Part shown: piece by piece, positions 1 through 44,850 of the stretch | Position numbering within the stretch: position 1 is the first letter of the stretch | Layout of the letters: the number at the start of each line of letters is the position of its first letter | Assembly: GCA_030837085.1 (NCBI GenBank) | Contig: JAUPLE010000104.1 | Location: 1 to 44,850, forward strand | Direction: 5' to 3' | DNA length: 44,850 nt | DNA from: Acidobacteriota bacterium | GTDB taxonomy: Bacteria > Acidobacteriota > Aminicenantia > UBA2199 | Notes under the pieces: model-generated | Told to the model about the DNA's origin: nothing | Databases searched by the model: none | What the model saw: the letters and a program-made list of their open reading frames with translations, nothing else | Translations under genes and position numbers: made by a program

Positions 1-474
1 AGTGAGCAAATCCTGCACCCGGGAAAATATATAAAACGGGAGAAACCCATTCCCGTAACGATACAATACCGTCCCGAGGGTTACGAGTTGTATCATTCCG
101 GCGTCATCGGCGAATACTACTTAAACGTGCTGTTGATGGCAAAAAACGCCAATAAGTATATGGATTTTGCCAATGGCTGGGGCGGGGATACGTTTAATAT
201 CTATCAAAAGCCCTCATTCCATTTCCTGGTATGGAAATCCGCCTGGGATGAAGAAAAGTTTTGCTCCGCCTTTTACTTTATCTTCAAGCAGTTTATCGAA
301 AAAACATTCCTGGTGAATTTTAAAGATGGCAACATCAAGGGCAGTTCTTTCATCGCCGGGCAATCCGGGGACAATTACTTTTTTTTAAGCAAAGCAAAAA
401 ATGAAATAATTTACGTACGAACAAACGATAGGAGCCAAATGAATAAGTTTATCTATGGAGGAAACTATGATTAA
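1..474 (+). CDS. 3' part of a conserved hypothetical protein (starts before the window)
   Basis: Frame 1 is open from base 1 (SEQILHPGKY... through GWGGD...) to TAA at 472-474, so the 128-aa ORF is its truncated tail. The stop overlaps the efp start (ATGATTAA). Confidence 0.7.
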   Translation, partial: SEQILHPGKYIKREKPIPVTIQYRPEGYELYHSGVIGEYYLNVLLMAKNANKYMDFANGWGGDTFNIYQKPSFHFLVWKSAWDEEKFCSAFYFIFKQFIEKTFLVNFKDGNIKGSSFIAGQSGDNYFFLSKAKNEIIYVRTNDRSQMNKFIYGGNYD

Positions 475-1030
475 AGCGACACAGATCCGGAAAGGAATCA
501 TCATACTTTTAAATGAGAAGTTGTACCGCGTGGACGAAATGGAGCATGTGACTCCCGGTAAAGGTATTGCCGTTGTCCAGACCAAGCTCAGGGATTTAAA
601 CGACATGTCGGTAAGGAATTACCGGTTCCGGCCGTCCGAAACCGTTGAGAAGGTAGTCCTGGATTCAAATGAATTAACTTATTCCTACCAGGATGAGGAT
701 AATTACATTTTCATGGACAATGAGACCTTTGACCAGGTCAGCCTCAGTAAGGATTTCCTGGGCGATTCTGTTTTCTATTTGCAAGACGGGGCCATTTACA
801 CACTGGAGTCTTACCGGGGCACGCCCATGAATTTGACGCCCCCCACAGCCATGGAGTTCGAGGTAGTAGAAGCAGAAACTACCCTTAAAGGCGCCACGGT
901 CCAGGCCTCTTACAAACCCGCTAAATTGGACAACGGAATGGAGATCATGGTGCCCCCCTTTATCGAAGTAGGCAACGTCATTAAAGTGGACACCCGCGAC
1001 GGCAGCTATATCGAACGAGTCAAAAAATAA
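467..1030 (+). CDS. efp: Translation elongation factor P
   Basis: HVTPGKG loop (Lys34 type), YIFMDNETFDQ, KPAKLDNG and VPPFIEVGNVIKVDTRDGSYIER motifs. GGAGG at 457-461 favours the ATG at 467 over 455. Confidence 0.97.
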   Translation: MIKATQIRKGIIILLNEKLYRVDEMEHVTPGKGIAVVQTKLRDLNDMSVRNYRFRPSETVEKVVLDSNELTYSYQDEDNYIFMDNETFDQVSLSKDFLGDSVFYLQDGAIYTLESYRGTPMNLTPPTAMEFEVVEAETTLKGATVQASYKPAKLDNGMEIMVPPFIEVGNVIKVDTRDGSYIERVKK

Positions 1031-1044
1031 AAACACACAACACT

Positions 1045-4000
1045 TTACTCTTGAGATAACGCCCTAACAAATAATTGCCAGGTCTGAATAACTGCCGGAC
1101 TTTTCAGGATCGAAAAGTGAGTGCCGCTTATTTCATACGTTTTTACAGGATTAGCACAGTAATCATTCCAACTATTTAGAAATACTCGTGGAGATTGATT
1201 TGCCTTAAAATAGTGAAGCTCGGTTATAATTTTCCGAGAAGGAATATAGTCTAACCGTGCATTAGTTAAAGTTCTACCAATATTCAGGTAATAAATTAAA
1301 TCCCTGGCGCCCAATCGCTGGTAATTGGGAATTATTTGAGCCAGGTAATCCGGAATCATTGCCTTTATTATATCAACACTATAATGATTTTCTTCCCAAA
1401 AATTGACTATTGAGGACCAAATCTCATTCATATCGGTTCGATTATTCACTTCTTCATGGATTCGATTATCACCCTGCCAATACTCCAGGAACAATTCTTT
1501 TTCGGATTGCGGGGTAAAGGCAAAGGCTTGTTCTTTCCAATCCCCTTGCGGACCCGGGGCGTCGAGCAGACCGAGGAACGAGACTGCTTCTCCCAACCGT
1601 TCCAATTGCAGTACCATTTCAAAAGCAATAGTACCTCCCAAAGACCAACCCACAATACGATAAGGTCCCTTCGGTTGAACTTTTTTTATCTTCTCAATAT
1701 AGTCCTCGGCCAATTTCTCAATGGTGATATTCCGGGGACCGCAGTTTTCACGATTTATAACATCGGTGCGCAAACCCCAAATATTTAAATCCACATCCAC
1801 AGGAAATTGTTGACAGAATTCCAAATACCCTTCCACTTCCCCGCTGCCGTCGTGAACCAGGAAGAGATGATGGACCTCCGATGATCCTTTCCGCAACAAT
1901 ACAACGTAAGGATCAGCTATCCCGTGAGCCTCCTTTTCCATACCCGCTATATATTCAGCCAAATGACGAATGGAAGGTCGAATAAATACTTCCGCCAGGG
2001 GAACCTTTACCTTGAACATCTCATAGACCCGGGCTGTCATTGCCGTGGCTTTCAATGAATGTCCACCTATTTCGAAAAAATTAGCATCGATACCGATCGA
2101 CGGTTGACCTAAAATCTCAGACCACAATTCCGACAATTTCCGTTCAATCTCATTCCTCGGCACCGTAAACTCTTCTTTTATTCCAGCATTCACAACGGGA
2201 TCAGGAAGCGTTTTCCGATCGATTTTACCATTGGGATTCAAAGGGATTTTTTCAATCGACATAAAGTAAGTGGGGATCATATAATCCGGCAACTGCTGCA
2301 ATAAATATTGTCTTAGATCACTAGCGGAAACCTCTTTTTTATCGGCAGAGGCAACAAAATACGCGATGAGATATTTATCTTTATGTTCATCTTCTTTGAC
2401 CAGTACCACTGCATCTTTAATCCCGGGATAATGCAATAACCGGTTCTCTATTTCCCCCAATTCAATACGGAATCCCCTGATCTTGACCTGCTCATCGATC
2501 CGCCCCAGGTATTCGATAATCCCTTTAGTGGTTCCCCCCACCGGGGGGCCATCCGAAAGCCACCGCGCCAGGTCGCCGGTCCGATAAAACCTTTGCCTCC
2601 GGCGGGTCAGAACCTTTTTGAAAAAAGGTTCCGACACCTCCAAAAACTTCTGATTAGTTAATTCCGGGTTATTCAAATACCCCATGGAAACCCCATCACC
2701 CCCAATATACAATTCACCGGCAATATTTACCGGGCATACATTATTATATTTATCAAGGATTAGATGGACCGTATTACCAGCCGATTCCCCAATGGGAATA
2801 CTGCCAAGCGAAACAAATTGCGTTAAACTTTCCCGCTCGATTTCCAATACCGCGGATATAATCGTTGCCTCCGTGGGACCATACATATTAAACACCCGGC
2901 ACCCACTGCTCACCGATGCAAAACTCCGTTCCACCAGGTCATAAGTCAATTTCTCCGCGCCGATAAATAGAGACTTTAAAGTAATGGGAATGGTAGGCGC
3001 TTTTACAATATATTGATACTGCGTAGGCGTTACATGAAGTATGGTCACGCCATGCCGGTTCATAAAATCAACACTGGCAGCCGCGTCCATTAATACTTCT
3101 TCCGAAACCATGCAAAGACTTGCGCCGGACGTAAGAGTAATAAATATCTCCCACACCGACCAATCAAAATAATAAGAGAGGTTCTGGAGGGTGCGATCAT
3201 GAATCCCAATACCCAGGTTGTGATATCCCCAATGCAGCAGCGGCGACAAATTGGCATGGGTAATGAGCACACCTTTGGGATTCCCGGTGGAACCGGAAGT
3301 GTAGATGACATAAGCGAGATTTGAAGAGCTTAGAAGGTAAGAGGGTAAGAAGGTAAGAGGGTAAGAAGAATTATTGGGAGATTCGGAGATGTCTTCAAAA
3401 AAAAGTTTCTCACCTTCCCACCTTCCCACGCTCAACTTCTCACCTTCTTTATTGCTGGCGGTAACCAATATTTTGGCTCCGCTATCTATCAACATAAAAT
3501 CGCTGCGTTCCCCCGGGTTCCTGGGATTGATCGGCATATAAGCACAGCCAGCCTTCCATATACCCAGGATGCCGGCAAGCATTTCCAAAGAACGTTCCAC
3601 CAGCAGCCCCACAATGTCACCCGATTGGACATCCTTCCGGATCAATAAATGGGCCAGGTGCCCCGATTTTTTATTTAATTCGGAATAGGTAATATAGGAC
3701 CCATAAGACCTATAGGACATATATTCAAATAGTACTATCCCGTCGGGTGTCCGGGCTACCTGCTCTTCAAATAATCGGCAGATGTTTTTATCCTCCGGGA
3801 AATAAAGGGTTGTTCCGTTAAACTCATACAAAAGCTGCAGTTTTTTTTCTTCGGTTATAATCTCCACAGCGGCTATTTTTTGATGCGCATTTCCAATAAT
3901 TACGGATACCACCTGTTTGAAATATGCGGCAAAACGCCGCATCGTCTCCTCTTTGAAAAGTTTGGTACAATAAGTGAACGAGCAAACCAGTTTCTCTTCA

Positions 4001-7000
4001 ACTTCAGTACAGGTCAAAATAAGATCGAATTTTGCAATCCCGGTTTCGATTTCATAGGGGATTATTTTTAATTGGGATGTTTCTACGCGGGCATTTTCTT
4101 TGCCCTGGGTTTCCAGGTTTTGTAACGAAAACATAGTATCAAAGATGGGGTTACGACTAACATCACGGTTTAACAATACCTTTTCCACTAAGTCTTCAAA
4201 CTGGTACTCCTGGTTTTCAAAAGCGTCCAGGGTACTTATTTTGAGTTCCGATAAAAAATCAACGAATTCCATATGGCCTTCGGGATAGTTCCTCAGCGCC
4301 AACGTGTTGACAAACATACCAATCGTTTTTTCCAGGTCCGCATGTCGGCGGCCGGCGATAGGTGTGCCGATAACAATATCTTCCTGGCCCGTTAGCCTGG
4401 CCAATAAAATATTGTATACAGCCAGTAAAAGCATGTACAATGTTACACCCCGCGCAGCGACAATACCCTTTAAGGCAGCGGTGGCATCCGAAGGTATCGT
4501 AAAACCGAATGAGCGACCTTCAAAACTCTGTACTACCGGCCTGGGATAATCAGTGAAGATATTCAGCGCCGGTACTTCGCCTTCAAACACGTTAAGCCAA
4601 TAGGCTTCCTGCTTTTTTATTCTTTCTTTTTCGCTATATTGCCACTCGGAAAAATCTTTATATTGAATTCTTACCGGTTCCAGATGGTCACCGTTGTATA
4701 GGGCAAAAAAATCCCTGATCAATATCCCGTTGGAGACTCCGTCGGAAATAATGTGATGCATATCGACGGCCAGCACATGTTCGGTTTCCGCTTCTTTAAC
4801 CAATCCCACCCGTAGTAATGGCGCTCTCGATAAATCGAAAGCGCGGATAAAATGATTCGGTGTATTCACGAATGATGAATGATGAAGTTTTTCTACTTCG
4901 CGTTCCTTCGCGTTCTTCGCGGCCAAATCATAACATTCGATTTTAAATTCCACTTCTTCAAGTACCTTCTGCACCGGGTCCCGGCCTAACATATGAAAAG
5001 AGGTTCTTAAACTATCATGGCGCTGGATCAATTTCCCGAAAGTCACTTTTAATTTTTTGCTGTCAAGCGCCCCGGAGAGGTGGAAAACCTGCGGCATATT
5101 GTAAGCGACACTTTCTAGTTCCATTTGCTGCAAAATATACAACCGTTTTTGGGCCGATGATAAGACATAATAATCCTTTTTTTCCACGGGCTCAATCGAT
5201 AGATACTTCTCCTGCCTCACACCCTGTATAAATGCTGACAATTCTCTGATGGTGGGATTTTTAAATATTTCTATTACCGGCGTTTTTACATTAAAGGTCT
5301 TATGTACCCTTGCAGCCATGATAGTGGCCTTTAACGAATGCCCTCCTATATCAAAAAAGTTTGTGTCTACCCCCAGTTGGTCCTTTTGGATTCCCAATAT
5401 TCCCGACCATATTTCCAGCAATTTTGCTTCAATTTCATTTTGCGGGGCTGTGTGTGCGCCTACTGCGGTTACAATGGGTTCGGGTAGCGCTTTCCGGTCA
5501 ATTTTCCCGTTAGGATTCAAAGGAATTCTTTCAATTTGAATAAAATAAGCTGGAACCATATAATCCGGTAGATGCTGCGCCAAGTACTGTTTAAGTTCAG
5601 TGGTTAGGACCTCATTTCCAGTCACTTTAGCAACAAAATACGCGATGAGATATTTGTCTTTATTTTCATCTTCTTTGACCAGTATTACGGCTTCTTTAAT
5701 CCCGGGATAGTGTAATAGCCGGTTCTCTATTTCTCCCAATTCGATGCGGAATCCCCGAATCTTGACCTGCTCATCGATCCGCCCCAGGTATTCGATAATC
5801 CCTTTAGTGGCTCCCCCCGCCGGGGGGCCATCCGAAAGCCACCGCGCCAGGTCGCCGGTCTTGTAGAAAATATATGTCTTATAGGACTTATAGGACCTAT
5901 AAAATTTGTCTGCGGTTAATTCCGGGTTATTCAAATACCCCATGGAAACCCCATCGCCCCCAATATACAATTCACCGGCAATATTCACCGGGCATAAGTT
6001 ATTATATTTATCAAGGATTAGATGGATGGTGTTGCCCGCCGATTTCCCGATAGGGATACTAGTGAGCGATTTAAACTGGGCTAAACTCTCCCGGTGGATT
6101 TCCAAAACCGCTGATATAATCGTTGCCTCGGTGGGGCCATACATATTAAACACCCGGCACCCATTGCTCACCGATGCAAAACTCCGTTCCACCAGGTCAT
6201 AGGAAAGTTTCTCCGCACCGATAAATAAATACTTCAATGTAACAGGTATATTGACCGCTTTTACAAAGTATTGATATTGAGTAGGCGTGGCATGAAGTAT
6301 TGTTGCGCCATGACGGTTGATAAAATCGACCCCGGCGACCGCGTCCAACAACATACCTTCGGGCGATATGTAAAGGCTTGCACCGGTAGTGAGAGTGATA
6401 AATATCTCCCATACAGACCAATCAAAATAATAGGACAGGTTCTGGAGGGTACGATCATGAATCCCAATCCCCAGGTTGTGATATCCCCAGTGCAGCAGCG
6501 GCGACAAATTGGCGTGAGTAATAAGCACACCTTTAGGGTTCCCGGTGGAACCGGAGGTGAAAATGATATAAGCTAAATTTGAAGGGTTTAAATTCGAAGC
6601 ACGAAATTCGAAGCACGAAACAATACCCAAATTCAAATGTTCAAAATCCAAAACCATCAGATATTCAAAGTTTCTGCGTAGATTACTACTTGTCAATAAA
6701 AACCTGGCGCCGCATTCGGCTAGCATATATTCGTTCCTGGCCACAGGGGCTTTGGGGTTCAGGGGTGCATAGGCGCAACCGGCCTTCCATATACCCAGGA
6801 TACCGGTAATCATTTCAAACGAACGCTCCACCAACAAGCCCACAATATCGCCCGATTGGACACCTTTCCGGATCAATAAATGGGCTAGGTGTCCCGATTT
6901 TTTATTTAATTCGGAGTAGGTAATATAGGCCCCATAGGACCTATAGGACATATATACAAATAGCGCAATCCCATCAGGCGTCCGGGCAACCTGTTCTTCA

Positions 7001-10000
7001 AATAATTGACAAATGTTTTTCTCTTCCGGGAAGCACCGCGTTGGATCGTTAAACTCATACAAAAGCTGCTGCTTTTCTTCAACGGATATTATTTCCACTT
7101 CGGATATTTTCTTATTTATATTCTCTATAACAGTTAATACCACCTGGTTGAAATATTGTGCAAACCGCTGGATAGTCTCTTTTTTGAAAAGTTTTATACA
7201 ATAATTGAAGGAACAAACCAGTTGCTGTTCAACTTCAGTACAGCCTAAAATAAGATCGAACTTGGCAACTTCGGATTCGATTTCATAAGGTTTTACTTTC
7301 AATTGTGAAGTACCTACTTGAGGTGTTTCACTATCCCGGTTTCGGCTTTCCAAATTCTGAAAAGTAAACATAGTATCAAAAATTGGGTTACGACTTGCAT
7401 CACGGTTAACCGATACCATTTCCACTAAGTCTTCAAATTGATACTCCTGGTTTTCGAATGCTTCCAGGGTCCTTTCTCCAACTTCAGTTAAGAATTCCCC
7501 GAATTTCTTATTGCCTCCGGGATAGTTTCTTAGCGCCAACGTGTTGACAAACATACCAATGGTTTTCTCTAAATCCGCATGTCTGCGACCGGCGATTGGC
7601 GTTCCGATGATAATATCTTCCTGGTTGGTCAATTTGGCCAATAAAACATTATATAGGGCGAGTAAAGTCATGTACAATGTCGCGCCCTTCGAAGCAGCGA
7701 TACGTTTTAAGGTTCCGGTCACATCCATGGGTAATGCAAAACCGAACGAACGGCCGACAAAACTCTGCACTGACGGCCTGGGATAATCAGTGAAAATATT
7801 CAGTACCGGCACCTCACCTGTAAACACTTTAAGCCAATATGCTCCCTGCCTTGCTATTTCCTCTTTTTTCTTTTCGCTGTTTTGCCATTCGGAAAAATCT
7901 TTATATTGGATTCTTACCGGTTTTGGTTCATCGCCGTTGTAAAGGATTAAAAAATCCCTGATCAATATCCCGTTGGAGACGCCATCGGAAATAATGTGAT
8001 GCATATCGACGACCAGCACATGTTCGGTTTCCGCTTCTTTAACCAATCCCACCCTCAATAACGGCGTTTTAGTCAGATCGAAAGGGCGAATAAAATTCTT
8101 TATAAAATCAGACAACCTTGTAGACAATGTAACATCGCCCCTAATATCCCCTAACCCCGGATTCCTGACTTCCAATGTTTCGATTTCAAATTCGGCCTCA
8201 TCATTTATTCGCTGCACCGGCTCGCTTTCTATCATGGGAAAAAATGTTCTCAAACTTTCATGCCGTTTAATTAGCTTTTTAAAAGCTGTTGCCAATTTTG
8301 CCTCATCTAGTTTCCCGAAAAGATGAAAAGCCTGCGGCATGTTATAGACGGTACTTTCCAACTCCATTTGCTGCAAAATATACAGCCGTGTCTGGGCTGG
8401 TGATAAAACATAATACTCTTTTTTCTCCACTGGTTCCAGGGATGTGTATTTATCGCCTTTCACCACGTGTATACGGACTGCCAATTCCCTGATGGTAGGA
8501 TTTTTAAATATTTCCATCAATGGAATCTTTACACCCAGTACCTTATGTATATTAGAAACAACTACGGTGGCCTTTAACGAATGCCCGCCTACCTCGAAAA
8601 AGTTAGTGTCTACCCCCAATAAGTGCTCTTGGATTCCTAAAATTCCTGACCATATCTTTACTAATTTTGCCTCAATTTCATTTTTCGGCGCTGTGTGAAC
8701 ACTTCCGGTAGTTACCAGGGGTTCGGGCAGCGCTTTCCGGTCGATCTTACCGTTAGGATTTAAAGGAATTCTCTCAATTTGAATAAAATAAGAGGGGACC
8801 ATATAATCCGGTAGATGCTGCGCTAAGTATTGTTTTAGTTCAGCGGTTGGGATATCATCGCCAGCCGAATTGGCAACATAATATGCAATGAGATATTTTC
8901 CCTTGTTTTCATCCTCCTTGACCAGCACTACGGCTTCTTTAACCTGGGAATATTTGATCAATCGATTTTCGATCTCCCCACATTCGATACGGAATCCCCT
9001 GATCTTGACCTGCTCATCGATCCGCCCCAGGTATTCGATAATCCCTTTAGTGGTTCCCCCCGCCGGGGGGCCATCGGAAAGCCACCGGGCCAGGTCGCCG
9101 GTTTTGTAGAAACGGTCTTTTGTCATTTGACATTGGTCATTGGAGAAATTGTTATTACTACTAATGACCAATGACGATTGACTAATGGCATCTCGTTTAA
9201 ATCTCTCTACTGTCAATTCCGGGTTATTTAAATATCCCCTGGATACGCCGGCCCCTCCGACCAACAATTCGCCAGAGACTCCAACCGGGACCAGGAAACC
9301 GTACTTATCTACCACGTAAGCGGTGGAATTGAATATGGGTTTACCGATCGGGATTCTCTGGAGATATTCCTCATCGATCAAAAAAGTAGTTGAAAAGGTG
9401 GTATTCTCGGTTGGGCCGTAGCCATTGATAATATTCAAGTGGGGAAACCTCTTCTTTACACGATTAATATGAACCGGGGACAAGACATCACCCCCAACCA
9501 GCAAATTCTTTATTCCCACAAATATCTCAACATCCATCCCGGATAATTGGTTAAAAAGAGGTGAGGTAAGCCACATGGTAGCAATATCCAATTTTCGTAT
9601 ATTCTCCTTCAATCTTTCAGGATTCAATATCTCATCTTTAGCGGCAATACAGAGTGTCATTCCATTTAATAATGATCCCCAGATTTCAAAAGTGGAAGCA
9701 TCAAATTCCAATGCCCCGGTCTGCAAAAGTCGGTCATTCTCCCTGAATTCCACATAATTTGTATTTTTCACCAACCTTACCACATTACGATGCTCCACCA
9801 TAACAGCTTTTGGCCTGCCGGTGGAACCGGAGGTGTAGATGAGGTAAGCGAGATTTGAAGGGATTTGAAGGTAAGAGGGTAAGAACGTAAGAGAGTAAGA
9901 AGAAATTTTTGGGGATTTGTGGATTGCTTCCAAAAGAACTTTCTTACCTTCCCACCTTCTCACGCTCAACTTCTCACCTTCTTTATCGTTGGCGGAAACT

Positions 10001-13000
10001 AACAATTTAACCCCACTGTCTTTCAACATATAATCAACTCTTTCCTGGGGGTACTCCGGATCGATAGGCAGATAGGCGCCACCGGATTTTAATATACCCA
10101 GGATTCCTATGATTATTTCAATGGAACGTTCCGTTACAATACCAACGATAGAATCGGGTTTGACGCCTTTCTGTATTAGCCACCCAGCCAGGTAACAGGA
10201 TTTATTATCTAATTCGATATAGGTAACATGAGACATATGAGATGCACAAAGTGCAATCCGGTAGGGTACCCGTCCGACCTGTTCCTCAAACAATTGACAA
10301 ATGGTTTTCTTTCCCGGGAAGTCCCTCATTGTATCGTTGAACTCATACAAAAGCTGCAACTTTTCTTTCCCGGTTATTATTTCCAGTTCGGATATTTTCT
10401 TATTTTTATTTTCTATGATTGTTGATACAACCTGCTTAAAATATTGGGCAAACCGCTGGATAGTCTCTTTTTTAAAAAGTTTTGTACAATAATTGAATGA
10501 ACAAACTATTTTCTCTTCAACTTGAGTACAGGTTAAACTGAGATCGAACTTTGCAACCTCGGATTCGATTTCATAAGGTTTTATTTTCAATCGGGATGTT
10601 TCTGCCTGTGGGATTTCACTGGACCGAGTATCAAAATTTTGCAGAGTTAACATGGTGTCAAAGATAGGATTACGACTGGCATCACGTTTAAGCAATACCT
10701 TTTCCACTAAATCTTCAAATTGGTACTCCTGGTTCTCATAAGCTTCCAGGGTCTTTTCCTTGACCTCCAATAAAAAATCCACGAACCCCTTATGGCCTTC
10801 GGGATAGTTCCTCAGAGCCAGGGTATTGACAAACATGCCAATAATTTTTTCCAGGTCCGCATGCCGACGAGCAGCAATGGGTGTCCCTACAATAATATCC
10901 TCCTGGCCACTGAGTTTGGTCAATAATATACTGTAAATCGACAACAGCGCCATGTATAAAGTGCTTCCTATTTGCTGTGCCAATAGGTTTAATTCAATGG
11001 TAGACTCAGTAGATAGGTCAAACAATAGGCTGTTCCCTTCAAAACTTTGAACCTCTGGCCTGGGATAATCAAAGGGTAAATTTAAAACCGGGACTTCCCC
11101 GTTAAACTGCATTAACCAATACTTTTCCTGTTTTGCGACCGTTTTCTTTATCGTTTCGCTGATTTGCCATTCGGCATAGTCTTTGTATTGGAATTTCAAA
11201 ATAGGTAATCGCTCTCCGCCATATAAACTGATCGCTTCTCTAATAAACAACCCCATGGAGGTTCCATCAGTGACAATATGATGCATATTTACCAGGAGTA
11301 TATGCCTCTCTTTTACCGGCTTTATTACCATCACGCGCAATAATGGGGCAGCGGAAAGATCAAAAGGTCTCATAAGACGATCACATATATCAGGCATGGA
11401 AAACAGCTCTGCTGATGAAGATGGTAAAATTGAAAGATCAAAATAGTCGGAGTTAAAGTCTACTTGATCATGAATCTTCTGAATCGGCTCTTCCTCTAAT
11501 AGGTGAAAAGACGTACGCAAACTTTCATGACGTGCCAGCAATTGGCTGAAAATCCCTTCAAGAATGTCAACCTCCAATTGCCCATCTATCTCCACTGCCA
11601 GCGGTACATTGTAAGCAGAGCTTGTTAAACTCATCTGCTGCAAGATATATAATCGTTTCTGGGCCGAAGATAAACAATAATACTCTTTTTTTTCTGCCAA
11701 TTGTATGGACGCAAAAGGATCTTCACTCGATTGGAGTATATAATTGGACAACTCTCTTATGGTAGGAATACTAAATAACTCGGCCAGTGGGATATTCACA
11801 TTAAATGCTTTGTGCAGTTTTGATATTAAGATCGTGGCCTTTAAGGAATGCCCTCCCAATTCAAAAAAATTATCTTCAATACCAATCGAGTGTTCCAATT
11901 GAGATATATGCCCTGCGTCTCGCCCTAATACCTCTGCCCATATTCTTACCATCCTATTTTCCACATTATTCCGTGGGGCAATATATCCACTCCCTATTTC
12001 GATTCCCGGTTCAGGAAGCGACTGTCTGTCAATTTTGCCGTTGATAGTTAAGGGAATCCTGTTCAATTGAACAAAATAAGCTGGCACCATATAATCCGGT
12101 AATTGCTGCGCAAGGGACTTTTTTAAAGTCGCAGTCTCAAACAGCGGTTCTACAGGAACGACATAGGCGCAAAGATATTTTTCACCGATACGATTTTTTT
12201 TAACCAATACCACAGCGTCTTTCAGAAAACCGGTTTGCAGCAATCGGTTTTCTATTTCTCCAGGCTCAACGCGATAACCCCTGATTTTAACCTGGGAATC
12301 AACCCGCCCTAAAAATTCGATATTTCCGTCCGGAAGCCAGCGAGCAAGATCACCGGTTTTGTAAAGAATATAGGTCTTTTGGGACCTATCGGACCTATTA
12401 AAAATAAATTTTTCCGCAGTTAATTCCGGGTTGTTTAGATACCCCCTGGAGAGGCCGTCCCCTCCCACAAACAACTCACCCACTGCACCGATAGGAGTTA
12501 GCTGATAATGACTCCCCAGGATATAAGCCAGGGAGTTGCTGATGGGCCTGCCAATAGGAATATTTTCGTGGTATTCTCTATCTATCCGGAAAGTAGTGGA
12601 AAAGGTAGTGTTTTCCGTGGGGCCATAGCCATTGATAATATTTAATTTTGAGAATTGTTTTCTTAAGCGGTTAATATGTGCCGGCGACAGCACATCACCC
12701 CCCACCAGTAGATTTTTGAGACCTTTAAATACTTCGATATCAGTATCAAGCACCTGGTTAAAAAACGGGGCTGTCATCCACATAATGGTCACCTTAAATC
12801 GAATTACCGCTTGTTTTAACTTTCCAAAGTTCAATATCGTATCTCTATCCACCAGGTGTAGAGTTAATCCATTTAACAATGCCCCCCAGATTTCAAAGGT
12901 TGAAGCATCAAATTCCAATGCTCCAGTCTGTAAAATACTATCTGCATCCTCAAACCGGATAAAAGTATTATTCTTCACCAACCGAACCACACTTTTATGC

Positions 13001-14319
13001 GCAACCATAACACCTTTTGGTTTTCCCGTAGAACCGGAAGTATACATGATATAGGCCAAATCGTGACTGTCGCATCTCTTTATAATACTCTTTTCTTCCC
13101 GTGATCGAACCTGGTAGATTTTACTTTCATCCAGGTTGACAACAGTAGCAACAGGAAAATCAGTCAACGATTCTTGACGATTGGTTAATAGTACTCTTGC
13201 GTTGCAATCTAAAAGGATTAATCGCTTTCTTTCCAAAGGGTAATCAATATTTATGGGCACATAAACGCCGCCCACTTTCAAAATTCCCAGGATAGCCACT
13301 ATCACTTTACTCGAATTCTCCGCCATTATAATAACGGGATCCCCAAATTTTACCCCTATAAAATGAAGATACGTTGCTAATGCATTAGCATCTCTATTTA
13401 ATCGGCTGTAGGTTACCGTTTCTCCTTCATAGGTAAGCGCCGTTTCATTCGGTTTCAGATTTACCTGTTGGCTGAATATTTCATCGATGGTTTTTTCGGC
13501 AGGGTAGTTGGTACGGGTGTTATTAAAATCCTCCAGTAATTGTTTTTTTTCGTCTTCCGATAGTATGTCAATCGCTGATATCGGAATATCAAGATTAAAA
13601 GTTGCGTTTTCCAATAGAAGCTGAAAATGCCGGATAATCGCCTGGATTGTATGCTTCTCATAGAGCCATGGATTATACTCAACTTTTCCTGCCATATCAC
13701 CTCCAGTGCGCAAAAAAGAAAAAATCATATTGGGCTGGATGGGCAAGATATACTTCCTGTCATGAATATTTTCCAATAAAAGGACCAGGTCGAAAAGCGG
13801 AAACCCTTCTCGGTCCAATGGCATATTCAATTGGAATATCAGGGTTTCAAGGGGATAATTTTGGTGCTGGCTGGCTTCTACGATAGTCTGCCTTACCCGG
13901 TTTAGCAGTAATTCCTTAAAGGTGATATCTCCATCCACTTGATTTCTTAAAGCCAGGATAGTATTGACGAATTTACTCTCACCTTGCTGTTTGAAAATAG
14001 GAGAGCCAATAATAATATCAGTGTTCCCGGTATAACGATAAAGCAGTGCCACCAAGCCAGTCGTTAAGGTTATATAAATCCGATGATCCATTCCTTTGCT
14101 CAATTCCATAACCTGTGCCCCCAGGCGGTGGGAAAATTCAAACTCCACGGTATCCAGATTTTCATTTTCCTGCAACTTTGAAGTTGATTTCGGATAATCG
14201 TAAGGAAAGAAAGTCTTTTGCAAATTACCGGTAAATTTATCTAGCCAATATTTCCCTTCTTTCTCATATTGAACAGCAGCAATGGCTGCTTTCCCTGGAA
14301 TATTTCTCTGGAGTGCCAT
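1045..14319 (-). CDS. Terminal NRPS, 4424 aa: half C-A(Val)-T-C-A(Val)-T-C-A(?)-T-C-A(?)-T-TE
   Basis: Four TSGSTG/YGPTE/TGD/NGK sets, four GGHSL carrier motifs, three HHxxxDG motifs, TE GWSLG with a C-terminal His. Codes by eye: A1/A2 DAFWLGGTFK (Val type), A3/A4 DWWHFGMIIK. The N-terminus has only the C-terminal lobe of a C domain. Confidence 0.96.
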   Translation of the reverse strand: MALQRNIPGKAAIAAVQYEKEGKYWLDKFTGNLQKTFFPYDYPKSTSKLQENENLDTVEFEFSHRLGAQVMELSKGMDHRIYITLTTGLVALLYRYTGNTDIIIGSPIFKQQGESKFVNTILALRNQVDGDITFKELLLNRVRQTIVEASQHQNYPLETLIFQLNMPLDREGFPLFDLVLLLENIHDRKYILPIQPNMIFSFLRTGGDMAGKVEYNPWLYEKHTIQAIIRHFQLLLENATFNLDIPISAIDILSEDEKKQLLEDFNNTRTNYPAEKTIDEIFSQQVNLKPNETALTYEGETVTYSRLNRDANALATYLHFIGVKFGDPVIIMAENSSKVIVAILGILKVGGVYVPINIDYPLERKRLILLDCNARVLLTNRQESLTDFPVATVVNLDESKIYQVRSREEKSIIKRCDSHDLAYIMYTSGSTGKPKGVMVAHKSVVRLVKNNTFIRFEDADSILQTGALEFDASTFEIWGALLNGLTLHLVDRDTILNFGKLKQAVIRFKVTIMWMTAPFFNQVLDTDIEVFKGLKNLLVGGDVLSPAHINRLRKQFSKLNIINGYGPTENTTFSTTFRIDREYHENIPIGRPISNSLAYILGSHYQLTPIGAVGELFVGGDGLSRGYLNNPELTAEKFIFNRSDRSQKTYILYKTGDLARWLPDGNIEFLGRVDSQVKIRGYRVEPGEIENRLLQTGFLKDAVVLVKKNRIGEKYLCAYVVPVEPLFETATLKKSLAQQLPDYMVPAYFVQLNRIPLTINGKIDRQSLPEPGIEIGSGYIAPRNNVENRMVRIWAEVLGRDAGHISQLEHSIGIEDNFFELGGHSLKATILISKLHKAFNVNIPLAELFSIPTIRELSNYILQSSEDPFASIQLAEKKEYYCLSSAQKRLYILQQMSLTSSAYNVPLAVEIDGQLEVDILEGIFSQLLARHESLRTSFHLLEEEPIQKIHDQVDFNSDYFDLSILPSSSAELFSMPDICDRLMRPFDLSAAPLLRVMVIKPVKERHILLVNMHHIVTDGTSMGLFIREAISLYGGERLPILKFQYKDYAEWQISETIKKTVAKQEKYWLMQFNGEVPVLNLPFDYPRPEVQSFEGNSLLFDLSTESTIELNLLAQQIGSTLYMALLSIYSILLTKLSGQEDIIVGTPIAARRHADLEKIIGMFVNTLALRNYPEGHKGFVDFLLEVKEKTLEAYENQEYQFEDLVEKVLLKRDASRNPIFDTMLTLQNFDTRSSEIPQAETSRLKIKPYEIESEVAKFDLSLTCTQVEEKIVCSFNYCTKLFKKETIQRFAQYFKQVVSTIIENKNKKISELEIITGKEKLQLLYEFNDTMRDFPGKKTICQLFEEQVGRVPYRIALCASHMSHVTYIELDNKSCYLAGWLIQKGVKPDSIVGIVTERSIEIIIGILGILKSGGAYLPIDPEYPQERVDYMLKDSGVKLLVSANDKEGEKLSVRRWEGKKVLLEAIHKSPKISSYSLTFLPSYLQIPSNLAYLIYTSGSTGRPKAVMVEHRNVVRLVKNTNYVEFRENDRLLQTGALEFDASTFEIWGSLLNGMTLCIAAKDEILNPERLKENIRKLDIATMWLTSPLFNQLSGMDVEIFVGIKNLLVGGDVLSPVHINRVKKRFPHLNIINGYGPTENTTFSTTFLIDEEYLQRIPIGKPIFNSTAYVVDKYGFLVPVGVSGELLVGGAGVSRGYLNNPELTVERFKRDAISQSSLVISSNNNFSNDQCQMTKDRFYKTGDLARWLSDGPPAGGTTKGIIEYLGRIDEQVKIRGFRIECGEIENRLIKYSQVKEAVVLVKEDENKGKYLIAYYVANSAGDDIPTAELKQYLAQHLPDYMVPSYFIQIERIPLNPNGKIDRKALPEPLVTTGSVHTAPKNEIEAKLVKIWSGILGIQEHLLGVDTNFFEVGGHSLKATVVVSNIHKVLGVKIPLMEIFKNPTIRELAVRIHVVKGDKYTSLEPVEKKEYYVLSPAQTRLYILQQMELESTVYNMPQAFHLFGKLDEAKLATAFKKLIKRHESLRTFFPMIESEPVQRINDEAEFEIETLEVRNPGLGDIRGDVTLSTRLSDFIKNFIRPFDLTKTPLLRVGLVKEAETEHVLVVDMHHIISDGVSNGILIRDFLILYNGDEPKPVRIQYKDFSEWQNSEKKKEEIARQGAYWLKVFTGEVPVLNIFTDYPRPSVQSFVGRSFGFALPMDVTGTLKRIAASKGATLYMTLLALYNVLLAKLTNQEDIIIGTPIAGRRHADLEKTIGMFVNTLALRNYPGGNKKFGEFLTEVGERTLEAFENQEYQFEDLVEMVSVNRDASRNPIFDTMFTFQNLESRNRDSETPQVGTSQLKVKPYEIESEVAKFDLILGCTEVEQQLVCSFNYCIKLFKKETIQRFAQYFNQVVLTVIENINKKISEVEIISVEEKQQLLYEFNDPTRCFPEEKNICQLFEEQVARTPDGIALFVYMSYRSYGAYITYSELNKKSGHLAHLLIRKGVQSGDIVGLLVERSFEMITGILGIWKAGCAYAPLNPKAPVARNEYMLAECGARFLLTSSNLRRNFEYLMVLDFEHLNLGIVSCFEFRASNLNPSNLAYIIFTSGSTGNPKGVLITHANLSPLLHWGYHNLGIGIHDRTLQNLSYYFDWSVWEIFITLTTGASLYISPEGMLLDAVAGVDFINRHGATILHATPTQYQYFVKAVNIPVTLKYLFIGAEKLSYDLVERSFASVSNGCRVFNMYGPTEATIISAVLEIHRESLAQFKSLTSIPIGKSAGNTIHLILDKYNNLCPVNIAGELYIGGDGVSMGYLNNPELTADKFYRSYKSYKTYIFYKTGDLARWLSDGPPAGGATKGIIEYLGRIDEQVKIRGFRIELGEIENRLLHYPGIKEAVILVKEDENKDKYLIAYFVAKVTGNEVLTTELKQYLAQHLPDYMVPAYFIQIERIPLNPNGKIDRKALPEPIVTAVGAHTAPQNEIEAKLLEIWSGILGIQKDQLGVDTNFFDIGGHSLKATIMAARVHKTFNVKTPVIEIFKNPTIRELSAFIQGVRQEKYLSIEPVEKKDYYVLSSAQKRLYILQQMELESVAYNMPQVFHLSGALDSKKLKVTFGKLIQRHDSLRTSFHMLGRDPVQKVLEEVEFKIECYDLAAKNAKEREVEKLHHSSFVNTPNHFIRAFDLSRAPLLRVGLVKEAETEHVLAVDMHHIISDGVSNGILIRDFFALYNGDHLEPVRIQYKDFSEWQYSEKERIKKQEAYWLNVFEGEVPALNIFTDYPRPVVQSFEGRSFGFTIPSDATAALKGIVAARGVTLYMLLLAVYNILLARLTGQEDIVIGTPIAGRRHADLEKTIGMFVNTLALRNYPEGHMEFVDFLSELKISTLDAFENQEYQFEDLVEKVLLNRDVSRNPIFDTMFSLQNLETQGKENARVETSQLKIIPYEIETGIAKFDLILTCTEVEEKLVCSFTYCTKLFKEETMRRFAAYFKQVVSVIIGNAHQKIAAVEIITEEKKLQLLYEFNGTTLYFPEDKNICRLFEEQVARTPDGIVLFEYMSYRSYGSYITYSELNKKSGHLAHLLIRKDVQSGDIVGLLVERSLEMLAGILGIWKAGCAYMPINPRNPGERSDFMLIDSGAKILVTASNKEGEKLSVGRWEGEKLFFEDISESPNNSSYPLTFLPSYLLSSSNLAYVIYTSGSTGNPKGVLITHANLSPLLHWGYHNLGIGIHDRTLQNLSYYFDWSVWEIFITLTSGASLCMVSEEVLMDAAASVDFMNRHGVTILHVTPTQYQYIVKAPTIPITLKSLFIGAEKLTYDLVERSFASVSSGCRVFNMYGPTEATIISAVLEIERESLTQFVSLGSIPIGESAGNTVHLILDKYNNVCPVNIAGELYIGGDGVSMGYLNNPELTNQKFLEVSEPFFKKVLTRRRQRFYRTGDLARWLSDGPPVGGTTKGIIEYLGRIDEQVKIRGFRIELGEIENRLLHYPGIKDAVVLVKEDEHKDKYLIAYFVASADKKEVSASDLRQYLLQQLPDYMIPTYFMSIEKIPLNPNGKIDRKTLPDPVVNAGIKEEFTVPRNEIERKLSELWSEILGQPSIGIDANFFEIGGHSLKATAMTARVYEMFKVKVPLAEVFIRPSIRHLAEYIAGMEKEAHGIADPYVVLLRKGSSEVHHLFLVHDGSGEVEGYLEFCQQFPVDVDLNIWGLRTDVINRENCGPRNITIEKLAEDYIEKIKKVQPKGPYRIVGWSLGGTIAFEMVLQLERLGEAVSFLGLLDAPGPQGDWKEQAFAFTPQSEKELFLEYWQGDNRIHEEVNNRTDMNEIWSSIVNFWEENHYSVDIIKAMIPDYLAQIIPNYQRLGARDLIYYLNIGRTLTNARLDYIPSRKIITELHYFKANQSPRVFLNSWNDYCANPVKTYEISGTHFSILKSPAVIQTWQLFVRALSQE
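2534..2548. repeat. C6-N3-G6 mini hairpin in the in-frame PPxGG insert (also 5813-5827 and 9056-9070)
   Basis: CCCCCC ACC GGGGGG here and CCCCCC GCC GGGGGG at the other two sites. Confidence 0.75.
2595..2649. repeat. 55-bp palindromic element, copy 1, in frame in NRPS module 4
   Basis: GCCTCCGGCGG + arm GTCAGAACCTTTTT + GA + arm AAAAAGGTTCCGAC + ACCTCCAAAAACTT. Confidence 0.88.
3333..3447. repeat. Pair of inverted 8-bp arrays, in frame, module 4
   Basis: (GARGGTAA)x4 at 3333-3364 and TTCYCACC-type units at 3407-3447. Confidence 0.85.
3685..3722. repeat. 9-bp tandem array (ATAGGACCT family), in frame
   Basis: ATAGGTAAT ATAGGACCC ATAAGACCT ATAGGACAT; encodes YMSYRSYGSYITY. Confidence 0.8.
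4870..4922. repeat. Composite in-frame insert in a C domain: GAATGAT x2 plus CTTCGCG x3
   Basis: GAATGAT GAATGAT GAA at 4870-4886 and CTTCGCGTTC CTTCGCGTT CTTCGCGG at 4896-4922. Confidence 0.8.
5872..5901. repeat. 9-bp tandem array (ATAGGACCT family), in frame
   Basis: ATATGTCTT ATAGGACTT ATAGGACCT ATA; encodes YRSYKSYKTY. Confidence 0.85.
6590..6620. repeat. 14-bp direct repeat, in frame, module 3
   Basis: AAATTCGAAGCACG x2 + AAA; encodes part of VSCFEFRASNL. Confidence 0.85.
6925..6953. repeat. 9-bp tandem array (ATAGGACCT family), in frame
   Basis: ATAGGCCCC ATAGGACCT ATAGGACAT; encodes YMSYRSYGAY. Confidence 0.8.
9115..9189. repeat. Pair of inverted 7-bp arrays, in frame, module 2
   Basis: GTCTTTT GTCATTT GACATTG GTCATTG ... 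TAATGAC CAATGAC GATTGAC TAATGGC. Confidence 0.8.
9867..9981. repeat. Pair of inverted 8-bp arrays, in frame, module 2
   Basis: GAAGGTAA GAGGGTAA GAACGTAA GAGAGTAA and TTCTTACC TTCCCACC TTCTCACG...TTCTCACC; same 115-bp span as 3333-3447. Confidence 0.85.
12370..12399. repeat. 9-bp tandem array (ATAGGACCT family), in frame
   Basis: ATAGGTCTT TTGGGACCT ATCGGACCT ATT; encodes NRSDRSQKTY. Confidence 0.78.
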
Positions 14320-14499
14320 AGATTTTCCTCTTACTTTTCCCTCAATTTTTTTTCTTATTATATTTTGAAGTCCTGTAGGTTACAAATTGGCGAAAGCCGA
14401 TACGAAGATGAACAAATAGGCAATCTACCGAGTATCAAAACGAGTAGCTTTGAAACTCCGGTCAAAGGGCAATGCAATAAAAATAAAGATAATTCGGAA

Positions 14500-16719
14500 T
14501 TAAAAACGCCACAGGTAACTGGCTTTTAAGAAAAAACCACGCTTAATATTTAGGAGGTCACCCCGCCCATATATCCATTGATTATCCGACCAATCCCTGT
14601 GTTCATAAAGTCCACCGTAACCCACATGGAGCACTGTACCGGGAATTAAAGTGAAAGATGCCAGGAAGTCGGTCAGCAATCGTTTATAATAACTATTGTA
14701 TTGCAGCACTGCCCTGAGAAAGAAATACTTATTAAACTGATAAGTGGTGCGAGAATAATAAATATCGACTTCATATACTTTTTTCTTATCCTTGGAAAAA
14801 TCGGAATAATAGAAATCGAATTCCTGGTTGAGATTTTCATTTGGTTGAAGAATTACTGTAAGCGATCCATCATACCCTTTCCCTTTATATGAAGGTTCTG
14901 CTTCATATAAAATTTTATCTCCATAATTAAGCGTTCCATTTATAGTGAGCCATTTAGTGAATTGAATACCTCCACTGATATATAGCTGGTCCAACCTAAA
15001 AGTTTGGTACTGCCAACTCTCTTTGAGTGTCAAATAATGAAGACCGAGTGTACCCTGTTTAATAAAACTAAAATTCATGCCTATATCTAAAGTGCTATCA
15101 TCCATATTGGTGGTCAGGTCATGTAGATATTGGAATACAATCTTTGGACTGACTATCTTCAGCCAGGAGCGTGATTTCCGCTTCGGATAAATATTATAAG
15201 CAAGAGTTCCATAGCCTTCATTGATGCCGATTCGCTTTAGATAAGCACTATCCATTCTAAAGTTCTTACCGATATGTTCAAAGGCGCCCTGAATTTCCAG
15301 GGGGCGTGTCACGTATGAATACTGAATATTAAAATCAGTGCCGCTGGTGTCCCCTAAGAGAGCAGTATTGGAAAAACTCTGAAGAAGCGAGAAACGTAAT
15401 TTTTGATCTTTAGAAGTCCTATAGGCGAAATCTGCCCCGATCACACGATTATATTCCCCGGCAAATTCACGTCCACTGTAGAGTATACCAACATAGTTGT
15501 CCTGACCAAGACTGTATTTCCCCCTGGCAATACCAAAAAAAGCCTGTTTACCTTCATTCGGATTTACCCCCGAGTCCCAGGTCTGACCTGGCCATTCATC
15601 TCCGGCAGCAAGGAACCCGAAAGAGCTCTTCCCTAAAGATCCGGTTATTTTTGCACCCCAAAAAGGATCCATAATTCGCCTGGTATATACCGGATTAGGT
15701 AAGAAACCGGAGGCCAGGGTAAAAAAGCCAAAAATATCAGACCCTTCCATGAAAAAAGGACGTTTTTCTCTATAAAACAGAGGATAACGACGGTTGACAT
15801 TTATCTGGAAGGCATCGCTTTCCACCTGGCTAAAATCCGGATTGATAGTAATTTCTGATGTTATTGAAGAAGTTAATCCGTACTTCACGCCAAGACTGAA
15901 TTCTGTAAAATCGTCTCTTTTTTGCCATTCCTGGGGACTTTTCCGCTGTTGATTATTACCGACGACTACACATGGCAATAACTCAAGTTTTAGCGGTGTT
16001 TTGAGATTGTGATAGATAATTGGTGTATATGTATTAAATAATCCCTGCCCCGGTTTAACTGAAGGCCAGGCACCAATGATTCCCAGGCGACTGATTTTTC
16101 TAACAAACATTATCCCCATCTTCACCTTTTTAGTTCCCTGAAAACTAATACTACTCAACGGTACAGCCATCTCAATCGTATATCCATCTTCAGTTAATTG
16201 GCCGGCACTTTCCCAAACGAAATCCGGGGCGCCATCGGTCCCTCTCACCGCTGATTCCAGGAAATCTTCCTGGATACCATTGGGATTGACAAAGAAAGTA
16301 TATGCTGTCTGCCTGGCTCCCATTGCATCCAGGGAGATACCTGTCCAGTCGCCGCTAAATATATCATCTCTTTTACAAATGGATGTTTTGACTTTTTTGG
16401 GATCCGGATCAAAACATTTAAAGGCAAAAAAGAGATTTTCACTGTCATAAGCAATCCAAATATGGGTTTTAAAGGGCAAGACTTCGCCATACAGGGGAAT
16501 GTGTGTAATAAAATCTTCCTGCAGTGGTTCAAATTTCCACGCTTCATCATCAAGAATTCCGTCGATTTTAGGTTTTATCGTAACCTTTGAAGGGTTTAGT
16601 AATTGCTCTTCTTTCTGGTTCGCAACGGAAGCCGCCCACATTTTGAATGACCATGAATCAGACAAAAACACAACTTCAACCATTACAAACGTGATAACAA
16701 ACAAAATTAATTTCTTCAT
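14500..16719 (-). CDS. Secreted/outer-membrane protein, CBM9-like N-terminal domain plus DUF5916-like beta-barrel
   Basis: Signal-peptide-like N-terminus; PKIDGILDDEAW, YDSENL, TINPDFSQVESD and EKRPFFMEG motifs; C-terminal YLWRF beta-barrel signature. Confidence 0.8.
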   Translation of the reverse strand: MKKLILFVITFVMVEVVFLSDSWSFKMWAASVANQKEEQLLNPSKVTIKPKIDGILDDEAWKFEPLQEDFITHIPLYGEVLPFKTHIWIAYDSENLFFAFKCFDPDPKKVKTSICKRDDIFSGDWTGISLDAMGARQTAYTFFVNPNGIQEDFLESAVRGTDGAPDFVWESAGQLTEDGYTIEMAVPLSSISFQGTKKVKMGIMFVRKISRLGIIGAWPSVKPGQGLFNTYTPIIYHNLKTPLKLELLPCVVVGNNQQRKSPQEWQKRDDFTEFSLGVKYGLTSSITSEITINPDFSQVESDAFQINVNRRYPLFYREKRPFFMEGSDIFGFFTLASGFLPNPVYTRRIMDPFWGAKITGSLGKSSFGFLAAGDEWPGQTWDSGVNPNEGKQAFFGIARGKYSLGQDNYVGILYSGREFAGEYNRVIGADFAYRTSKDQKLRFSLLQSFSNTALLGDTSGTDFNIQYSYVTRPLEIQGAFEHIGKNFRMDSAYLKRIGINEGYGTLAYNIYPKRKSRSWLKIVSPKIVFQYLHDLTTNMDDSTLDIGMNFSFIKQGTLGLHYLTLKESWQYQTFRLDQLYISGGIQFTKWLTINGTLNYGDKILYEAEPSYKGKGYDGSLTVILQPNENLNQEFDFYYSDFSKDKKKVYEVDIYYSRTTYQFNKYFFLRAVLQYNSYYKRLLTDFLASFTLIPGTVLHVGYGGLYEHRDWSDNQWIYGRGDLLNIKRGFFLKASYLWRF

Positions 16720-16809
16720 TTTGCTACTCCTAATCCTGGTAATTTTAATCTTAATATTTTATCATATTTAATTTTTTTTTACCACCCTTTACATCACAAG
16801 CCCTATTTA

Positions 16810-19800
16810 TCAGAGTTCCCAGGTATTCGCGTCCTCTTCTATAATAGCTGATGATGAAGTGGATAAACGTAGGTCTAATACAATTTCTCTCAATTTTATC
16901 ACCGGTTTTTCCACTACCTGCTCTAAAATATCCAAATAAAACTTTGCAATGTCTTCAATAGTCGATATATTAAAAAGATCAGTAGAATATTGCAGGCGCA
17001 TTTGGATTGAATCAGGTTCATCGGCAGCATAAAGCAATAAATCAAAGTGAGTGATATTAAAACCGGTAAAACCTGAAGATTGTTGACTGATTCTTCGTTT
17101 GCGATCTTCCTCGTTTTCAAGGTCGTTCCCAAAAGCAAAAACTGCATCTACCAGGGGATGCCGCCCCTGTTCCCTTGGCAGATCGAGTTTGTTTACCAAT
17201 TCTTCAAAAGGGTATCCCTGATTCTCATACGCTTTTACTGCTTTTTCTTTGACTTCTTGTAAATATTGAGAAAAGGATTTATCCAGGCCTGGGTTGGTTT
17301 TTATAGGCAGCATATTGACAAAGAAGCCTACAATATTTTCCAGGTCCGTATGGGGCCTCACTGCAGCAACAGTCCCAACCACCAATTCTTCTTGGCCCCC
17401 CAATCTTGCCAGCAACAGTTTGTAAATCGAAAATAAAAACATCATCAACGTAACTTCCAATTTACCGGCCAGTTCTCTTACTTTTGAATTCAACGCACCG
17501 TCAACAGAAAAAGAGATTGAATCTCCCTCAAAACTGAGAACTTTTCCTCTATCATAATCAAGCGGAAGATTCAGTAATGGAATTCTACCTTGATATTCCT
17601 TTAACCAATATTCTTCCTGCAGCCTGACGGATTTTAATTGCGCCTCACTATTCTGCCATTCGGCATAATCTTTATATTGGATTCGTAATGGGGGCAAATC
17701 CCGGCCCTCCATCAAGGTAAAAAATTCCCGCCGCAAAATAATTTGCGAAATCAAGTCAGATATTATATGATGCATATCTATCATCAAAAAATATTTATGC
17801 TCCCCTACAGTTATCAACCCTAAACGGATAAGCGGTGCTTGCGAAAGCTTAAATGGCCTAACAAACTTCCTGAAAATACTTTCTATGCTCTTCAATACCT
17901 GCGCTTCATTATCACCCTCTTCTAAATGAAAGTATTCGAGTTTAAAATCCACTTGCTGTGTTTCATGGATTCTCTGTACCGGTTTTTCATCGATAATTTC
18001 AAAGGATGTTCGGAAACTTTCATGGCGATCTAATATTCGCGGGATCACCTGTTCCAGTTTTTTTTCATTTATACCTGTTACCAGTTCCAGGGAAACCACC
18101 TGGGGTACATTATATACGGTGCTCTCCAGCTCCATTTGTTGTAAGATAAATAATCGTTTTTGTGCTGAGGACAGGACGTAATACTCTTTTTTTTCTACAG
18201 GCTCCAATGATACATAGCGATATTCATTAGTACCAATCAATCCTTTTATAAGCTGTCCCAGTTCTCTAATGGTCGGTGCGCTAAATAAATGTTCCATTGA
18301 TAACTTTAGATTAAATTCCTTTTGTATCTTAGCGGCCTGTACAGAGACTTTTATTGAATGCCCCCCCAACTGGAAGAAGTTGTGATCGATACCAATATCG
18401 CGTTTTTCAATTTCTAATACCTGGGACCATATTCGGGCCAGCTTCTCCTCTATTTCATCACGGGGCGAAATGAATCCCCCGCGTATTTCAGGTACTGGTA
18501 AAGCGTTCCTATTGATTTTCCCGTTTGGAGTTAATGGTATCTTTTCTATTGAAATAAAATATGAGGGGATCATGTATGCGGGTAATTTTGTACTTAAAAA
18601 TGTTTTTAAGTCAACTTCATGAAGCTTTTCCCTGGAGATAATATATGCGCATAAATATTTCCCGGAATTACTTGCCCCGCGAATTACAGATTCATCCCTT
18701 GTAATAACCACTGTTTCTTTAATTTTCTCATGCTTCAGTAGTTGAGCTTCTATTTCCCCTAACTCAAACCGGTATCCTCTTATTTTTACCTGGTGATCTA
18801 CCCTACCTAAAAACTCGATATTACCGTCTTCCAACCACCTGGCCAAGTCACCGGTTTTATATAATTTTGAATGATGAATGATGGATGAATGATAAAAATT
18901 GCTAAATTTTTCAGCGGTTAAGAGCGGATTATTTAGATAACCCCTGGTTATCCCGGCGCCAGCAATATGCATTTCACCGGTGACTCCAATGGGTACAATT
19001 TTTTGAGAAGAGTTCAGTATATATACCCCAACATTGGAGATGGGTTTCCCTATAATACTTGTATTTCCCGGGCTTAAAGCGGTATTGGCTGCGGCAGTTA
19101 CAGTACCTTCAGTGGGACCATATTCATTAACATGAACCAAATTGGCATTCAATTCACGGCTTTTAATTAATAGGTTCCCCCACGTTCTTTCCCCGGCCAA
19201 CACCACGAAACGGAAAGTTACAAGGTTACCCGTCTCTGCTGCGTCCAGCATTGCATCATACATTCCTGGCACCAGGCTGATATTGGTAACACACCTCAAT
19301 TTAATAACTTTATTTATGTATTTGTAATCTAACCTCTTGGATTCGGGAATATACAAAAGCATCCCACCTGAACATAAGCTGGAATAAAAATTGGATCCAA
19401 AACCGTCAAAACAATAAGAAAGTAACTGGAGTGTGACATCCCTGATCGTATAATGATATGTTTTAAGTCTCCAGTATATATAGTTGACAAGCCCCCGATG
19501 TTCTATGAGAGAACCTTTAGGTTTACCGGTGGTTCCCGATGTATAAATAATATAAGCGAGGTTACTCGGGGTGCAAGTTGTACCAGGTACATCATGGTTA
19601 TCATTCTCCCCAGCATACCCTGATAAATCGATATTGCATAGTGAAATAGTTTCCATGGATTTACCAGAGAAAACTCCATGGGGATATCCCCGAAATGGCA
19701 CATCGGTTAATAATATTTTTATATTGCTATCCGAGATGATGTAATTTTTCCGCTCTTCCGGGTAATCCGGGTCTAAGGGTAGGTAGGCGCCTCCCGCCTT

Positions 19801-21606
19801 CAACACACCCAGGATACTGATTACACATCCCGGGGAATTTTGCATTATCAATCCGACTACTACATTTGCGCCCACGCCCTTCTCCATTAAGGTATATGCT
19901 AACTTATCGGATTGTTTATTCAATTCGTGGTAACTTAAATGAAGTTCTTCCAGCCCAAATGCTGTATTTCCAGGTCTCTGCCTTACCTGGTCTTCAAATA
20001 ATCTATGAATACCCATGTCCGTGGGGTATTCGCTTTTTGTATCATTAAAATGGAATAGAATCTGCCGCTTCTCTTCTCCGGTGATTAATTCGATATCCGC
20101 TATTCTTATCGATGATTTTTCTACAAGAATGGATATGAGTTTTTTAAAATAACTGATGAAGCGTTCGATGGTGTTTGCTTTAAACAATTTCGATTTATAT
20201 TCGAAGCCAAACCACAAAACTTCACCAATCTCCCTGGATTTCAAACTGAAATCAAACTTGGATATATACTGCTTATAATTATAAGGCTCCAGCCTCAAAC
20301 CAGAAACTTCGATAGGTTCGGGTTTCATGTTTTGCAGCCCAAACATAACATCAAATATAGGATTACGACCGCTGTCCCTATTGACAACAACTTTTTTAAC
20401 CAGTTCGTCATACGGGTAATCCTGGTTTTCAAAGGCTTCCAAAGTTCGTCCCTTAACTTCTCCCAGGAATAGTTCAAAATTTTTCTCTCCCAATGGAAAG
20501 TTGCGCAGCACCAACGTATTAACAAACATCCCCACTATATGTTCTAACTCGTTTTGCCGGCGACCTGCGATAGGTACTCCTACCAGGATATCTTCCTCTC
20601 CGCTAAGTTTATTCAAAAATATATAAAAAACAGTCAACAATACCATAAACAAACTTGCGCCTTCCTGCAGTGCATACTTTCTCAGAACCCTGGTGCAATC
20701 TGCATTTACTTCAAAGTCAACCTGCTTTCCCTCAAAGTTTTGCTCTTTTGAACGGGGAAAATCTATAGGTAAAGCCATTACCGGAATTTCTCCAGCGAAT
20801 TCTTTTAACCAGTACGATTCCTGTTTCTGTATCATTTCTCTCATAAGTGGACTTTGCAGCCACTCTGCAAAATCTTTGTATTGTATTTTGAGCTCGGGTA
20901 ACTCTTTCTCATTGTAAATTTCCATTAAATCTTTATTAATCAAATATACAGTAATTCCATCCAGGATAATATGATGAACATCGACCAGTAAAATATATTC
21001 ATTCTCTTCTTCTTTCAGCAATGCCACCCGTAATTGACACTTTTGCGCTAAATCGAAGGGACGATGAAAAGCTTTTATTATAATCTCCTTTGAAGGGATC
21101 GAATGAGGTGAATGGGGTGAATACCTTGAACTGTCAAGATCTTTTCCGCCACTGATGAGAGCCCACTGGCCATTGATTTTTTTTTCATAATACACGAGCT
21201 CAAATTCTGAGTTATCATGAATCCTCTGGACAACTTCTCCTTCTATCATCTCAAATGACGTTCTTAATCCTTCATGCCTATTTACTAATATCCGGAAAGT
21301 GTTTTCAATTCTGTCTTTATCGATATTTCCCGTTACTTTTAATATCGACATGTTATTGTAACTTACACCGGTTTCATCCACTTGCCACAAGATATACATT
21401 CGTTTTTGGGCCGATGACAATGGATAGTATTCTTTCTTTTCAACAGGTTTTATTATAGGATATATACCTTTTTTTTGTCCTTTTAAATGGCTTTGAATCG
21501 CGGTTAGTTTTGAAATATCTATATTTTTATTTTGATTTTTCAATTTCAACTCAAGAAGTTCTTTTTGTTTAGGGGTCAAATTTGATATACGTTGGGCTAA
21601 GTCCAT
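16810..21606 (-). CDS. NRPS, 1598 aa: C-A(Tyr/aromatic-like)-T-C
   Basis: HHIILDG, YTSGTTGKPKG, NEYGPTE, GGHSI and a terminal C with HHIISDL. Code DGSSVAEVTK resembles the fengycin-type Tyr code DGTLTAEVAK as recalled. Confidence 0.93.
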   Translation of the reverse strand: MDLAQRISNLTPKQKELLELKLKNQNKNIDISKLTAIQSHLKGQKKGIYPIIKPVEKKEYYPLSSAQKRMYILWQVDETGVSYNNMSILKVTGNIDKDRIENTFRILVNRHEGLRTSFEMIEGEVVQRIHDNSEFELVYYEKKINGQWALISGGKDLDSSRYSPHSPHSIPSKEIIIKAFHRPFDLAQKCQLRVALLKEEENEYILLVDVHHIILDGITVYLINKDLMEIYNEKELPELKIQYKDFAEWLQSPLMREMIQKQESYWLKEFAGEIPVMALPIDFPRSKEQNFEGKQVDFEVNADCTRVLRKYALQEGASLFMVLLTVFYIFLNKLSGEEDILVGVPIAGRRQNELEHIVGMFVNTLVLRNFPLGEKNFELFLGEVKGRTLEAFENQDYPYDELVKKVVVNRDSGRNPIFDVMFGLQNMKPEPIEVSGLRLEPYNYKQYISKFDFSLKSREIGEVLWFGFEYKSKLFKANTIERFISYFKKLISILVEKSSIRIADIELITGEEKRQILFHFNDTKSEYPTDMGIHRLFEDQVRQRPGNTAFGLEELHLSYHELNKQSDKLAYTLMEKGVGANVVVGLIMQNSPGCVISILGVLKAGGAYLPLDPDYPEERKNYIISDSNIKILLTDVPFRGYPHGVFSGKSMETISLCNIDLSGYAGENDNHDVPGTTCTPSNLAYIIYTSGTTGKPKGSLIEHRGLVNYIYWRLKTYHYTIRDVTLQLLSYCFDGFGSNFYSSLCSGGMLLYIPESKRLDYKYINKVIKLRCVTNISLVPGMYDAMLDAAETGNLVTFRFVVLAGERTWGNLLIKSRELNANLVHVNEYGPTEGTVTAAANTALSPGNTSIIGKPISNVGVYILNSSQKIVPIGVTGEMHIAGAGITRGYLNNPLLTAEKFSNFYHSSIIHHSKLYKTGDLARWLEDGNIEFLGRVDHQVKIRGYRFELGEIEAQLLKHEKIKETVVITRDESVIRGASNSGKYLCAYIISREKLHEVDLKTFLSTKLPAYMIPSYFISIEKIPLTPNGKINRNALPVPEIRGGFISPRDEIEEKLARIWSQVLEIEKRDIGIDHNFFQLGGHSIKVSVQAAKIQKEFNLKLSMEHLFSAPTIRELGQLIKGLIGTNEYRYVSLEPVEKKEYYVLSSAQKRLFILQQMELESTVYNVPQVVSLELVTGINEKKLEQVIPRILDRHESFRTSFEIIDEKPVQRIHETQQVDFKLEYFHLEEGDNEAQVLKSIESIFRKFVRPFKLSQAPLIRLGLITVGEHKYFLMIDMHHIISDLISQIILRREFFTLMEGRDLPPLRIQYKDYAEWQNSEAQLKSVRLQEEYWLKEYQGRIPLLNLPLDYDRGKVLSFEGDSISFSVDGALNSKVRELAGKLEVTLMMFLFSIYKLLLARLGGQEELVVGTVAAVRPHTDLENIVGFFVNMLPIKTNPGLDKSFSQYLQEVKEKAVKAYENQGYPFEELVNKLDLPREQGRHPLVDAVFAFGNDLENEEDRKRRISQQSSGFTGFNITHFDLLLYAADEPDSIQMRLQYSTDLFNISTIEDIAKFYLDILEQVVEKPVIKLREIVLDLRLSTSSSAIIEEDANTWEL
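18869..18893. repeat. GAATGAT 7-bp array, in frame
   Basis: GAATGAT GAATGAT GGAT GAATGAT; encodes YHSSIIHHS. Confidence 0.78.
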
Positions 21607-21665
21607 ATTGAGTACTCCTTATCCTGAAAATGAAACAAACTTGCTGAAGTGCATTGTCATTGTTT

Positions 21666-24600
21666 TTATGGTTTGGTGGACGTTTGCAACCAGGCAGAAA
21701 GCGCCCTGATAGTAGGATTTTTAAAAGCTTCCAGCAAAGGTATAACAGAATTAAATTCCTTTTGTATCATAGAAACTAAAATGGTGATATTTAATGAATG
21801 CCCCCCAAGGCCAAAAAAATTATCATCAATTCCAATAGAATCTTTTTCTATGGCTAATAGCTCCGACCAGATTTCCGCCATTTTGATTTCTATTTTGTTA
21901 GTAGGAATACAATAAGCACTCCTGTGCTCATAATGTTCATATTTCGGTTCTGGAAGTGCTTTTCGGTCAATTTTCCCATTGGGAGTTAGTGGAAGCTTTT
22001 TCAAGGAAATAAAATATGACGGTATCATGTATTCAGGCAATCTACCGCTAAGATATTCTTTCAACTCCGATACCTGGATTTCATGCTCTGGGACAAAATA
22101 GGCACATAAATATTTATTGACATTCCCGTTGAGTTCATTGGCTATATTGGTTGTTTTTACAATTACAGCCGCTTCTTTGATTTCTTTATGATTCAATAAT
22201 TGACTTTCAATTTCCCCAAGTTCAATCCGGTTTCCTCTTATTTTGACCTGGGAATCTAATCTTCCCAGGCATTCGATGTTCCCATCAGCTCGGAAATACC
22301 CTAGATCTCCTGTTTTGTATAACACCTTATAATCTTCGTAATCTTCATTATCCAAAACATCTAGATGGGGATTTGGGATAAACACAGCGTCTGTCTTTTC
22401 CCTATTCTTCCAATATCCTTTCCCCACTCCGATTCCTGCTACACAAATCTCACCCACCACCCCAATGGGACATAGTGATAAATATTTATCCAAGATATAA
22501 ATACGGAGGTTTTGCAGCGGTTTTCCGATAGGAACAGTTGTCTGAAACTCAGAAGGTATACCGGGAGTGAAATAGTGGGTAACATTATCCGATGTTTCAG
22601 TTGGTCCATACGCATTGACCAGCGGAATACTGGGGTAATTCCTATACCATTCTCTCACCAATTGGGGACTTAAAGCTTCACCGATGGAAATCATCCACCT
22701 AAGATGTATAAGGCTGATGAACGACTTATCCTCAACCCGCGCAACAACCTCAAGAAAAGCACTAATTTGCGATGGTACTAATTCCAGGATCGTTATCCTC
22801 TCCAATTGGAGGACTCTTAAAAATTCTCTTAAATCCAAAAAAATCATTTTATCGATAATAGTGGTGGTTCCTCCCACCAATAACGCAGTTAAAAATTGCC
22901 ATACTGATATATCGAAACATGCGGAAGCAGTTTGAGCAATCTTATCTTCACTGGTAATGGACAAATCATGGATCATGGCATAAAGATGGTTAAGCATCCC
23001 CAATTGATGAATCATCACTCCTTTAGGTTTTCCTGTGGTCCCCGAAGTATATATTACATATGTTAGGCGCTGCAGCGAAAACCTATCAGGTTCGCTGAAT
23101 GACTGTGGTGAAACATTTGTCTCCGATATCACTGCCCCAAGAATTGTCCCTATGTCATCCGCAGTTAATAAATTTATTGTTTCACTGTCTTTCAGGATGA
23201 AATCAATTCTTTCACGGGGGTAATCCGGGTCAATGGGTAAATAGGCACCGCCAGCTTTAAAGATCCCCAATATCCCGGTCATCATCTCTATTGAACGCTC
23301 CATCATAACTGCTACCATTTTATCGGGTTTAACTCCTTTTATTTTTAAGTGGAAAGCTAACCGATCGGCGTTTCCATTTAATTCTCGGTAGGTGAGATGC
23401 ATGAACCGCTGTCGCCAGGCAACTACATTAATTGAATTTTTAAGGGATAGTAAAGGCTTCAAGCCCAGGAAAGGTCCGCTAAGAGCAATACGATCCGGTG
23501 TCCTATATACCTGGTCATCAAATAAATATGGATAATCCTTGTCCCGGGAAAGATTATTTTTTGTATTATTAAAGTCATATAATATTTTCCTTTTCTCTTC
23601 CTCGGGAATTATTTCAATTTCAGATATTTTTATTGCCGGCTGTTTTCCAACGATGTCCATTATGCGTTTGAAATAAGAAATAAACCTCCAAATGGTTTCC
23701 TCTTTAAATAATTTTGTACAATATAATAGTTTGAAAAATAATTCTTTATATGTGCCTTCGATATGTAAATATATATCAAAGCCTACTCGTTTGGATTTCC
23801 ACATAGATAATTGATCTATGTTTAAACCTTGCATTTTTATTTCTTCGGTTTCCAGAAAACTAAAATTATAAAGTACATCAAAGAGGGGATTGCGGCCAAG
23901 ATCTCTTTCCATCAGGATTTTGCCCACCAGTTCTTCATATTGATACTCTTGATTTTTATAAGCTTCCAAAGTATGGGCATTCACTTCTGATAATAAGCGG
24001 TTAAACGCTTTATCGCCGCAGGGATAGTTCCGCAATACTAATAACCTGGTGAATATGCCGATCATATCATTAAGAACCGGTTGATTACGGCTGGATATTG
24101 GAGTTCCCACTACAATATCCTCTTGCCCACATATTTTGGCCAGAAAAATATTAAGAATGGTTAATAAGATGACATTTACCGTTGTATTCTCGGTTATTGA
24201 AATCTCTATCAATTTTTTAATTTCTTCCTCATGCATTTTAAAGAGTACTTGATCTGCTTCTCGAGTTTTTATTGATGGCCTAGGAAAATCAGTGGGCAGA
24301 CTCAGTACAGGAACCTCATCTTTAAACTGGTTCAACCAGTATTCTTCCTGTTTTTTCCGGATTTCAATACCCAATAAACTCTCCAGAAACCATTTCCGCT
24401 GCCAACAGGAATAGTCAGCATATTGGTAAGGAAGTTCAGATAAACCGGGAACCGACGGTTTCCCTTGTGTGAATGCGTTGTAAAAATAGGCCAATTCTTC
24501 AAAAAAAATCTTTGTAGAAATTACATCGCTTATAAGATGATGCATAGCTATAAAAAAGATATGCTGATATGCATCCAATTCAAACAATAACGTCTTTATT

Positions 24601-25070
24601 AAGGGCCCCTGTATTAAATCAAAATTATGCAGACTTTGGTCATCCATTAACTGCTCTAACCTATAGTTTTGCTCTTCTTTCGATAAATCCCTCCAATTAA
24701 CGTATTCCCACTGGAGATTTAACGAAGGGAGGATTTCCTGGACCGGCTTATCTTTGTGAATCACAAATACCGTTCGCAGGATTTCATGCCGTTTCACTAT
24801 TTCGTTTATACTTTTTTCTAATACCTCTTTATTTAAATCTCCTTCCAATTTAATCCCACATACTATATCATAGGTGGCGTTATTCGGTTCATATTGCTCC
24901 ATAAACCACATAGGCTCCTGTTCCAGGGAAAGGGGAAGATATTCAAAATCCTTTCTATTTTCCCGTGAAAGAGGAATCTGATAAATATCAAAATTCTGCT
25001 TTTTAATTCTTAATTCCAGGAGTTTCTGTTGTGCCGGGGTTAATTTTGATATACGCTGTGCTAAATCCAT
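21666..25070 (-). CDS. NRPS, 1134 aa: C-A(diamino-acid-like)-T
   Basis: HHLISDV, FDISVWQ, NAYGPTETSDN and GGHSL. Code DIWEIIADNK is near the Dab-type DIWELTADDK as recalled. Confidence 0.93.
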   Translation of the reverse strand: MDLAQRISKLTPAQQKLLELRIKKQNFDIYQIPLSRENRKDFEYLPLSLEQEPMWFMEQYEPNNATYDIVCGIKLEGDLNKEVLEKSINEIVKRHEILRTVFVIHKDKPVQEILPSLNLQWEYVNWRDLSKEEQNYRLEQLMDDQSLHNFDLIQGPLIKTLLFELDAYQHIFFIAMHHLISDVISTKIFFEELAYFYNAFTQGKPSVPGLSELPYQYADYSCWQRKWFLESLLGIEIRKKQEEYWLNQFKDEVPVLSLPTDFPRPSIKTREADQVLFKMHEEEIKKLIEISITENTTVNVILLTILNIFLAKICGQEDIVVGTPISSRNQPVLNDMIGIFTRLLVLRNYPCGDKAFNRLLSEVNAHTLEAYKNQEYQYEELVGKILMERDLGRNPLFDVLYNFSFLETEEIKMQGLNIDQLSMWKSKRVGFDIYLHIEGTYKELFFKLLYCTKLFKEETIWRFISYFKRIMDIVGKQPAIKISEIEIIPEEEKRKILYDFNNTKNNLSRDKDYPYLFDDQVYRTPDRIALSGPFLGLKPLLSLKNSINVVAWRQRFMHLTYRELNGNADRLAFHLKIKGVKPDKMVAVMMERSIEMMTGILGIFKAGGAYLPIDPDYPRERIDFILKDSETINLLTADDIGTILGAVISETNVSPQSFSEPDRFSLQRLTYVIYTSGTTGKPKGVMIHQLGMLNHLYAMIHDLSITSEDKIAQTASACFDISVWQFLTALLVGGTTTIIDKMIFLDLREFLRVLQLERITILELVPSQISAFLEVVARVEDKSFISLIHLRWMISIGEALSPQLVREWYRNYPSIPLVNAYGPTETSDNVTHYFTPGIPSEFQTTVPIGKPLQNLRIYILDKYLSLCPIGVVGEICVAGIGVGKGYWKNREKTDAVFIPNPHLDVLDNEDYEDYKVLYKTGDLGYFRADGNIECLGRLDSQVKIRGNRIELGEIESQLLNHKEIKEAAVIVKTTNIANELNGNVNKYLCAYFVPEHEIQVSELKEYLSGRLPEYMIPSYFISLKKLPLTPNGKIDRKALPEPKYEHYEHRSAYCIPTNKIEIKMAEIWSELLAIEKDSIGIDDNFFGLGGHSLNITILVSMIQKEFNSVIPLLEAFKNPTIRALSAWLQTSTKP

Positions 25071-25089
25071 ACTTTGTTCTCCTCATTTC

Positions 25090-28000
25090 CTATTTTTCTT
25101 CTGAAAGGGCAATTTGAACATCATCCTGGGAAAGCCCTTCTATTTCATTTAATAGGGATTCAAGGTCGTTAATTTCCTCGCTTTTGTTTTTTTCTGAAAA
25201 TGCCAATCGAGCAATAGCCGCAATGGTAGGGTTTTCAAATATTGTTTTCAATTCCAGCCGTACTTCGATTTCTTCGTGCAACCTTGATAAGAAAAGAGTT
25301 GCTAATAATGAATGACCTCCCAATTCAAAAAAATTATCCTCTATCCCGATGGGCCTTATGCCCAAGATTTCTTCCCATATCATAGTTATCTGCTTCTCAA
25401 GTTCATTATTAGGCGGTACATAAATCGTCTTTAATTGGGGCCGTGCTTTCACGGTTTCTTTTTCTTCGTTCTTTAGTTCTTTCTTTTCTTCCTGCGAAGT
25501 GGACATAAATTCACTGGGCATTCCTGTTCCAGGTCCTGTTGGTTCTTTTTTTTCTATTTCCAATTCTTTTTCAGGCCTGGGTTTAAATCGGGTCTCAGGC
25601 TGGATTTCTTTATCTCCCTCCAACCAGTATCGCTCTCGTTCAAAGGGGTAAGTTGGCAGAGGAATCCGATGACGTTTCTCATCCCGATAGAAGTTGTTCC
25701 AATTAGTTGAAACACCCGATAACCATAGTTTCCCAAGAGTTTTCAGTAAAAAGGCTATATCCGATTCTTTTTGATCGGCATTGCGAATAGAGGAAAACAT
25801 AGCTTTCCTTGATTCGTCTTGTTTATGCTGCTGAGCCAGGGCACATAAGGCATTGCCCGGCCCGATTTCCAGAAAAACCCGAGATGGATTCTCCAATATT
25901 TTTACTATCCCTTGTGAGAAACGAACAGGTTGACGCAGTTGTTCAAGCCAGTATTGGGTATTCTGGGCTTCTTCATCGGTCAGCCACGAACCGCTCACCC
26001 CTGAAATAATAGGTATCCGTGGAGCATTCAATTTTACTTTTTTCAATACTGCTTCATACTCTACCATTACCGGCTCCATCATCCGGGAATGAAAGGCATG
26101 TGTCGTAGCCAGGGGGCGGTACACCCAATGTCGTTCATTCAATAGACTTTTAAATCGTTCCACAGCTTCTATCGGTCCGGAAATTACGCAAAAATCCGGG
26201 CCATTGACGGCTGCCAGGCATATATCCGGCCAACCTGCGAGTACTTCCATAAGATTAGCCTCTTTAACATGAATGGCCAGCATTACGCCTGGTTCCTGCG
26301 TCTGCATTGAAGCTGACCGCGCAGCTACCAAACGTAAACCATCTTCCAGGGAAAAACAACCGGAAATACATGCTGCTGCCAATTCGCCGATACTGTGACC
26401 TATTAATCCCGCCGGGTTTATGCCCCACTCCATAAACATTTGTGAAAGAGAATATTCAACAACAAACAATGCCGGATGTGCGAGCCAGGTTTGATTGAGT
26501 TGCTCCCGACTCTTCCCCGAATCTTCTTCTACTGGGTAAATGATGCTTCTTAAATCAATCCCTAAAAGCGGGGCCAAGAATGCCGCACATTTATCGACAT
26601 TCTCCCTGAATATGGACTCCTTTTGATAAAGTTCTTTTCCCATATTAACATATTGGGAACCGGCTCCAGTGCACAAAAAAATTACAGGGCTACTAAAGTC
26701 ACTGCAAACTGAATCGATCATTCTGCCAGGGGTTCTTGATTCCATGTGGTGAATAGCATCTTCAAGGGTCTCACATAACACCATTCGCCGGAAGTTAAAA
26801 TCTCTTCTGCCTACGTTTAAGGTATAAACGAGATCAGGTAAAACCAGGTCCTCCTGAGTTTTCATAAAATTCAATATTTCATTGGTCTTCGCCTCTAGTG
26901 CTGTTTCTGTTTTAGCGGATAATAGGATTAATTGCCATTCCCTGGCAGAGCCTGACGGCTCTTGAATCGGTGCTTCCTCCAGAATCACATGGGCATTGGT
27001 CCCCCCCATGCCTATGGAAGTGATACCGGCACGCCGAGGAAAACCCCGCCCATTGGTCTTCCATTCCTGGAGCTCTGTATTCACGAAAAAAGGACTATTT
27101 TCAAAATCGATCCTTGGATTGGGCTTTTCAAAGTACAGAGATGCTGGTATTTCCTTATTATGAAGCGCTAAAGCGGTTTTAATCAAGCTGACAACTCCTG
27201 CGGCTGTGTCCACATGCCCAATATTGGTTTTGACTGACCCAATAGCGCAGAACTGCTTCTTTTCGGTATAGGATCGAAATGCCTGGATAAGTCCAGTCAT
27301 TTCAATAGGATCGCCAAGGCGGGTTGCAGTCCCATGAGTTTCTATGAATTGAATTGTCTCTGGATTTACATCAGCCATAGCCAGGGCCTGGGTAATCACT
27401 TCTGTCTGGCCATCCACACTAGGTGCACTATAGCTCACTTTCTTCGAGCCATCATTGTTAACAGCAAACCCTCTTATCACCGCCCAAATTTTATCACCAT
27501 CAGTAAGAGCATCTTCCAATCGCTTCAGCACCACCATGCCCATCCCATTAGCATGAACAAATCCCCTACCTTTGGCATCAAATGCACGTGTATGCCCGTC
27601 TGGTGACCAGATACCGTCTGTCTCATAAAAATATCCCGACTTAATAGGCGGCCCTGCTGTTATTCCCCCAGCCAACGCCATATCGCATTGATAAGTTAAT
27701 AGACTCTGGCAGGCCACACACACTGCAACCAATGACGTCGAAGATGAAGTTTGAATGGTAATCCCCGGCCCGGTCAGATTCAACCGATAAGAAATAGTGG
27801 TAGTTAGGCTGTCTTTATCATTGCCAATAGCTGCCTGTAAATAACCTGCAGTAATTTTTTTTTGCACACGAGGCAATACATTCAGAATTAAATAAAAATC
27901 CATGCTTTTCCCCGCAAAAACTCCTACGGCGCCATTATACTTACTGGAATCATAACCTGCGTGTTCCATTGCTTCCCAGGCGCACTCTAATAACAATCGG

Positions 28001-28323
28001 TGCTGAGGATCGGTCAATTCAGCCTCCCTAGGATTGATTCCAAAGAATGAAGCATCAAAAAGATCGGTGCCTTCCAATTCTCCCTTGGCTTTTACATAAT
28101 CGGGATTTTTCAAGACCTCTGGTACAATCCCTGCTTCTTCAAGCTCACGGTCGGTGTAGAACGTAATACAATCTTTACCTTCCACCAGGTTCCGCCAGAA
28201 TTCATAAATATCTTTAGCCTTTGGAAAACGACCGGCCATTCCTATAATGGCTACACCATTTGAATTTGAATTCTCATTCTTTTCATTATCAATATTACTA
28301 ACACTATTATTATTACTTATCAT
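25090..28323 (-). CDS. Type I PKS KS-AT-ACP with KS active-site Cys replaced by Ser
   Basis: KS reads QTSSSTSL with HGTAT and NIGH retained; AT has GHSIG and HAFH (malonyl type); ACP has GGHSL. The ATG at 28323 has a GGAG-type RBS just upstream, so it is preferred over the GTG at 28353. Confidence 0.92.
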   Translation of the reverse strand: MISNNNSVSNIDNEKNENSNSNGVAIIGMAGRFPKAKDIYEFWRNLVEGKDCITFYTDRELEEAGIVPEVLKNPDYVKAKGELEGTDLFDASFFGINPREAELTDPQHRLLLECAWEAMEHAGYDSSKYNGAVGVFAGKSMDFYLILNVLPRVQKKITAGYLQAAIGNDKDSLTTTISYRLNLTGPGITIQTSSSTSLVAVCVACQSLLTYQCDMALAGGITAGPPIKSGYFYETDGIWSPDGHTRAFDAKGRGFVHANGMGMVVLKRLEDALTDGDKIWAVIRGFAVNNDGSKKVSYSAPSVDGQTEVITQALAMADVNPETIQFIETHGTATRLGDPIEMTGLIQAFRSYTEKKQFCAIGSVKTNIGHVDTAAGVVSLIKTALALHNKEIPASLYFEKPNPRIDFENSPFFVNTELQEWKTNGRGFPRRAGITSIGMGGTNAHVILEEAPIQEPSGSAREWQLILLSAKTETALEAKTNEILNFMKTQEDLVLPDLVYTLNVGRRDFNFRRMVLCETLEDAIHHMESRTPGRMIDSVCSDFSSPVIFLCTGAGSQYVNMGKELYQKESIFRENVDKCAAFLAPLLGIDLRSIIYPVEEDSGKSREQLNQTWLAHPALFVVEYSLSQMFMEWGINPAGLIGHSIGELAAACISGCFSLEDGLRLVAARSASMQTQEPGVMLAIHVKEANLMEVLAGWPDICLAAVNGPDFCVISGPIEAVERFKSLLNERHWVYRPLATTHAFHSRMMEPVMVEYEAVLKKVKLNAPRIPIISGVSGSWLTDEEAQNTQYWLEQLRQPVRFSQGIVKILENPSRVFLEIGPGNALCALAQQHKQDESRKAMFSSIRNADQKESDIAFLLKTLGKLWLSGVSTNWNNFYRDEKRHRIPLPTYPFERERYWLEGDKEIQPETRFKPRPEKELEIEKKEPTGPGTGMPSEFMSTSQEEKKELKNEEKETVKARPQLKTIYVPPNNELEKQITMIWEEILGIRPIGIEDNFFELGGHSLLATLFLSRLHEEIEVRLELKTIFENPTIAAIARLAFSEKNKSEEINDLESLLNEIEGLSQDDVQIALSEEK

Positions 28324-28349
28324 GGTCTCCTCTTTTTTCTCCTTCTGTT

Positions 28350-31300
28350 TCACGAGATCCTTAATTTTTGGGCTTGCTTAAAACGATTATTATTAAACGT
28401 CTGCCGCTGTTTATTCCCTCTATCCTGACTCCTTTTAAAAACACTCTCTGGTTGCAGTTCAGGCTTTTGATTATTACCAATATGCCCTGCGAGGGAATAA
28501 ATTGTGGGGTAACGAAATAGGTCTACAATAGTTAACTCCCGATCATAAATCTCACTCAAACGACTGTGCACCTGGGTAAGTAACAAGGAATGCCCTCCTA
28601 AATCAAAAAAATTATCGTTAATCCCAACCTTCTCCAGGTGCAAATACTCCATCCATACCGATGCGATGACTTGCTCGATCTCCGTCTGCGGCGCCTTGTA
28701 TTTTACCTCCAGATCCTGCCGAACATTGTATAATATGGGGAGAGCAGCGATATCCACTTTCCCATTGGTAGTTAAAGGCATCGCATCAATAAATACGATA
28801 AAGGCTGGGATCATGTATTCCGGTACCCGGCGACCTATCCACTCCCGCAATTCGTTGCTGCCGACTTTTTGCCCACTCCCGACAACAACATAAGCCACCA
28901 AGCGCCTGTCCCCTGGAACTATTTCACGGACCACTACAGCAACATCGGCTATAGCCGGATGCAGCCCAAGGTAAGTTTCAATCTCTGATAATTCTATCCG
29001 ATGCCCATGAACCTGTACCTGTGTATCGATCCGTCCTAAAAACTTAATGCTTCCGTCCGACTGCCAACTGCCTAAATCACCGGTTTTAAAAAGAATATAG
29101 GTCTTATAGGACTTATAGGACCTATTTTTATTTTTAATAAACTTTTCCGCCGTTAATTCCGGGTTGTTTAAATATCCCCGGGATATTCCTTCACCGCCTA
29201 TGTACATCTCACCCGGCACGCCTATGGGAACTACATTATAATACCTATCCAAAATATAAACCTTTGTATTGATGATAGGCTTCCCCACGGGAATTATCGG
29301 ATATTTTGAAAAATTCAAACCCATTTCATTTACAATCGTATATGTCGAACAAACTGTAGCTTCGGTTAAACCATACCCATTGACAATGGTAATCGCTTCG
29401 ATCAAATGATCGATATCGCCGGCGGAAAGCGCTTCTCCACCACTCAACAACAGCCTCAGTTTCCCAGGTCGCCACTCAGCGGAATTCAGTCGGGCAATCA
29501 TAGACGGAACCGTGCTGAGGATGGTTATATCTTGGGTGGAAATTAAAAGTTTTAACTTCTTTATATCCAAAAAAGAAACCCTATCCGCTAAAAATATAGC
29601 GCCGCCAGAAGTTAAAATAGGCAATATCTCTCCCACAAAACTGGCCGAGGCGATAGATGTCAATGGCAGTATCCTATCTCCAGGCCCCGGGCTATACGAA
29701 CGGATAAATGAATATACCAGGTTTACAATATTCCTATTATCGATCAAAATCCCCTTGGGCTCCCCGCTAGAACCGGATGTGTAAATCACGCAGGCAGCAT
29801 TCTCCGCACAACAGCCGTTTAGACAATTATTATCACTTTTTCCAGAAATGAAATCCTTTTCATTATCCAGGCAAACGATTCTTTTCCCGTACCACTCAAA
29901 CCGGCTTAACTCAGTAGTAGCGGTAATCAGTACCGTTGAGCAGGCATCCTTCAATATGGACATCAATCGCCCATCGGGATAGGTGGGGTCCATAGGAATA
30001 TACGCCCCTCCGGTCTTGAGTATTCCCATAACTCCTACGATCAAATCCAACGAATTTTCCATACAAATCCCAACCAGCGTCTCAGTTCCAACATTCATTT
30101 CGTGTAATAAATGTGCCAACTGGTTGGCCTGGCAATTGAGTTCTGTATACGTTAATTGTCTGTTTTCAAATATAACGGCAGTTTCATTGGGATTCTTCTC
30201 TACACAGATTTCAAATAATCGGTATATACAAATATCTGCGGGGTAATCGCAATCGGTGTCATTCCAATGAACCAATAAATGCTGCTTCTCCTCTTCCGAA
30301 AGCATGGGAAGTTGGGAAATCGCCTGGTCAACGCTGCTGAGAACCGCGTCCAGCAACGCCTGGAAATGAGCAGTTATCCGCCGGATGGTATCGACTTCAA
30401 ATAAATCCGTGCTGTACTCGAATGTTCCTTTCATACCACCCGCTTCTTCCCACATGGTTAATGACAGGTCCATCTGGGAAAAACCGGTGTCGATCTGGAT
30501 AGGAATAATGGTAAGGTCAGAAATGCTTATCGCCGGCATTGGGGCGTTCTGCAGTTGAAACATCACCTGGAATAATGGCGTTACGCCTAGATTTCGCTGT
30601 GGGTTTAACTCCTCTACCAATCGTTCAAACGGGATATCCTGGTATTTGTACGCTTCAGAAAAAGCGGAGCGAACTCCCAGGAGAAGTATCTCAAACGTGG
30701 GATTCCGGGAAAGATCCGTGCGTATGACCAATGTATTGACAAACAGACCGATTAGGCCTTCCAATTCGATGCGGTGGCGACCGGCGATAGGAATACCGAT
30801 AAGTATGTCTTCCTGACCTGAATAGCGAAATAGGAGTGTATTATAAACGGCCATTAACAGCATAAAAAGAGTAACATTCTCCCTCCGGGCCAGGGTGTTC
30901 AGTTCCTGAAGTTTGTCTCCTTGGATATAAAAGGGCTGGACCGATCCTTTCCCTGAGAGCATATTGGGTCGCGGGTGATCAGTGGGTAATTCCAGCATTG
31001 TCGGGGATCCGGCCAATGCGGTTCTCCAATAGGCTAATTGGGTCTCATATAACTGTCCCTGCATCCATTCATGGAGCCATTGTACATAATCGGTATATTG
31101 GATGGGGAGTTCGCCCAACGGTGAAGGTTTTCCTTGATTAAAGGCTTCATAGAGAGAGATTAATTCTTTCAACATGATGCCCTTGGACCAACCGTCCATG
31201 ACAATGTGATGGATACTAACCACCAGGGCATAATCGTCCGTTGCTATTCTCAGTAGCCCGGCCCGAATAAGGGGGGCGTCAGCTAAATCAAAAGGCTGCC

Positions 31301-31697
31301 GGGAGAAATGGTTAACAAAATCCCTGATTTGTTTTTCCACGTCCGTACCTGTTTGCAGGTCTAAGACAGTAATGATTAGATGTTCTATCTTTTTAAATAC
31401 CTGGGTAGGTTGCCCTTCTTTGGCTGGGAAGTTCATTTGTATGACCCGGTGGCGGCGAACAATCTCATTAAGGGTCAGTTCCAGGGTCGAGATGTTCAAA
31501 GGTCCTTTGATACGCAAAGCAGTAGGATCATTATAGGCCGCACTGCCCGGATCAAACTGTTGTAAGAACCAAATACGGCGCTGGGCAAAGGATAGTTTAA
31601 ACGGCCCCGGATCATCTCTTTTTTTCAGTACCGGGCCTCCAAGGGTTTGAATACCTTTCTTTTTCAGTAATTCTTCAAATAATTTCTGTTTGTTCAT
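28350..31697 (-). CDS. NRPS, 1115 aa: C-A(no Asp235)-T
   Basis: HHIVMDG, YTSGSSGEPKG, A4 region TSIASASFVGE, NGYGLTE, NGK and GGHSL. Confidence 0.93.
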   Translation of the reverse strand: MNKQKLFEELLKKKGIQTLGGPVLKKRDDPGPFKLSFAQRRIWFLQQFDPGSAAYNDPTALRIKGPLNISTLELTLNEIVRRHRVIQMNFPAKEGQPTQVFKKIEHLIITVLDLQTGTDVEKQIRDFVNHFSRQPFDLADAPLIRAGLLRIATDDYALVVSIHHIVMDGWSKGIMLKELISLYEAFNQGKPSPLGELPIQYTDYVQWLHEWMQGQLYETQLAYWRTALAGSPTMLELPTDHPRPNMLSGKGSVQPFYIQGDKLQELNTLARRENVTLFMLLMAVYNTLLFRYSGQEDILIGIPIAGRHRIELEGLIGLFVNTLVIRTDLSRNPTFEILLLGVRSAFSEAYKYQDIPFERLVEELNPQRNLGVTPLFQVMFQLQNAPMPAISISDLTIIPIQIDTGFSQMDLSLTMWEEAGGMKGTFEYSTDLFEVDTIRRITAHFQALLDAVLSSVDQAISQLPMLSEEEKQHLLVHWNDTDCDYPADICIYRLFEICVEKNPNETAVIFENRQLTYTELNCQANQLAHLLHEMNVGTETLVGICMENSLDLIVGVMGILKTGGAYIPMDPTYPDGRLMSILKDACSTVLITATTELSRFEWYGKRIVCLDNEKDFISGKSDNNCLNGCCAENAACVIYTSGSSGEPKGILIDNRNIVNLVYSFIRSYSPGPGDRILPLTSIASASFVGEILPILTSGGAIFLADRVSFLDIKKLKLLISTQDITILSTVPSMIARLNSAEWRPGKLRLLLSGGEALSAGDIDHLIEAITIVNGYGLTEATVCSTYTIVNEMGLNFSKYPIIPVGKPIINTKVYILDRYYNVVPIGVPGEMYIGGEGISRGYLNNPELTAEKFIKNKNRSYKSYKTYILFKTGDLGSWQSDGSIKFLGRIDTQVQVHGHRIELSEIETYLGLHPAIADVAVVVREIVPGDRRLVAYVVVGSGQKVGSNELREWIGRRVPEYMIPAFIVFIDAMPLTTNGKVDIAALPILYNVRQDLEVKYKAPQTEIEQVIASVWMEYLHLEKVGINDNFFDLGGHSLLLTQVHSRLSEIYDRELTIVDLFRYPTIYSLAGHIGNNQKPELQPESVFKRSQDRGNKQRQTFNNNRFKQAQKLRIS
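29097..29126. repeat. 9-bp tandem array (ATAGGACCT family), in frame
   Basis: ATAGGTCTT ATAGGACTT ATAGGACCT ATT; encodes NRSYKSYKTY. Confidence 0.85.
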
Positions 31698-31734
31698 AAG
31701 AAATTGATAAATTTTTCACTTCCAGGGACGGCAT

Positions 31735-34700
31735 TTAATTGGAAAAAACTTCCCTGTATGTCCTGGCGATTTCTTCAACGGTTTCCGCATCCCCCCAGGT
31801 ATCAACCACATGACCGACTATTTCCCGGATAGTGGGTTTATCGAACAGGATGTTTAACGGCAAATCGATACGAAAGACCTCCCGCATCCGAGCAATCAAT
31901 TTCGTGGCCAGCAGCGAATGTCCTCCCAGGGCAAAAAAGTCATCCTGCACGCCCACCGGTGCGATACCCAACAATTGCTCCCAGATTTCGGCAGCGATCT
32001 TTTCCGCATCTGTTTGCGGTTCCTCGTAAATATTTTGCAGTTGGGGTCTTTTATGGACCGCCGATTTAGCGCCCGCGGATTCATCCTGAACCCCGGTACT
32101 CGAAACGGGGGCAGAAACCGGCAAAACCCACTGTCGGAGACGCTTATCCAGGCTCCTGCATGAAATCACTACCTGGGGTGTCCCGGGTGAATTCATTGAT
32201 AATACCCGTTGCAACGCTTCTTTCCCTTCTTCGCTCGTTATAGACGCTGTATTGCGTATACAACCCGGTGACCGATCTCTTTGCCATTCATCCCAGTTGA
32301 TACTGATCCAGTTATTGCCATAAACTTGACTTTGTTCCCGGGCCAGAGCATCCATAAAACTATTAGCCGCACTATATGCATACAAGCCAATACCACCTAA
32401 AACCGCTGATAGTGAAGAAGTTAAAATACAAAAATCCAGGGTTTTATCTTTAAACACATCTGCTATCACATTAGCCCCATATATTTTAGGGCCAAAATGA
32501 ATTTCACAAGTTTCCTTATCCAGTTGTGAGATGGGCTTAAAGTGCTCGTCCGACATGACCCCGGCGGTATGAATTATCCCGTGGATGTCACCGAACCTTG
32601 CTTCGACCAGACGGCGCGCGTGGACCATTTGTTCTTTTACAGAAACATCGGCCTCGATAACCTGTACCTCTGCTCCAGTTTCTTCCAGGCTTTTTATACG
32701 GGGATCCCCCGTTAAATATCTTCGGTCGGTCAGTATGAGTTTGGCGTGTACGGTCTGTGCTAAATAGTGGGCAAACGTAAACCCAATCCTGCCCAGACCG
32801 CCGGTTATAAGATAAACTCCGTTCTGTCTTAATTTTATCGGAATCCCGGGATAATTTCCCAGTTTTATCGGTTCATGGGATTGCACCCAACGAGTATTCC
32901 CACGATAAGCAATCACACGGTCCGGTGGTGAAACGTTTAATTCTAAAAATAAGTTATGCAATATTTCAGTGGAAGTATCGATCTCCAGGTTTCGGCAAAT
33001 GATATTGGGATATTCCTGGGAAATTACTTTGCATGGTCCGGGGATGGTCTCTTTCAAAGGACTGATGGTATCTCCGCTCTCGATCTTAAACATATGGTCA
33101 GATATGATCCAGAATTCTATGAGATTGAACAGGGACTGTTTTCCCAGGGCTTTTACCAGGTAAAGGAGGCTGTAAATCCCCCGCTCCAGTAAAATGTCGG
33201 ACAGTTCTGACTTGGTCCAAAAATGTACGATTTTGTCGATGGTTTTATCGTGGTTTACAATATCTTCCAGTAGGGCGTTATAATCATTGGGGCAACCAGG
33301 GTTAATTTCATAAGCGTCTTCGCCGGTTCGGGCAAATTGCGCTCCGATCGTTACAGTAATGATATGTTGGCCTTTTTCTTTCAGCAGGGGGATTAACTGC
33401 TCCTGGGTTGTCAAGAAAAACAACCAGCATTTGGGCTGCGCTAGATTTTTTTCTATTTCTTGCCGATCCAGGAAGGAGGGAGCGGTTTGTTTCCAGGTGG
33501 GGATATAAAACCAATCTTCTATTTTTTTCTTTCCTTCCTCTATTATTTCCTTATCTACCGTTGCATCATTTCCTGGTTGAAGCCAATAGCTGTTCTTTGC
33601 AAAGGGATAGGTGGGCAGGGGAACACGGTGTCTTTCTTGCCCAGCGTGGAATTCTTTCCAGTCGATTTCCACACCGTGGAGCCATAATTGGCCTATGCTA
33701 TTGAGTAAATAATAGGAATCCGATATTTGTTTTTTTGGATGACGGACCAGATCAATGATTACCGTACCATCGTTTTTGTCTGTTCCCAAATGCTGTTTAA
33801 CAAAAGTACTGGCTGTCCGGCCCGGCCCAACTTCGATAAAAATGGGTACTGTAATTTCCAGGAGTTTCCTTATGCCGTCCGCAAACCGCACGGTTTGGCG
33901 TAAATGATTTGCCCAGTATGTGGGGGAGGTTGTTTCTTTTTCGGTTATCCAGTCGCCGGTTAGATTTGATATGTAGGGAATCTGGGGAGGATTTAGCCGG
34001 ACTCGTTTGGCGGTTTCTTCGAACTCCTTCAATATGGGGTTCATCATCGGGGAATGAAATGCATGGGAGGTGTGAAGTAGAGTACTGTCATATCCTTTCA
34101 GTTTCAACAGCTTTTCGAAGGAATAAACTGCATCATGGGGTCCGGAAACAGTACAGAGGTTTGAAGAATTCACTGCCGCCAGGGAGAGTTCTGCGGCGTC
34201 GCTGTTCTTGCTATTTTCCTCTAATATTGTCAGCAGGTCTTTTTCCAGGATGGGGACGCTTAACATGGCGCCGGGGGGCATTTTTTGCATTAGTTTTCCC
34301 CTGGCTACCACTAGTTTTAAAGTGTCTTCCAGGGTGAGTACTCCGGACAAACAAGCGGCAGTATATTCGCCGATGCTGTGCCCGATCATGGCATGAGGTT
34401 TGACTCCCCAATTCATTAACAATTTGGCCAGTGCATATTCGATGGTAAAAATTACCGGCTGCGTAATTTCTGTTTGGTCTATAATATCGGTCTTATTGGA
34501 CCTATAGGACTTATTATCCCTATTACCGTCAAGTGAAGGATAAAGAATCGTTTTAATATCATAATCAATAATTGGTTGTAAAATTTCAAAACAGTGGTCC
34601 ATTTCGCGGCGGAAGACCGGTACGTTCTGGTACAGGTACAGGCCCATATCGACATACTGCGAACCCTGGCCAGGGAACATGAATATAACCGGCCTGCTTC

Positions 34701-37700
34701 CGGGCTCGGAAAAAAAGATTTCTCTTTTCTCGCTGTTAGTCAGGGCTTCGATGGCTTCATCCTTATTGGAGCATACAAACATTTGCCGGTAATGAAAACG
34801 TGCCCGGCCCACATGTAAGGTATAGACCGCATCGGCCATATTTATAGAGAGCGTATTTTTTCTTAAATAATCGGCCAGGTTCCTGGCTTGTTGTTCCAAT
34901 GCAGTTTGAGTTTTTGCAGACAATAAAATCAATTCATATTGTTTAACTCCTGATCCCTCCACACTGCCCCCTAAATATTCTTCTAATATCACATGGGCGT
35001 TGGTGCCGCCGATTCCCAGGGAACTGGCGGCAGCACGACGCGGCGTCTCCGAGTCCGGCCAATCACGTAGTTTAAGGTTCACATAAAAGGGGCTGTCGGC
35101 GAAACCGATCAAGGGATTAGGTTCCGTTACATTAATACTGGGGGGAATTTGTTTATATTTAAGACATAATACCGCTTTTATTAAGCCGATAACACCGGCT
35201 GCCACATCCAGGTGACCGATATTGGCTTTTACGGAACCCAAGGCGCAGTATTGCTTGCCGCTGCCAGCACTGCCGTACGCTCGGATCAAGGCGGAAATTT
35301 CCACGGGGTCGCCCAAGACCGTACCAGTGCCGTGGGTTTCAACGTACCCAATAGTATGGGGCTGGATGCGGGATTCTTGTAGGGCTTTTAAAACCACATC
35401 CGCCTGGCCGCTTTCACCAGGACTGTGGAAGCCTACCTTTAACGAACCGTCATTGTTGATGGCTGAACCTTTAATTACGGCATAGATATGATCGTTATCT
35501 TTAACGGCTTCGGACAACCGTTTGAGCACAACAATACCGACCCCGTTGCCGAATACGGTGCCTTTAGCAGCGGCATCAAAAGGCCGACAATGGCCGTCCG
35601 GGGATAAATGGCCGCCTTCGGTATAAAAGTACCCGGTCTTTTCCGGTATTTTAACGGCGATTCCACCGCTTAAGGCTATATCACAATCATGGGCCAATAG
35701 CGCTTGCCTGGCCAGGTGAACCGCTGTCAATGAAGTAGAGCAGGCTGATTGTATGGCCACACTGGGTCCCTTTAAATTGAGCTTGTAAGAGACGCGGGTG
35801 GTCAAAAAATCTTTATCGTTCCCGATCATGGTCTGGAACTCTCCCTGGGTTTTTATCACACCGGGATTTTTCAATACGTTATTTAATAAATAGGTGTTCC
35901 AGCCAACCCCGGCATAGACCCCGATGGACCCGGGATAGGTTTCCCCCATATAACCGGCATCTTCCAACGCCTTCCAGGCATATTCGAGAAATATTCGCTG
36001 CTGGGGGTCCATTAACTCGGCTTCCCTGGGATGATACCCGAAAAAATCAGCGTCGAATAAATCAATGTCCCCCATTACTCCACCAGCAGCAATAAGTTTG
36101 GAACTTCCCTTTATGACCTGGTAAGCTTCGGAACTTTCCAGTTCATCTTCCTGGAAAAATGTGATGGATTCAACGCCGTTTATTATATTCCGCCAAAATT
36201 CGTCAATACCAGTCGCCCCGGGCACTCGCATGGCTATCCCAATAACTGCGATATCCCGGCTGCCCAGCCTTGTCTCCTGCGTTTCCTTTGCTTCCTCTTT
36301 TTTTACTTCGGCATCAGCCTTCCCGGTAACGTTCCCTTCTATAAATGCAGCCTGGCGCGCAATCGTAGGATACCTGAACAACTCCACTACCGATATCGCC
36401 CGCTTCAGTTTGAAGTTTTTTTCCAGTTTGCTCTTTAACTTGATGAGCAGTAAAGAATGTCCACCCAAATCGAAAAAATTATCATCCACACCAATCTTTT
36501 CTTTTTCCAGGAGCTCCTTCCAAATTTCCTGAATTTTACTTTCATATTCACTTCGTGGTGGAAGATAAGCCTCACCGATGCCAATATTGCCATCTACCTC
36601 CATGCTGACCAATGCTTTCCGGTCGATTTTCCCGTTGGGCGTCAAAGGCAAACTCGCTAGCGGCATGAAATGTGCAGGAACCATATAATCGGGAAGCGTT
36701 TTTAATAAGTACTGCCGAATCTCCGAAACAGGAACCTCCCCACTGGAAACGAAAAAGGCATAGAGATTCTTTTCTCCTTCCCTGTCCTCCCTCGCCACTA
36801 CCGCCGCCTCTTTAATACCCGAATAACGCAAGACATGGTTCTCGATCTCTCTCAACTCCACCCGGTTGCCACGAATCTTTACCTGGTGATCAATACGACC
36901 TAAAAATTCTACCCTACCGTCCGGCATCCATTTACCTAAATCACCGGTTTTGTATAGAGTGCCTCCGGCGGCCAGAAACCCTTTTGAAAAAGGGTTTCTG
37001 GACTTCCTAAAACTTTTTATGAACTTCTCTGCGGTCATCTCCGCCCGCTTCCAATACCCATAACATACACCAGCCCCTATAGCACATATCTCCCCTACTA
37101 CCCCCACCGGCTGCAATTGATAATGATGATTCAATATGAATACATTCGTGTTCAAAGACGGCCTACCAATAGGAACCTTCCGCGTATCCGTATCCACTGG
37201 GATCGTGTAATGCATTATATCATCGCTGCATTCGGTCTGACCATAACAATCCACTAAATCGATACCTATATATTTTTCATAAAATTTGTTTACGACAAAC
37301 GGTTTGGTCTCCTCCGATGTCAACGCAATCTTCCTTAACTTCTCCAGCTTTATCTTCTCTTTCCCCTCATCCAATAAGAATAGATACGTTTTTAATACCG
37401 GCGGGATAAGTTCAATAACCGTTACCCCATCTGCCTCCACCACCTGGAATTGCAAATATGGGTCCCACTCCACCTCATCCGTATACACCACCAACCGCGC
37501 CCCCATAAACAACGGCGCCAAAACCTGCCACACCGCTGCAATAACATTGATACTGAAATTATTGGCCACCGTATCCGCTTCCGTAATCCCTAACACCCCT
37601 ATTTTTGTATAGGTATGATTCACAATACCCGAATGATGCAATAACGCCCCTTTCGGTTTTCCCGTCGAACCCGAAGTGTAAATTATATAAGCCAAATCCA

Positions 37701-39564
37701 TCGGCTTAACCGCAATATTTAAATTATCGGTCCCATAAGCATTCAGGTTTTCCAGGTCGTAAATAATTTCCCTTACCCCCGGCGCAGCAATCGATTCCAC
37801 GAAACTGTGCTTCAATAAAAATCCAGCCTCACTATCTTGGAGAATAAACCCATTCCGCTCCACCGGGTAAGAAATATCCAGCGGAATACACGCTGCCCCA
37901 GCTTTTAATATCCCCAACAAACCTACGATCATTTCAATGGAACGGGGCATCAACAGGACCACCCGGCATCCCCCAGATACACCGTAGGCCTTTAATAGAT
38001 GGGCCAGACGGTTGGCGCTTTCATTCAATTCTTGATAAGATAACCAACGGTCCCCAAATTGCACCGCCCGGTTCCCCGGAATCCGCGCCGCCTGCTTTTC
38101 AATTTCGCCATGGATCGTTTTATTTAATTCAAACTCAATGCCGGGATCATTAAATTCACAAAGAATTTGCTGTACCTCTACTTCCGATAATACCTCGACT
38201 TCTGCAATCTTTGCTTTTGGGTCTGAGGTTATACCGGCCAGGATATTCAAGTAATGACCGGCCAACCGCTGGATGGTCCCGGTCTCGAACACATCTGCAT
38301 TATAATGGAAATCCACTTTCACAACACCGGTATCCGTACCCGGCAGCATAATCTGAAGCGTCAAATCGAATTCGGTCATTTCAAAAGTTTCATAAGACTT
38401 TATGGCCAAACCAACGCTGTCGCTTGCACTGGCGCCGGTCCGATCAGAAACGTCGGAAACTGGAAACGGATAATTATCTATCACAAAAATCGAATCGAAT
38501 AAATGACTTTCCTTACCCATGCCGGTCCATTGCCCGATATCCGTTAACGGGGTGTGCTCATGACTGCTTCTTTCTTTTAAATGGGCGCCGACTTCCGCCA
38601 GTACCTCAAAAACCGAATGTTCCCCGGTTGTTTTTAGTCTGAAAGGAATCGTATTGATAAACAATCCCACCATGGAATCAATGCCTTTAATTCCCGGGAT
38701 ACGACCCGACACCGTCGTACCGAAAATAATATCATCGCTATTATTGTATTTTTGCAGCAAAATCCCCCAGGCCGCATATAAAATCGCTGCCAGCGTCGTA
38801 TTATTCAACTGGGCAAACTCATCCACGCGCTTTTTAAAAGCTGGGGCCAATTCCTCCCTAACCGTTTGAACGCGAAGAATATCTTCGGTCTTATTTTTAT
38901 CATAAGGTAACAACGTCCTCGTATCGAAACCGGCCAGGTAATTTTTCCAGAAGTCTTCATGTTTAGCTTTATTTTGCACCCGGTCGTTTTGATACCATTT
39001 AATAAATTCTTTATATTTTGTTTTTTCGATATTTTCAGGCGTTTCCCCAACGACCAGACGGTTATACGCTCCCAGGAACTCTTTTAATACGATCCCATTG
39101 CTCCAACCGTCATATATAATATGATGAAAAGTTATAAGCATTTCACTCTCATCATCTCCCGCCAATGACAGGGTAATTCGCAGTGGGTTGCATGTCAAAT
39201 CAATGGCTTCGTTTTTGTCATCCATTACGATTTTATCCAACACAGCCTGGATCGCGTCTTTCTTCTCCCCGGTTAAATCAAATACGCGGATAGGTATTCC
39301 CTTATCCTTTAAGACAATTTGCACCGGTTCTTCCAATTGCTCCCAACGAATTACCGAACGCAGCATTTCACTGACTTGAGCGACTGCAGCCCATGCTTCT
39401 TCAAAACGCCGGATATCTATTTTACCGATAAGTTTGAATCTGAATTGCTCAAAATATTGCCGGGAACCGGGATTCGCTAAGTAATGAAACAACATGCCTT
39501 CCTGCATGGCAGTCAGGCCCATTATATCCTCGACGTTTCGTTTATCGATTTTGGAATGATCCAT
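31735..39564 (-). CDS. Hybrid NRPS-PKS, 2609 aa: C-A(no Asp235)-T-KS-AT-KR-T
   Basis: HHIIYDG, YTSGSTGKPKG, GGHSL; KS QSACSTS/HGTGT/NIGH; AT GHSIG/HAFH; KR TGGLGRIG and YSAAN; terminal GGHSL. Confidence 0.95.
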   Translation of the reverse strand: MDHSKIDKRNVEDIMGLTAMQEGMLFHYLANPGSRQYFEQFRFKLIGKIDIRRFEEAWAAVAQVSEMLRSVIRWEQLEEPVQIVLKDKGIPIRVFDLTGEKKDAIQAVLDKIVMDDKNEAIDLTCNPLRITLSLAGDDESEMLITFHHIIYDGWSNGIVLKEFLGAYNRLVVGETPENIEKTKYKEFIKWYQNDRVQNKAKHEDFWKNYLAGFDTRTLLPYDKNKTEDILRVQTVREELAPAFKKRVDEFAQLNNTTLAAILYAAWGILLQKYNNSDDIIFGTTVSGRIPGIKGIDSMVGLFINTIPFRLKTTGEHSVFEVLAEVGAHLKERSSHEHTPLTDIGQWTGMGKESHLFDSIFVIDNYPFPVSDVSDRTGASASDSVGLAIKSYETFEMTEFDLTLQIMLPGTDTGVVKVDFHYNADVFETGTIQRLAGHYLNILAGITSDPKAKIAEVEVLSEVEVQQILCEFNDPGIEFELNKTIHGEIEKQAARIPGNRAVQFGDRWLSYQELNESANRLAHLLKAYGVSGGCRVVLLMPRSIEMIVGLLGILKAGAACIPLDISYPVERNGFILQDSEAGFLLKHSFVESIAAPGVREIIYDLENLNAYGTDNLNIAVKPMDLAYIIYTSGSTGKPKGALLHHSGIVNHTYTKIGVLGITEADTVANNFSINVIAAVWQVLAPLFMGARLVVYTDEVEWDPYLQFQVVEADGVTVIELIPPVLKTYLFLLDEGKEKIKLEKLRKIALTSEETKPFVVNKFYEKYIGIDLVDCYGQTECSDDIMHYTIPVDTDTRKVPIGRPSLNTNVFILNHHYQLQPVGVVGEICAIGAGVCYGYWKRAEMTAEKFIKSFRKSRNPFSKGFLAAGGTLYKTGDLGKWMPDGRVEFLGRIDHQVKIRGNRVELREIENHVLRYSGIKEAAVVAREDREGEKNLYAFFVSSGEVPVSEIRQYLLKTLPDYMVPAHFMPLASLPLTPNGKIDRKALVSMEVDGNIGIGEAYLPPRSEYESKIQEIWKELLEKEKIGVDDNFFDLGGHSLLLIKLKSKLEKNFKLKRAISVVELFRYPTIARQAAFIEGNVTGKADAEVKKEEAKETQETRLGSRDIAVIGIAMRVPGATGIDEFWRNIINGVESITFFQEDELESSEAYQVIKGSSKLIAAGGVMGDIDLFDADFFGYHPREAELMDPQQRIFLEYAWKALEDAGYMGETYPGSIGVYAGVGWNTYLLNNVLKNPGVIKTQGEFQTMIGNDKDFLTTRVSYKLNLKGPSVAIQSACSTSLTAVHLARQALLAHDCDIALSGGIAVKIPEKTGYFYTEGGHLSPDGHCRPFDAAAKGTVFGNGVGIVVLKRLSEAVKDNDHIYAVIKGSAINNDGSLKVGFHSPGESGQADVVLKALQESRIQPHTIGYVETHGTGTVLGDPVEISALIRAYGSAGSGKQYCALGSVKANIGHLDVAAGVIGLIKAVLCLKYKQIPPSINVTEPNPLIGFADSPFYVNLKLRDWPDSETPRRAAASSLGIGGTNAHVILEEYLGGSVEGSGVKQYELILLSAKTQTALEQQARNLADYLRKNTLSINMADAVYTLHVGRARFHYRQMFVCSNKDEAIEALTNSEKREIFFSEPGSRPVIFMFPGQGSQYVDMGLYLYQNVPVFRREMDHCFEILQPIIDYDIKTILYPSLDGNRDNKSYRSNKTDIIDQTEITQPVIFTIEYALAKLLMNWGVKPHAMIGHSIGEYTAACLSGVLTLEDTLKLVVARGKLMQKMPPGAMLSVPILEKDLLTILEENSKNSDAAELSLAAVNSSNLCTVSGPHDAVYSFEKLLKLKGYDSTLLHTSHAFHSPMMNPILKEFEETAKRVRLNPPQIPYISNLTGDWITEKETTSPTYWANHLRQTVRFADGIRKLLEITVPIFIEVGPGRTASTFVKQHLGTDKNDGTVIIDLVRHPKKQISDSYYLLNSIGQLWLHGVEIDWKEFHAGQERHRVPLPTYPFAKNSYWLQPGNDATVDKEIIEEGKKKIEDWFYIPTWKQTAPSFLDRQEIEKNLAQPKCWLFFLTTQEQLIPLLKEKGQHIITVTIGAQFARTGEDAYEINPGCPNDYNALLEDIVNHDKTIDKIVHFWTKSELSDILLERGIYSLLYLVKALGKQSLFNLIEFWIISDHMFKIESGDTISPLKETIPGPCKVISQEYPNIICRNLEIDTSTEILHNLFLELNVSPPDRVIAYRGNTRWVQSHEPIKLGNYPGIPIKLRQNGVYLITGGLGRIGFTFAHYLAQTVHAKLILTDRRYLTGDPRIKSLEETGAEVQVIEADVSVKEQMVHARRLVEARFGDIHGIIHTAGVMSDEHFKPISQLDKETCEIHFGPKIYGANVIADVFKDKTLDFCILTSSLSAVLGGIGLYAYSAANSFMDALAREQSQVYGNNWISINWDEWQRDRSPGCIRNTASITSEEGKEALQRVLSMNSPGTPQVVISCRSLDKRLRQWVLPVSAPVSSTGVQDESAGAKSAVHKRPQLQNIYEEPQTDAEKIAAEIWEQLLGIAPVGVQDDFFALGGHSLLATKLIARMREVFRIDLPLNILFDKPTIREIVGHVVDTWGDAETVEEIARTYREVFSN
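34486..34524. repeat. 9-bp tandem array (ATAGGACCT family), in frame in the PKS AT domain
   Basis: ATCGGTCTT ATTGGACCT ATAGGACTT ATTATCCCT ATT; encodes NRDNKSYRSNKTD. Confidence 0.8.
36961..37015. repeat. 55-bp palindromic element, copy 2, in frame in the hybrid NRPS-PKS A domain
   Basis: GCCTCCGGCGG + arm CCAGAAACCCTTTT + GA + perfect arm AAAAGGGTTTCTGG + ACTTCCTAAAACTT. Confidence 0.9.
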
Positions 39565-39580
39565 TTGATATGATCGTTAA

Positions 39581-39620
39581 TAATTATTAATTGTCAATTG
39601 TTAATTATTAATTGTTAATT
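39581..39620. repeat. Intergenic 7-bp tandem array (YAATTRT)
   Basis: TAATTAT TAATTGT CAATTGT TAATTAT TAATTGT TAATT. Confidence 0.88.
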
Positions 39621-40780
39621 TAGGAATTGAAAAAATCTACCAGGCGATCGATGCCCTCCATATAACGGTGACAGGAAAAGGAAAGCCTCAGCATATGGGG
39701 GAGCCCGAAATCCGAACCCGGGACTGTTGCCACATGAATACTCTTCATTATTTGGATGGCCAGGTCCAGGCTAGTAGAATATCCCTTCGCAGTCATGAAT
39801 TTTTCACAATCCAGGGTAAGATAAAAACTCCCCTGTGAAGGCAAAGCCCTGATACCGTTATTCTTTCCGAATTTCTCCAGGGTATAATCCCGCCGGCTTT
39901 TATACAGTGTGCGAATATGTTCCACTTCATCCTGGAAATCCAGTGCCCTCGCGGCGCCGAACTGGCAGATGGGATCGGCGGTCAACAGGGTATGATGCTG
40001 GATAACCGTCATGGGCGTCACCAATTCGTCAGGTACAATACACCACCCCACCCGCCGGCTGTACATCCGGTAAGCCTTAGAAAAACTATTGGTGGTAATA
40101 AATATGGTTTTGGATCCTCTCATTTCCATCACGGAAGGACTTTGTTCATCAAAACAAACATTGTCATAGACTTCATCATTGATAATAGGGGCTTGCCCGT
40201 TTACCACGGAATCCATAAAATCCAACTCCTCACGGGTAAGAATATTTCCCAACGGATTGCCCGGGCTATTAATCACCACCAACCTGGTCTTAGTGGTAAA
40301 ATTCTCTTTAAATGATTCCTTATCCAATCGCAGAGTATCCAGGTCAATCTTATAGTACCTAATTTTAGCCTGGGACAACAGGGCTGAAAAATGGTACAAG
40401 GAATAATATGGAAGCGGAAGCAGCACTTCATCGCCTTTCTCCAGGAACAGGTAGAACAAATTCCTGAAAATAGTACTGGTGCCTACGCTAATAATAATGT
40501 TCCCAGGATTGATATCCAGGCTGTGTTTTTTTTTGTAGTACTCAGCCAGTTTCTCTTTTAACTCCGGTAAGCCGCCTGGAAACACCAATGCGCTTTTCTT
40601 AAAATCTTTCATCGCATCGATAATGGCTTGAATGATATCCGTGTGTAACGGTAATTCCGATTTCCCTAAGGTTAATCGAAGGGCATCCTTGCCCTCCTTT
40701 TCATAATCATAAGCCATTTGATCCAGTACAAACATTAAAAAACGTTCATCAAAATAGTTAATTCCTCGGTTTACTATCAT
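39620..40780 (-). CDS. PLP-dependent aminotransferase class I/II (fold type I)
   Basis: INSPGNPLG, DEVY, SFSKAY (PLP Lys) and VPGSDFG...LRLSF motifs. Confidence 0.9.
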   Translation of the reverse strand: MIVNRGINYFDERFLMFVLDQMAYDYEKEGKDALRLTLGKSELPLHTDIIQAIIDAMKDFKKSALVFPGGLPELKEKLAEYYKKKHSLDINPGNIIISVGTSTIFRNLFYLFLEKGDEVLLPLPYYSLYHFSALLSQAKIRYYKIDLDTLRLDKESFKENFTTKTRLVVINSPGNPLGNILTREELDFMDSVVNGQAPIINDEVYDNVCFDEQSPSVMEMRGSKTIFITTNSFSKAYRMYSRRVGWCIVPDELVTPMTVIQHHTLLTADPICQFGAARALDFQDEVEHIRTLYKSRRDYTLEKFGKNNGIRALPSQGSFYLTLDCEKFMTAKGYSTSLDLAIQIMKSIHVATVPGSDFGLPHMLRLSFSCHRYMEGIDRLVDFFNS

Positions 40781-40809
40781 GGGTTTTGCCTCTTTCTTTT
40801 TTATTTTAG

Positions 40810-40823
40810 CCCGCCATGGCGGG
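40810..40823. repeat. Perfect 14-bp intergenic palindrome
   Basis: CCCGCCATGGCGGG, GC-rich within an AT-rich spacer. Confidence 0.7.
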
Positions 40824-40859
40824 ATGTTTAATTTGTAAGGTTCTAATTGTTCAATGTAT

Positions 40860-42074
40860 CTATTTTACAGAATCCAGGTTGACGCTGAAATAGTCGGCAA
40901 AATAGTTGATCTGCAGCAGATCATGGAGAAAAACATCGCAAACATCTTCACCGAATGTTTTTATATAAGCGGGGGCCATGCCTATCAATTTCTTTTTCTC
41001 AGCATCGGTTATCGTCTCTTCTTTAATCTTATTTTCAGCCACATAGAGAACTGTGTCCCGGTATTCCGACATCAGTTGTTCGATCAATCCTTTATCCAGT
41101 ACGTCGGCGGTATTGTCGGCATTTAGGCTGCGCTGCATCAAATTGGGGTAACCCTTTCTAATTTCAGTGGCATAATGCCTGATGTATGATACACAGTCGA
41201 ACCGTTTTATACTGAAATATGAGAAGAAAGGGGTAGCAGAACAATTGGTATATATGGACCGGAACTTCTTACTTTGGAGTCCCAGCGATTCGATTTGCTT
41301 AAAATTTTCACGATAATCGTAGTCCATAACTGAGAAGGGTGAAATAACAGTGGGATATGCCCCTTGAATAACTTCGGCTTCGCTATAATCATAAATACTA
41401 CCTTTATATTCTTCCCCCAGGGCGTCAATCACCAGATCATGTACTTTGTTATAGGGTTTTTTACCTTGCCGGGCATCCTGCTTGATTTTTTCGCTCTGCC
41501 AGAAAGTAGCTTCACCTAGCTGGGAATTATCGCTCCCTTCAAGAATAACAGGGATATCCAGTTTCATGGCATAGCGAATTGGCAGCCAGTGGTGGAAAAA
41601 GCCACAGGCATCACAGCCGAAAAATTCACCCAGCCCGTATTCCCGGCCCTTCAGAATTGCATGCCTAATCACTTTTTTATAAACATTTTCATCCGGAAAT
41701 ATTTTGACCAGGTCTACGTTCAATTTGTTAGCCACACTTTCCATATTTTTCGCTGCAATATCATTAACCAGCGGGTGGATAACCGAGATGGCCAAAGGAT
41801 TCAGACCGTATTTTTCCCGGGCCATTTTTAACAGGATAGTACTGTCTTTTCCCCCGCTGAATAGCACCATTACGTCATAAAGTCGCTTTTGTTTTTTCAA
41901 CGATTTAAACAGGTTTTCCATTTCTTCCAGCAGGTACTTTTTAATTTTCGGTTCATGCTGCTGGAATTTTTTATGATGCTCGCATACCGAACATACCCCC
42001 TCATCATTGACGGTTATACCCGGTACTTTCGCATGCAATACACATATCTGGCACGATTTAAAGATTTCACTCAT
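40860..42074 (-). CDS. PP-loop (N-type ATP pyrophosphatase) protein, N-acetyl-sugar-amidotransferase-like
   Basis: N-terminal CQIC...GVCSVC, YDVMVLFSGGKDS PP-loop and a further CDAC. RBS GAGGAG at 42081-42086. Confidence 0.8.
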   Translation of the reverse strand: MSEIFKSCQICVLHAKVPGITVNDEGVCSVCEHHKKFQQHEPKIKKYLLEEMENLFKSLKKQKRLYDVMVLFSGGKDSTILLKMAREKYGLNPLAISVIHPLVNDIAAKNMESVANKLNVDLVKIFPDENVYKKVIRHAILKGREYGLGEFFGCDACGFFHHWLPIRYAMKLDIPVILEGSDNSQLGEATFWQSEKIKQDARQGKKPYNKVHDLVIDALGEEYKGSIYDYSEAEVIQGAYPTVISPFSVMDYDYRENFKQIESLGLQSKKFRSIYTNCSATPFFSYFSIKRFDCVSYIRHYATEIRKGYPNLMQRSLNADNTADVLDKGLIEQLMSEYRDTVLYVAENKIKEETITDAEKKKLIGMAPAYIKTFGEDVCDVFLHDLLQINYFADYFSVNLDSVK

Positions 42075-42518
42075 CGATTTCTCCTCTTTAATTTGATTTT
42101 TTTGATAAGCTTCCGCCCTTGGAAGATGAGCTCTGCATTTAAAATTTAATCTACCCCGCGAGGGGTTTAATCATGCTCCCGCATTGTTTTCTGAGTACAT
42201 TCGAGAGCCCTTTTATTGACCACCAAGTACTTTTTCGTGTTAAAAAAAGCCTAAGTAAAAGAAATACCAAATACTAACTGGTTTTTCAATCCTCAAAATC
42301 GTTGCATTTACTTATTAATGAAGCAAAAAGATTATAAATTACAGTTTATTGAATATAAATACATTTTTAAAAAAAATTTTTTAACTTAATTTCAAATGGT
42401 CTTTTTGAGATAAGAAATTAAAAATACCAGGAAGAAAAGGTCATTTGATAATCGTTTGAAATCTTAACGTTTACTTGACTGTCCTAGCAAGGGTCTAGCA
42501 ACAATTATTGTTAAATAG
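42075..42518 (-). promoter_or_regulatory. AT-rich promoter/leader region upstream of the cluster
   Basis: 444-bp gap with no credible ORF, directly 5' of the first cluster gene. It contains hairpins (42110-42125, 42153-42166) and a CTAGCAA direct repeat. Exact -10/-35 boxes were not assigned. Confidence 0.55.
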
Positions 42519-43340
42519 CTATTCTTTCCTATTCTCTTCTTCCTTTTCTTTGCCCAGGAGTTTTTTTAATTCTTTGAGGTTTTTTACTGCGCTGCCTTTG
42601 TAATGGTTGTTGCCGGAAATAAAAATTTTCTTGGCCAGTTGGGCCAACTTCTTGATGGTCTCGGCTATTTGATTTAATTCCAACGCCTGGTAATCGTAAT
42701 TATACCTGGCATCTCTCCCTTCATCGGAAAACCATGTCTGATAATTCCTGCCGTGCAAGCGCACATAAGAAACTCTCTCATTGGTGGCCACGGCGGTTAA
42801 GGGCAGGGACTGCGAAATCACGGGCTGATCGATATTTACCCAGATCATATGATTTTCACGAAGCGCGGCAAATACCTCCTCCCGGTTCCAGGAGTTATGC
42901 CGGAACTCGATAGCCAATTGAAACTCGCCAAATGCCCTGGGCAGCGTGAGAAGGTAATTGAGATTATCGGAATTCAATTTAAAGGAGTAGGGAAACTGCG
43001 CTAGTAGGCCTTCCAGTTTCGAGGCTTTAACCAGCGGTTCCAGGGATTTTTTAAAAGGTTCCACTTCATCTTTTACCAGCGTCAACTGGTGGGTAAAATT
43101 TTGATAAGCCTTAACCCAGAATTTAAAGTGTTCATGGTCCTGGGTTTTTTGCACCCAGCCGGAAGTGAGTTTTTGGGAAGGGATGTGGTAGAAGGAGGTA
43201 TTGACTTCCACGAAATCAAAGGTTTCCGCCAGGAAGCGCAGGGCGTCGAAGTTTTTCGGTTTTTCCTCCGGGTAGACCGTACCGTGCCAGTCTTTGTAAC
43301 TCCAGCCGGCGGGACCGAAAAGATACTGCCCTTCAATCAT
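42519..43340 (-). CDS. DUF72 (YecE-like) protein
   Basis: GPAGWSYKDW, VEVNTSFY, QFPYSF, EFRHNSW, YVRLHGRN and NNHYKG motifs. Confidence 0.93.
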   Translation of the reverse strand: MIEGQYLFGPAGWSYKDWHGTVYPEEKPKNFDALRFLAETFDFVEVNTSFYHIPSQKLTSGWVQKTQDHEHFKFWVKAYQNFTHQLTLVKDEVEPFKKSLEPLVKASKLEGLLAQFPYSFKLNSDNLNYLLTLPRAFGEFQLAIEFRHNSWNREEVFAALRENHMIWVNIDQPVISQSLPLTAVATNERVSYVRLHGRNYQTWFSDEGRDARYNYDYQALELNQIAETIKKLAQLAKKIFISGNNHYKGSAVKNLKELKKLLGKEKEEENRKE

Positions 43341-43355
43341 CCGGCAATCTCCATT

Positions 43356-43382
43356 TTCCGTGTCTTTCCGTGTGTTCCGTGG
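43356..43382. repeat. Intergenic TTCCGTG x3 array
   Basis: TTCCGTGTCT TTCCGTGTG TTCCGTGG. Confidence 0.8.
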
Positions 43383-43392
43383 GCAGTTTGTT

Positions 43393-43785
43393 CTACGAGG
43401 TTGTAATATTAAACTCCGGCGGATTTTCCATATGTTTTTTAACGGCGCACAGGTCGGCCGATTGAATTACGGCGTTTTTGTATTTTTCCGGGAAAGAGGG
43501 CGGTAATTTTATCTCCAAATTCACTTTTGCCACCATCCGGGTTTCCGGGTCCACTTCGAGGCTCTGAATCAGTTCGATCCCCTGGGTATCGATGCCCCGG
43601 TTCCGGCAGAATTCCTGTACATAAAACCCGGCGCAGTTCCCCAGGGAAGCCAGGAAAAGCTCAAAAGGAGAAGGCGCGCTGCCCTCTCCACCGGCATAGG
43701 TGGGTTGATCCGTCTTGTGGGTAAATCCTTTATAATCAGCGTAAACTTTTTTTCCTCCGGGAAAGTAAATCCTCATATCATTCAT
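43393..43785 (-). CDS. OsmC family protein
   Basis: TDQP..GGEGSAPSPFELFLASLGNC ... CAVKK two-Cys pattern. GGAG at 43793-43796 favours the ATG at 43785. Confidence 0.9.
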   Translation of the reverse strand: MNDMRIYFPGGKKVYADYKGFTHKTDQPTYAGGEGSAPSPFELFLASLGNCAGFYVQEFCRNRGIDTQGIELIQSLEVDPETRMVAKVNLEIKLPPSFPEKYKNAVIQSADLCAVKKHMENPPEFNITTS

Positions 43786-43820
43786 TATCAAACTCCTTAT
43801 TTTGTATTTCTTTTATTTCT

Positions 43821-44540
43821 TTACTCTTCAGTTTCCTGGGTGCTTGTTTTAACGGCAGGGGGGTTCCACCCCACCACTGAACCCTGTCGAACCCTGAGTA
43901 GGTAAGGAGACAGGGTTGTATTGGGTAGGGTGCGGACATTGTCTTCGATCTTGATGGGCCCGGTGCCGGACCCGCTGGCCAGGAGGCAGTTGGACCCGAT
44001 TTCGATCAAGCCGTAGCGGAATTTTCCATTGCCGTCGTAGCCGTGAACGGTCAGGCGGGTGAAAGCCCCCAATAGGGTGTTATCGCCGATAAAAATCAGT
44101 TCAGGCCGGAAGTGATCCAACCAGGCCATTTGCATAATCTCGGTATTTTTGCCGATGTGAACGCCCATCCGGCGGTACAGCCGGTTTTTCCCGGGAGTGC
44201 CTTTTAAGAATAGGGATATGATCAATTGGAAAGCGACACGAATACGTCGTCCGAAGGGGAGGTTTACTTTTCTCCAGCTCAGGGCGTTTTTTTCTTCCGG
44301 GGCGCCCAGGCCGGATATGGTTTAGATGAGTTTAATGGGGGTCAAAAATTTGTCAAGGCGTTCTTTGCCTTCCTGGGTCATGGGGTTTAGCTCTTCGAAA
44401 CTTACTCCCGGGTCTGAGGCGCGTTTATGGATATAGAGGGTGCGTTTCTTTTTCCTGCCCAGTTTAATTCCCCGGGTGATAAGTTCGGTAGTGACCATTT
44501 TCATAACTTCTTCAGGGCTTTTGTTCATATATTTTTTCAT
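43821..44540 (-). pseudogene. Hexapeptide-repeat (LbH) acyltransferase, YvoF-like, interrupted by one in-frame TAA at 44322-44324
   Basis: ORFs 44322-44678 and 43821-44225 are in the same frame with only this stop between them. KNRLYRRMGVHIG...PELIFIGDNTLLG...HGY matches the YvoF-like pattern. No ATG lies between the stop and the conserved part. Confidence 0.6.
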
Positions 44541-44646
44541 GTTTTTCTCGATTGGTAGGCAAATTGATTTTGCCTTTAAAATATTATATGGGAAATCGGA
44601 AATAGATGCAAGAGAGCTGAAAATTTTTGCCCAAAAAGAAAATAGC

Positions 44647-44670
44647 CACAAAGGCACGCAGGCACAAAGG
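44647..44670. repeat. 8-bp tandem array (CACAAAGG)
   Basis: CACAAAGG CACGCAGG CACAAAGG. Confidence 0.75.
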
Positions 44671-44677
44671 AACACCA

Positions 44678-44850
44678 AGCCCCCGACAGGTTACGGCAAC
44701 GCCACGAAAGGTTTCCGGCAGACCCCGAAAGAATGTGGGAAGGGTTCCTGGGAATATTTATAGACCCGGAAAAAATTCCAGGAGACCGCGAATGATTCCC
44801 GGGCGATCGCGAAAGAATTTTGAGCGGCCCCGAACGATTTTTAAGCGACC
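44678..44850. repeat. Degenerate 21-bp periodic array, at least 8 units, runs off the window end
   Basis: CGA cores at 44684, 44705, 44726, 44789, 44810 and 44831, with degenerate units at 44747 and 44768; spacing is exactly 21. Confidence 0.78.

Follow-up and report, generated by a model that had tools for sequence, protein, structure and literature searches.

Interrupted adenylation (A) domains hold auxiliary domains between the core motifs A2 and A3 or A8 and A9, and the A2-A3 region tolerates large insertions. Cyanobacterial genomes reportedly carry heptamer STRR arrays, with small hairpin SDRs beside or inside the arrays, and the two are said to be mainly intergenic in the 2008 account of Elhai et al. 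Heptamer repeats of Nostoc and Xanthomonas are described as under-represented in coding regions in the accessible part of one source (PMC4692102). Rickettsia palindromic elements (RPEs), as far as the accessible text on them goes, are non-autonomous palindromes of about 150 bp which are found between genes as well as in frame within them, each encoding one conserved peptide that is added in a fold-compatible manner (PMC10969869). MITEs near NRPS genes or disrupting them are mentioned in the available excerpts, e.g. for Microcystis and fungal endophytes. In the literature searched, which lay mostly outside subscription journals and supplements, we found no account of in-frame repeats in bacterial NRPS loops or of Aminicenantes repeats, and no description of systematic in-frame residence of STRRs in NRPS loops.

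The window analysed here (the whole stretch of 44,850 nucleotides) belongs to a fragmented MAG of 6.94 Mb in 1045 contigs (87% complete, 3.3% contamination). About 15% of this genome consists of NRPS/PKS-like ORFs, with 324 A-domain hits and about 300 paralogous modules. The host comes from an uncultured sediment lineage and is free-living and biosynthetically rich. The term ORF denotes a stop-to-stop frame rather than a called gene, and counts written as x/y/z refer to arrays outside ORFs of at least 300 aa, in other such ORFs and in NRPS-like ORFs, respectively; these three classes make up 0.36/0.50/0.145 of the genome. The large genes of the window are all encoded on the minus strand and are all NRPS/PKS genes, with Pfam AMP-binding hits. 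Insert sites were located by aligning the seven A domains of the window, found via the A7 motif, and its six C domains. We have confirmed that short repeat-derived inserts are present inside the NRPS genes. There are 19 of them, from 7-8 DNA families and all in frame (19/19), which is in agreement with the original prediction of about 20 in-frame inserts from at least six families. The predicted periods of 7, 8 and 14 bp, which are not multiples of 3, were also found, together with a period of 10 bp. The inserts are the following:

2521..2550, minus strand: 27-nt insert with a G+C palindrome at 2533-2550, in the turn after A7 (A7-A8) of module 4; mostly NRPS-restricted.
5812-5829 (module 3) and 9055-9072 (module 2), minus strand: further copies of the 27-nt G+C palindrome insert in the turn after A7.
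2592..2651, minus strand: copy of the 58-nt hairpin, stem subfamily GTCAGAACC, which fills the A6-A7 loop in module 4 of ORF A; antisense, frame 1; 12-mers of this copy occur up to 44 times outside ORFs; DNA fold z = -3.1.
36960..37017, minus strand: copy of the 58-nt hairpin, CCAGAAACCC subfamily, A6-A7 loop of ORF G; antisense, frame 0; DNA fold z = -4.05.
3332..3368, minus strand: octamer array AGAAGGTA/AGAGGGTA, 4.6 copies, A2-A3 loop of module 4; family pooled at no more than 1 mismatch 43/1/29.
3406..3449, minus strand: AAGGTGAG-family octamer array, module 4, A2-A3 loop; pairs imperfectly, in inverted orientation, with the array at 3332-3368.
9867..9901, minus strand: octamer array of the GGTAAGAG type, A2-A3 loop of module 2; cassette shared with module 4.
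9940..9986, minus strand: AAGGTGAG-family octamer array, A2-A3 loop of module 2.
4869..4887, minus strand: GAATGAT heptamer array, C-domain loop before RPFDL of module 4; 137 copies outside ORFs.
4896..4923, minus strand: decamer array CTTCGCGTTC, C-domain loop before RPFDL of module 4; count 51, pooled 20/0/3.
18866..18900, minus strand: GAATGAT heptamer array, A6-A7 loop of ORF C; 14-mer count 261.
6590..6620, minus strand: array with a 14-bp period, alternating heptamers AAATTCG and AAGCACG, A2-A3 loop of module 3; count 15; z = -2.75.
3692..3723, minus strand: TATAGG-type nonamer array before A1 of module 4; NRPS-restricted family.
6923..6954, minus strand: TATAGG-type nonamer array before A1 of module 3.
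5878..5901, minus strand: TATAGG-type nonamer array, A6-A7 loop of module 3.
12382..12414, minus strand: TATAGG-like short repeat, A6-A7 loop of module 1.
29096..29125, minus strand: TATAGG-type nonamer array, A6-A7 loop of ORF F; z = -3.57.
9105..9210, minus strand: module 2, A6-A7 loop; GGTCATT heptamers at 9114-9143 form a hairpin with an inverted partner; z = -2.97.

By family, these are two hairpin copies, four octamer arrays, two GAATGAT arrays, one decamer array, one 14-mer array, five TATAGG-type nonamer arrays, one GGTCATT array and three G+C palindromes, and they correspond to 5-25 residues of repeat-encoded loop. The sites recur in five loops: before A1, between A2 and A3, between A6 and A7, between A7 and A8, and in the C domain before RPFDL. 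A sixth site had been proposed in an AT loop; the 11-mer found there (26505-26526) proved to be a one-off local duplication, and like the arrays at 20696, 21101, 28180, 33231 and 35633 it is a singleton with no family elsewhere. The idea that all the inserts are hairpins formed from inverted arrays was rejected. With z between -2.75 and -3.57 it held for GGTCATT, the 14-mer and the TATAGG array of ORF F, but neither for GAATGAT nor for the octamer loops, whose z was -0.39 and -1.38; neighbouring array pairs in NRPS ORFs were inverted at no more than one mismatch in only 4 cases out of 55. An Rfam scan of the window returned zero family matches.

In a MAG of 1045 contigs, repeats might have been mis-joined into the NRPS contigs, and independent unitigs do break at repeats. 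An artefact of this kind is nevertheless extremely unlikely, as the reading frames of the window remain open over up to 4424 codons despite the inserts, an independent 27-kb contig agrees with 9825-21650 except for 1 difference, and the same pattern was encountered in other genomes and in the metagenomes of other studies. The same strain was also present at low depth in a second study, among the contigs of its sequencing runs.

The families are not confined to the synthetase genes. Three arrays between genes, to which attention had been drawn at 39581, 43356 and 44647, belong to genome-wide families:

39577..39620, no strand assigned: intergenic TAATTGT heptamer array; family also present at A2-A3 in other NRPS genes (86/0/25).
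43354..43384, no strand assigned: TTTCCGTG-type array directly beyond a DUF72 ORF; pooled 44/3/1.
44620..44679, no strand assigned: intergenic AAGGCAC-type octamer repeats (47/2/0 and 38/1/0); zero in NRPS ORFs.

The commonest 12-mers of the 6.94-Mb genome are motifs of these families, and genome-wide counting revealed a strong enrichment outside the NRPS genes too. The GAATGAT, TAATTGT and AAGGTGAG-type arrays and the 58-nt hairpin are the top genomic repeats; they are found mostly outside long ORFs, and their coding copies are almost confined to NRPS/PKS-like ORFs. The array counts were 111/2/53 for GAATGAT, 86/0/25 for TAATTGT, 17/0/12 for AAATCCG, 15/0/10 for ACCACTC and 11/0/17 for AAGGTGAG. 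For 105 of the 111 GAATGAT arrays that lie outside, neither an A nor a C domain was present in the neighbouring 900 nt, and 530 of the 754 period-7 arrays lie outside ORFs of at least 300 aa. The proposal that repeats of multiple families write loop peptides stood in so far as the same families fill both non-coding DNA and the hotspots, but two families are NRPS-restricted and not dispersed. These are the TATAGG nonamer (pooled 1/0/24-25) and the A7-A8 palindrome (22 matches in ORFs of at least 150 aa, 5 outside). Since stop-free families such as AAGGCACC (47/2/0) never occur in NRPS genes, it would be too simple a rule that any open repeat enters any tolerant loop. AACCGGC arrays of the sister species G002 were located in 25 loci, all in NRPS ORFs (26 pattern matches, which overlap and represent fewer distinct sites). 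Because of this family and the two NRPS-restricted ones, NRPS loops are a habitat of their own rather than merely a sink for intergenic repeats.

The 58-nt hairpin is the most discrete of the elements. We counted 163 copies: 131 outside long ORFs, 23 within NRPS ORFs and no more than 9 within other ORFs of at least 300 aa, a few of the copies lying in linkers of unrelated multidomain proteins. All but one of the 23 NRPS copies are inside A or C domains (A6-A7 loop 12, C loop 9, A2-A3 loop 1), while 129 of the 131 outside copies have neither domain type within 900 nt, at which no common flank was seen. In NRPS ORFs the hairpin is read in three antisense and two sense frames, with a sixth frame used in another ORF, and the resulting peptides are unrelated. 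The median identity among copies at one site was 0.86 and 0.84, compared with 0.60 and 0.57 for the flanks of 150 + 150 nt, and the hairpin was more alike than its flanks in 45/45 and 36/36 pairs; the inserts are therefore younger than the paralogues which carry them. Single sites hold several stem subfamilies with compensating changes. The ends of the hairpin are sharp, and no duplication was noticed in the flanks among the copies listed, all compared at filled sites. Hairpin copies often adjoin tandem arrays, and 11 tail-to-tail inverted doublets with gaps of 7-16 nt were present among 495 nhmmer hits, not de-duplicated. The element was matched in 7 of the 30 relatives searched, and a plasmid collection gave zero matches.

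A look for RAYT/IS200-like transposases flanked by the motifs had been suggested; no such link was found, and the idea that a RAYT mobilises the hairpin was rejected. The genome contains one weak Y1-transposase fragment (24.9 bits), and no hairpin was detected beside the transposase genes, at seven loci. The hairpin and Y1 transposases do not co-occur among the genomes either: G001 has many elements and 0 transposase matches, whereas G008 has 4 matches and 0 elements.

As judged from the sequences, the unit of homology is DNA and not protein, because the periods are non-triplet, the hairpin is read in five frames, and arrays (AAATCCG and AACCGGC) are read in both orientations. Peptide repeats selected as such and inherited with the domains, with the DNA periodicity as a by-product, could account for the TATAGG nonamer, which has a three-codon period, and for the A7-A8 palindrome, both of which are near NRPS-only. 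For most families this protein-level explanation is already contradicted, and as a general one it is very improbable. Besides the five frames and two orientations in which the elements are read, the same units are abundant far from NRPS genes, element identity exceeded flank identity in 81/81 pairs, the units are species-specific at conserved sites, and the loops have low pLDDT.

The sites themselves point to a tolerant host fold. A host A domain aligned to the solved LgrA with E = 1.4e-181, its core motifs and fold being intact despite the inserts, and LgrA was gapped by 6 aa before A1, 8 in A2-A3, 9 in A6-A7 and 9 in A7-A8. In an AlphaFold2 model of the host A domain (56-sequence alignment; mean pLDDT 86.2, pTM 0.87), the internal 10-residue blocks with mean pLDDT below 76 (residues 61-70, 151-200, 421-440 and 451-460) all overlap inserts, the sole exception being residues 31-40 near the N terminus (69). 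The model suggests that the insert-bearing loops are probably tolerated, disordered surface loops. Of the arrays of the 16 commonest in-NRPS families, 172/173 fall within four loop windows which make up about 15% of a module; the copies are paralogous and non-independent, and the concentration of repeats in the loops is more than chance. The variable inter-domain linkers are almost devoid of the named families, a result that would not be an obvious outcome of selective filtering alone.

Heptanucleotide tracts are phase-variation devices in other bacteria. With this precedent, and as each 7-, 8- or 10-nt unit gained or lost would shift the frame, the arrays might be contingency loci whose slippage switches the megasynthetases off and on. 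Such a role is highly unlikely here. With about 3-5 units the arrays are short; they are also imperfect, and almost always in frame: 53 GAATGAT arrays are in frame in NRPS ORFs and 2 adjoin an NRPS domain without an open frame. Moreover, the same loops hold the hairpin and 9-nt arrays, which are incapable of this switching. The contigs of four sequencing runs, in which rare variants are dropped, contained no array length polymorphism, and no unit-length variant was among the best-supported indels listed for these runs.

The content of the loops changes rapidly. On a tree of 167 A domains it required 61 changes, where shuffled labels needed 66.6; there is hardly any clustering of loop labels on either whole-core or local-flank trees, which we read as fast turnover, although recombination within domains also blurs the trees. 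The A6-A7 inserts of modules 2, 3 and 4 of ORF A all differ from one another, although their flanks share 90-98% identity. Over the A2-A3 loop, at about 3520-3300, the identity of module 4 is 0.76-0.86 with module 2 but only 0.30-0.51 with module 3, whereas on both sides of this loop its identity to module 3 is 0.84-0.94. By this sequence comparison, a loop cassette has moved between modules in one case. That the repeats may supply recombination seeds, as the original prediction had it, is not supported by this mosaic, the only clear one; its breaks are in the conserved A2 and A3 motif DNA, outside the repeats.

The relatives show the same loops filled by other repeats. G002 lacks GAATGAT arrays and has other units (AACCGGC etc.) in these loops, and metagenome relatives at 42-64% identity have many further units there; in the 15 most distant metagenome A-domain relatives (36-40% identity, L157-L171), no array of at least 19 nt was found at any hotspot. 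The original prediction was not refuted on the grounds that had been named for it, the motifs being strongly enriched elsewhere in the genome. A DNA search of five same-genus genomes with ORF A and 31735-44850 gave no pair of filled and empty orthologous sites; the synthetase genes were at most about 75% identical (best relatives 64-75%), compared with 86-90% for the flanking housekeeping genes. The best match in a metagenome scan with the A domain of module 4, which lies at 2167-3906, was 64% identical, hence no empty site. A BLAST of joined flanks against the genome gave only paralogues of about 62-76% identity, the few higher hits being the filled loci themselves.

These data may also be viewed as targeted colonisation, with sequence-directed entry, for instance through microhomology of the hairpin tail with the conserved codons that close A6, or through a recombination system using core-motif DNA, the repeats being exchangeable cassettes or recombination seeds which promote module shuffling. 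The end of the hairpin itself encodes QKF/KSF where native domains read EKF/DKF, so that the native loop is replaced and not merely interrupted. The near-empty linkers, the 25/25 loci of the G002 heptamer family in NRPS ORFs, the one cassette that moved between modules and the exceptional NRPS load (about 15% of the genome, 324 A-domain hits) are likewise in line with targeting. However, neither an enzyme nor a targeting signal was identified, the only mosaic has its breakpoints in motif DNA and not in repeats, and the 131 of 163 hairpins outside long ORFs display no common flank. The few copies in linkers of unrelated multidomain proteins are what untargeted insertion and selection predict. 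Targeting is thus an unlikely explanation. A stronger form, in which the repeats are no mere passengers and a sequence-directed process brings hairpin or array cassettes to the loops that lie between stretches of NRPS core-motif DNA and exchanges them among modules, seems somewhat more doubtful still. If true, cassette homing would create the recombination substrate behind megasynthetase expansion and reshuffling in this lineage, and a natural cassette-exchange system for assembly lines.

We consider it fairly probable that the loops result from insertion and expansion at the DNA level, filtered for open frames in disordered loops and spread by short-patch recombination between modules. The genome carries many very short repeat families, namely tandem units of 7-10 nt and a discrete 58-nt hairpin of the MITE/REP type, which may spread at the DNA level, the hairpin by insertion and the arrays by slippage-type expansion. 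Selection would purge such events from most genes. In NRPS genes the survivors would be those in a few disordered surface loops, provided that their overall length preserves the reading frame and that no stop falls in the frame used. The loops are flanked by core-motif codons, which are the best-conserved DNA among the roughly 300 paralogous modules; short-patch recombination could therefore copy cassettes from module to module, so that loop content turns over much faster than the surrounding domains. Open frames suggest that the inserts are translated as extra loop peptide, probably unstructured.

The locus may be seen as part of a large natural experiment in which peptide segments are born from non-coding repeats, with hundreds of in-frame events in a few A- and C-domain loops. 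It provides an empirical insertion-tolerance map for NRPS engineering (before A1, A2-A3, A6-A7, the turn after A7 and the C loop before RPFDL). The movement of loop cassettes between modules bears on the recombination of assembly lines. Repeats of this kind break short-read assemblies inside biosynthetic genes, and genome mining is consequently affected.

Compared with the described systems, the hairpin shares with RPEs that it is a hairpin-forming dispersed repeat found in frame in coding genes (NRPS ORFs 23 copies, other ORFs at most 9). RPEs, compared here by their description, are about 150 bp long with one peptide, whereas the element here measures 58 nt and uses five or six frames; their hosts are unrelated metabolic genes, here overwhelmingly NRPS loops, and the phylum differs. 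With STRRs and SDRs the window shares tandem heptamers dispersed in non-coding DNA and hairpins that often abut arrays, although the STRR host is cyanobacterial and the present one is not (the EF-P of the host has 93% identity to a MAG labelled Candidatus Aminicenantes and 92% to one labelled Candidatus Deferrimicrobium). The short hairpins resemble REP/REPIN sequences, and the 11 tail-to-tail inverted doublets (495 non-de-duplicated hits) may do so too; REP/REPIN sequences are mobilised by RAYT, but the presence of a transposase does not track the hairpin here. The MITEs at secondary-metabolite genes, as far as the accessible accounts describe them, are likewise small non-autonomous repeats, but disrupt or adjoin genes, whereas the present inserts are in-frame, retained loop inserts of multiple families. 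Interrupted A domains hold whole functional domains, in contrast to the repeat loops of 5-25 residues modelled here with low confidence. By this comparison, the phenomenon would be a new variant of the kind known from RPEs and cyanobacterial STRR/SDR, extending 'selfish DNA inside genes', known in Rickettsia, to a free-living NRPS-rich lineage and to non-triplet arrays.

Repetitive DNA was found to underlie additional residues in A- and C-domain loops of the synthetase genes in the window, which is the entire contig C261 (44,850 bp) of the G000 MAG (6.94 Mb, 1045 contigs, 45% G+C). The NRPS/PKS cluster comprises seven large ORFs, all on the minus strand; the ORFs listed here include a DUF5916 ORF located on the same strand as, and among, the synthetase genes.

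1045-14319, minus strand: ORF A, four C-A-T modules and a thioesterase domain
14500-16719, minus strand: DUF5916 ORF, 739 aa
16810-21606, minus strand: ORF C, NRPS/PKS cluster
21666-25070, minus strand: ORF D, NRPS/PKS cluster
25090-28353, minus strand: ORF E, KS-AT-T
28350-31697, minus strand: ORF F, NRPS/PKS cluster
31735-39564, minus strand: ORF G, C-A-T-KS-AT-KR-T

A 404-aa ORF without a Pfam family (40860-42074) lies between an aminotransferase gene and a DUF72 gene. A cyanobacterial host was ruled out, since the EF-P of the contig matches those of MAGs labelled Candidatus Aminicenantes (93% identity) and Candidatus Deferrimicrobium (92%).

Seven A domains, located by their A7 motif, and six C domains were compared, module 4 of ORF A also with the solved LgrA. 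The additional residues precede A1, lie between A2 and A3 and from the end of A6 to A7, and occupy the turn that follows A7; in the C domain they occupy the loop that precedes RPFDL. Their DNA consists of a 58-nt hairpin (two copies), octamer arrays (four), GAATGAT arrays (two), a decamer array, a 14-mer of two alternating heptamers, TATAGG-type nonamers (five), GGTCATT arrays and a G+C palindrome (three). The original prediction of short repeat inserts from several families that leave the frame intact was thus confirmed, with 19 inserts from 7-8 families, every one in frame. The AT-loop site which it also included falls outside the pattern, its 11-mer being without relatives elsewhere in the genome, as do five other local duplications in the window for which no such relatives were found.

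When arrays with a period that is not a multiple of three were placed on domain HMMs, 230 mapped to A domains, 68 to C domains and another 41 to the remaining parts of NRPS ORFs. In A domains they peaked at positions 150-200 (152 arrays), 420-440 (31) and 70-80 (9), in C domains at 90-110 (29). Of the 173 arrays of the 16 commonest families, 172 were inside peak loops, with unrelated families occurring in one and the same loop. Of 167 near-full-length A domains, 69 had A2-A3 and 66 had A6-A7 occupied by a recognised array. An AlphaFold2 model of the module-4 A domain, built with a 56-sequence alignment (mean pLDDT 86.2, pTM 0.87), contained low-pLDDT internal blocks at residues 61-70 (73), 151-200 (57, 66, 51, 45, 75), 421-440 (74, 67) and 451-460 (59), which match the four insert positions. 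Values were likewise low in residues 31-40 (69) and towards the C terminus. On contig C746 of G000, one A domain has two tandem G+C-palindrome-plus-TATA inserts in the turn after A7, and a second, PAARGAY-like insert type after A7 is similar to the genome-wide CCCGCGCCGCGG palindrome.

The commonest 12-mers of G000 are precisely the insert motifs. Tandem Repeats Finder called 4471 non-overlapping arrays, 754 with period 7 and 630 with period 8. With stop-to-stop frames of at least 300 aa as a gene proxy (2756 in G000), 218 frames resembled NRPS/PKS proteins of the window and covered 1.05 Mb, 15% of the genome; HMMs from the window's own domains gave 324 A-domain and 292 C-domain matches. Same-genus genomes likewise give hundreds of matches. 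The lineage is uncultured and unusually rich in biosynthesis genes. Period-7 arrays outside the frames numbered 530 (0.36 of the genome, about 213 per Mb), those in other frames 72 (0.50 of the genome, about 21 per Mb) and those in NRPS-like frames 152 (0.145 of the genome, about 150 per Mb). The named families show a sharper contrast.

Arrays of named families in G000 (outside frames of at least 300 aa; in other such frames; in NRPS-like frames)
GAATGAT: 111; 2; 53
TAATTGT: 86; 0; 25
AAATCCG: 17; 0; 12
ACCACTC: 15; 0; 10
AAGGTGAG: 11; 0; 17

Copies outside the frames do not represent unrecognised pieces of NRPS genes: no A or C domain lies within 900 nt of 105 of the 111 GAATGAT arrays or of 129 of the 131 hairpins.

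The hairpin has sharp ends 58 nt apart and approximately 163 distinct copies in G000: 131 outside long frames, 23 in NRPS frames and 9 in other long frames. Within the NRPS frames, 12 copies occupy A6-A7, 9 the C loop and 1 A2-A3, and 2 lie elsewhere, one of them in a KS-AT linker. Several of the nine in other long frames fall between Pfam domains in multidomain proteins (NACHT-WD40, CHAT-TPR, ResB-CcsA, MFS-like region), and two probably lie upstream of the true start. At the non-NRPS loci L031-L037 (contigs C8, C276, C437, C465, C511, C657 and C885), which encode MFS/spermine synthase, CHAT-TPR, RHS-repeat with a TcdB_toxin_midC match, NACHT-WD40, FHA-FtsW, TIR-NACHT and ResB-CcsA proteins, the hairpins are mostly between domains. 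Outside genes, 11 tail-to-tail inverted, REPIN-like doublets with gaps of 7-16 nt were seen, and many copies directly adjoin tandem arrays. Both window copies fold far more stably than their shuffled counterparts (z = -3.1 and -4.05), with compensating changes between stem subfamilies. In NRPS genes, the hairpin is read in all three antisense and two sense frames, one of the latter open only in a loop variant without TGA, and the sixth frame is used in a non-NRPS ORF. Every frame gives an unrelated peptide; an origin as purely protein-level repeats is poorly supported, and so is phase variation.

Hairpins that share a site but belong to different modules had median identities of 0.86 and 0.84, versus 0.60 and 0.57 for their coding flanks (150+150 nt); the hairpins were more alike than the flanks in every pair compared (45 of 45; 36 of 36). 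Variants in common between copies show that some hairpins passed from one NRPS gene to another, and the occurrence of different subfamilies and reading frames at a single site shows that there were several separate arrivals. In A-domain trees, loop content had almost no phylogenetic signal. Modules 3 and 4 of ORF A are 90-98% identical on either side of the A6-A7 loop, which holds the hairpin in module 4, TATAGG nonamers in module 3 and GGTCATT arrays in module 2; the QKF codons of module 4 come from the hairpin's own end, other modules having DKF or ERF. The A2-A3 loop of module 4 is 0.76-0.86 identical to that of module 2 versus 0.30-0.51 to that of module 3, with 0.84-0.94 identity to module 3 on both sides. 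This is the transfer of a cassette of about 220 nt, whose breakpoints lie in motif DNA of A2 and A3.

The hairpin was matched in all five same-genus genomes and two further genera of the family and in none of the remaining 23 relatives searched. GAATGAT arrays were plentiful in G000, G001 and G004, fewer in G005 and G007, and not found in G002, G003, G009 and the other 22 relatives searched. A sample of the sister species G002 (393 kb; 64 A-domain and 70 C-domain matches) had the same hotspots with different units, including AACCGGC, ACACAGAGG and AACTTCTC. AACCGGC arrays were found in G002 only, among five relatives searched (G001, G002, G003, G005, G009). All 25 G002 loci with a located array (within L068-L093) had it inside A/C-domain frames, in both orientations; one pattern-match locus showed no array, and the 26 pattern matches overlap, so the distinct sites are fewer. 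Metagenome A-domain relatives at 42-64% identity carry many different 7-8-nt units in the same loops, and the 15 most distant (36-40%) had no hotspot array of at least 19 nt.

A sequence-directed process that places the repeats in NRPS loops is the less probable reading. It would accord with the avoidance of other variable linkers by the named families, with replacement rather than interruption of the native loop, with the NRPS-only family of one species and with the complete absence of some open families from NRPS genes, e.g. AAGGCACC, which has 47 arrays outside frames, 2 in other frames and none in NRPS frames of G000 despite lacking stop codons. Outside genes, octamers of the AAGGCACC type form pairs of inverted arrays separated by about 16-30 nt (for example at C117:1541-1614 and C199:4299-4374; also at 44620-44679 of the window). 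The evidence as a whole fits DNA-level insertion and expansion combined with selection and inter-module recombination: short repeats would insert and expand at the DNA level, selection would keep only those that leave disordered loops with an open frame, and these would be spread by short-patch recombination among paralogous modules, whose loops are bracketed by motifs. Translation of the inserts, the mechanism of insertion and the present-day mobility of the elements are what we infer from these data.

Unitigs from an independent, public short-read run end at the inserts (2494, 3340, 4718/4865, 5788, 6172-6629, 7978/8025 and 9016/9079); with such ends across window 2494-9847, the repeats fragment assemblies within biosynthetic genes. 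An assembly artefact as the source of the repeats is poorly supported. We found no description in the literature of repeats colonising NRPS loops in this way. The nearest known parallels are the STRR/SDR repeats of cyanobacteria and the Rickettsia palindromic elements.

Follow-up and report, generated by a model that had tools for sequence, protein, structure and literature searches.

The two hairpin elements found in the window, by which we mean the whole 44,850-nucleotide stretch of DNA analysed here, are members of a single high-copy, non-autonomous palindromic family, very probably acquired separately and then kept and translated in permissive loops of megasynthases. We demonstrate the family membership, the copy number, the covariation of the stem, the distribution, the in-frame reading of copies in intact genes and the absence of the element from the nearest A-domain relatives. 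The family is an in-frame palindromic repeat of a new sort, similar to the Rickettsia palindromic elements (RPEs), and would amount to selfish palindromic DNA that is carried, by predicted translation, as extra protein loops in giant enzymes.

Two copies in the A6-A7 loop

The window holds two copies, both on the plus strand, in two minus-strand genes whose domains were assigned by Pfam; two further A domains have other repeats in the same loop.

1045..14319, minus strand: NRPS gene, 4424 aa, four C-A-T modules and a thioesterase; copy 1 in the fourth A domain
2594..2656, plus strand: copy 1 (T 2594; head 2595-2605; 5' arm 2606-2619; loop 2620-2621; 3' arm 2622-2635; tail 2636-2651; end 2652-2656)
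5877..5901, unstranded: other short repeat, tandem 9-mers, translated YRSYKSYKTY, in the A6-A7 loop of the third A domain
9122..9190, unstranded: other inverted repeat, heptamer-like units, translated ...SLVISSNNNFSNDQCQ..., in the A6-A7 loop of the second A domain
31735..39564, minus strand: hybrid NRPS-PKS gene, 2609 aa, C-A-T-KS-AT-KR-ACP; copy 2 in the single A domain
36960..37022, plus strand: copy 2 (T 36960; head 36961-36971; 5' arm 36972-36985; loop 36986-36987; 3' arm 36988-37001; tail 37002-37017; end 37018-37022)

The original prediction described a 55-bp element at the same A-domain site in two genes, read in two frames just before YxTGD, and its geometry, pairing and translations were all reproduced. 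In copy 1 (2595-2649) the 11-mer GCCTCCGGCGG is followed by the arm GTCAGAACCTTTTT, a GA loop, the arm AAAAAGGTTCCGAC and then ACCTCCAAAAACTT; copy 2 (36961-37015) has the same 11-mer, the arm CCAGAAACCCTTTT, GA, the arm AAAAGGGTTTCTGG and then ACTTCCTAAAACTT. The arms pair at 13 of 14 positions in copy 1 and at all 14 in copy 2, the tails are identical at 12 of 14, and the sole mismatch, A.C on the plus strand, is G.T on the gene-sense strand. Folded as the gene-sense strand, copy 1 gives -30.8 kcal/mol (z -6.1) and copy 2 -26.4 kcal/mol (z -4.35), and the respective nhmmer E values are 1e-17 (model positions 1-62) and 9.6e-19. Both host genes are open throughout and have full domain sets. 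The predicted minus-strand translation is ...(T)NQKFLEVSEPFFKKVLTRRRQ-RF-YRTGD for copy 1 and ...EKFI-KSFRKSRNPFSKGFLAAGG-TL-YKTGD for copy 2, the reading frame through the element differing between the two.

The loop with both copies is what we take to be the segment between the A-domain cores A6 and A7, and it stands out from solved A domains as an insertion of roughly 10 residues. Its sequence differs in all 8 A domains of the window and is mostly repeat-like. The third A domain, the closest paralogue of the copy-1 domain at 74% protein identity, has the tandem 9-mers, a motif with 54 occurrences in the genome.

The repeat family and its covariation

Defined by conservation, the unit runs in the order T, 11-nt head, 14+2+14 hairpin and tail and totals about 63 nt, slightly more than the predicted 55 bp, while the geometry shared by the two sites is real. 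The near-invariant head has a T immediately before it in 93 of 106 copies, the loop is 2 nt long, and the tail, with its runs of A and of T, continues as ...TTTT-R-W-T-T/A-A. The exact 11-mer recurs far beyond chance, with 137 occurrences in the 6.94-Mb source genome (G000; 1045 contigs, 87% complete) against about 1.3 expected from base composition, and in 107 of the 137 the hairpin and tail follow. The original prediction of a REP/MITE-like dispersed repeat, with further copies to be sought across the genome, was borne out by hundreds of them: an nhmmer model built from 68 copies gave 522 matches in the 6.9-Mb genome at E<1e-2 and 332 at E<1e-5, with 273 near full length, and 157 distinct ungapped 63-mers were recovered.

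Beyond this genome, where a pattern search found 109 matches, the same search gave 14-113 matches in every one of the 5 other genomes of the genus, found the element in 2 of 13 other genera of the family, and found none in 12 genomes of other families of the class; the reversed-pattern control gave 0 in every genome of the genus, family and class survey. Five further genomes have 4-58 copies each, again with a reversed control of 0. The further carriers are Desulfovibrionaceae, among them two complete chromosomes of which one is from a cultured isolate, together with two gut Clostridia MAGs; in all of these the copies share the head and tail and have other stems.

The compensatory stem changes suspected from the two copies hold across the family. 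Among 56 sequences chosen for diversity (55 of the 115 listed, plus a window copy), 98.2% of 1064 cells over 19 pairs are paired versus 84.9% in shuffles, and 140 cells are changed on both sides, values reached by none of 500 shuffles in a test where kinship among sequences can beat shuffles without any structure; slid controls gave 40-61%. Two measures of the stem test are no higher than in shuffles: further pair types number 21 against 22.9 in shuffles, a count at least equalled by 461 of 500.

The tail covaries with the stem: read in the same order it complements the 5' arm, and so mirrors the 3' arm. Four arm-tail positions were scored in 224 cells: 96.4% are complementary in the same order and 55 have changed on both sides, a result that none of 500 shuffles equalled (slid controls 24-52%). 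Arm-tail mutual information is 0.38-0.75 bits over 157 copies. When arms and tails were permuted, own-arm scores were 3.78 versus 0.30 in G000 and 2.60 versus -0.52 in other records; reverse-complement, direct and reverse models of the arm-tail relation scored -3.2 to -7.6. The arm is laid out as a purine tract, a C block and a T-run, the C block stands opposite C, not G, in the tail, and arm position a7 has no tail partner (a7-t5 mutual information 0.04).

This arm-tail covariation is the pattern of a putative intrastrand triplex. A tentative and on balance improbable extension of it is that the element is a composite triplex, in which the tail would act as third strand for its own hairpin, by a pyrimidine-type code in the lower stem and a purine-type code in the upper stem, a rule that every subfamily follows, as do the copies in genomes of at least three distant lineages. 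The mover of such an element would be something other than a Y1/HUH transposase and would recognise the invariant head-tail helix on a single strand, like integrases at attC; within genes, the element would shelter chiefly in megasynthase loops. In integron attC sites the conserved ends can pair on one strand, the central palindrome varies and structure counts more than sequence; the likeness is one of logic, an analogy and not membership, and the present family differs from attC in having no cassette arrays. The arrangement has the sequence signature of the BoxC, PIT and TMECO intrastrand triplex repeats, described by Holder et al. (2015, PMC4666352) as having a homopurine block throughout, stems of 6-15 nt and loops of 1-6 nt. 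Like these, the present family is a dispersed bacterial repeat with a hairpin and a third block mirroring one arm, but its purines switch strand mid-stem, so that two triplex classes in series would be needed, and its C block of 2-3 nt and one skipped base pair break the search rules given in PMC4666352.

Copies inside genes and the means of spread

Of the 332 copies at E<1e-5, 278 lie outside long open frames and 54 in open frames of at least 250 codons. By our reading of the peptides, 38 of these 54 fall in NRPS/PKS loops at five recurrent positions, namely the A6-A7 loop, a C-domain loop, the linker after the KS domain and two further A-domain loops. Among 247 A6-A7 loops of the genome, as defined by a regex, 41 overlap an nhmmer match, in both orientations and at least three frames, and in four other genomes of the genus, each assembled independently, A-domain copies were likewise found in frame. 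Frame usage was a poor fit to random landing followed by a stop-codon filter, the most-used frames not being the most open: reverse frame b is used 17 times and is open in only 30-46% of copies, and frame a is used 7 times and is open in 80%.

Under the preferred reading of a dispersed selfish family, the stem sequence would vary freely so long as pairing holds, and a copy that reached a surface loop able to accept it, in a giant NRPS or PKS protein and with the frame open, would be kept and translated as a loop of 19-21 residues. The common loop position would then reflect the tolerance of the loop and not precise targeting. The concentration of in-frame copies at five megasynthase positions could also be expected of a selected cis-element of these genes, e.g. 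a recombination hotspot for module shuffling or a translational pause site between folding units, and the presence of several unrelated palindromic repeat families at the very same A6-A7 position, as well as the replacement rather than extension of native loops, is consistent with it. We nevertheless consider such a function unlikely, given that most copies are outside long open frames, that those in genes have both orientations (39 opposite, 15 same), that intergenic copies between co-directional genes have no orientation bias with respect to transcription (22 versus 21), and that the family is also present in genomes of other phyla.

About as doubtful is mobilisation as a REP/REPIN-type element by a RAYT (Y1 HUH) transposase. 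REP and REPIN sequences are described as short high-copy hairpin repeats with RAYT transposases (PMC3116915, PMC3337134, PMC3733652), and their palindromes, by the criterion in PMC3733652, have a GTAG or CGTC tetranucleotide at one end. The present family is likewise short, palindromic and high in copy number, mostly extragenic with a mild excess between convergent genes, and occasionally in genes. Tail-to-tail inverted pairs are visible in at least 10 of the 137 flanks listed, most copies being single. Only one strand seems to be under structural constraint, which would suit single-strand transposition: G.T-type mismatches and G.U head-tail pairs occur solely on the gene-sense strand. The family differs from the REP/REPIN sequences of these papers in its longer stem and its conserved head and tail, these being common to distant genomes in which the stems differ, and neither tetranucleotide stands beside the stem in the consensus of 56 copies, where the 5' flank is the 11-nt head. 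The linked HUH transposase that the original prediction pointed to was not found, nor was a linked TnpB or IS110 gene. G000 has one Y1_Tnp fragment, which is cut short at 100 aa and has no neighbouring element, and lacks TnpB; in G001 (91% complete, 113 pattern matches) and in a complete Desulfovibrionaceae chromosome that carries 16 copies no Y1_Tnp match was found, and none of 8 Y1 loci in 4 genomes had an element within about 1.5 kb on either side.

The ends and target duplication to be defined under the original prediction came out in part: the ends are those of the unit of about 63 nt, and no duplication was seen. The flank logo contains only a T at -1, and there are no terminal inverted repeats, the left end (T plus head) not being an inverted copy of the A/T-run right end. 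With neither target duplication nor terminal inverted repeats to be seen, ordinary transposition is at most a candidate, and, as no mobilising gene was found, it is from the distribution that we infer mobility. No locus was seen in both a filled and an empty state, and the public contigs break at the element. The spread may have been by a trans-acting, hairpin-dependent (single-strand) mechanism.

Origin of the two sites

That the two window copies are independent insertions, as originally proposed, agrees with their differing subfamily and frame and with the nearest relatives of both A domains, which are without the element. The stems of copies 1 and 2 belong to different subfamilies. The exact 30-nt hairpin of copy 2 is present at 13 places in the genome, all but one outside long open frames, and that of copy 1 at 4, of which 3 are in A-domain loops and 1 is at a contig edge. 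At site 2, the A-domain clade has 7 members of 61-73% protein identity, the next A domains being at 40% and 55%. Four of the 7 have a native 11-residue loop, EKF[VI]xxP/NPLxPxVRMYRTGD, one has an unrelated insert, and in two, from the window and from one genome of the genus, the element is present, with differing frames and junctions. Separate acquisition is supported; at site 2 the element replaces the native 11-residue loop and does not extend it, with no target duplication seen against four empty relatives. At site 1, the nearest relatives of the domain (66-74% identity) are all without the element, and the translated insert is also found in one genome of the genus, in an A domain only about 58% identical. 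Some A-domain copies, the site-1 type included, have probably spread together with A-domain sequence, since apart from the contig edge the exact hairpin of site 1 occurs in A loops alone. Given this confinement and the insert in the 58%-identical domain, exchange between A domains, by recombination or gene conversion, may account for some of their spread there in place of new insertion.

These last observations, together with the shared loop position, are what could be expected if one ancestral insert in an A domain had been spread by domain duplication and later read in another frame through compensating indels, and NRPS genes often undergo duplication and recombination of their A domains. 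Such a single origin is very unlikely, with the whole element in a different frame at the two sites, stems of different subfamilies that each have their own copies elsewhere, two distant A domains with close relatives of each lacking the element, and more than 300 further copies outside A domains. Least credible is an assembly artefact, in which a high-copy repeat was misjoined into NRPS contigs of a fragmented metagenome bin, for while G000 is indeed fragmented and incomplete and the contigs of three public runs break at the element (depth there 418-2555 versus roughly 5-60 beside it), the frames continue through both copies in long genes with complete domain order, and similar in-frame copies recur in the four independently assembled genomes. 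The favoured interpretation is still separate acquisition, by which two subfamilies would have entered the two loops in two frames.

The RPEs, reported from Rickettsia (Ogata et al. 2000, 2002, via the review PMC10969869), are palindromic repeats of about 150 bp that lie in frame in unrelated protein genes and are translated at tolerated places, with several families and many insertions per genome. By that description, and not by sequence, the present family is like them as a palindromic repeat in frame in genes and predicted to be translated, but it differs from the RPEs so described in its length (about 63 nt) and in its hosts, a free-living, NRPS/PKS-rich lineage and Desulfovibrionaceae/Clostridia. 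MITEs, as defined in the same review by terminal inverted repeats and target duplications, are likewise small non-autonomous repeats, some intragenic and with in-frame fusions (PMC10969869); in the present family neither terminal inverted repeats nor target duplications are seen. The in-gene copies of the present family also differ from RPEs in being concentrated in megasynthase loops.

From the insert positions one can read off where megasynthases naturally accommodate 20 extra residues, which is useful for engineering, and in annotation such loops are to be treated as repeat DNA and not as specificity signals. In-frame selfish palindromes have been known mainly from Rickettsia, and they are now found on a large scale outside it, inside NRPS/PKS genes. 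The covariation of arm, arm and tail is a rare hint, at the sequence level, of a non-B-DNA structure under selection. The identical head and tail across very distant genomes, with drifting stems, points to a widespread trans-acting factor.

The two copies and their repeat family

Re-inspection of the sequence bore out the original prediction that 2595-2649 and 36961-37015 (+ strand) share the geometry of one 55-bp hairpin: the 11-nt head, GCCTCCGGCGG, is identical in the two copies; next come a hairpin with 14-nt arms and GA as its loop and a 14-nt tail with 12/14 identity, and the stem pairs at 13/14 positions in copy 1 and at 14/14 in copy 2. At their full extent the copies and their host genes are as follows.

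2594-2656, drawn on the + strand: copy 1 (site 1), in a minus-strand gene for a four-module NRPS of 4424 aa
36960-37022, drawn on the + strand: copy 2 (site 2), in a minus-strand gene for a hybrid NRPS-PKS of 2609 aa

Both lie in the A domain between the cores GELxIGGxGxxxGY and YxTGD, the A6-A7 loop, and are translated as KFLEVSEPFFKKVLTRRRQ at site 1 and KSFRKSRNPFSKGFLAAGG at site 2; since these translations differ, each site reads the entire element in a frame of its own. No other copy was found on the window contig by the motif and model scan of the genome. The window holds a single NRPS-PKS cluster of ~38 kb, whose 8 A domains are spread over 5 NRPS genes; it also includes a stand-alone KS-AT-ACP gene and an aminotransferase, and an EF-P gene stands at the left end of the window.

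In G000, the window's own genome (6.94 Mb in 1045 contigs), the exact 11-mer head occurs 137 times, where ~1.3 occurrences are expected from composition, and 107 of the 137 are followed by hairpin and tail. An nhmmer model of the family, built from 68 copies, gave 522 matches in G000 at E<1e-2, of which 332 also pass E<1e-5 and 273 are near full length, so that further copies do exist, as expected of the dispersed repeat first proposed; because these matches go far beyond the exact head, the latter is merely the commonest of several head variants. Flank logos delimit a unit of ~63 nt, with a T before the head at the left end (93/106 copies) and ...TTTT-R-W-T-T/A-A at the right end.

An IUPAC pattern matched 109 times in G000, 14-113 times in each of five other genomes of the genus, 32 and 2 times in the two positive genera among 13 others of the family, and not at all in 12 genomes from other families of the class; the reversed-pattern control gave 0 matches in every genome of this survey. 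When one genome was scanned for each species, at least 116 stretches matched, and those listed yielded 51 copies with proper hairpin and tail. Among the matches listed, several records with conflicting phylum labels carried exact subfamilies of the window's genus and family and were, on that sequence likeness, counted as kin of the window. The matches listed also included three complete genomes of Desulfovibrionaceae with 16, 5 and 4 copies, the one with 4 being a cultured isolate, and two MAGs of gut Clostridia (23 and 58 copies); the copies of both groups have their own stems, each with a matching tail, and the reversed-pattern control gave 0 in all of these carriers. Plasmid and phage collections gave no blastn match to the element, and in the whole viral collection a single contig of 9.5 kb had a copy (L155, 3864-3920), single and complete, with its own arms and a tail matching them. 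The Rfam search of the window returned no family at gathering score, with chance-level matches only (E 0.75-6) around site 1.

The window contig is present in freshwater and sediment samples. Of 4 runs examined, three gave public contigs that break at the element, where depth rises to 418-2555, which fits a high-copy repeat; none of the contigs bridges 2494-2668, no excision joint was seen among those listed, and of 15 reads from the raw-read run none falls at the element.

Likeness to known systems and the search for a mobiliser

The original prediction had called the element REP/MITE-like and suggested looking for a linked HUH transposase. What stands of this is the form, a short dispersed palindrome resembling REPs; the REP tag and transposase were not found, and flank logos, consensus and clade alignment revealed neither terminal inverted repeats nor a visible target duplication. 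The HUH link found no support: the one Y1_Tnp in G000 is a truncated fragment with no element near it, and two element carriers had no Y1 match at all. This transposase-like fragment (L001, contig C625, 1-303) is 100 aa long, sits at the contig start and keeps the HxH motif, and its neighbour resembles, by eye, a formate-tetrahydrofolate ligase gene. Neither an IS110 DEDD domain nor TnpB was found in G000. Because that genome is only 87% complete, such absences from it are weak evidence, and the absence of Y1 from a complete chromosome is the stronger.

In behaviour the nearest known case, going by PMC10969869, is that of the Rickettsia palindromic elements. REPs, as PMC3733652 defines them, are alike in form, but neither their tag nor a linked transposase of their kind was found for the element. 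Titles and abstract starts yielded no paper that describes the family, nor any that treats palindromic repeats within NRPS loops of bacteria, though the triplex lists in the supplement to PMC4666352 might include the motif; searches with strings of the element sequence returned unrelated papers only.

Covariation of stem, head and tail

Pair counts were made on 56 aligned copies picked for diversity, namely the window copy and 55 drawn from the 115 that were listed as mutually distinct. Watson-Crick pairing was found in 98.2% of 1064 cells, which cover the main stem together with two small, interleaved helices of the head, against 84.9% in shuffles and 40-61% in slid controls, and both sides had changed in 140 cells, a count reached by 0/500 shuffles, with the caveat that kinship among sequences alone can beat shuffles without any structure. 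The compensatory stem changes first noticed between the two window copies thus extend to the family. Two covariation measures did no better than shuffles, further pair types numbering 21 against 22.9 (461/500 as high). Across head variants, positions 1-3 are complementary to 7-9 (GCC/GGC, GTC/GAC, CCC/GGG, ACC/GGT) and positions 5-6 to 10-11 (CC..GG, TC..GA, CT..AG).

The tail covaries with the arms as well. Its variable positions are the same-order complement of the 5' arm or, equivalently, the mirror image of the 3' arm, such that arms with ..AGGAA.., ..AGAAA.. and ..AGGGA.. go with tails of ACCTCC, ACTTCC and ACCCCC, a T-A or C-G pair at the stem top with AAAAAC or AAAAGC, and a GA or AT loop with ..AC.. 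or ..AT... Mutual information for five arm-tail position pairs was 0.75, 0.72, 0.72, 0.61 and 0.38 bits (157 distinct copies), which we rate as high as that of true stem pairs, which reach 0.66-1.05 bits. The association is present within each stratum when copies are divided by arm, apex and head type, short-armed variants have tails short to match, and for three of the triplets there are triple switches against backgrounds that are otherwise identical (2, 2 and 4 cases), half-switched intermediates being seen as well. Taken as four separate pairs, arm and tail fit in 96.4% of 224 cells with 55 double changes; 0/500 shuffles were as good and slid controls reached 24-52%, and on two count measures the result was no better than shuffles (442/500 and 499/500 as high). 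In a permutation test on 78 G000 haplotypes the own arm scored 3.78 versus 0.30 for other arms (maximum 0.83), and on 48 haplotypes from other records 2.60 versus -0.52 (maximum 0.19). Models in which the tail is a reverse complement, a direct repeat or a plain reverse scored -3.2 to -7.6.

To our knowledge, a mirror image cannot be written by templated DNA synthesis. An intrastrand triplex is the known structural reason for a tail that mirrors an arm, and the tail would then be its third strand; we nevertheless regard this as doubtful, because the purine tract switches strand mid-stem, the tail has C opposite a C block, a base pair is passed over, and the three basal pairs would need to open or bend sharply. 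PMC4666352 adds that purine-type triplexes do not form in RNA, and it records dispersed bacterial intrastrand-triplex repeats as BoxC, PIT or TMECO; the element's tail recalls theirs, but its composition departs from their rules. Alternatively, head and tail can form a helix with G.U or G.T pairs on the gene-sense strand, where head-tail folds of copies 1 and 2 give -30.8 and -26.4 kcal/mol (z -6.1 and -4.35) and the helix is feasible at 84-100% for 8/10 positions, against only 0-29% for 4 positions on the opposite strand. Stem mismatches are mostly of kinds that turn G.T on the gene-sense strand (33/64 outside ORFs, 13/20 inside), and these are not independent since many come from one subfamily. 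Given the limits of its fit and this alternative use of the tail, we keep the triplex as a hypothesis and the arm-tail covariation itself as the observation.

Placement in genes and acquisition by A domains

Of the 332 copies in G000 (E<1e-5), 54 lie in open frames, defined as having no stop over 250 codons or more and reaching 60 codons or more to either side of the copy; the frame runs opposite to the head-to-tail direction in 39 of them and in the same direction in 15. By reading of the peptides, 38 of the 54 belong to NRPS or PKS genes, and the remaining 16 are in unassigned open frames, some of them perhaps not genes.

In-frame copies by position in NRPS and PKS genes
A6-A7 loop: 21
before the C-domain ...IIKSFIRPFDL: 9
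after the KS ...GGTNAHVILEEY: 4
A-domain N-terminus: 2
before the LAYxxYTSGSTG core: 2

We considered a cassette of stop, stabiliser and ribosome site (gene-sense TAA, hairpin, GGAGG) and rejected it on intergenic placement: the 95 scorable copies, counted after 64 too near a contig edge and 39 that had no ORF close by were set aside, fell into 36 convergent, 22 and 21 co-directional (two orientations) and 16 divergent cases. An argument from a reading-frame filter was likewise dropped, the difference in lengths divisible by three being too small (38/39 in-ORF versus 161/188 other copies).

The nhmmer matches overlap 41 of 247 A6-A7 loops in G000 (loops found by regular expression, some false), in both orientations and at least 3 frames, and many other A6-A7 loops are filled by different repeat-like sequences. 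All 8 A domains of the window differ at this position, with the hairpin element in 2, a 9-mer repeat in 3, a heptamer-based inverted repeat in 1 and other sequence in 2; alignment to solved A domains shows that the loop exceeds that of linear gramicidin synthase by ~10 residues. Two of the other insert types in the window are placed as follows.

5877-5901, 12369-12400 and 29095-29125: 9-mer repeat type, in the A6-A7 loop of three other window A domains
2524-2550, 5803-5829 and 9046-9072: 27-nt insert with a C6-N3-G6 palindrome, in the A7-A8 loop

The 9-mer repeat is translated as NRSYKSYKTYIF and variants and is found in many G000 A domains, its motif occurring 54 times in the genome. The 27-nt insert, translated as PP(A/V)GG(T/A)TKG, is present in every A domain of the large NRPS but the first (3/4) and is missing from that of the hybrid as well as from those with solved structures; its palindrome core occurs 11 times in G000. 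Public contigs also pile up in the same NRPS gene at 3267-3463, 4843-5039, 5828-6024 and 6419-6615 (depth 81-631 versus ~5-60 nearby), in other variable loops, namely ahead of the LAYxxYTSGSTG core and, as ...YMSYRSYGSY..., at the A-domain N-terminus, and so each module of the gene seems to have more than one high-copy repeat.

Repeats are also nested in or joined to the hairpin element. Mini-hairpins of ~15 nt, of two types occurring 21 and 17 times in G000, sit in one arm of some copies (e.g. on contigs C11, C636, C857 and C952, and on C642 and C755), and a ~110-nt element is inserted exactly at the apex of several hairpins, whose arms differ from one hairpin to the next, on C288 (4097-4290) and also on C104, C123, C530, C604, C648, C584 and C709, its start motif occurring 39 times in G000. 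A related ~100-nt unit, arranged in tandem with the hairpin element, has the identical 11-nt head at its start, followed by a short GC hairpin and a stretch like a tRNA T-loop; the head, being common to both, seems to be a module of several repeat families.

Comparison with related A domains bears on how the two sites arose. The A domain of site 2 falls in a tight clade (61-73% protein identity), outside of which A domains reach at most 40% in the upstream part and 55% in the downstream part. Four of its seven members, 3 from other genomes of the genus and 1 a paralogue in G000, have a native 11-residue loop without the element, one has an unrelated insert, one from another genome of the genus carries the element, with a different frame and junction, and the window member has it in its own frame. 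The native loop being gone in the window, the element replaced it at site 2, with no flanking duplication seen in the clade alignment. The exact copy-2 hairpin occurs at 12 other places in G000, all outside long open frames. For site 1, the closest relatives are without the hairpin element, both the neighbour module (74% identity) and relatives in two other genomes (66-70%). The different subfamilies and frames, together with close relatives of each A domain that are without the element, support the original prediction that the two sites acquired it independently. Outside site 1 the exact copy-1 hairpin was seen at three places, two of them A loops and one a contig edge, and the same translated insert recurs in an A domain of ~58% identity in one genome of the genus. 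With its hairpin so bound to A loops and its insert present in a distant domain, the site-1 type of element may travel by recombination and may in this way have spread between A domains.

Follow-up and report, generated by a model that had tools for sequence, protein, structure and literature searches.

Extra sequence inside adenylation (A) domains is known from the interrupted adenylation domains, in which auxiliary domains are embedded between core motifs, for example A2-A3 or A8-A9. Heptamer repeats are known from cyanobacteria, where short tandemly repeated heptamers (STRR) are dispersed and lie occasionally in genes; one heptamer unit of the DNA described here presumably resembles an STRR unit. 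The Rickettsia palindromic elements (RPEs), as passages of PMC10969869 present them, are palindromes of ~150 bp dispersed between genes and in frame inside many protein genes, where the peptide that they encode is thought to be compatible with the fold. Intragenic REPs and REPINs are, in the account given in parts of PMC3733652, short stem-loops tagged with GTAG/CGTC, mostly extragenic and often arranged in head-to-head pairs; some of those in genes encode 20-30 residues presumed to lie in flexible loops, and in genes of one functional category their insertion sites are mostly different. In NRPS genes, recombination acts by replacing variable portions of the A-core, with the A-sub staying native, as sections of Baunach et al. 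(2021; PMC8097286) report. In a literature search we came across no description of repeats within the A-domain loops of NRPS, and none of NRPS from Aminicenantes.

Here we describe a stretch of 44,850 nt (the window) in which repeat DNA, read in frame, forms the A6-A7 loop in seven of eight A domains. Our preferred reading, to which we assign a probability of about 0.7, is that this loop, at the 3' edge of the exchanged A-core, is permissive and serves selfish repeats of the RPE/REP kind as a landing pad. The minus strand is the coding strand of all eight loops, and all the features given below lie on it; all window ORFs are intact, the predicted translations passing through the eight loops in frame. 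Pfam AMP-binding and AMP-binding_C were found in each of the five NRPS proteins of the window, with no extra Pfam family within their A domains. Across 28 A domains compared, TSG..G.PK, GD and GR.D are invariant, and NGKxDR near the domain end appears in the consensus line without a place among the invariant columns. The match to LgrA has an E value of 9e-176 for the whole chain and of 3e-92 and 1.1e-80 for the A-domain stretches. By these sequence features the window domains are identified as NRPS adenylation domains (ANL superfamily), with a predicted AMP-binding fold and core motifs A3, A7, A8 and A10 intact.

Two of the loops are formed by a palindromic element (PE) of ~58 nt. In the 2609-aa NRPS/PKS protein it occupies 36955..37020 and is read as IKSFRKSRNPFSKGFLAAGGTL; its 14-nt arms (36972-36985/36988-37001) are 100% complementary, its fold reaches -26.4 kcal/mol (z -4.1, 0/200 dinucleotide shuffles as good) and dozens of copies outside ORFs are 95-98% identical to it. 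A second subfamily, in another reading frame, forms the loop of module 4 of the 4424-aa NRPS (2587..2655, the loop proper being 2587-2643; LEVSEPFFKKVLTRRRQRF), with 14-nt arms (2606-2619/2622-2635) that are 93% complementary, a fold of -30.8 kcal/mol (z -4.8, 0/200 dinucleotide shuffles as good) and copies outside ORFs of 92-96% identity; here the N-Q-K-F codons, standing in place of A-E-K-F, come from the 5' end of the element. The two hairpins represent one element, in two subfamilies read in different frames.

Arrays of a 9-mer form three further loops, in module 3 (5866..5901; TRF 5878-5901, period 9; YRSYKSYKTYIF), in the 1115-aa NRPS (29091..29138; TRF 29096-29125, period 9, 3.3 copies; IKNKNRSYKSYKTYIL), where three 9-mer copies are in register, and in module 1 (12364..12405; IFNRSDRSQKTYIL), where the array is degenerate, received no TRF call and was assigned to the family by a peptide-motif rule. 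Loop peptides nearly identical to the latter, IFNRSDKSYKTYIL and IEYRSDRSYKTYII, occur on other contigs of the genome. Against 200 dinucleotide shuffles the three arrays gave fold z values of -1.3, -2.0 and -3.6, the last for 29091..29138. The loop of module 2 (9109..9198, KRDAISQSSLVISSNNNFSNDQCQMTKDRF) consists of inverted arrays of a TTGGTCA/TGACCAA-type heptamer, whose 23-nt arms (9119-9141/9163-9185) are 83% complementary and fold with a z of -3.8 (0/200 dinucleotide shuffles as good), and that of the 1598-aa NRPS (18862..18903, SNFYHSSIIHHSKL) is a GAATGAT heptamer array (TRF 18868-18888, period 7, 3 copies).

The eighth loop, at 22320..22379 in the 1134-aa NRPS (IPNPHLDVLDNEDYEDYKVL), is native and belongs to a distinct A-domain class; it carries a 9-nt tandem duplication, the direct repeat 22330-22338/22339-22347, which encodes EDYEDY. 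Neither this loop nor the GAATGAT array showed structure when folded against 200 shuffles. Three other loops of the genome start with (I/V)xNP(Y/F), measure 17 aa and have an A6 flank (GYWK, GYLK or GYWQ) like that of the 1134-aa NRPS domain, and in our reading the four probably share one A-domain class. An earlier note on this DNA had placed four repeat families at A6-A7 in seven of the eight A domains and a native loop with the EDYEDY duplication in the 1134-aa protein; all eight loops are where it put them, and the direct repeat at 22330-22347 is present.

The genome, a metagenome bin of 1045 contigs that is 87% complete and 3.3% contaminated, yielded 208 A6-A7 loops, two of them artefacts. 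Repeat cassettes were found in 156 of the remaining 206 (65 with the 9-mer, 70 with PE and 21 with heptamers, labels that partly rest on peptide motifs of our choice), 6 contain other sequence and the last 44 have the canonical length; foreign loop sequence, 8 to 53 residues long, is present in 162/206 A domains. Some loops are composite, combining a heptamer with inverted arms or PE with a heptamer, which shows nesting of cassettes.

Beyond the "exchangeable cassette" of the earlier note, we find that two of the four families belong to the ordinary dispersed repeats of this genome. Arrays of the GAATGAT heptamer number 177 in the genome, and 107 lie outside ORFs. For PE, 208 loci were detected at E<=1e-6: 116 without a spanning ORF (our proxy, not a gene call, being a frame open for 240 nt to both sides) and 92 in open frames, namely 27 in A6-A7 loops, 54 elsewhere in NRPS ORFs and 11 in other ORFs. 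NRPS genes, 11.5% of the genome, thus hold 81 of the 208 loci. The A6-A7 loops, counting the 146 of a strict scan, account for 0.11% of the genome, where 0.23 PE loci are expected and 27 observed; given this excess of ~100-fold, neutral tolerance alone is insufficient, and targeting, copying between modules or selection is needed. The 9-mer and the inverted heptamer arms, found inside NRPS/PKS ORFs only, do not qualify as ordinary genomic repeats. The 9-mer gave 68 relaxed matches, 0 outside ORFs, with a single reading frame in every copy whose translation was inspected; its confinement to NRPS/PKS genes and its one frame are easier to reconcile with gene-to-gene copying, or with selection acting on the peptide, than with insertion at random. 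The inverted-heptamer family fills 6/206 loops, and each of the 3 matches that BLAST returned for the module 2 loop lies in an A6-A7 loop.

The whole PE folds as one long imperfect hairpin. In 100 copies 13 pairs of its stem are 98-100% paired and 5 pairs show compensatory pair types; the hairpin is maintained. Within the A6-A7 slot the element is read in two phases and lies in both orientations, a third phase being used in a C-domain loop, which would be in agreement with independent insertions into the slot. In 10/10 loops of one class the LTAEKF codons have given way to its 5' end (...AATCAAAAGTTT), and LTNQKF is read. No target-site duplication of the kind that marks a MITE was evident in 66 aligned copies with flanks, and the genome, at its 87% completeness, gave one match to the Y1 transposase family PF01797, of 24.9 bits over 52/121 profile positions at a contig end. 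With no transposase, target-site duplication or empty site found, we infer the mobility of PE from its distribution alone. Being multi-copy and mostly extragenic, with its palindrome kept, its frames open and its insertion region predicted to be flexible, PE may be classed as an in-frame intragenic palindromic repeat.

Cassette families were compared with A-domain phylogeny on a FastTree of 133 A domains of this genome with the loop left out, whose deep branches are weak because the domains recombine, and on which the family changes 69 times, against 80.1±2.6 for shuffled labels and 9 for perfect tracking. For the 104 cassette-bearing domains alone 56 changes were counted (shuffles 56.7±2.0, minimum 8), and on this tree cassette family is indistinguishable from random. 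Of 22 A-domain pairs with at least 70% protein identity, 10 are canonical in both members; 8 of the other 12 differ at the loop, 7 by having two cassette families and 1 by having a canonical loop versus a cassette. DNA identity of at least 93% between loops was seen in 25 pairs whose domains have 300-nt flanks at background identity. Cassettes are therefore common to unrelated domains and different between related ones, a behaviour that the term exchangeable cassette fits, and the claim that the slot turns over faster than modules duplicate is supported by these comparisons. Perfect tracking of A-domain phylogeny by insert family, which the earlier note had named as refuting it, is clearly not seen. 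Loops of one family have immediate junction flanks of only modestly higher similarity (0.74/0.69 vs 0.67/0.64). No orthologous cluster was found in five genomes of the same genus (best 69-75% nt, 0 matches in one).

An AlphaFold2 model of the A domain of the 2609-aa protein has a mean pLDDT of 87.8, with values <50 at 355-357 and 359-367 only, all within the hairpin-coded loop (350-371). The solved A domains of LgrA could be aligned along the full query, with two chain gaps at the A6-A7 loop. The model suggests that the cassette is inserted in a flexible region compatible with the A-domain fold.

We propose that the A-core ends, on its 3' side, in a disordered, structurally permissive surface loop that takes up short repeat DNA from two sources. 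Dispersed selfish repeats, the ~58-nt PE and the heptamer microsatellites, would insert or be copied in, and would be read through in whichever frame stays open; the 9-mer array and the inverted heptamer arms, as cassettes restricted to NRPS/PKS genes, would move between modules by short-patch gene conversion via the A6 and A7 codons, which are highly conserved. Rather than merely being split, the native loop would lose its xNPFxxGxR residues by overwriting, and older cassettes would be replaced or nested by newer ones, making turnover of the slot faster than divergence of the domains. We infer the neutrality of the passengers, the copying mechanism and the targeting by microhomology, all three. 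The slot coincides with the junction where pieces of the A-core are exchanged between modules.

This coincidence bears on another explanation, in which the repeats are functional recombination aids, lending portable homology, or fragility at the hairpins, which would fix where A-core exchange ends on the 3' side and speed up peptide diversification. In a windowed test 32/46 close pairs drop to background identity across the A6-A7 loop, whereas mock junctions do so in 0/44 (inside the core), 5/28 and 5/22 cases. Immediately downstream of the loop, modules 2, 3 and 4 show near-identity while the core of module 2 is unrelated, and similar tracts upstream begin 650-810 nt before the loop. Modules 3 and 4 carry different cassettes, as the earlier note had claimed (9-mer vs PE), but are not near-identical overall as it had also stated, their A domains sharing 80-85% nt and 73% aa, or 76% aa with the loop masked; identity is 87-95% within ~120 nt either side of the loop, and homology breaks exactly at the loop. 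The loop is a sharp mosaic boundary, at the 3' edge of the exchanged A-core, which speaks for recombination aids and agrees with natural recombination mainly swapping A-core pieces beside a native A-sub, as portions of PMC8097286 describe. The ends of high-identity tracts are uninformative for breakpoints, being dominated by the conserved DNA of the A7-A8 and A3 motifs. Partners in one-sided mosaics, however, share a cassette family in ~8-9/26 cases by hand count, with ~0.20 expected given the family frequencies, which is no clear excess; the canonical-loop pairs C434/C521 and C312/C929 drop likewise; the conserved A6/A7 codons could themselves be crossover sites (cf. the parts of PMC8097286 on core motifs); and a noisy rank-correlation scan in 40-residue blocks showed no special dip at the loop (rho 0.32, against 0.12-0.25 inside the core). 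We consider such a function unlikely. The same holds for the wider notion that repeat-filled loops are more than passengers, serving as portable crossover or fragile sites beside the substrate-choosing A-core, so that selfish repeats drive core swapping; doubtful as it is, it would, if true, amount to a natural, repeat-guided NRPS shuffling system for specificity-conferring cores.

It is less plausible still that the hairpins act as RNA in the long NRPS messages, by making the ribosome pause before A7 and so aiding A-core folding, or as REP-like stabilisers against exonucleases, and we regard this as improbable. Stabilities of -26 to -31 kcal/mol, a stem conserved with compensatory changes and the high density of PE in NRPS genes would be expected of such a role, but stem conservation is equal in copies outside ORFs, both orientations are present in the slot, the hairpin fills 70/206 loops only (44 being canonical), folding is weak or absent in the GAATGAT and 9-mer cassettes, and an Rfam gathering scan of the window gave 0 matches. 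An assembly artefact, in which short repeats lead to chimeric joins of paralogous modules, is hardly credible despite the fragmented and slightly contaminated bin and the Logan contigs that break at or near several loops, as most cassettes measure 27-160 nt and would fit in one short read of usual length, the eight genes stay in frame through their cassettes, an independent 27,149-nt contig (run X1) spans three loops and matches 9825-22450 except for one difference, and the slot is also filled in better-assembled relatives (such as two with 140-180 contigs). Chimerism, which the earlier note had raised, is partly excluded by the bridging of three of the six loops compared; the deviating letters and the joints at loops in Logan contigs come from paralogous copies in metagenomes.

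PE occurs in 5/5 genomes of the same genus, in 2/12 of other genera of the family and in 0/12 of the same class, and a sample of 25 loops from 5 relatives shows other, genome-specific repeats in the slot; at least 150 A-domain matches per genome were counted in this genome and four relatives. The repeat-filled slot appears from these sequences to be a trait of several genomes of the family. The nearest named relatives by EF-P are Candidatus Aminicenantes MAGs, and the host lineage is probably Aminicenantes; a cyanobacterial origin, considered because of the heptamers, is rejected on account of these EF-P relatives and of only 49 HIP1 sites.

As a naturally tested permissive site, the A6-A7 loop may be useful for NRPS tagging, splitting and engineering, and the ~200 paralogous sites in each of several genomes offer a natural data set on how palindromic repeats choose and reuse sites inside genes. 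With the slot at the 3' boundary of A-core exchange, a role of repeats in the shuffling of NRPS specificity is testable by strain-level comparison. In such lineages the cassettes will cause trouble when NRPS clusters are assembled, annotated or used to predict substrates.

Compared with the known systems, the window A domains resemble interrupted A domains in tolerating extra sequence at a fixed position between motifs, but cannot be counted among them, since the inserts, of 12-53 residues, contain no Pfam domain, form a low-confidence, repeat-coded loop and lie at A6-A7 rather than at A2-A3 or A8-A9. Like STRR, the heptamer microsatellites are dispersed through the genome, some in genes, in a host that is, however, not a cyanobacterium. 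The mosaic boundary near the end of the A-core recalls A-core exchange, for which the main text of PMC8097286, using the word "repeat" once, describes no repeat elements at the boundaries. Several intergenic PE copies form head-to-head pairs as REPINs do; in contrast to REPs, the consensus of 100 copies has neither a GTAG nor a CGTC tag at either stem end, the genome has no clear RAYT gene beyond the single 24.9-bit fragment, and in NRPS one site is reused in most paralogues. With RPEs the element shares the character of a dispersed palindrome family, both intergenic and intragenic in frame, that adds a peptide. The likeness is one of kind only; the organism is another and the length ~58 nt instead of ~150 bp; unlike RPEs, PE is concentrated in one gene class and one fixed loop (27/208 loci in 0.11% of the genome), where it overwrites the native sequence and shares the slot with tandem-repeat cassettes.

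The core motifs A6 (G.G...GY) and A7 (YKTGD) could be placed in all eight adenylation (A) domains of the window, and we read the intervening sequence that follows (LT)AEKF, all of it on the minus strand. In the 4424-aa NRPS, the loop of module 1 (12364-12405, peptide IFNRSDRSQKTYIL) is a decayed 9-mer array that receives no TRF call, module 2 holds inverted heptamer arms (9119-9141/9163-9185, KRDAISQSSLVISSNNNFSNDQCQMTKDRF), module 3 a 9-mer array (5878-5901, YRSYKSYKTYIF) and module 4 a hairpin, the palindromic element PE (LEVSEPFFKKVLTRRRQRF). The 1598-aa protein carries three copies of GAATGAT (18868-18888, SNFYHSSIIHHSKL), the 1115-aa protein a 9-mer array (29096-29125, IKNKNRSYKSYKTYIL) and the 2609-aa protein a hairpin PE (IKSFRKSRNPFSKGFLAAGGTL), and the 1134-aa protein has a native loop with a 9-nt EDYEDY duplication (22330-22347, IPNPHLDVLDNEDYEDYKVL). 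The repeats listed for these loops in an earlier note were borne out at the DNA level by TRF and a repeat finder, which gave both hairpins 14-nt arms with 93% and 100% complementarity. The two hairpins have folding energies of -30.8 and -26.4 kcal/mol (z of -4.8 and -4.1), equalled by none of 200 shuffles; the inverted heptamer arms also fold (z -3.8) and the 9-mer arrays do so weakly to moderately (z -1.3 to -3.6), while the same shuffle test detected no folding of the GAATGAT array or the native 1134-aa loop.

The native A6-A7 loop is overwritten by the cassette, not split by it. The PE encodes a 20-residue peptide in the 2609-aa protein, where the 11-residue loop retains nothing but its initial I and final L. 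Throughout the 10-loop class to which module 4 belongs, A-E-K-F gives way to an N-Q-K-F supplied by the 5' end of the PE; the reverse-oriented class receives ...R-G-A/S-F from the element, so that the F is again preserved. Within the slot the PE occurs in two phases and both orientations, and a third phase is found in a condensation-domain loop, which points to several independent arrivals and argues against a single founder. Nesting of cassettes is indicated by composite loops, in which a heptamer is combined with inverted arms, or a PE with a heptamer or an acidic stretch. The ...AAAAGTTT... codons may be the landing point of the PE; the native codons ...AAAATTTAT(T/A)GAAAACCC.T.T resemble the element's AAAAGTTTT...AGAAACCCTTTT, and such microhomology could permit PE capture. 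For the A domain of the 2609-aa protein, an AlphaFold2 model computed from an alignment of 28 source-genome A domains reaches a mean pLDDT of 87.8 and a pTM of 0.87; the loop encoded by the PE spans residues 350-371 and contains the only segments with pLDDT below 50 (355-357 and 359-367). The query aligns over its whole length with each of the two A domains of the solved LgrA protein (stretch E-values of 3e-92 and 1.1e-80), with two chain gaps in each alignment at the loop, where HMMER sets NPFSKG, encoded by the PE, opposite the native HPLEKG.

A six-frame motif scan of the source genome with a strict A6 pattern returned 146 A6-A7 loops, and a relaxed pattern 208, two of which are artefacts. 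Family labels were assigned by peptide motifs of our choosing for the strict set and by BLAST against the labelled loops for the remainder. The resulting 206 loops comprise 65 9-mer, 70 hairpin-element (43, 14, 10 and 3 by frame and orientation), 21 heptamer (12, 6 and 3), 6 other and 44 canonical-length loops, the last being exactly 11 residues long in 24 cases, typically I-E-N-P-Y/F-x-x-G-D-R-L. A recognisable cassette is present in 156 of the 206, and the window, with seven of eight, is typical of its genome. Loops on contigs C432, C943 and C1011 form a further small family (I.IRSEWSD.SDLSDRF and variants) outside the assigned repeat classes.

Modules 3 and 4 have a DNA identity of 80-85% across the module, and of 87-95% in 60-nt windows over the 120 nt on each side of the loop, where BLAST homology breaks. 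A three-way alignment of modules 2-4 places the end of the 3/4 identity after the K-F codons and its return just before Y-K/R-T, with unrelated sequence between. For the genome as a whole, a FastTree phylogeny was built, with the loop removed, from the 133 A domains that have 250 or more residues upstream of it and 60 or more downstream. On this tree insert family requires 69 changes, against 80.1±2.6 in shuffles and a minimum of 9; upstream-only and downstream-only trees gave 69 and 75. Among the 104 cassette-bearing domains no phylogenetic signal of cassette family was found (56 changes against 56.7±2.0), whereas signal is present for the split between canonical and cassette loops (16 against 26.5±1.5). 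Moreover, 25 pairs of loops have a DNA identity of 93% or more, one pair reaching 100% over 57 nt, and their flanks (300 nt upstream and 255 nt downstream, without motif codons) show identities of 0.56/0.61, against 0.55/0.60 for random pairs; over the 39 and 45 nt adjoining the loop, members of one cassette family show only a modest gain in likeness. The slot therefore changes faster than the domains diverge, in support of the turnover proposed in the earlier note, and one cassette can recur in domains that are unrelated.

The loop also marks a mosaic boundary. We compared 14,196 pairs among 169 A-domain regions with 900 nt on both sides, using windows at -300 to -60 and +120 to +360 and calling a pair close when it reached at least 78% on one side, with background below 66%. 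Across the loop, 46 pairs were close; 10 stay at or above 72% on the other side and 32 fall to background. A mock junction placed within the core gives 44 close pairs, of which 40 stay and none falls, and at two downstream mock junctions 5 of 28 and 5 of 22 fall. In the profiles of 14 pairs chosen from 40 close ones, the change lies no more than about 60 nt from the loop and occurs in either direction; modules 2 and 3, for example, match only at background level (42-62%) upstream of the loop and reach 93-95% immediately downstream. This boundary agrees with the exchange described in PMC8097286, in which natural recombination swaps pieces of A-core and the A-sub stays native. That the repeats help cause crossovers at the loop is only a possibility: the same switch is seen in pairs with canonical loops, a finer block-correlation scan reveals no special dip at the loop, and by our count partners have a cassette family in common in about 8-9 of 26 one-sided pairs, against ~0.20 expected by chance.

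The hairpin is a dispersed palindromic element of about 58 nt, running in a flanked alignment from ...(T)AATCAAAAGTTTT to ...GCCGCCGGAGGCA. BLAST of the source genome with five loop-derived queries gave 208 merged loci at E≤1e-6: 116 outside a spanning ORF, 54 elsewhere in NRPS-like ORFs, 27 in A6-A7 loops and 11 in other ORFs, a locus being inside an ORF when its frame is open for 240 nt to both sides. The 27 slot loci compare with 0.23 expected (the 146 strict loops make up 0.11% of the genome), and NRPS-like DNA, 11.5% of the genome, contains 81 of the 208. Many copies outside ORFs match the one in the 2609-aa protein at 95-98% identity, and a copy of a sister subfamily often lies head-to-head with the PE. 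In 100 copies, 70 of them outside ORFs, 13 stem pairs are 98-100% paired, and five alternate between compensatory types (e.g. C-G 71/G-C 25, A-T 59/G-C 41, C-G 60/T-A 40). On contigs C855, C424, C342 and C212, PE copies stand in frame, in the third phase (PKVFGSPETFFQKGFWPPGA), shortly before a ...FDLSxAPLLRVG... motif that we take to belong to the condensation domain. GAATGAT arrays are likewise dispersed (177 loci: 107 outside ORFs, 55 elsewhere in NRPS ORFs, 6 in the slot), as is another heptamer (21 loci, 11 outside ORFs). Within the window, a GAATGAT array of 2.4 copies with an adjoining 10-mer array (4870-4921) lies inside the 4424-aa ORF downstream of the module 3 A domain, and 5.7 copies of the heptamer TAATTGT (39581-39620) fill the space that separates the start of the 2609-aa gene from the aminotransferase gene.

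The 9-mer array and the inverted arms are distributed otherwise. A relaxed search of the source genome found 68 9-mer loci, none outside ORFs; 47 are in the strict loop set, and the other 21 are mostly A6-A7 loops missed by the strict scan, the rest lying in a pre-A1 loop or a PKS acyltransferase loop. The array uses a single reading frame in every translation printed. BLAST with the inverted-heptamer-arm loop, of a family of six loops, matched three A6-A7 loops and nothing elsewhere. The four families of the earlier note therefore hold up, but they divide into selfish repeats of the genome at large and cassettes restricted to assembly-line genes. A second slot of the 9-mer array precedes core motif A1 in modules 4 and 3 (3692-3723 and 6923-6954; period 9, 3.6 copies; in frame, YMSYRSYGSYITY), and an in-frame array of this family occupies an acyltransferase loop of the 2609-aa protein (34485-34515, NKSYRSNKTDII), with like copies in AT domains on four further contigs. 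Modules 4, 3 and 2 also carry tandem arrays of 8-mers, 14-mers and 16-mers (3332-3368, 3407-3429, 6590-6620, 9852-9901), which precede their A6-A7 loops by about 650-800 nt and probably sit in the A2-A3 loop. Modules 2-4 have in common a 27-nt, nine-residue insert between A7 and A8 (DG-PPxGGxTKG-IIEYLGR; about 2521-2547, 5800-5826 and 9043-9069) that holds a C6GG(C/T)G6 mini-hairpin and is lacking from the other five window A domains.

The window is an entire contig of 44,850 bp from a 6.94-Mb metagenome bin in 1045 contigs and carries on its minus strand an NRPS/PKS cluster of five NRPS-bearing proteins with eight A domains; two of the NRPS genes are separated by a 739-aa ORF (14500-16719) that matches DUF5916 in part. 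EF-P, encoded at the end of the contig, has its best match, at 93% identity, in a MAG titled Candidatus Aminicenantes bacterium; a 92% match is labelled otherwise and the next Aminicenantes-titled match is at 63%. Genomic G+C is 45% and there are only 49 HIP1 sites, so that the source is probably an acidobacterium of Aminicenantes type and not a cyanobacterium. Parts of the window occur in 11 public runs, and contigs of four were compared with it: a 27,149-nt contig of run X1 spans 9825-22450 with one difference, bridging the loops at 12364, 18862 and 22320, and the other three compared loops were not bridged among the contig pieces listed. Depth peaks of thousands at the PE indicate that it is repeated in the community.

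The PE was matched in five of five same-genus genomes and in two of 12 other genera of the family, thus in three genera; no match came from the ten other genera of the family searched or from 12 genomes of the same class. The relatives that bear it form an exceptionally NRPS-rich, uncultured lineage, with at least 146-150 A-domain matches each in G001, G002, G005 and G009, 53 in G007, and ORFs of up to 16,033 residues. In a sample biased to module 3 relatives, 25 distinct loops (30 loci, five relatives) are mostly non-canonical and largely a set of each genome's own, and few begin with the native xNPY. No orthologous cluster was found among the five same-genus genomes.

Taken together, the cassettes reported in seven of the eight window loops are confirmed, and their interpretation as exchangeable, fast-turnover units is supported. 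Our literature search found no paper on repeat-filled A-domain loops in NRPS. The closest kinds to the PE cassettes are Rickettsia palindromic elements (PMC10969869) and intragenic REPs (PMC3733652), both of which are palindromic selfish repeats inserted in frame in presumably flexible regions. Unlike these, the cassettes described here concentrate in one gene class and at one fixed loop in most of some 200 paralogues, replace the native loop, share the PE slot with tandem-repeat cassettes and occupy a site that coincides with a recombination boundary.
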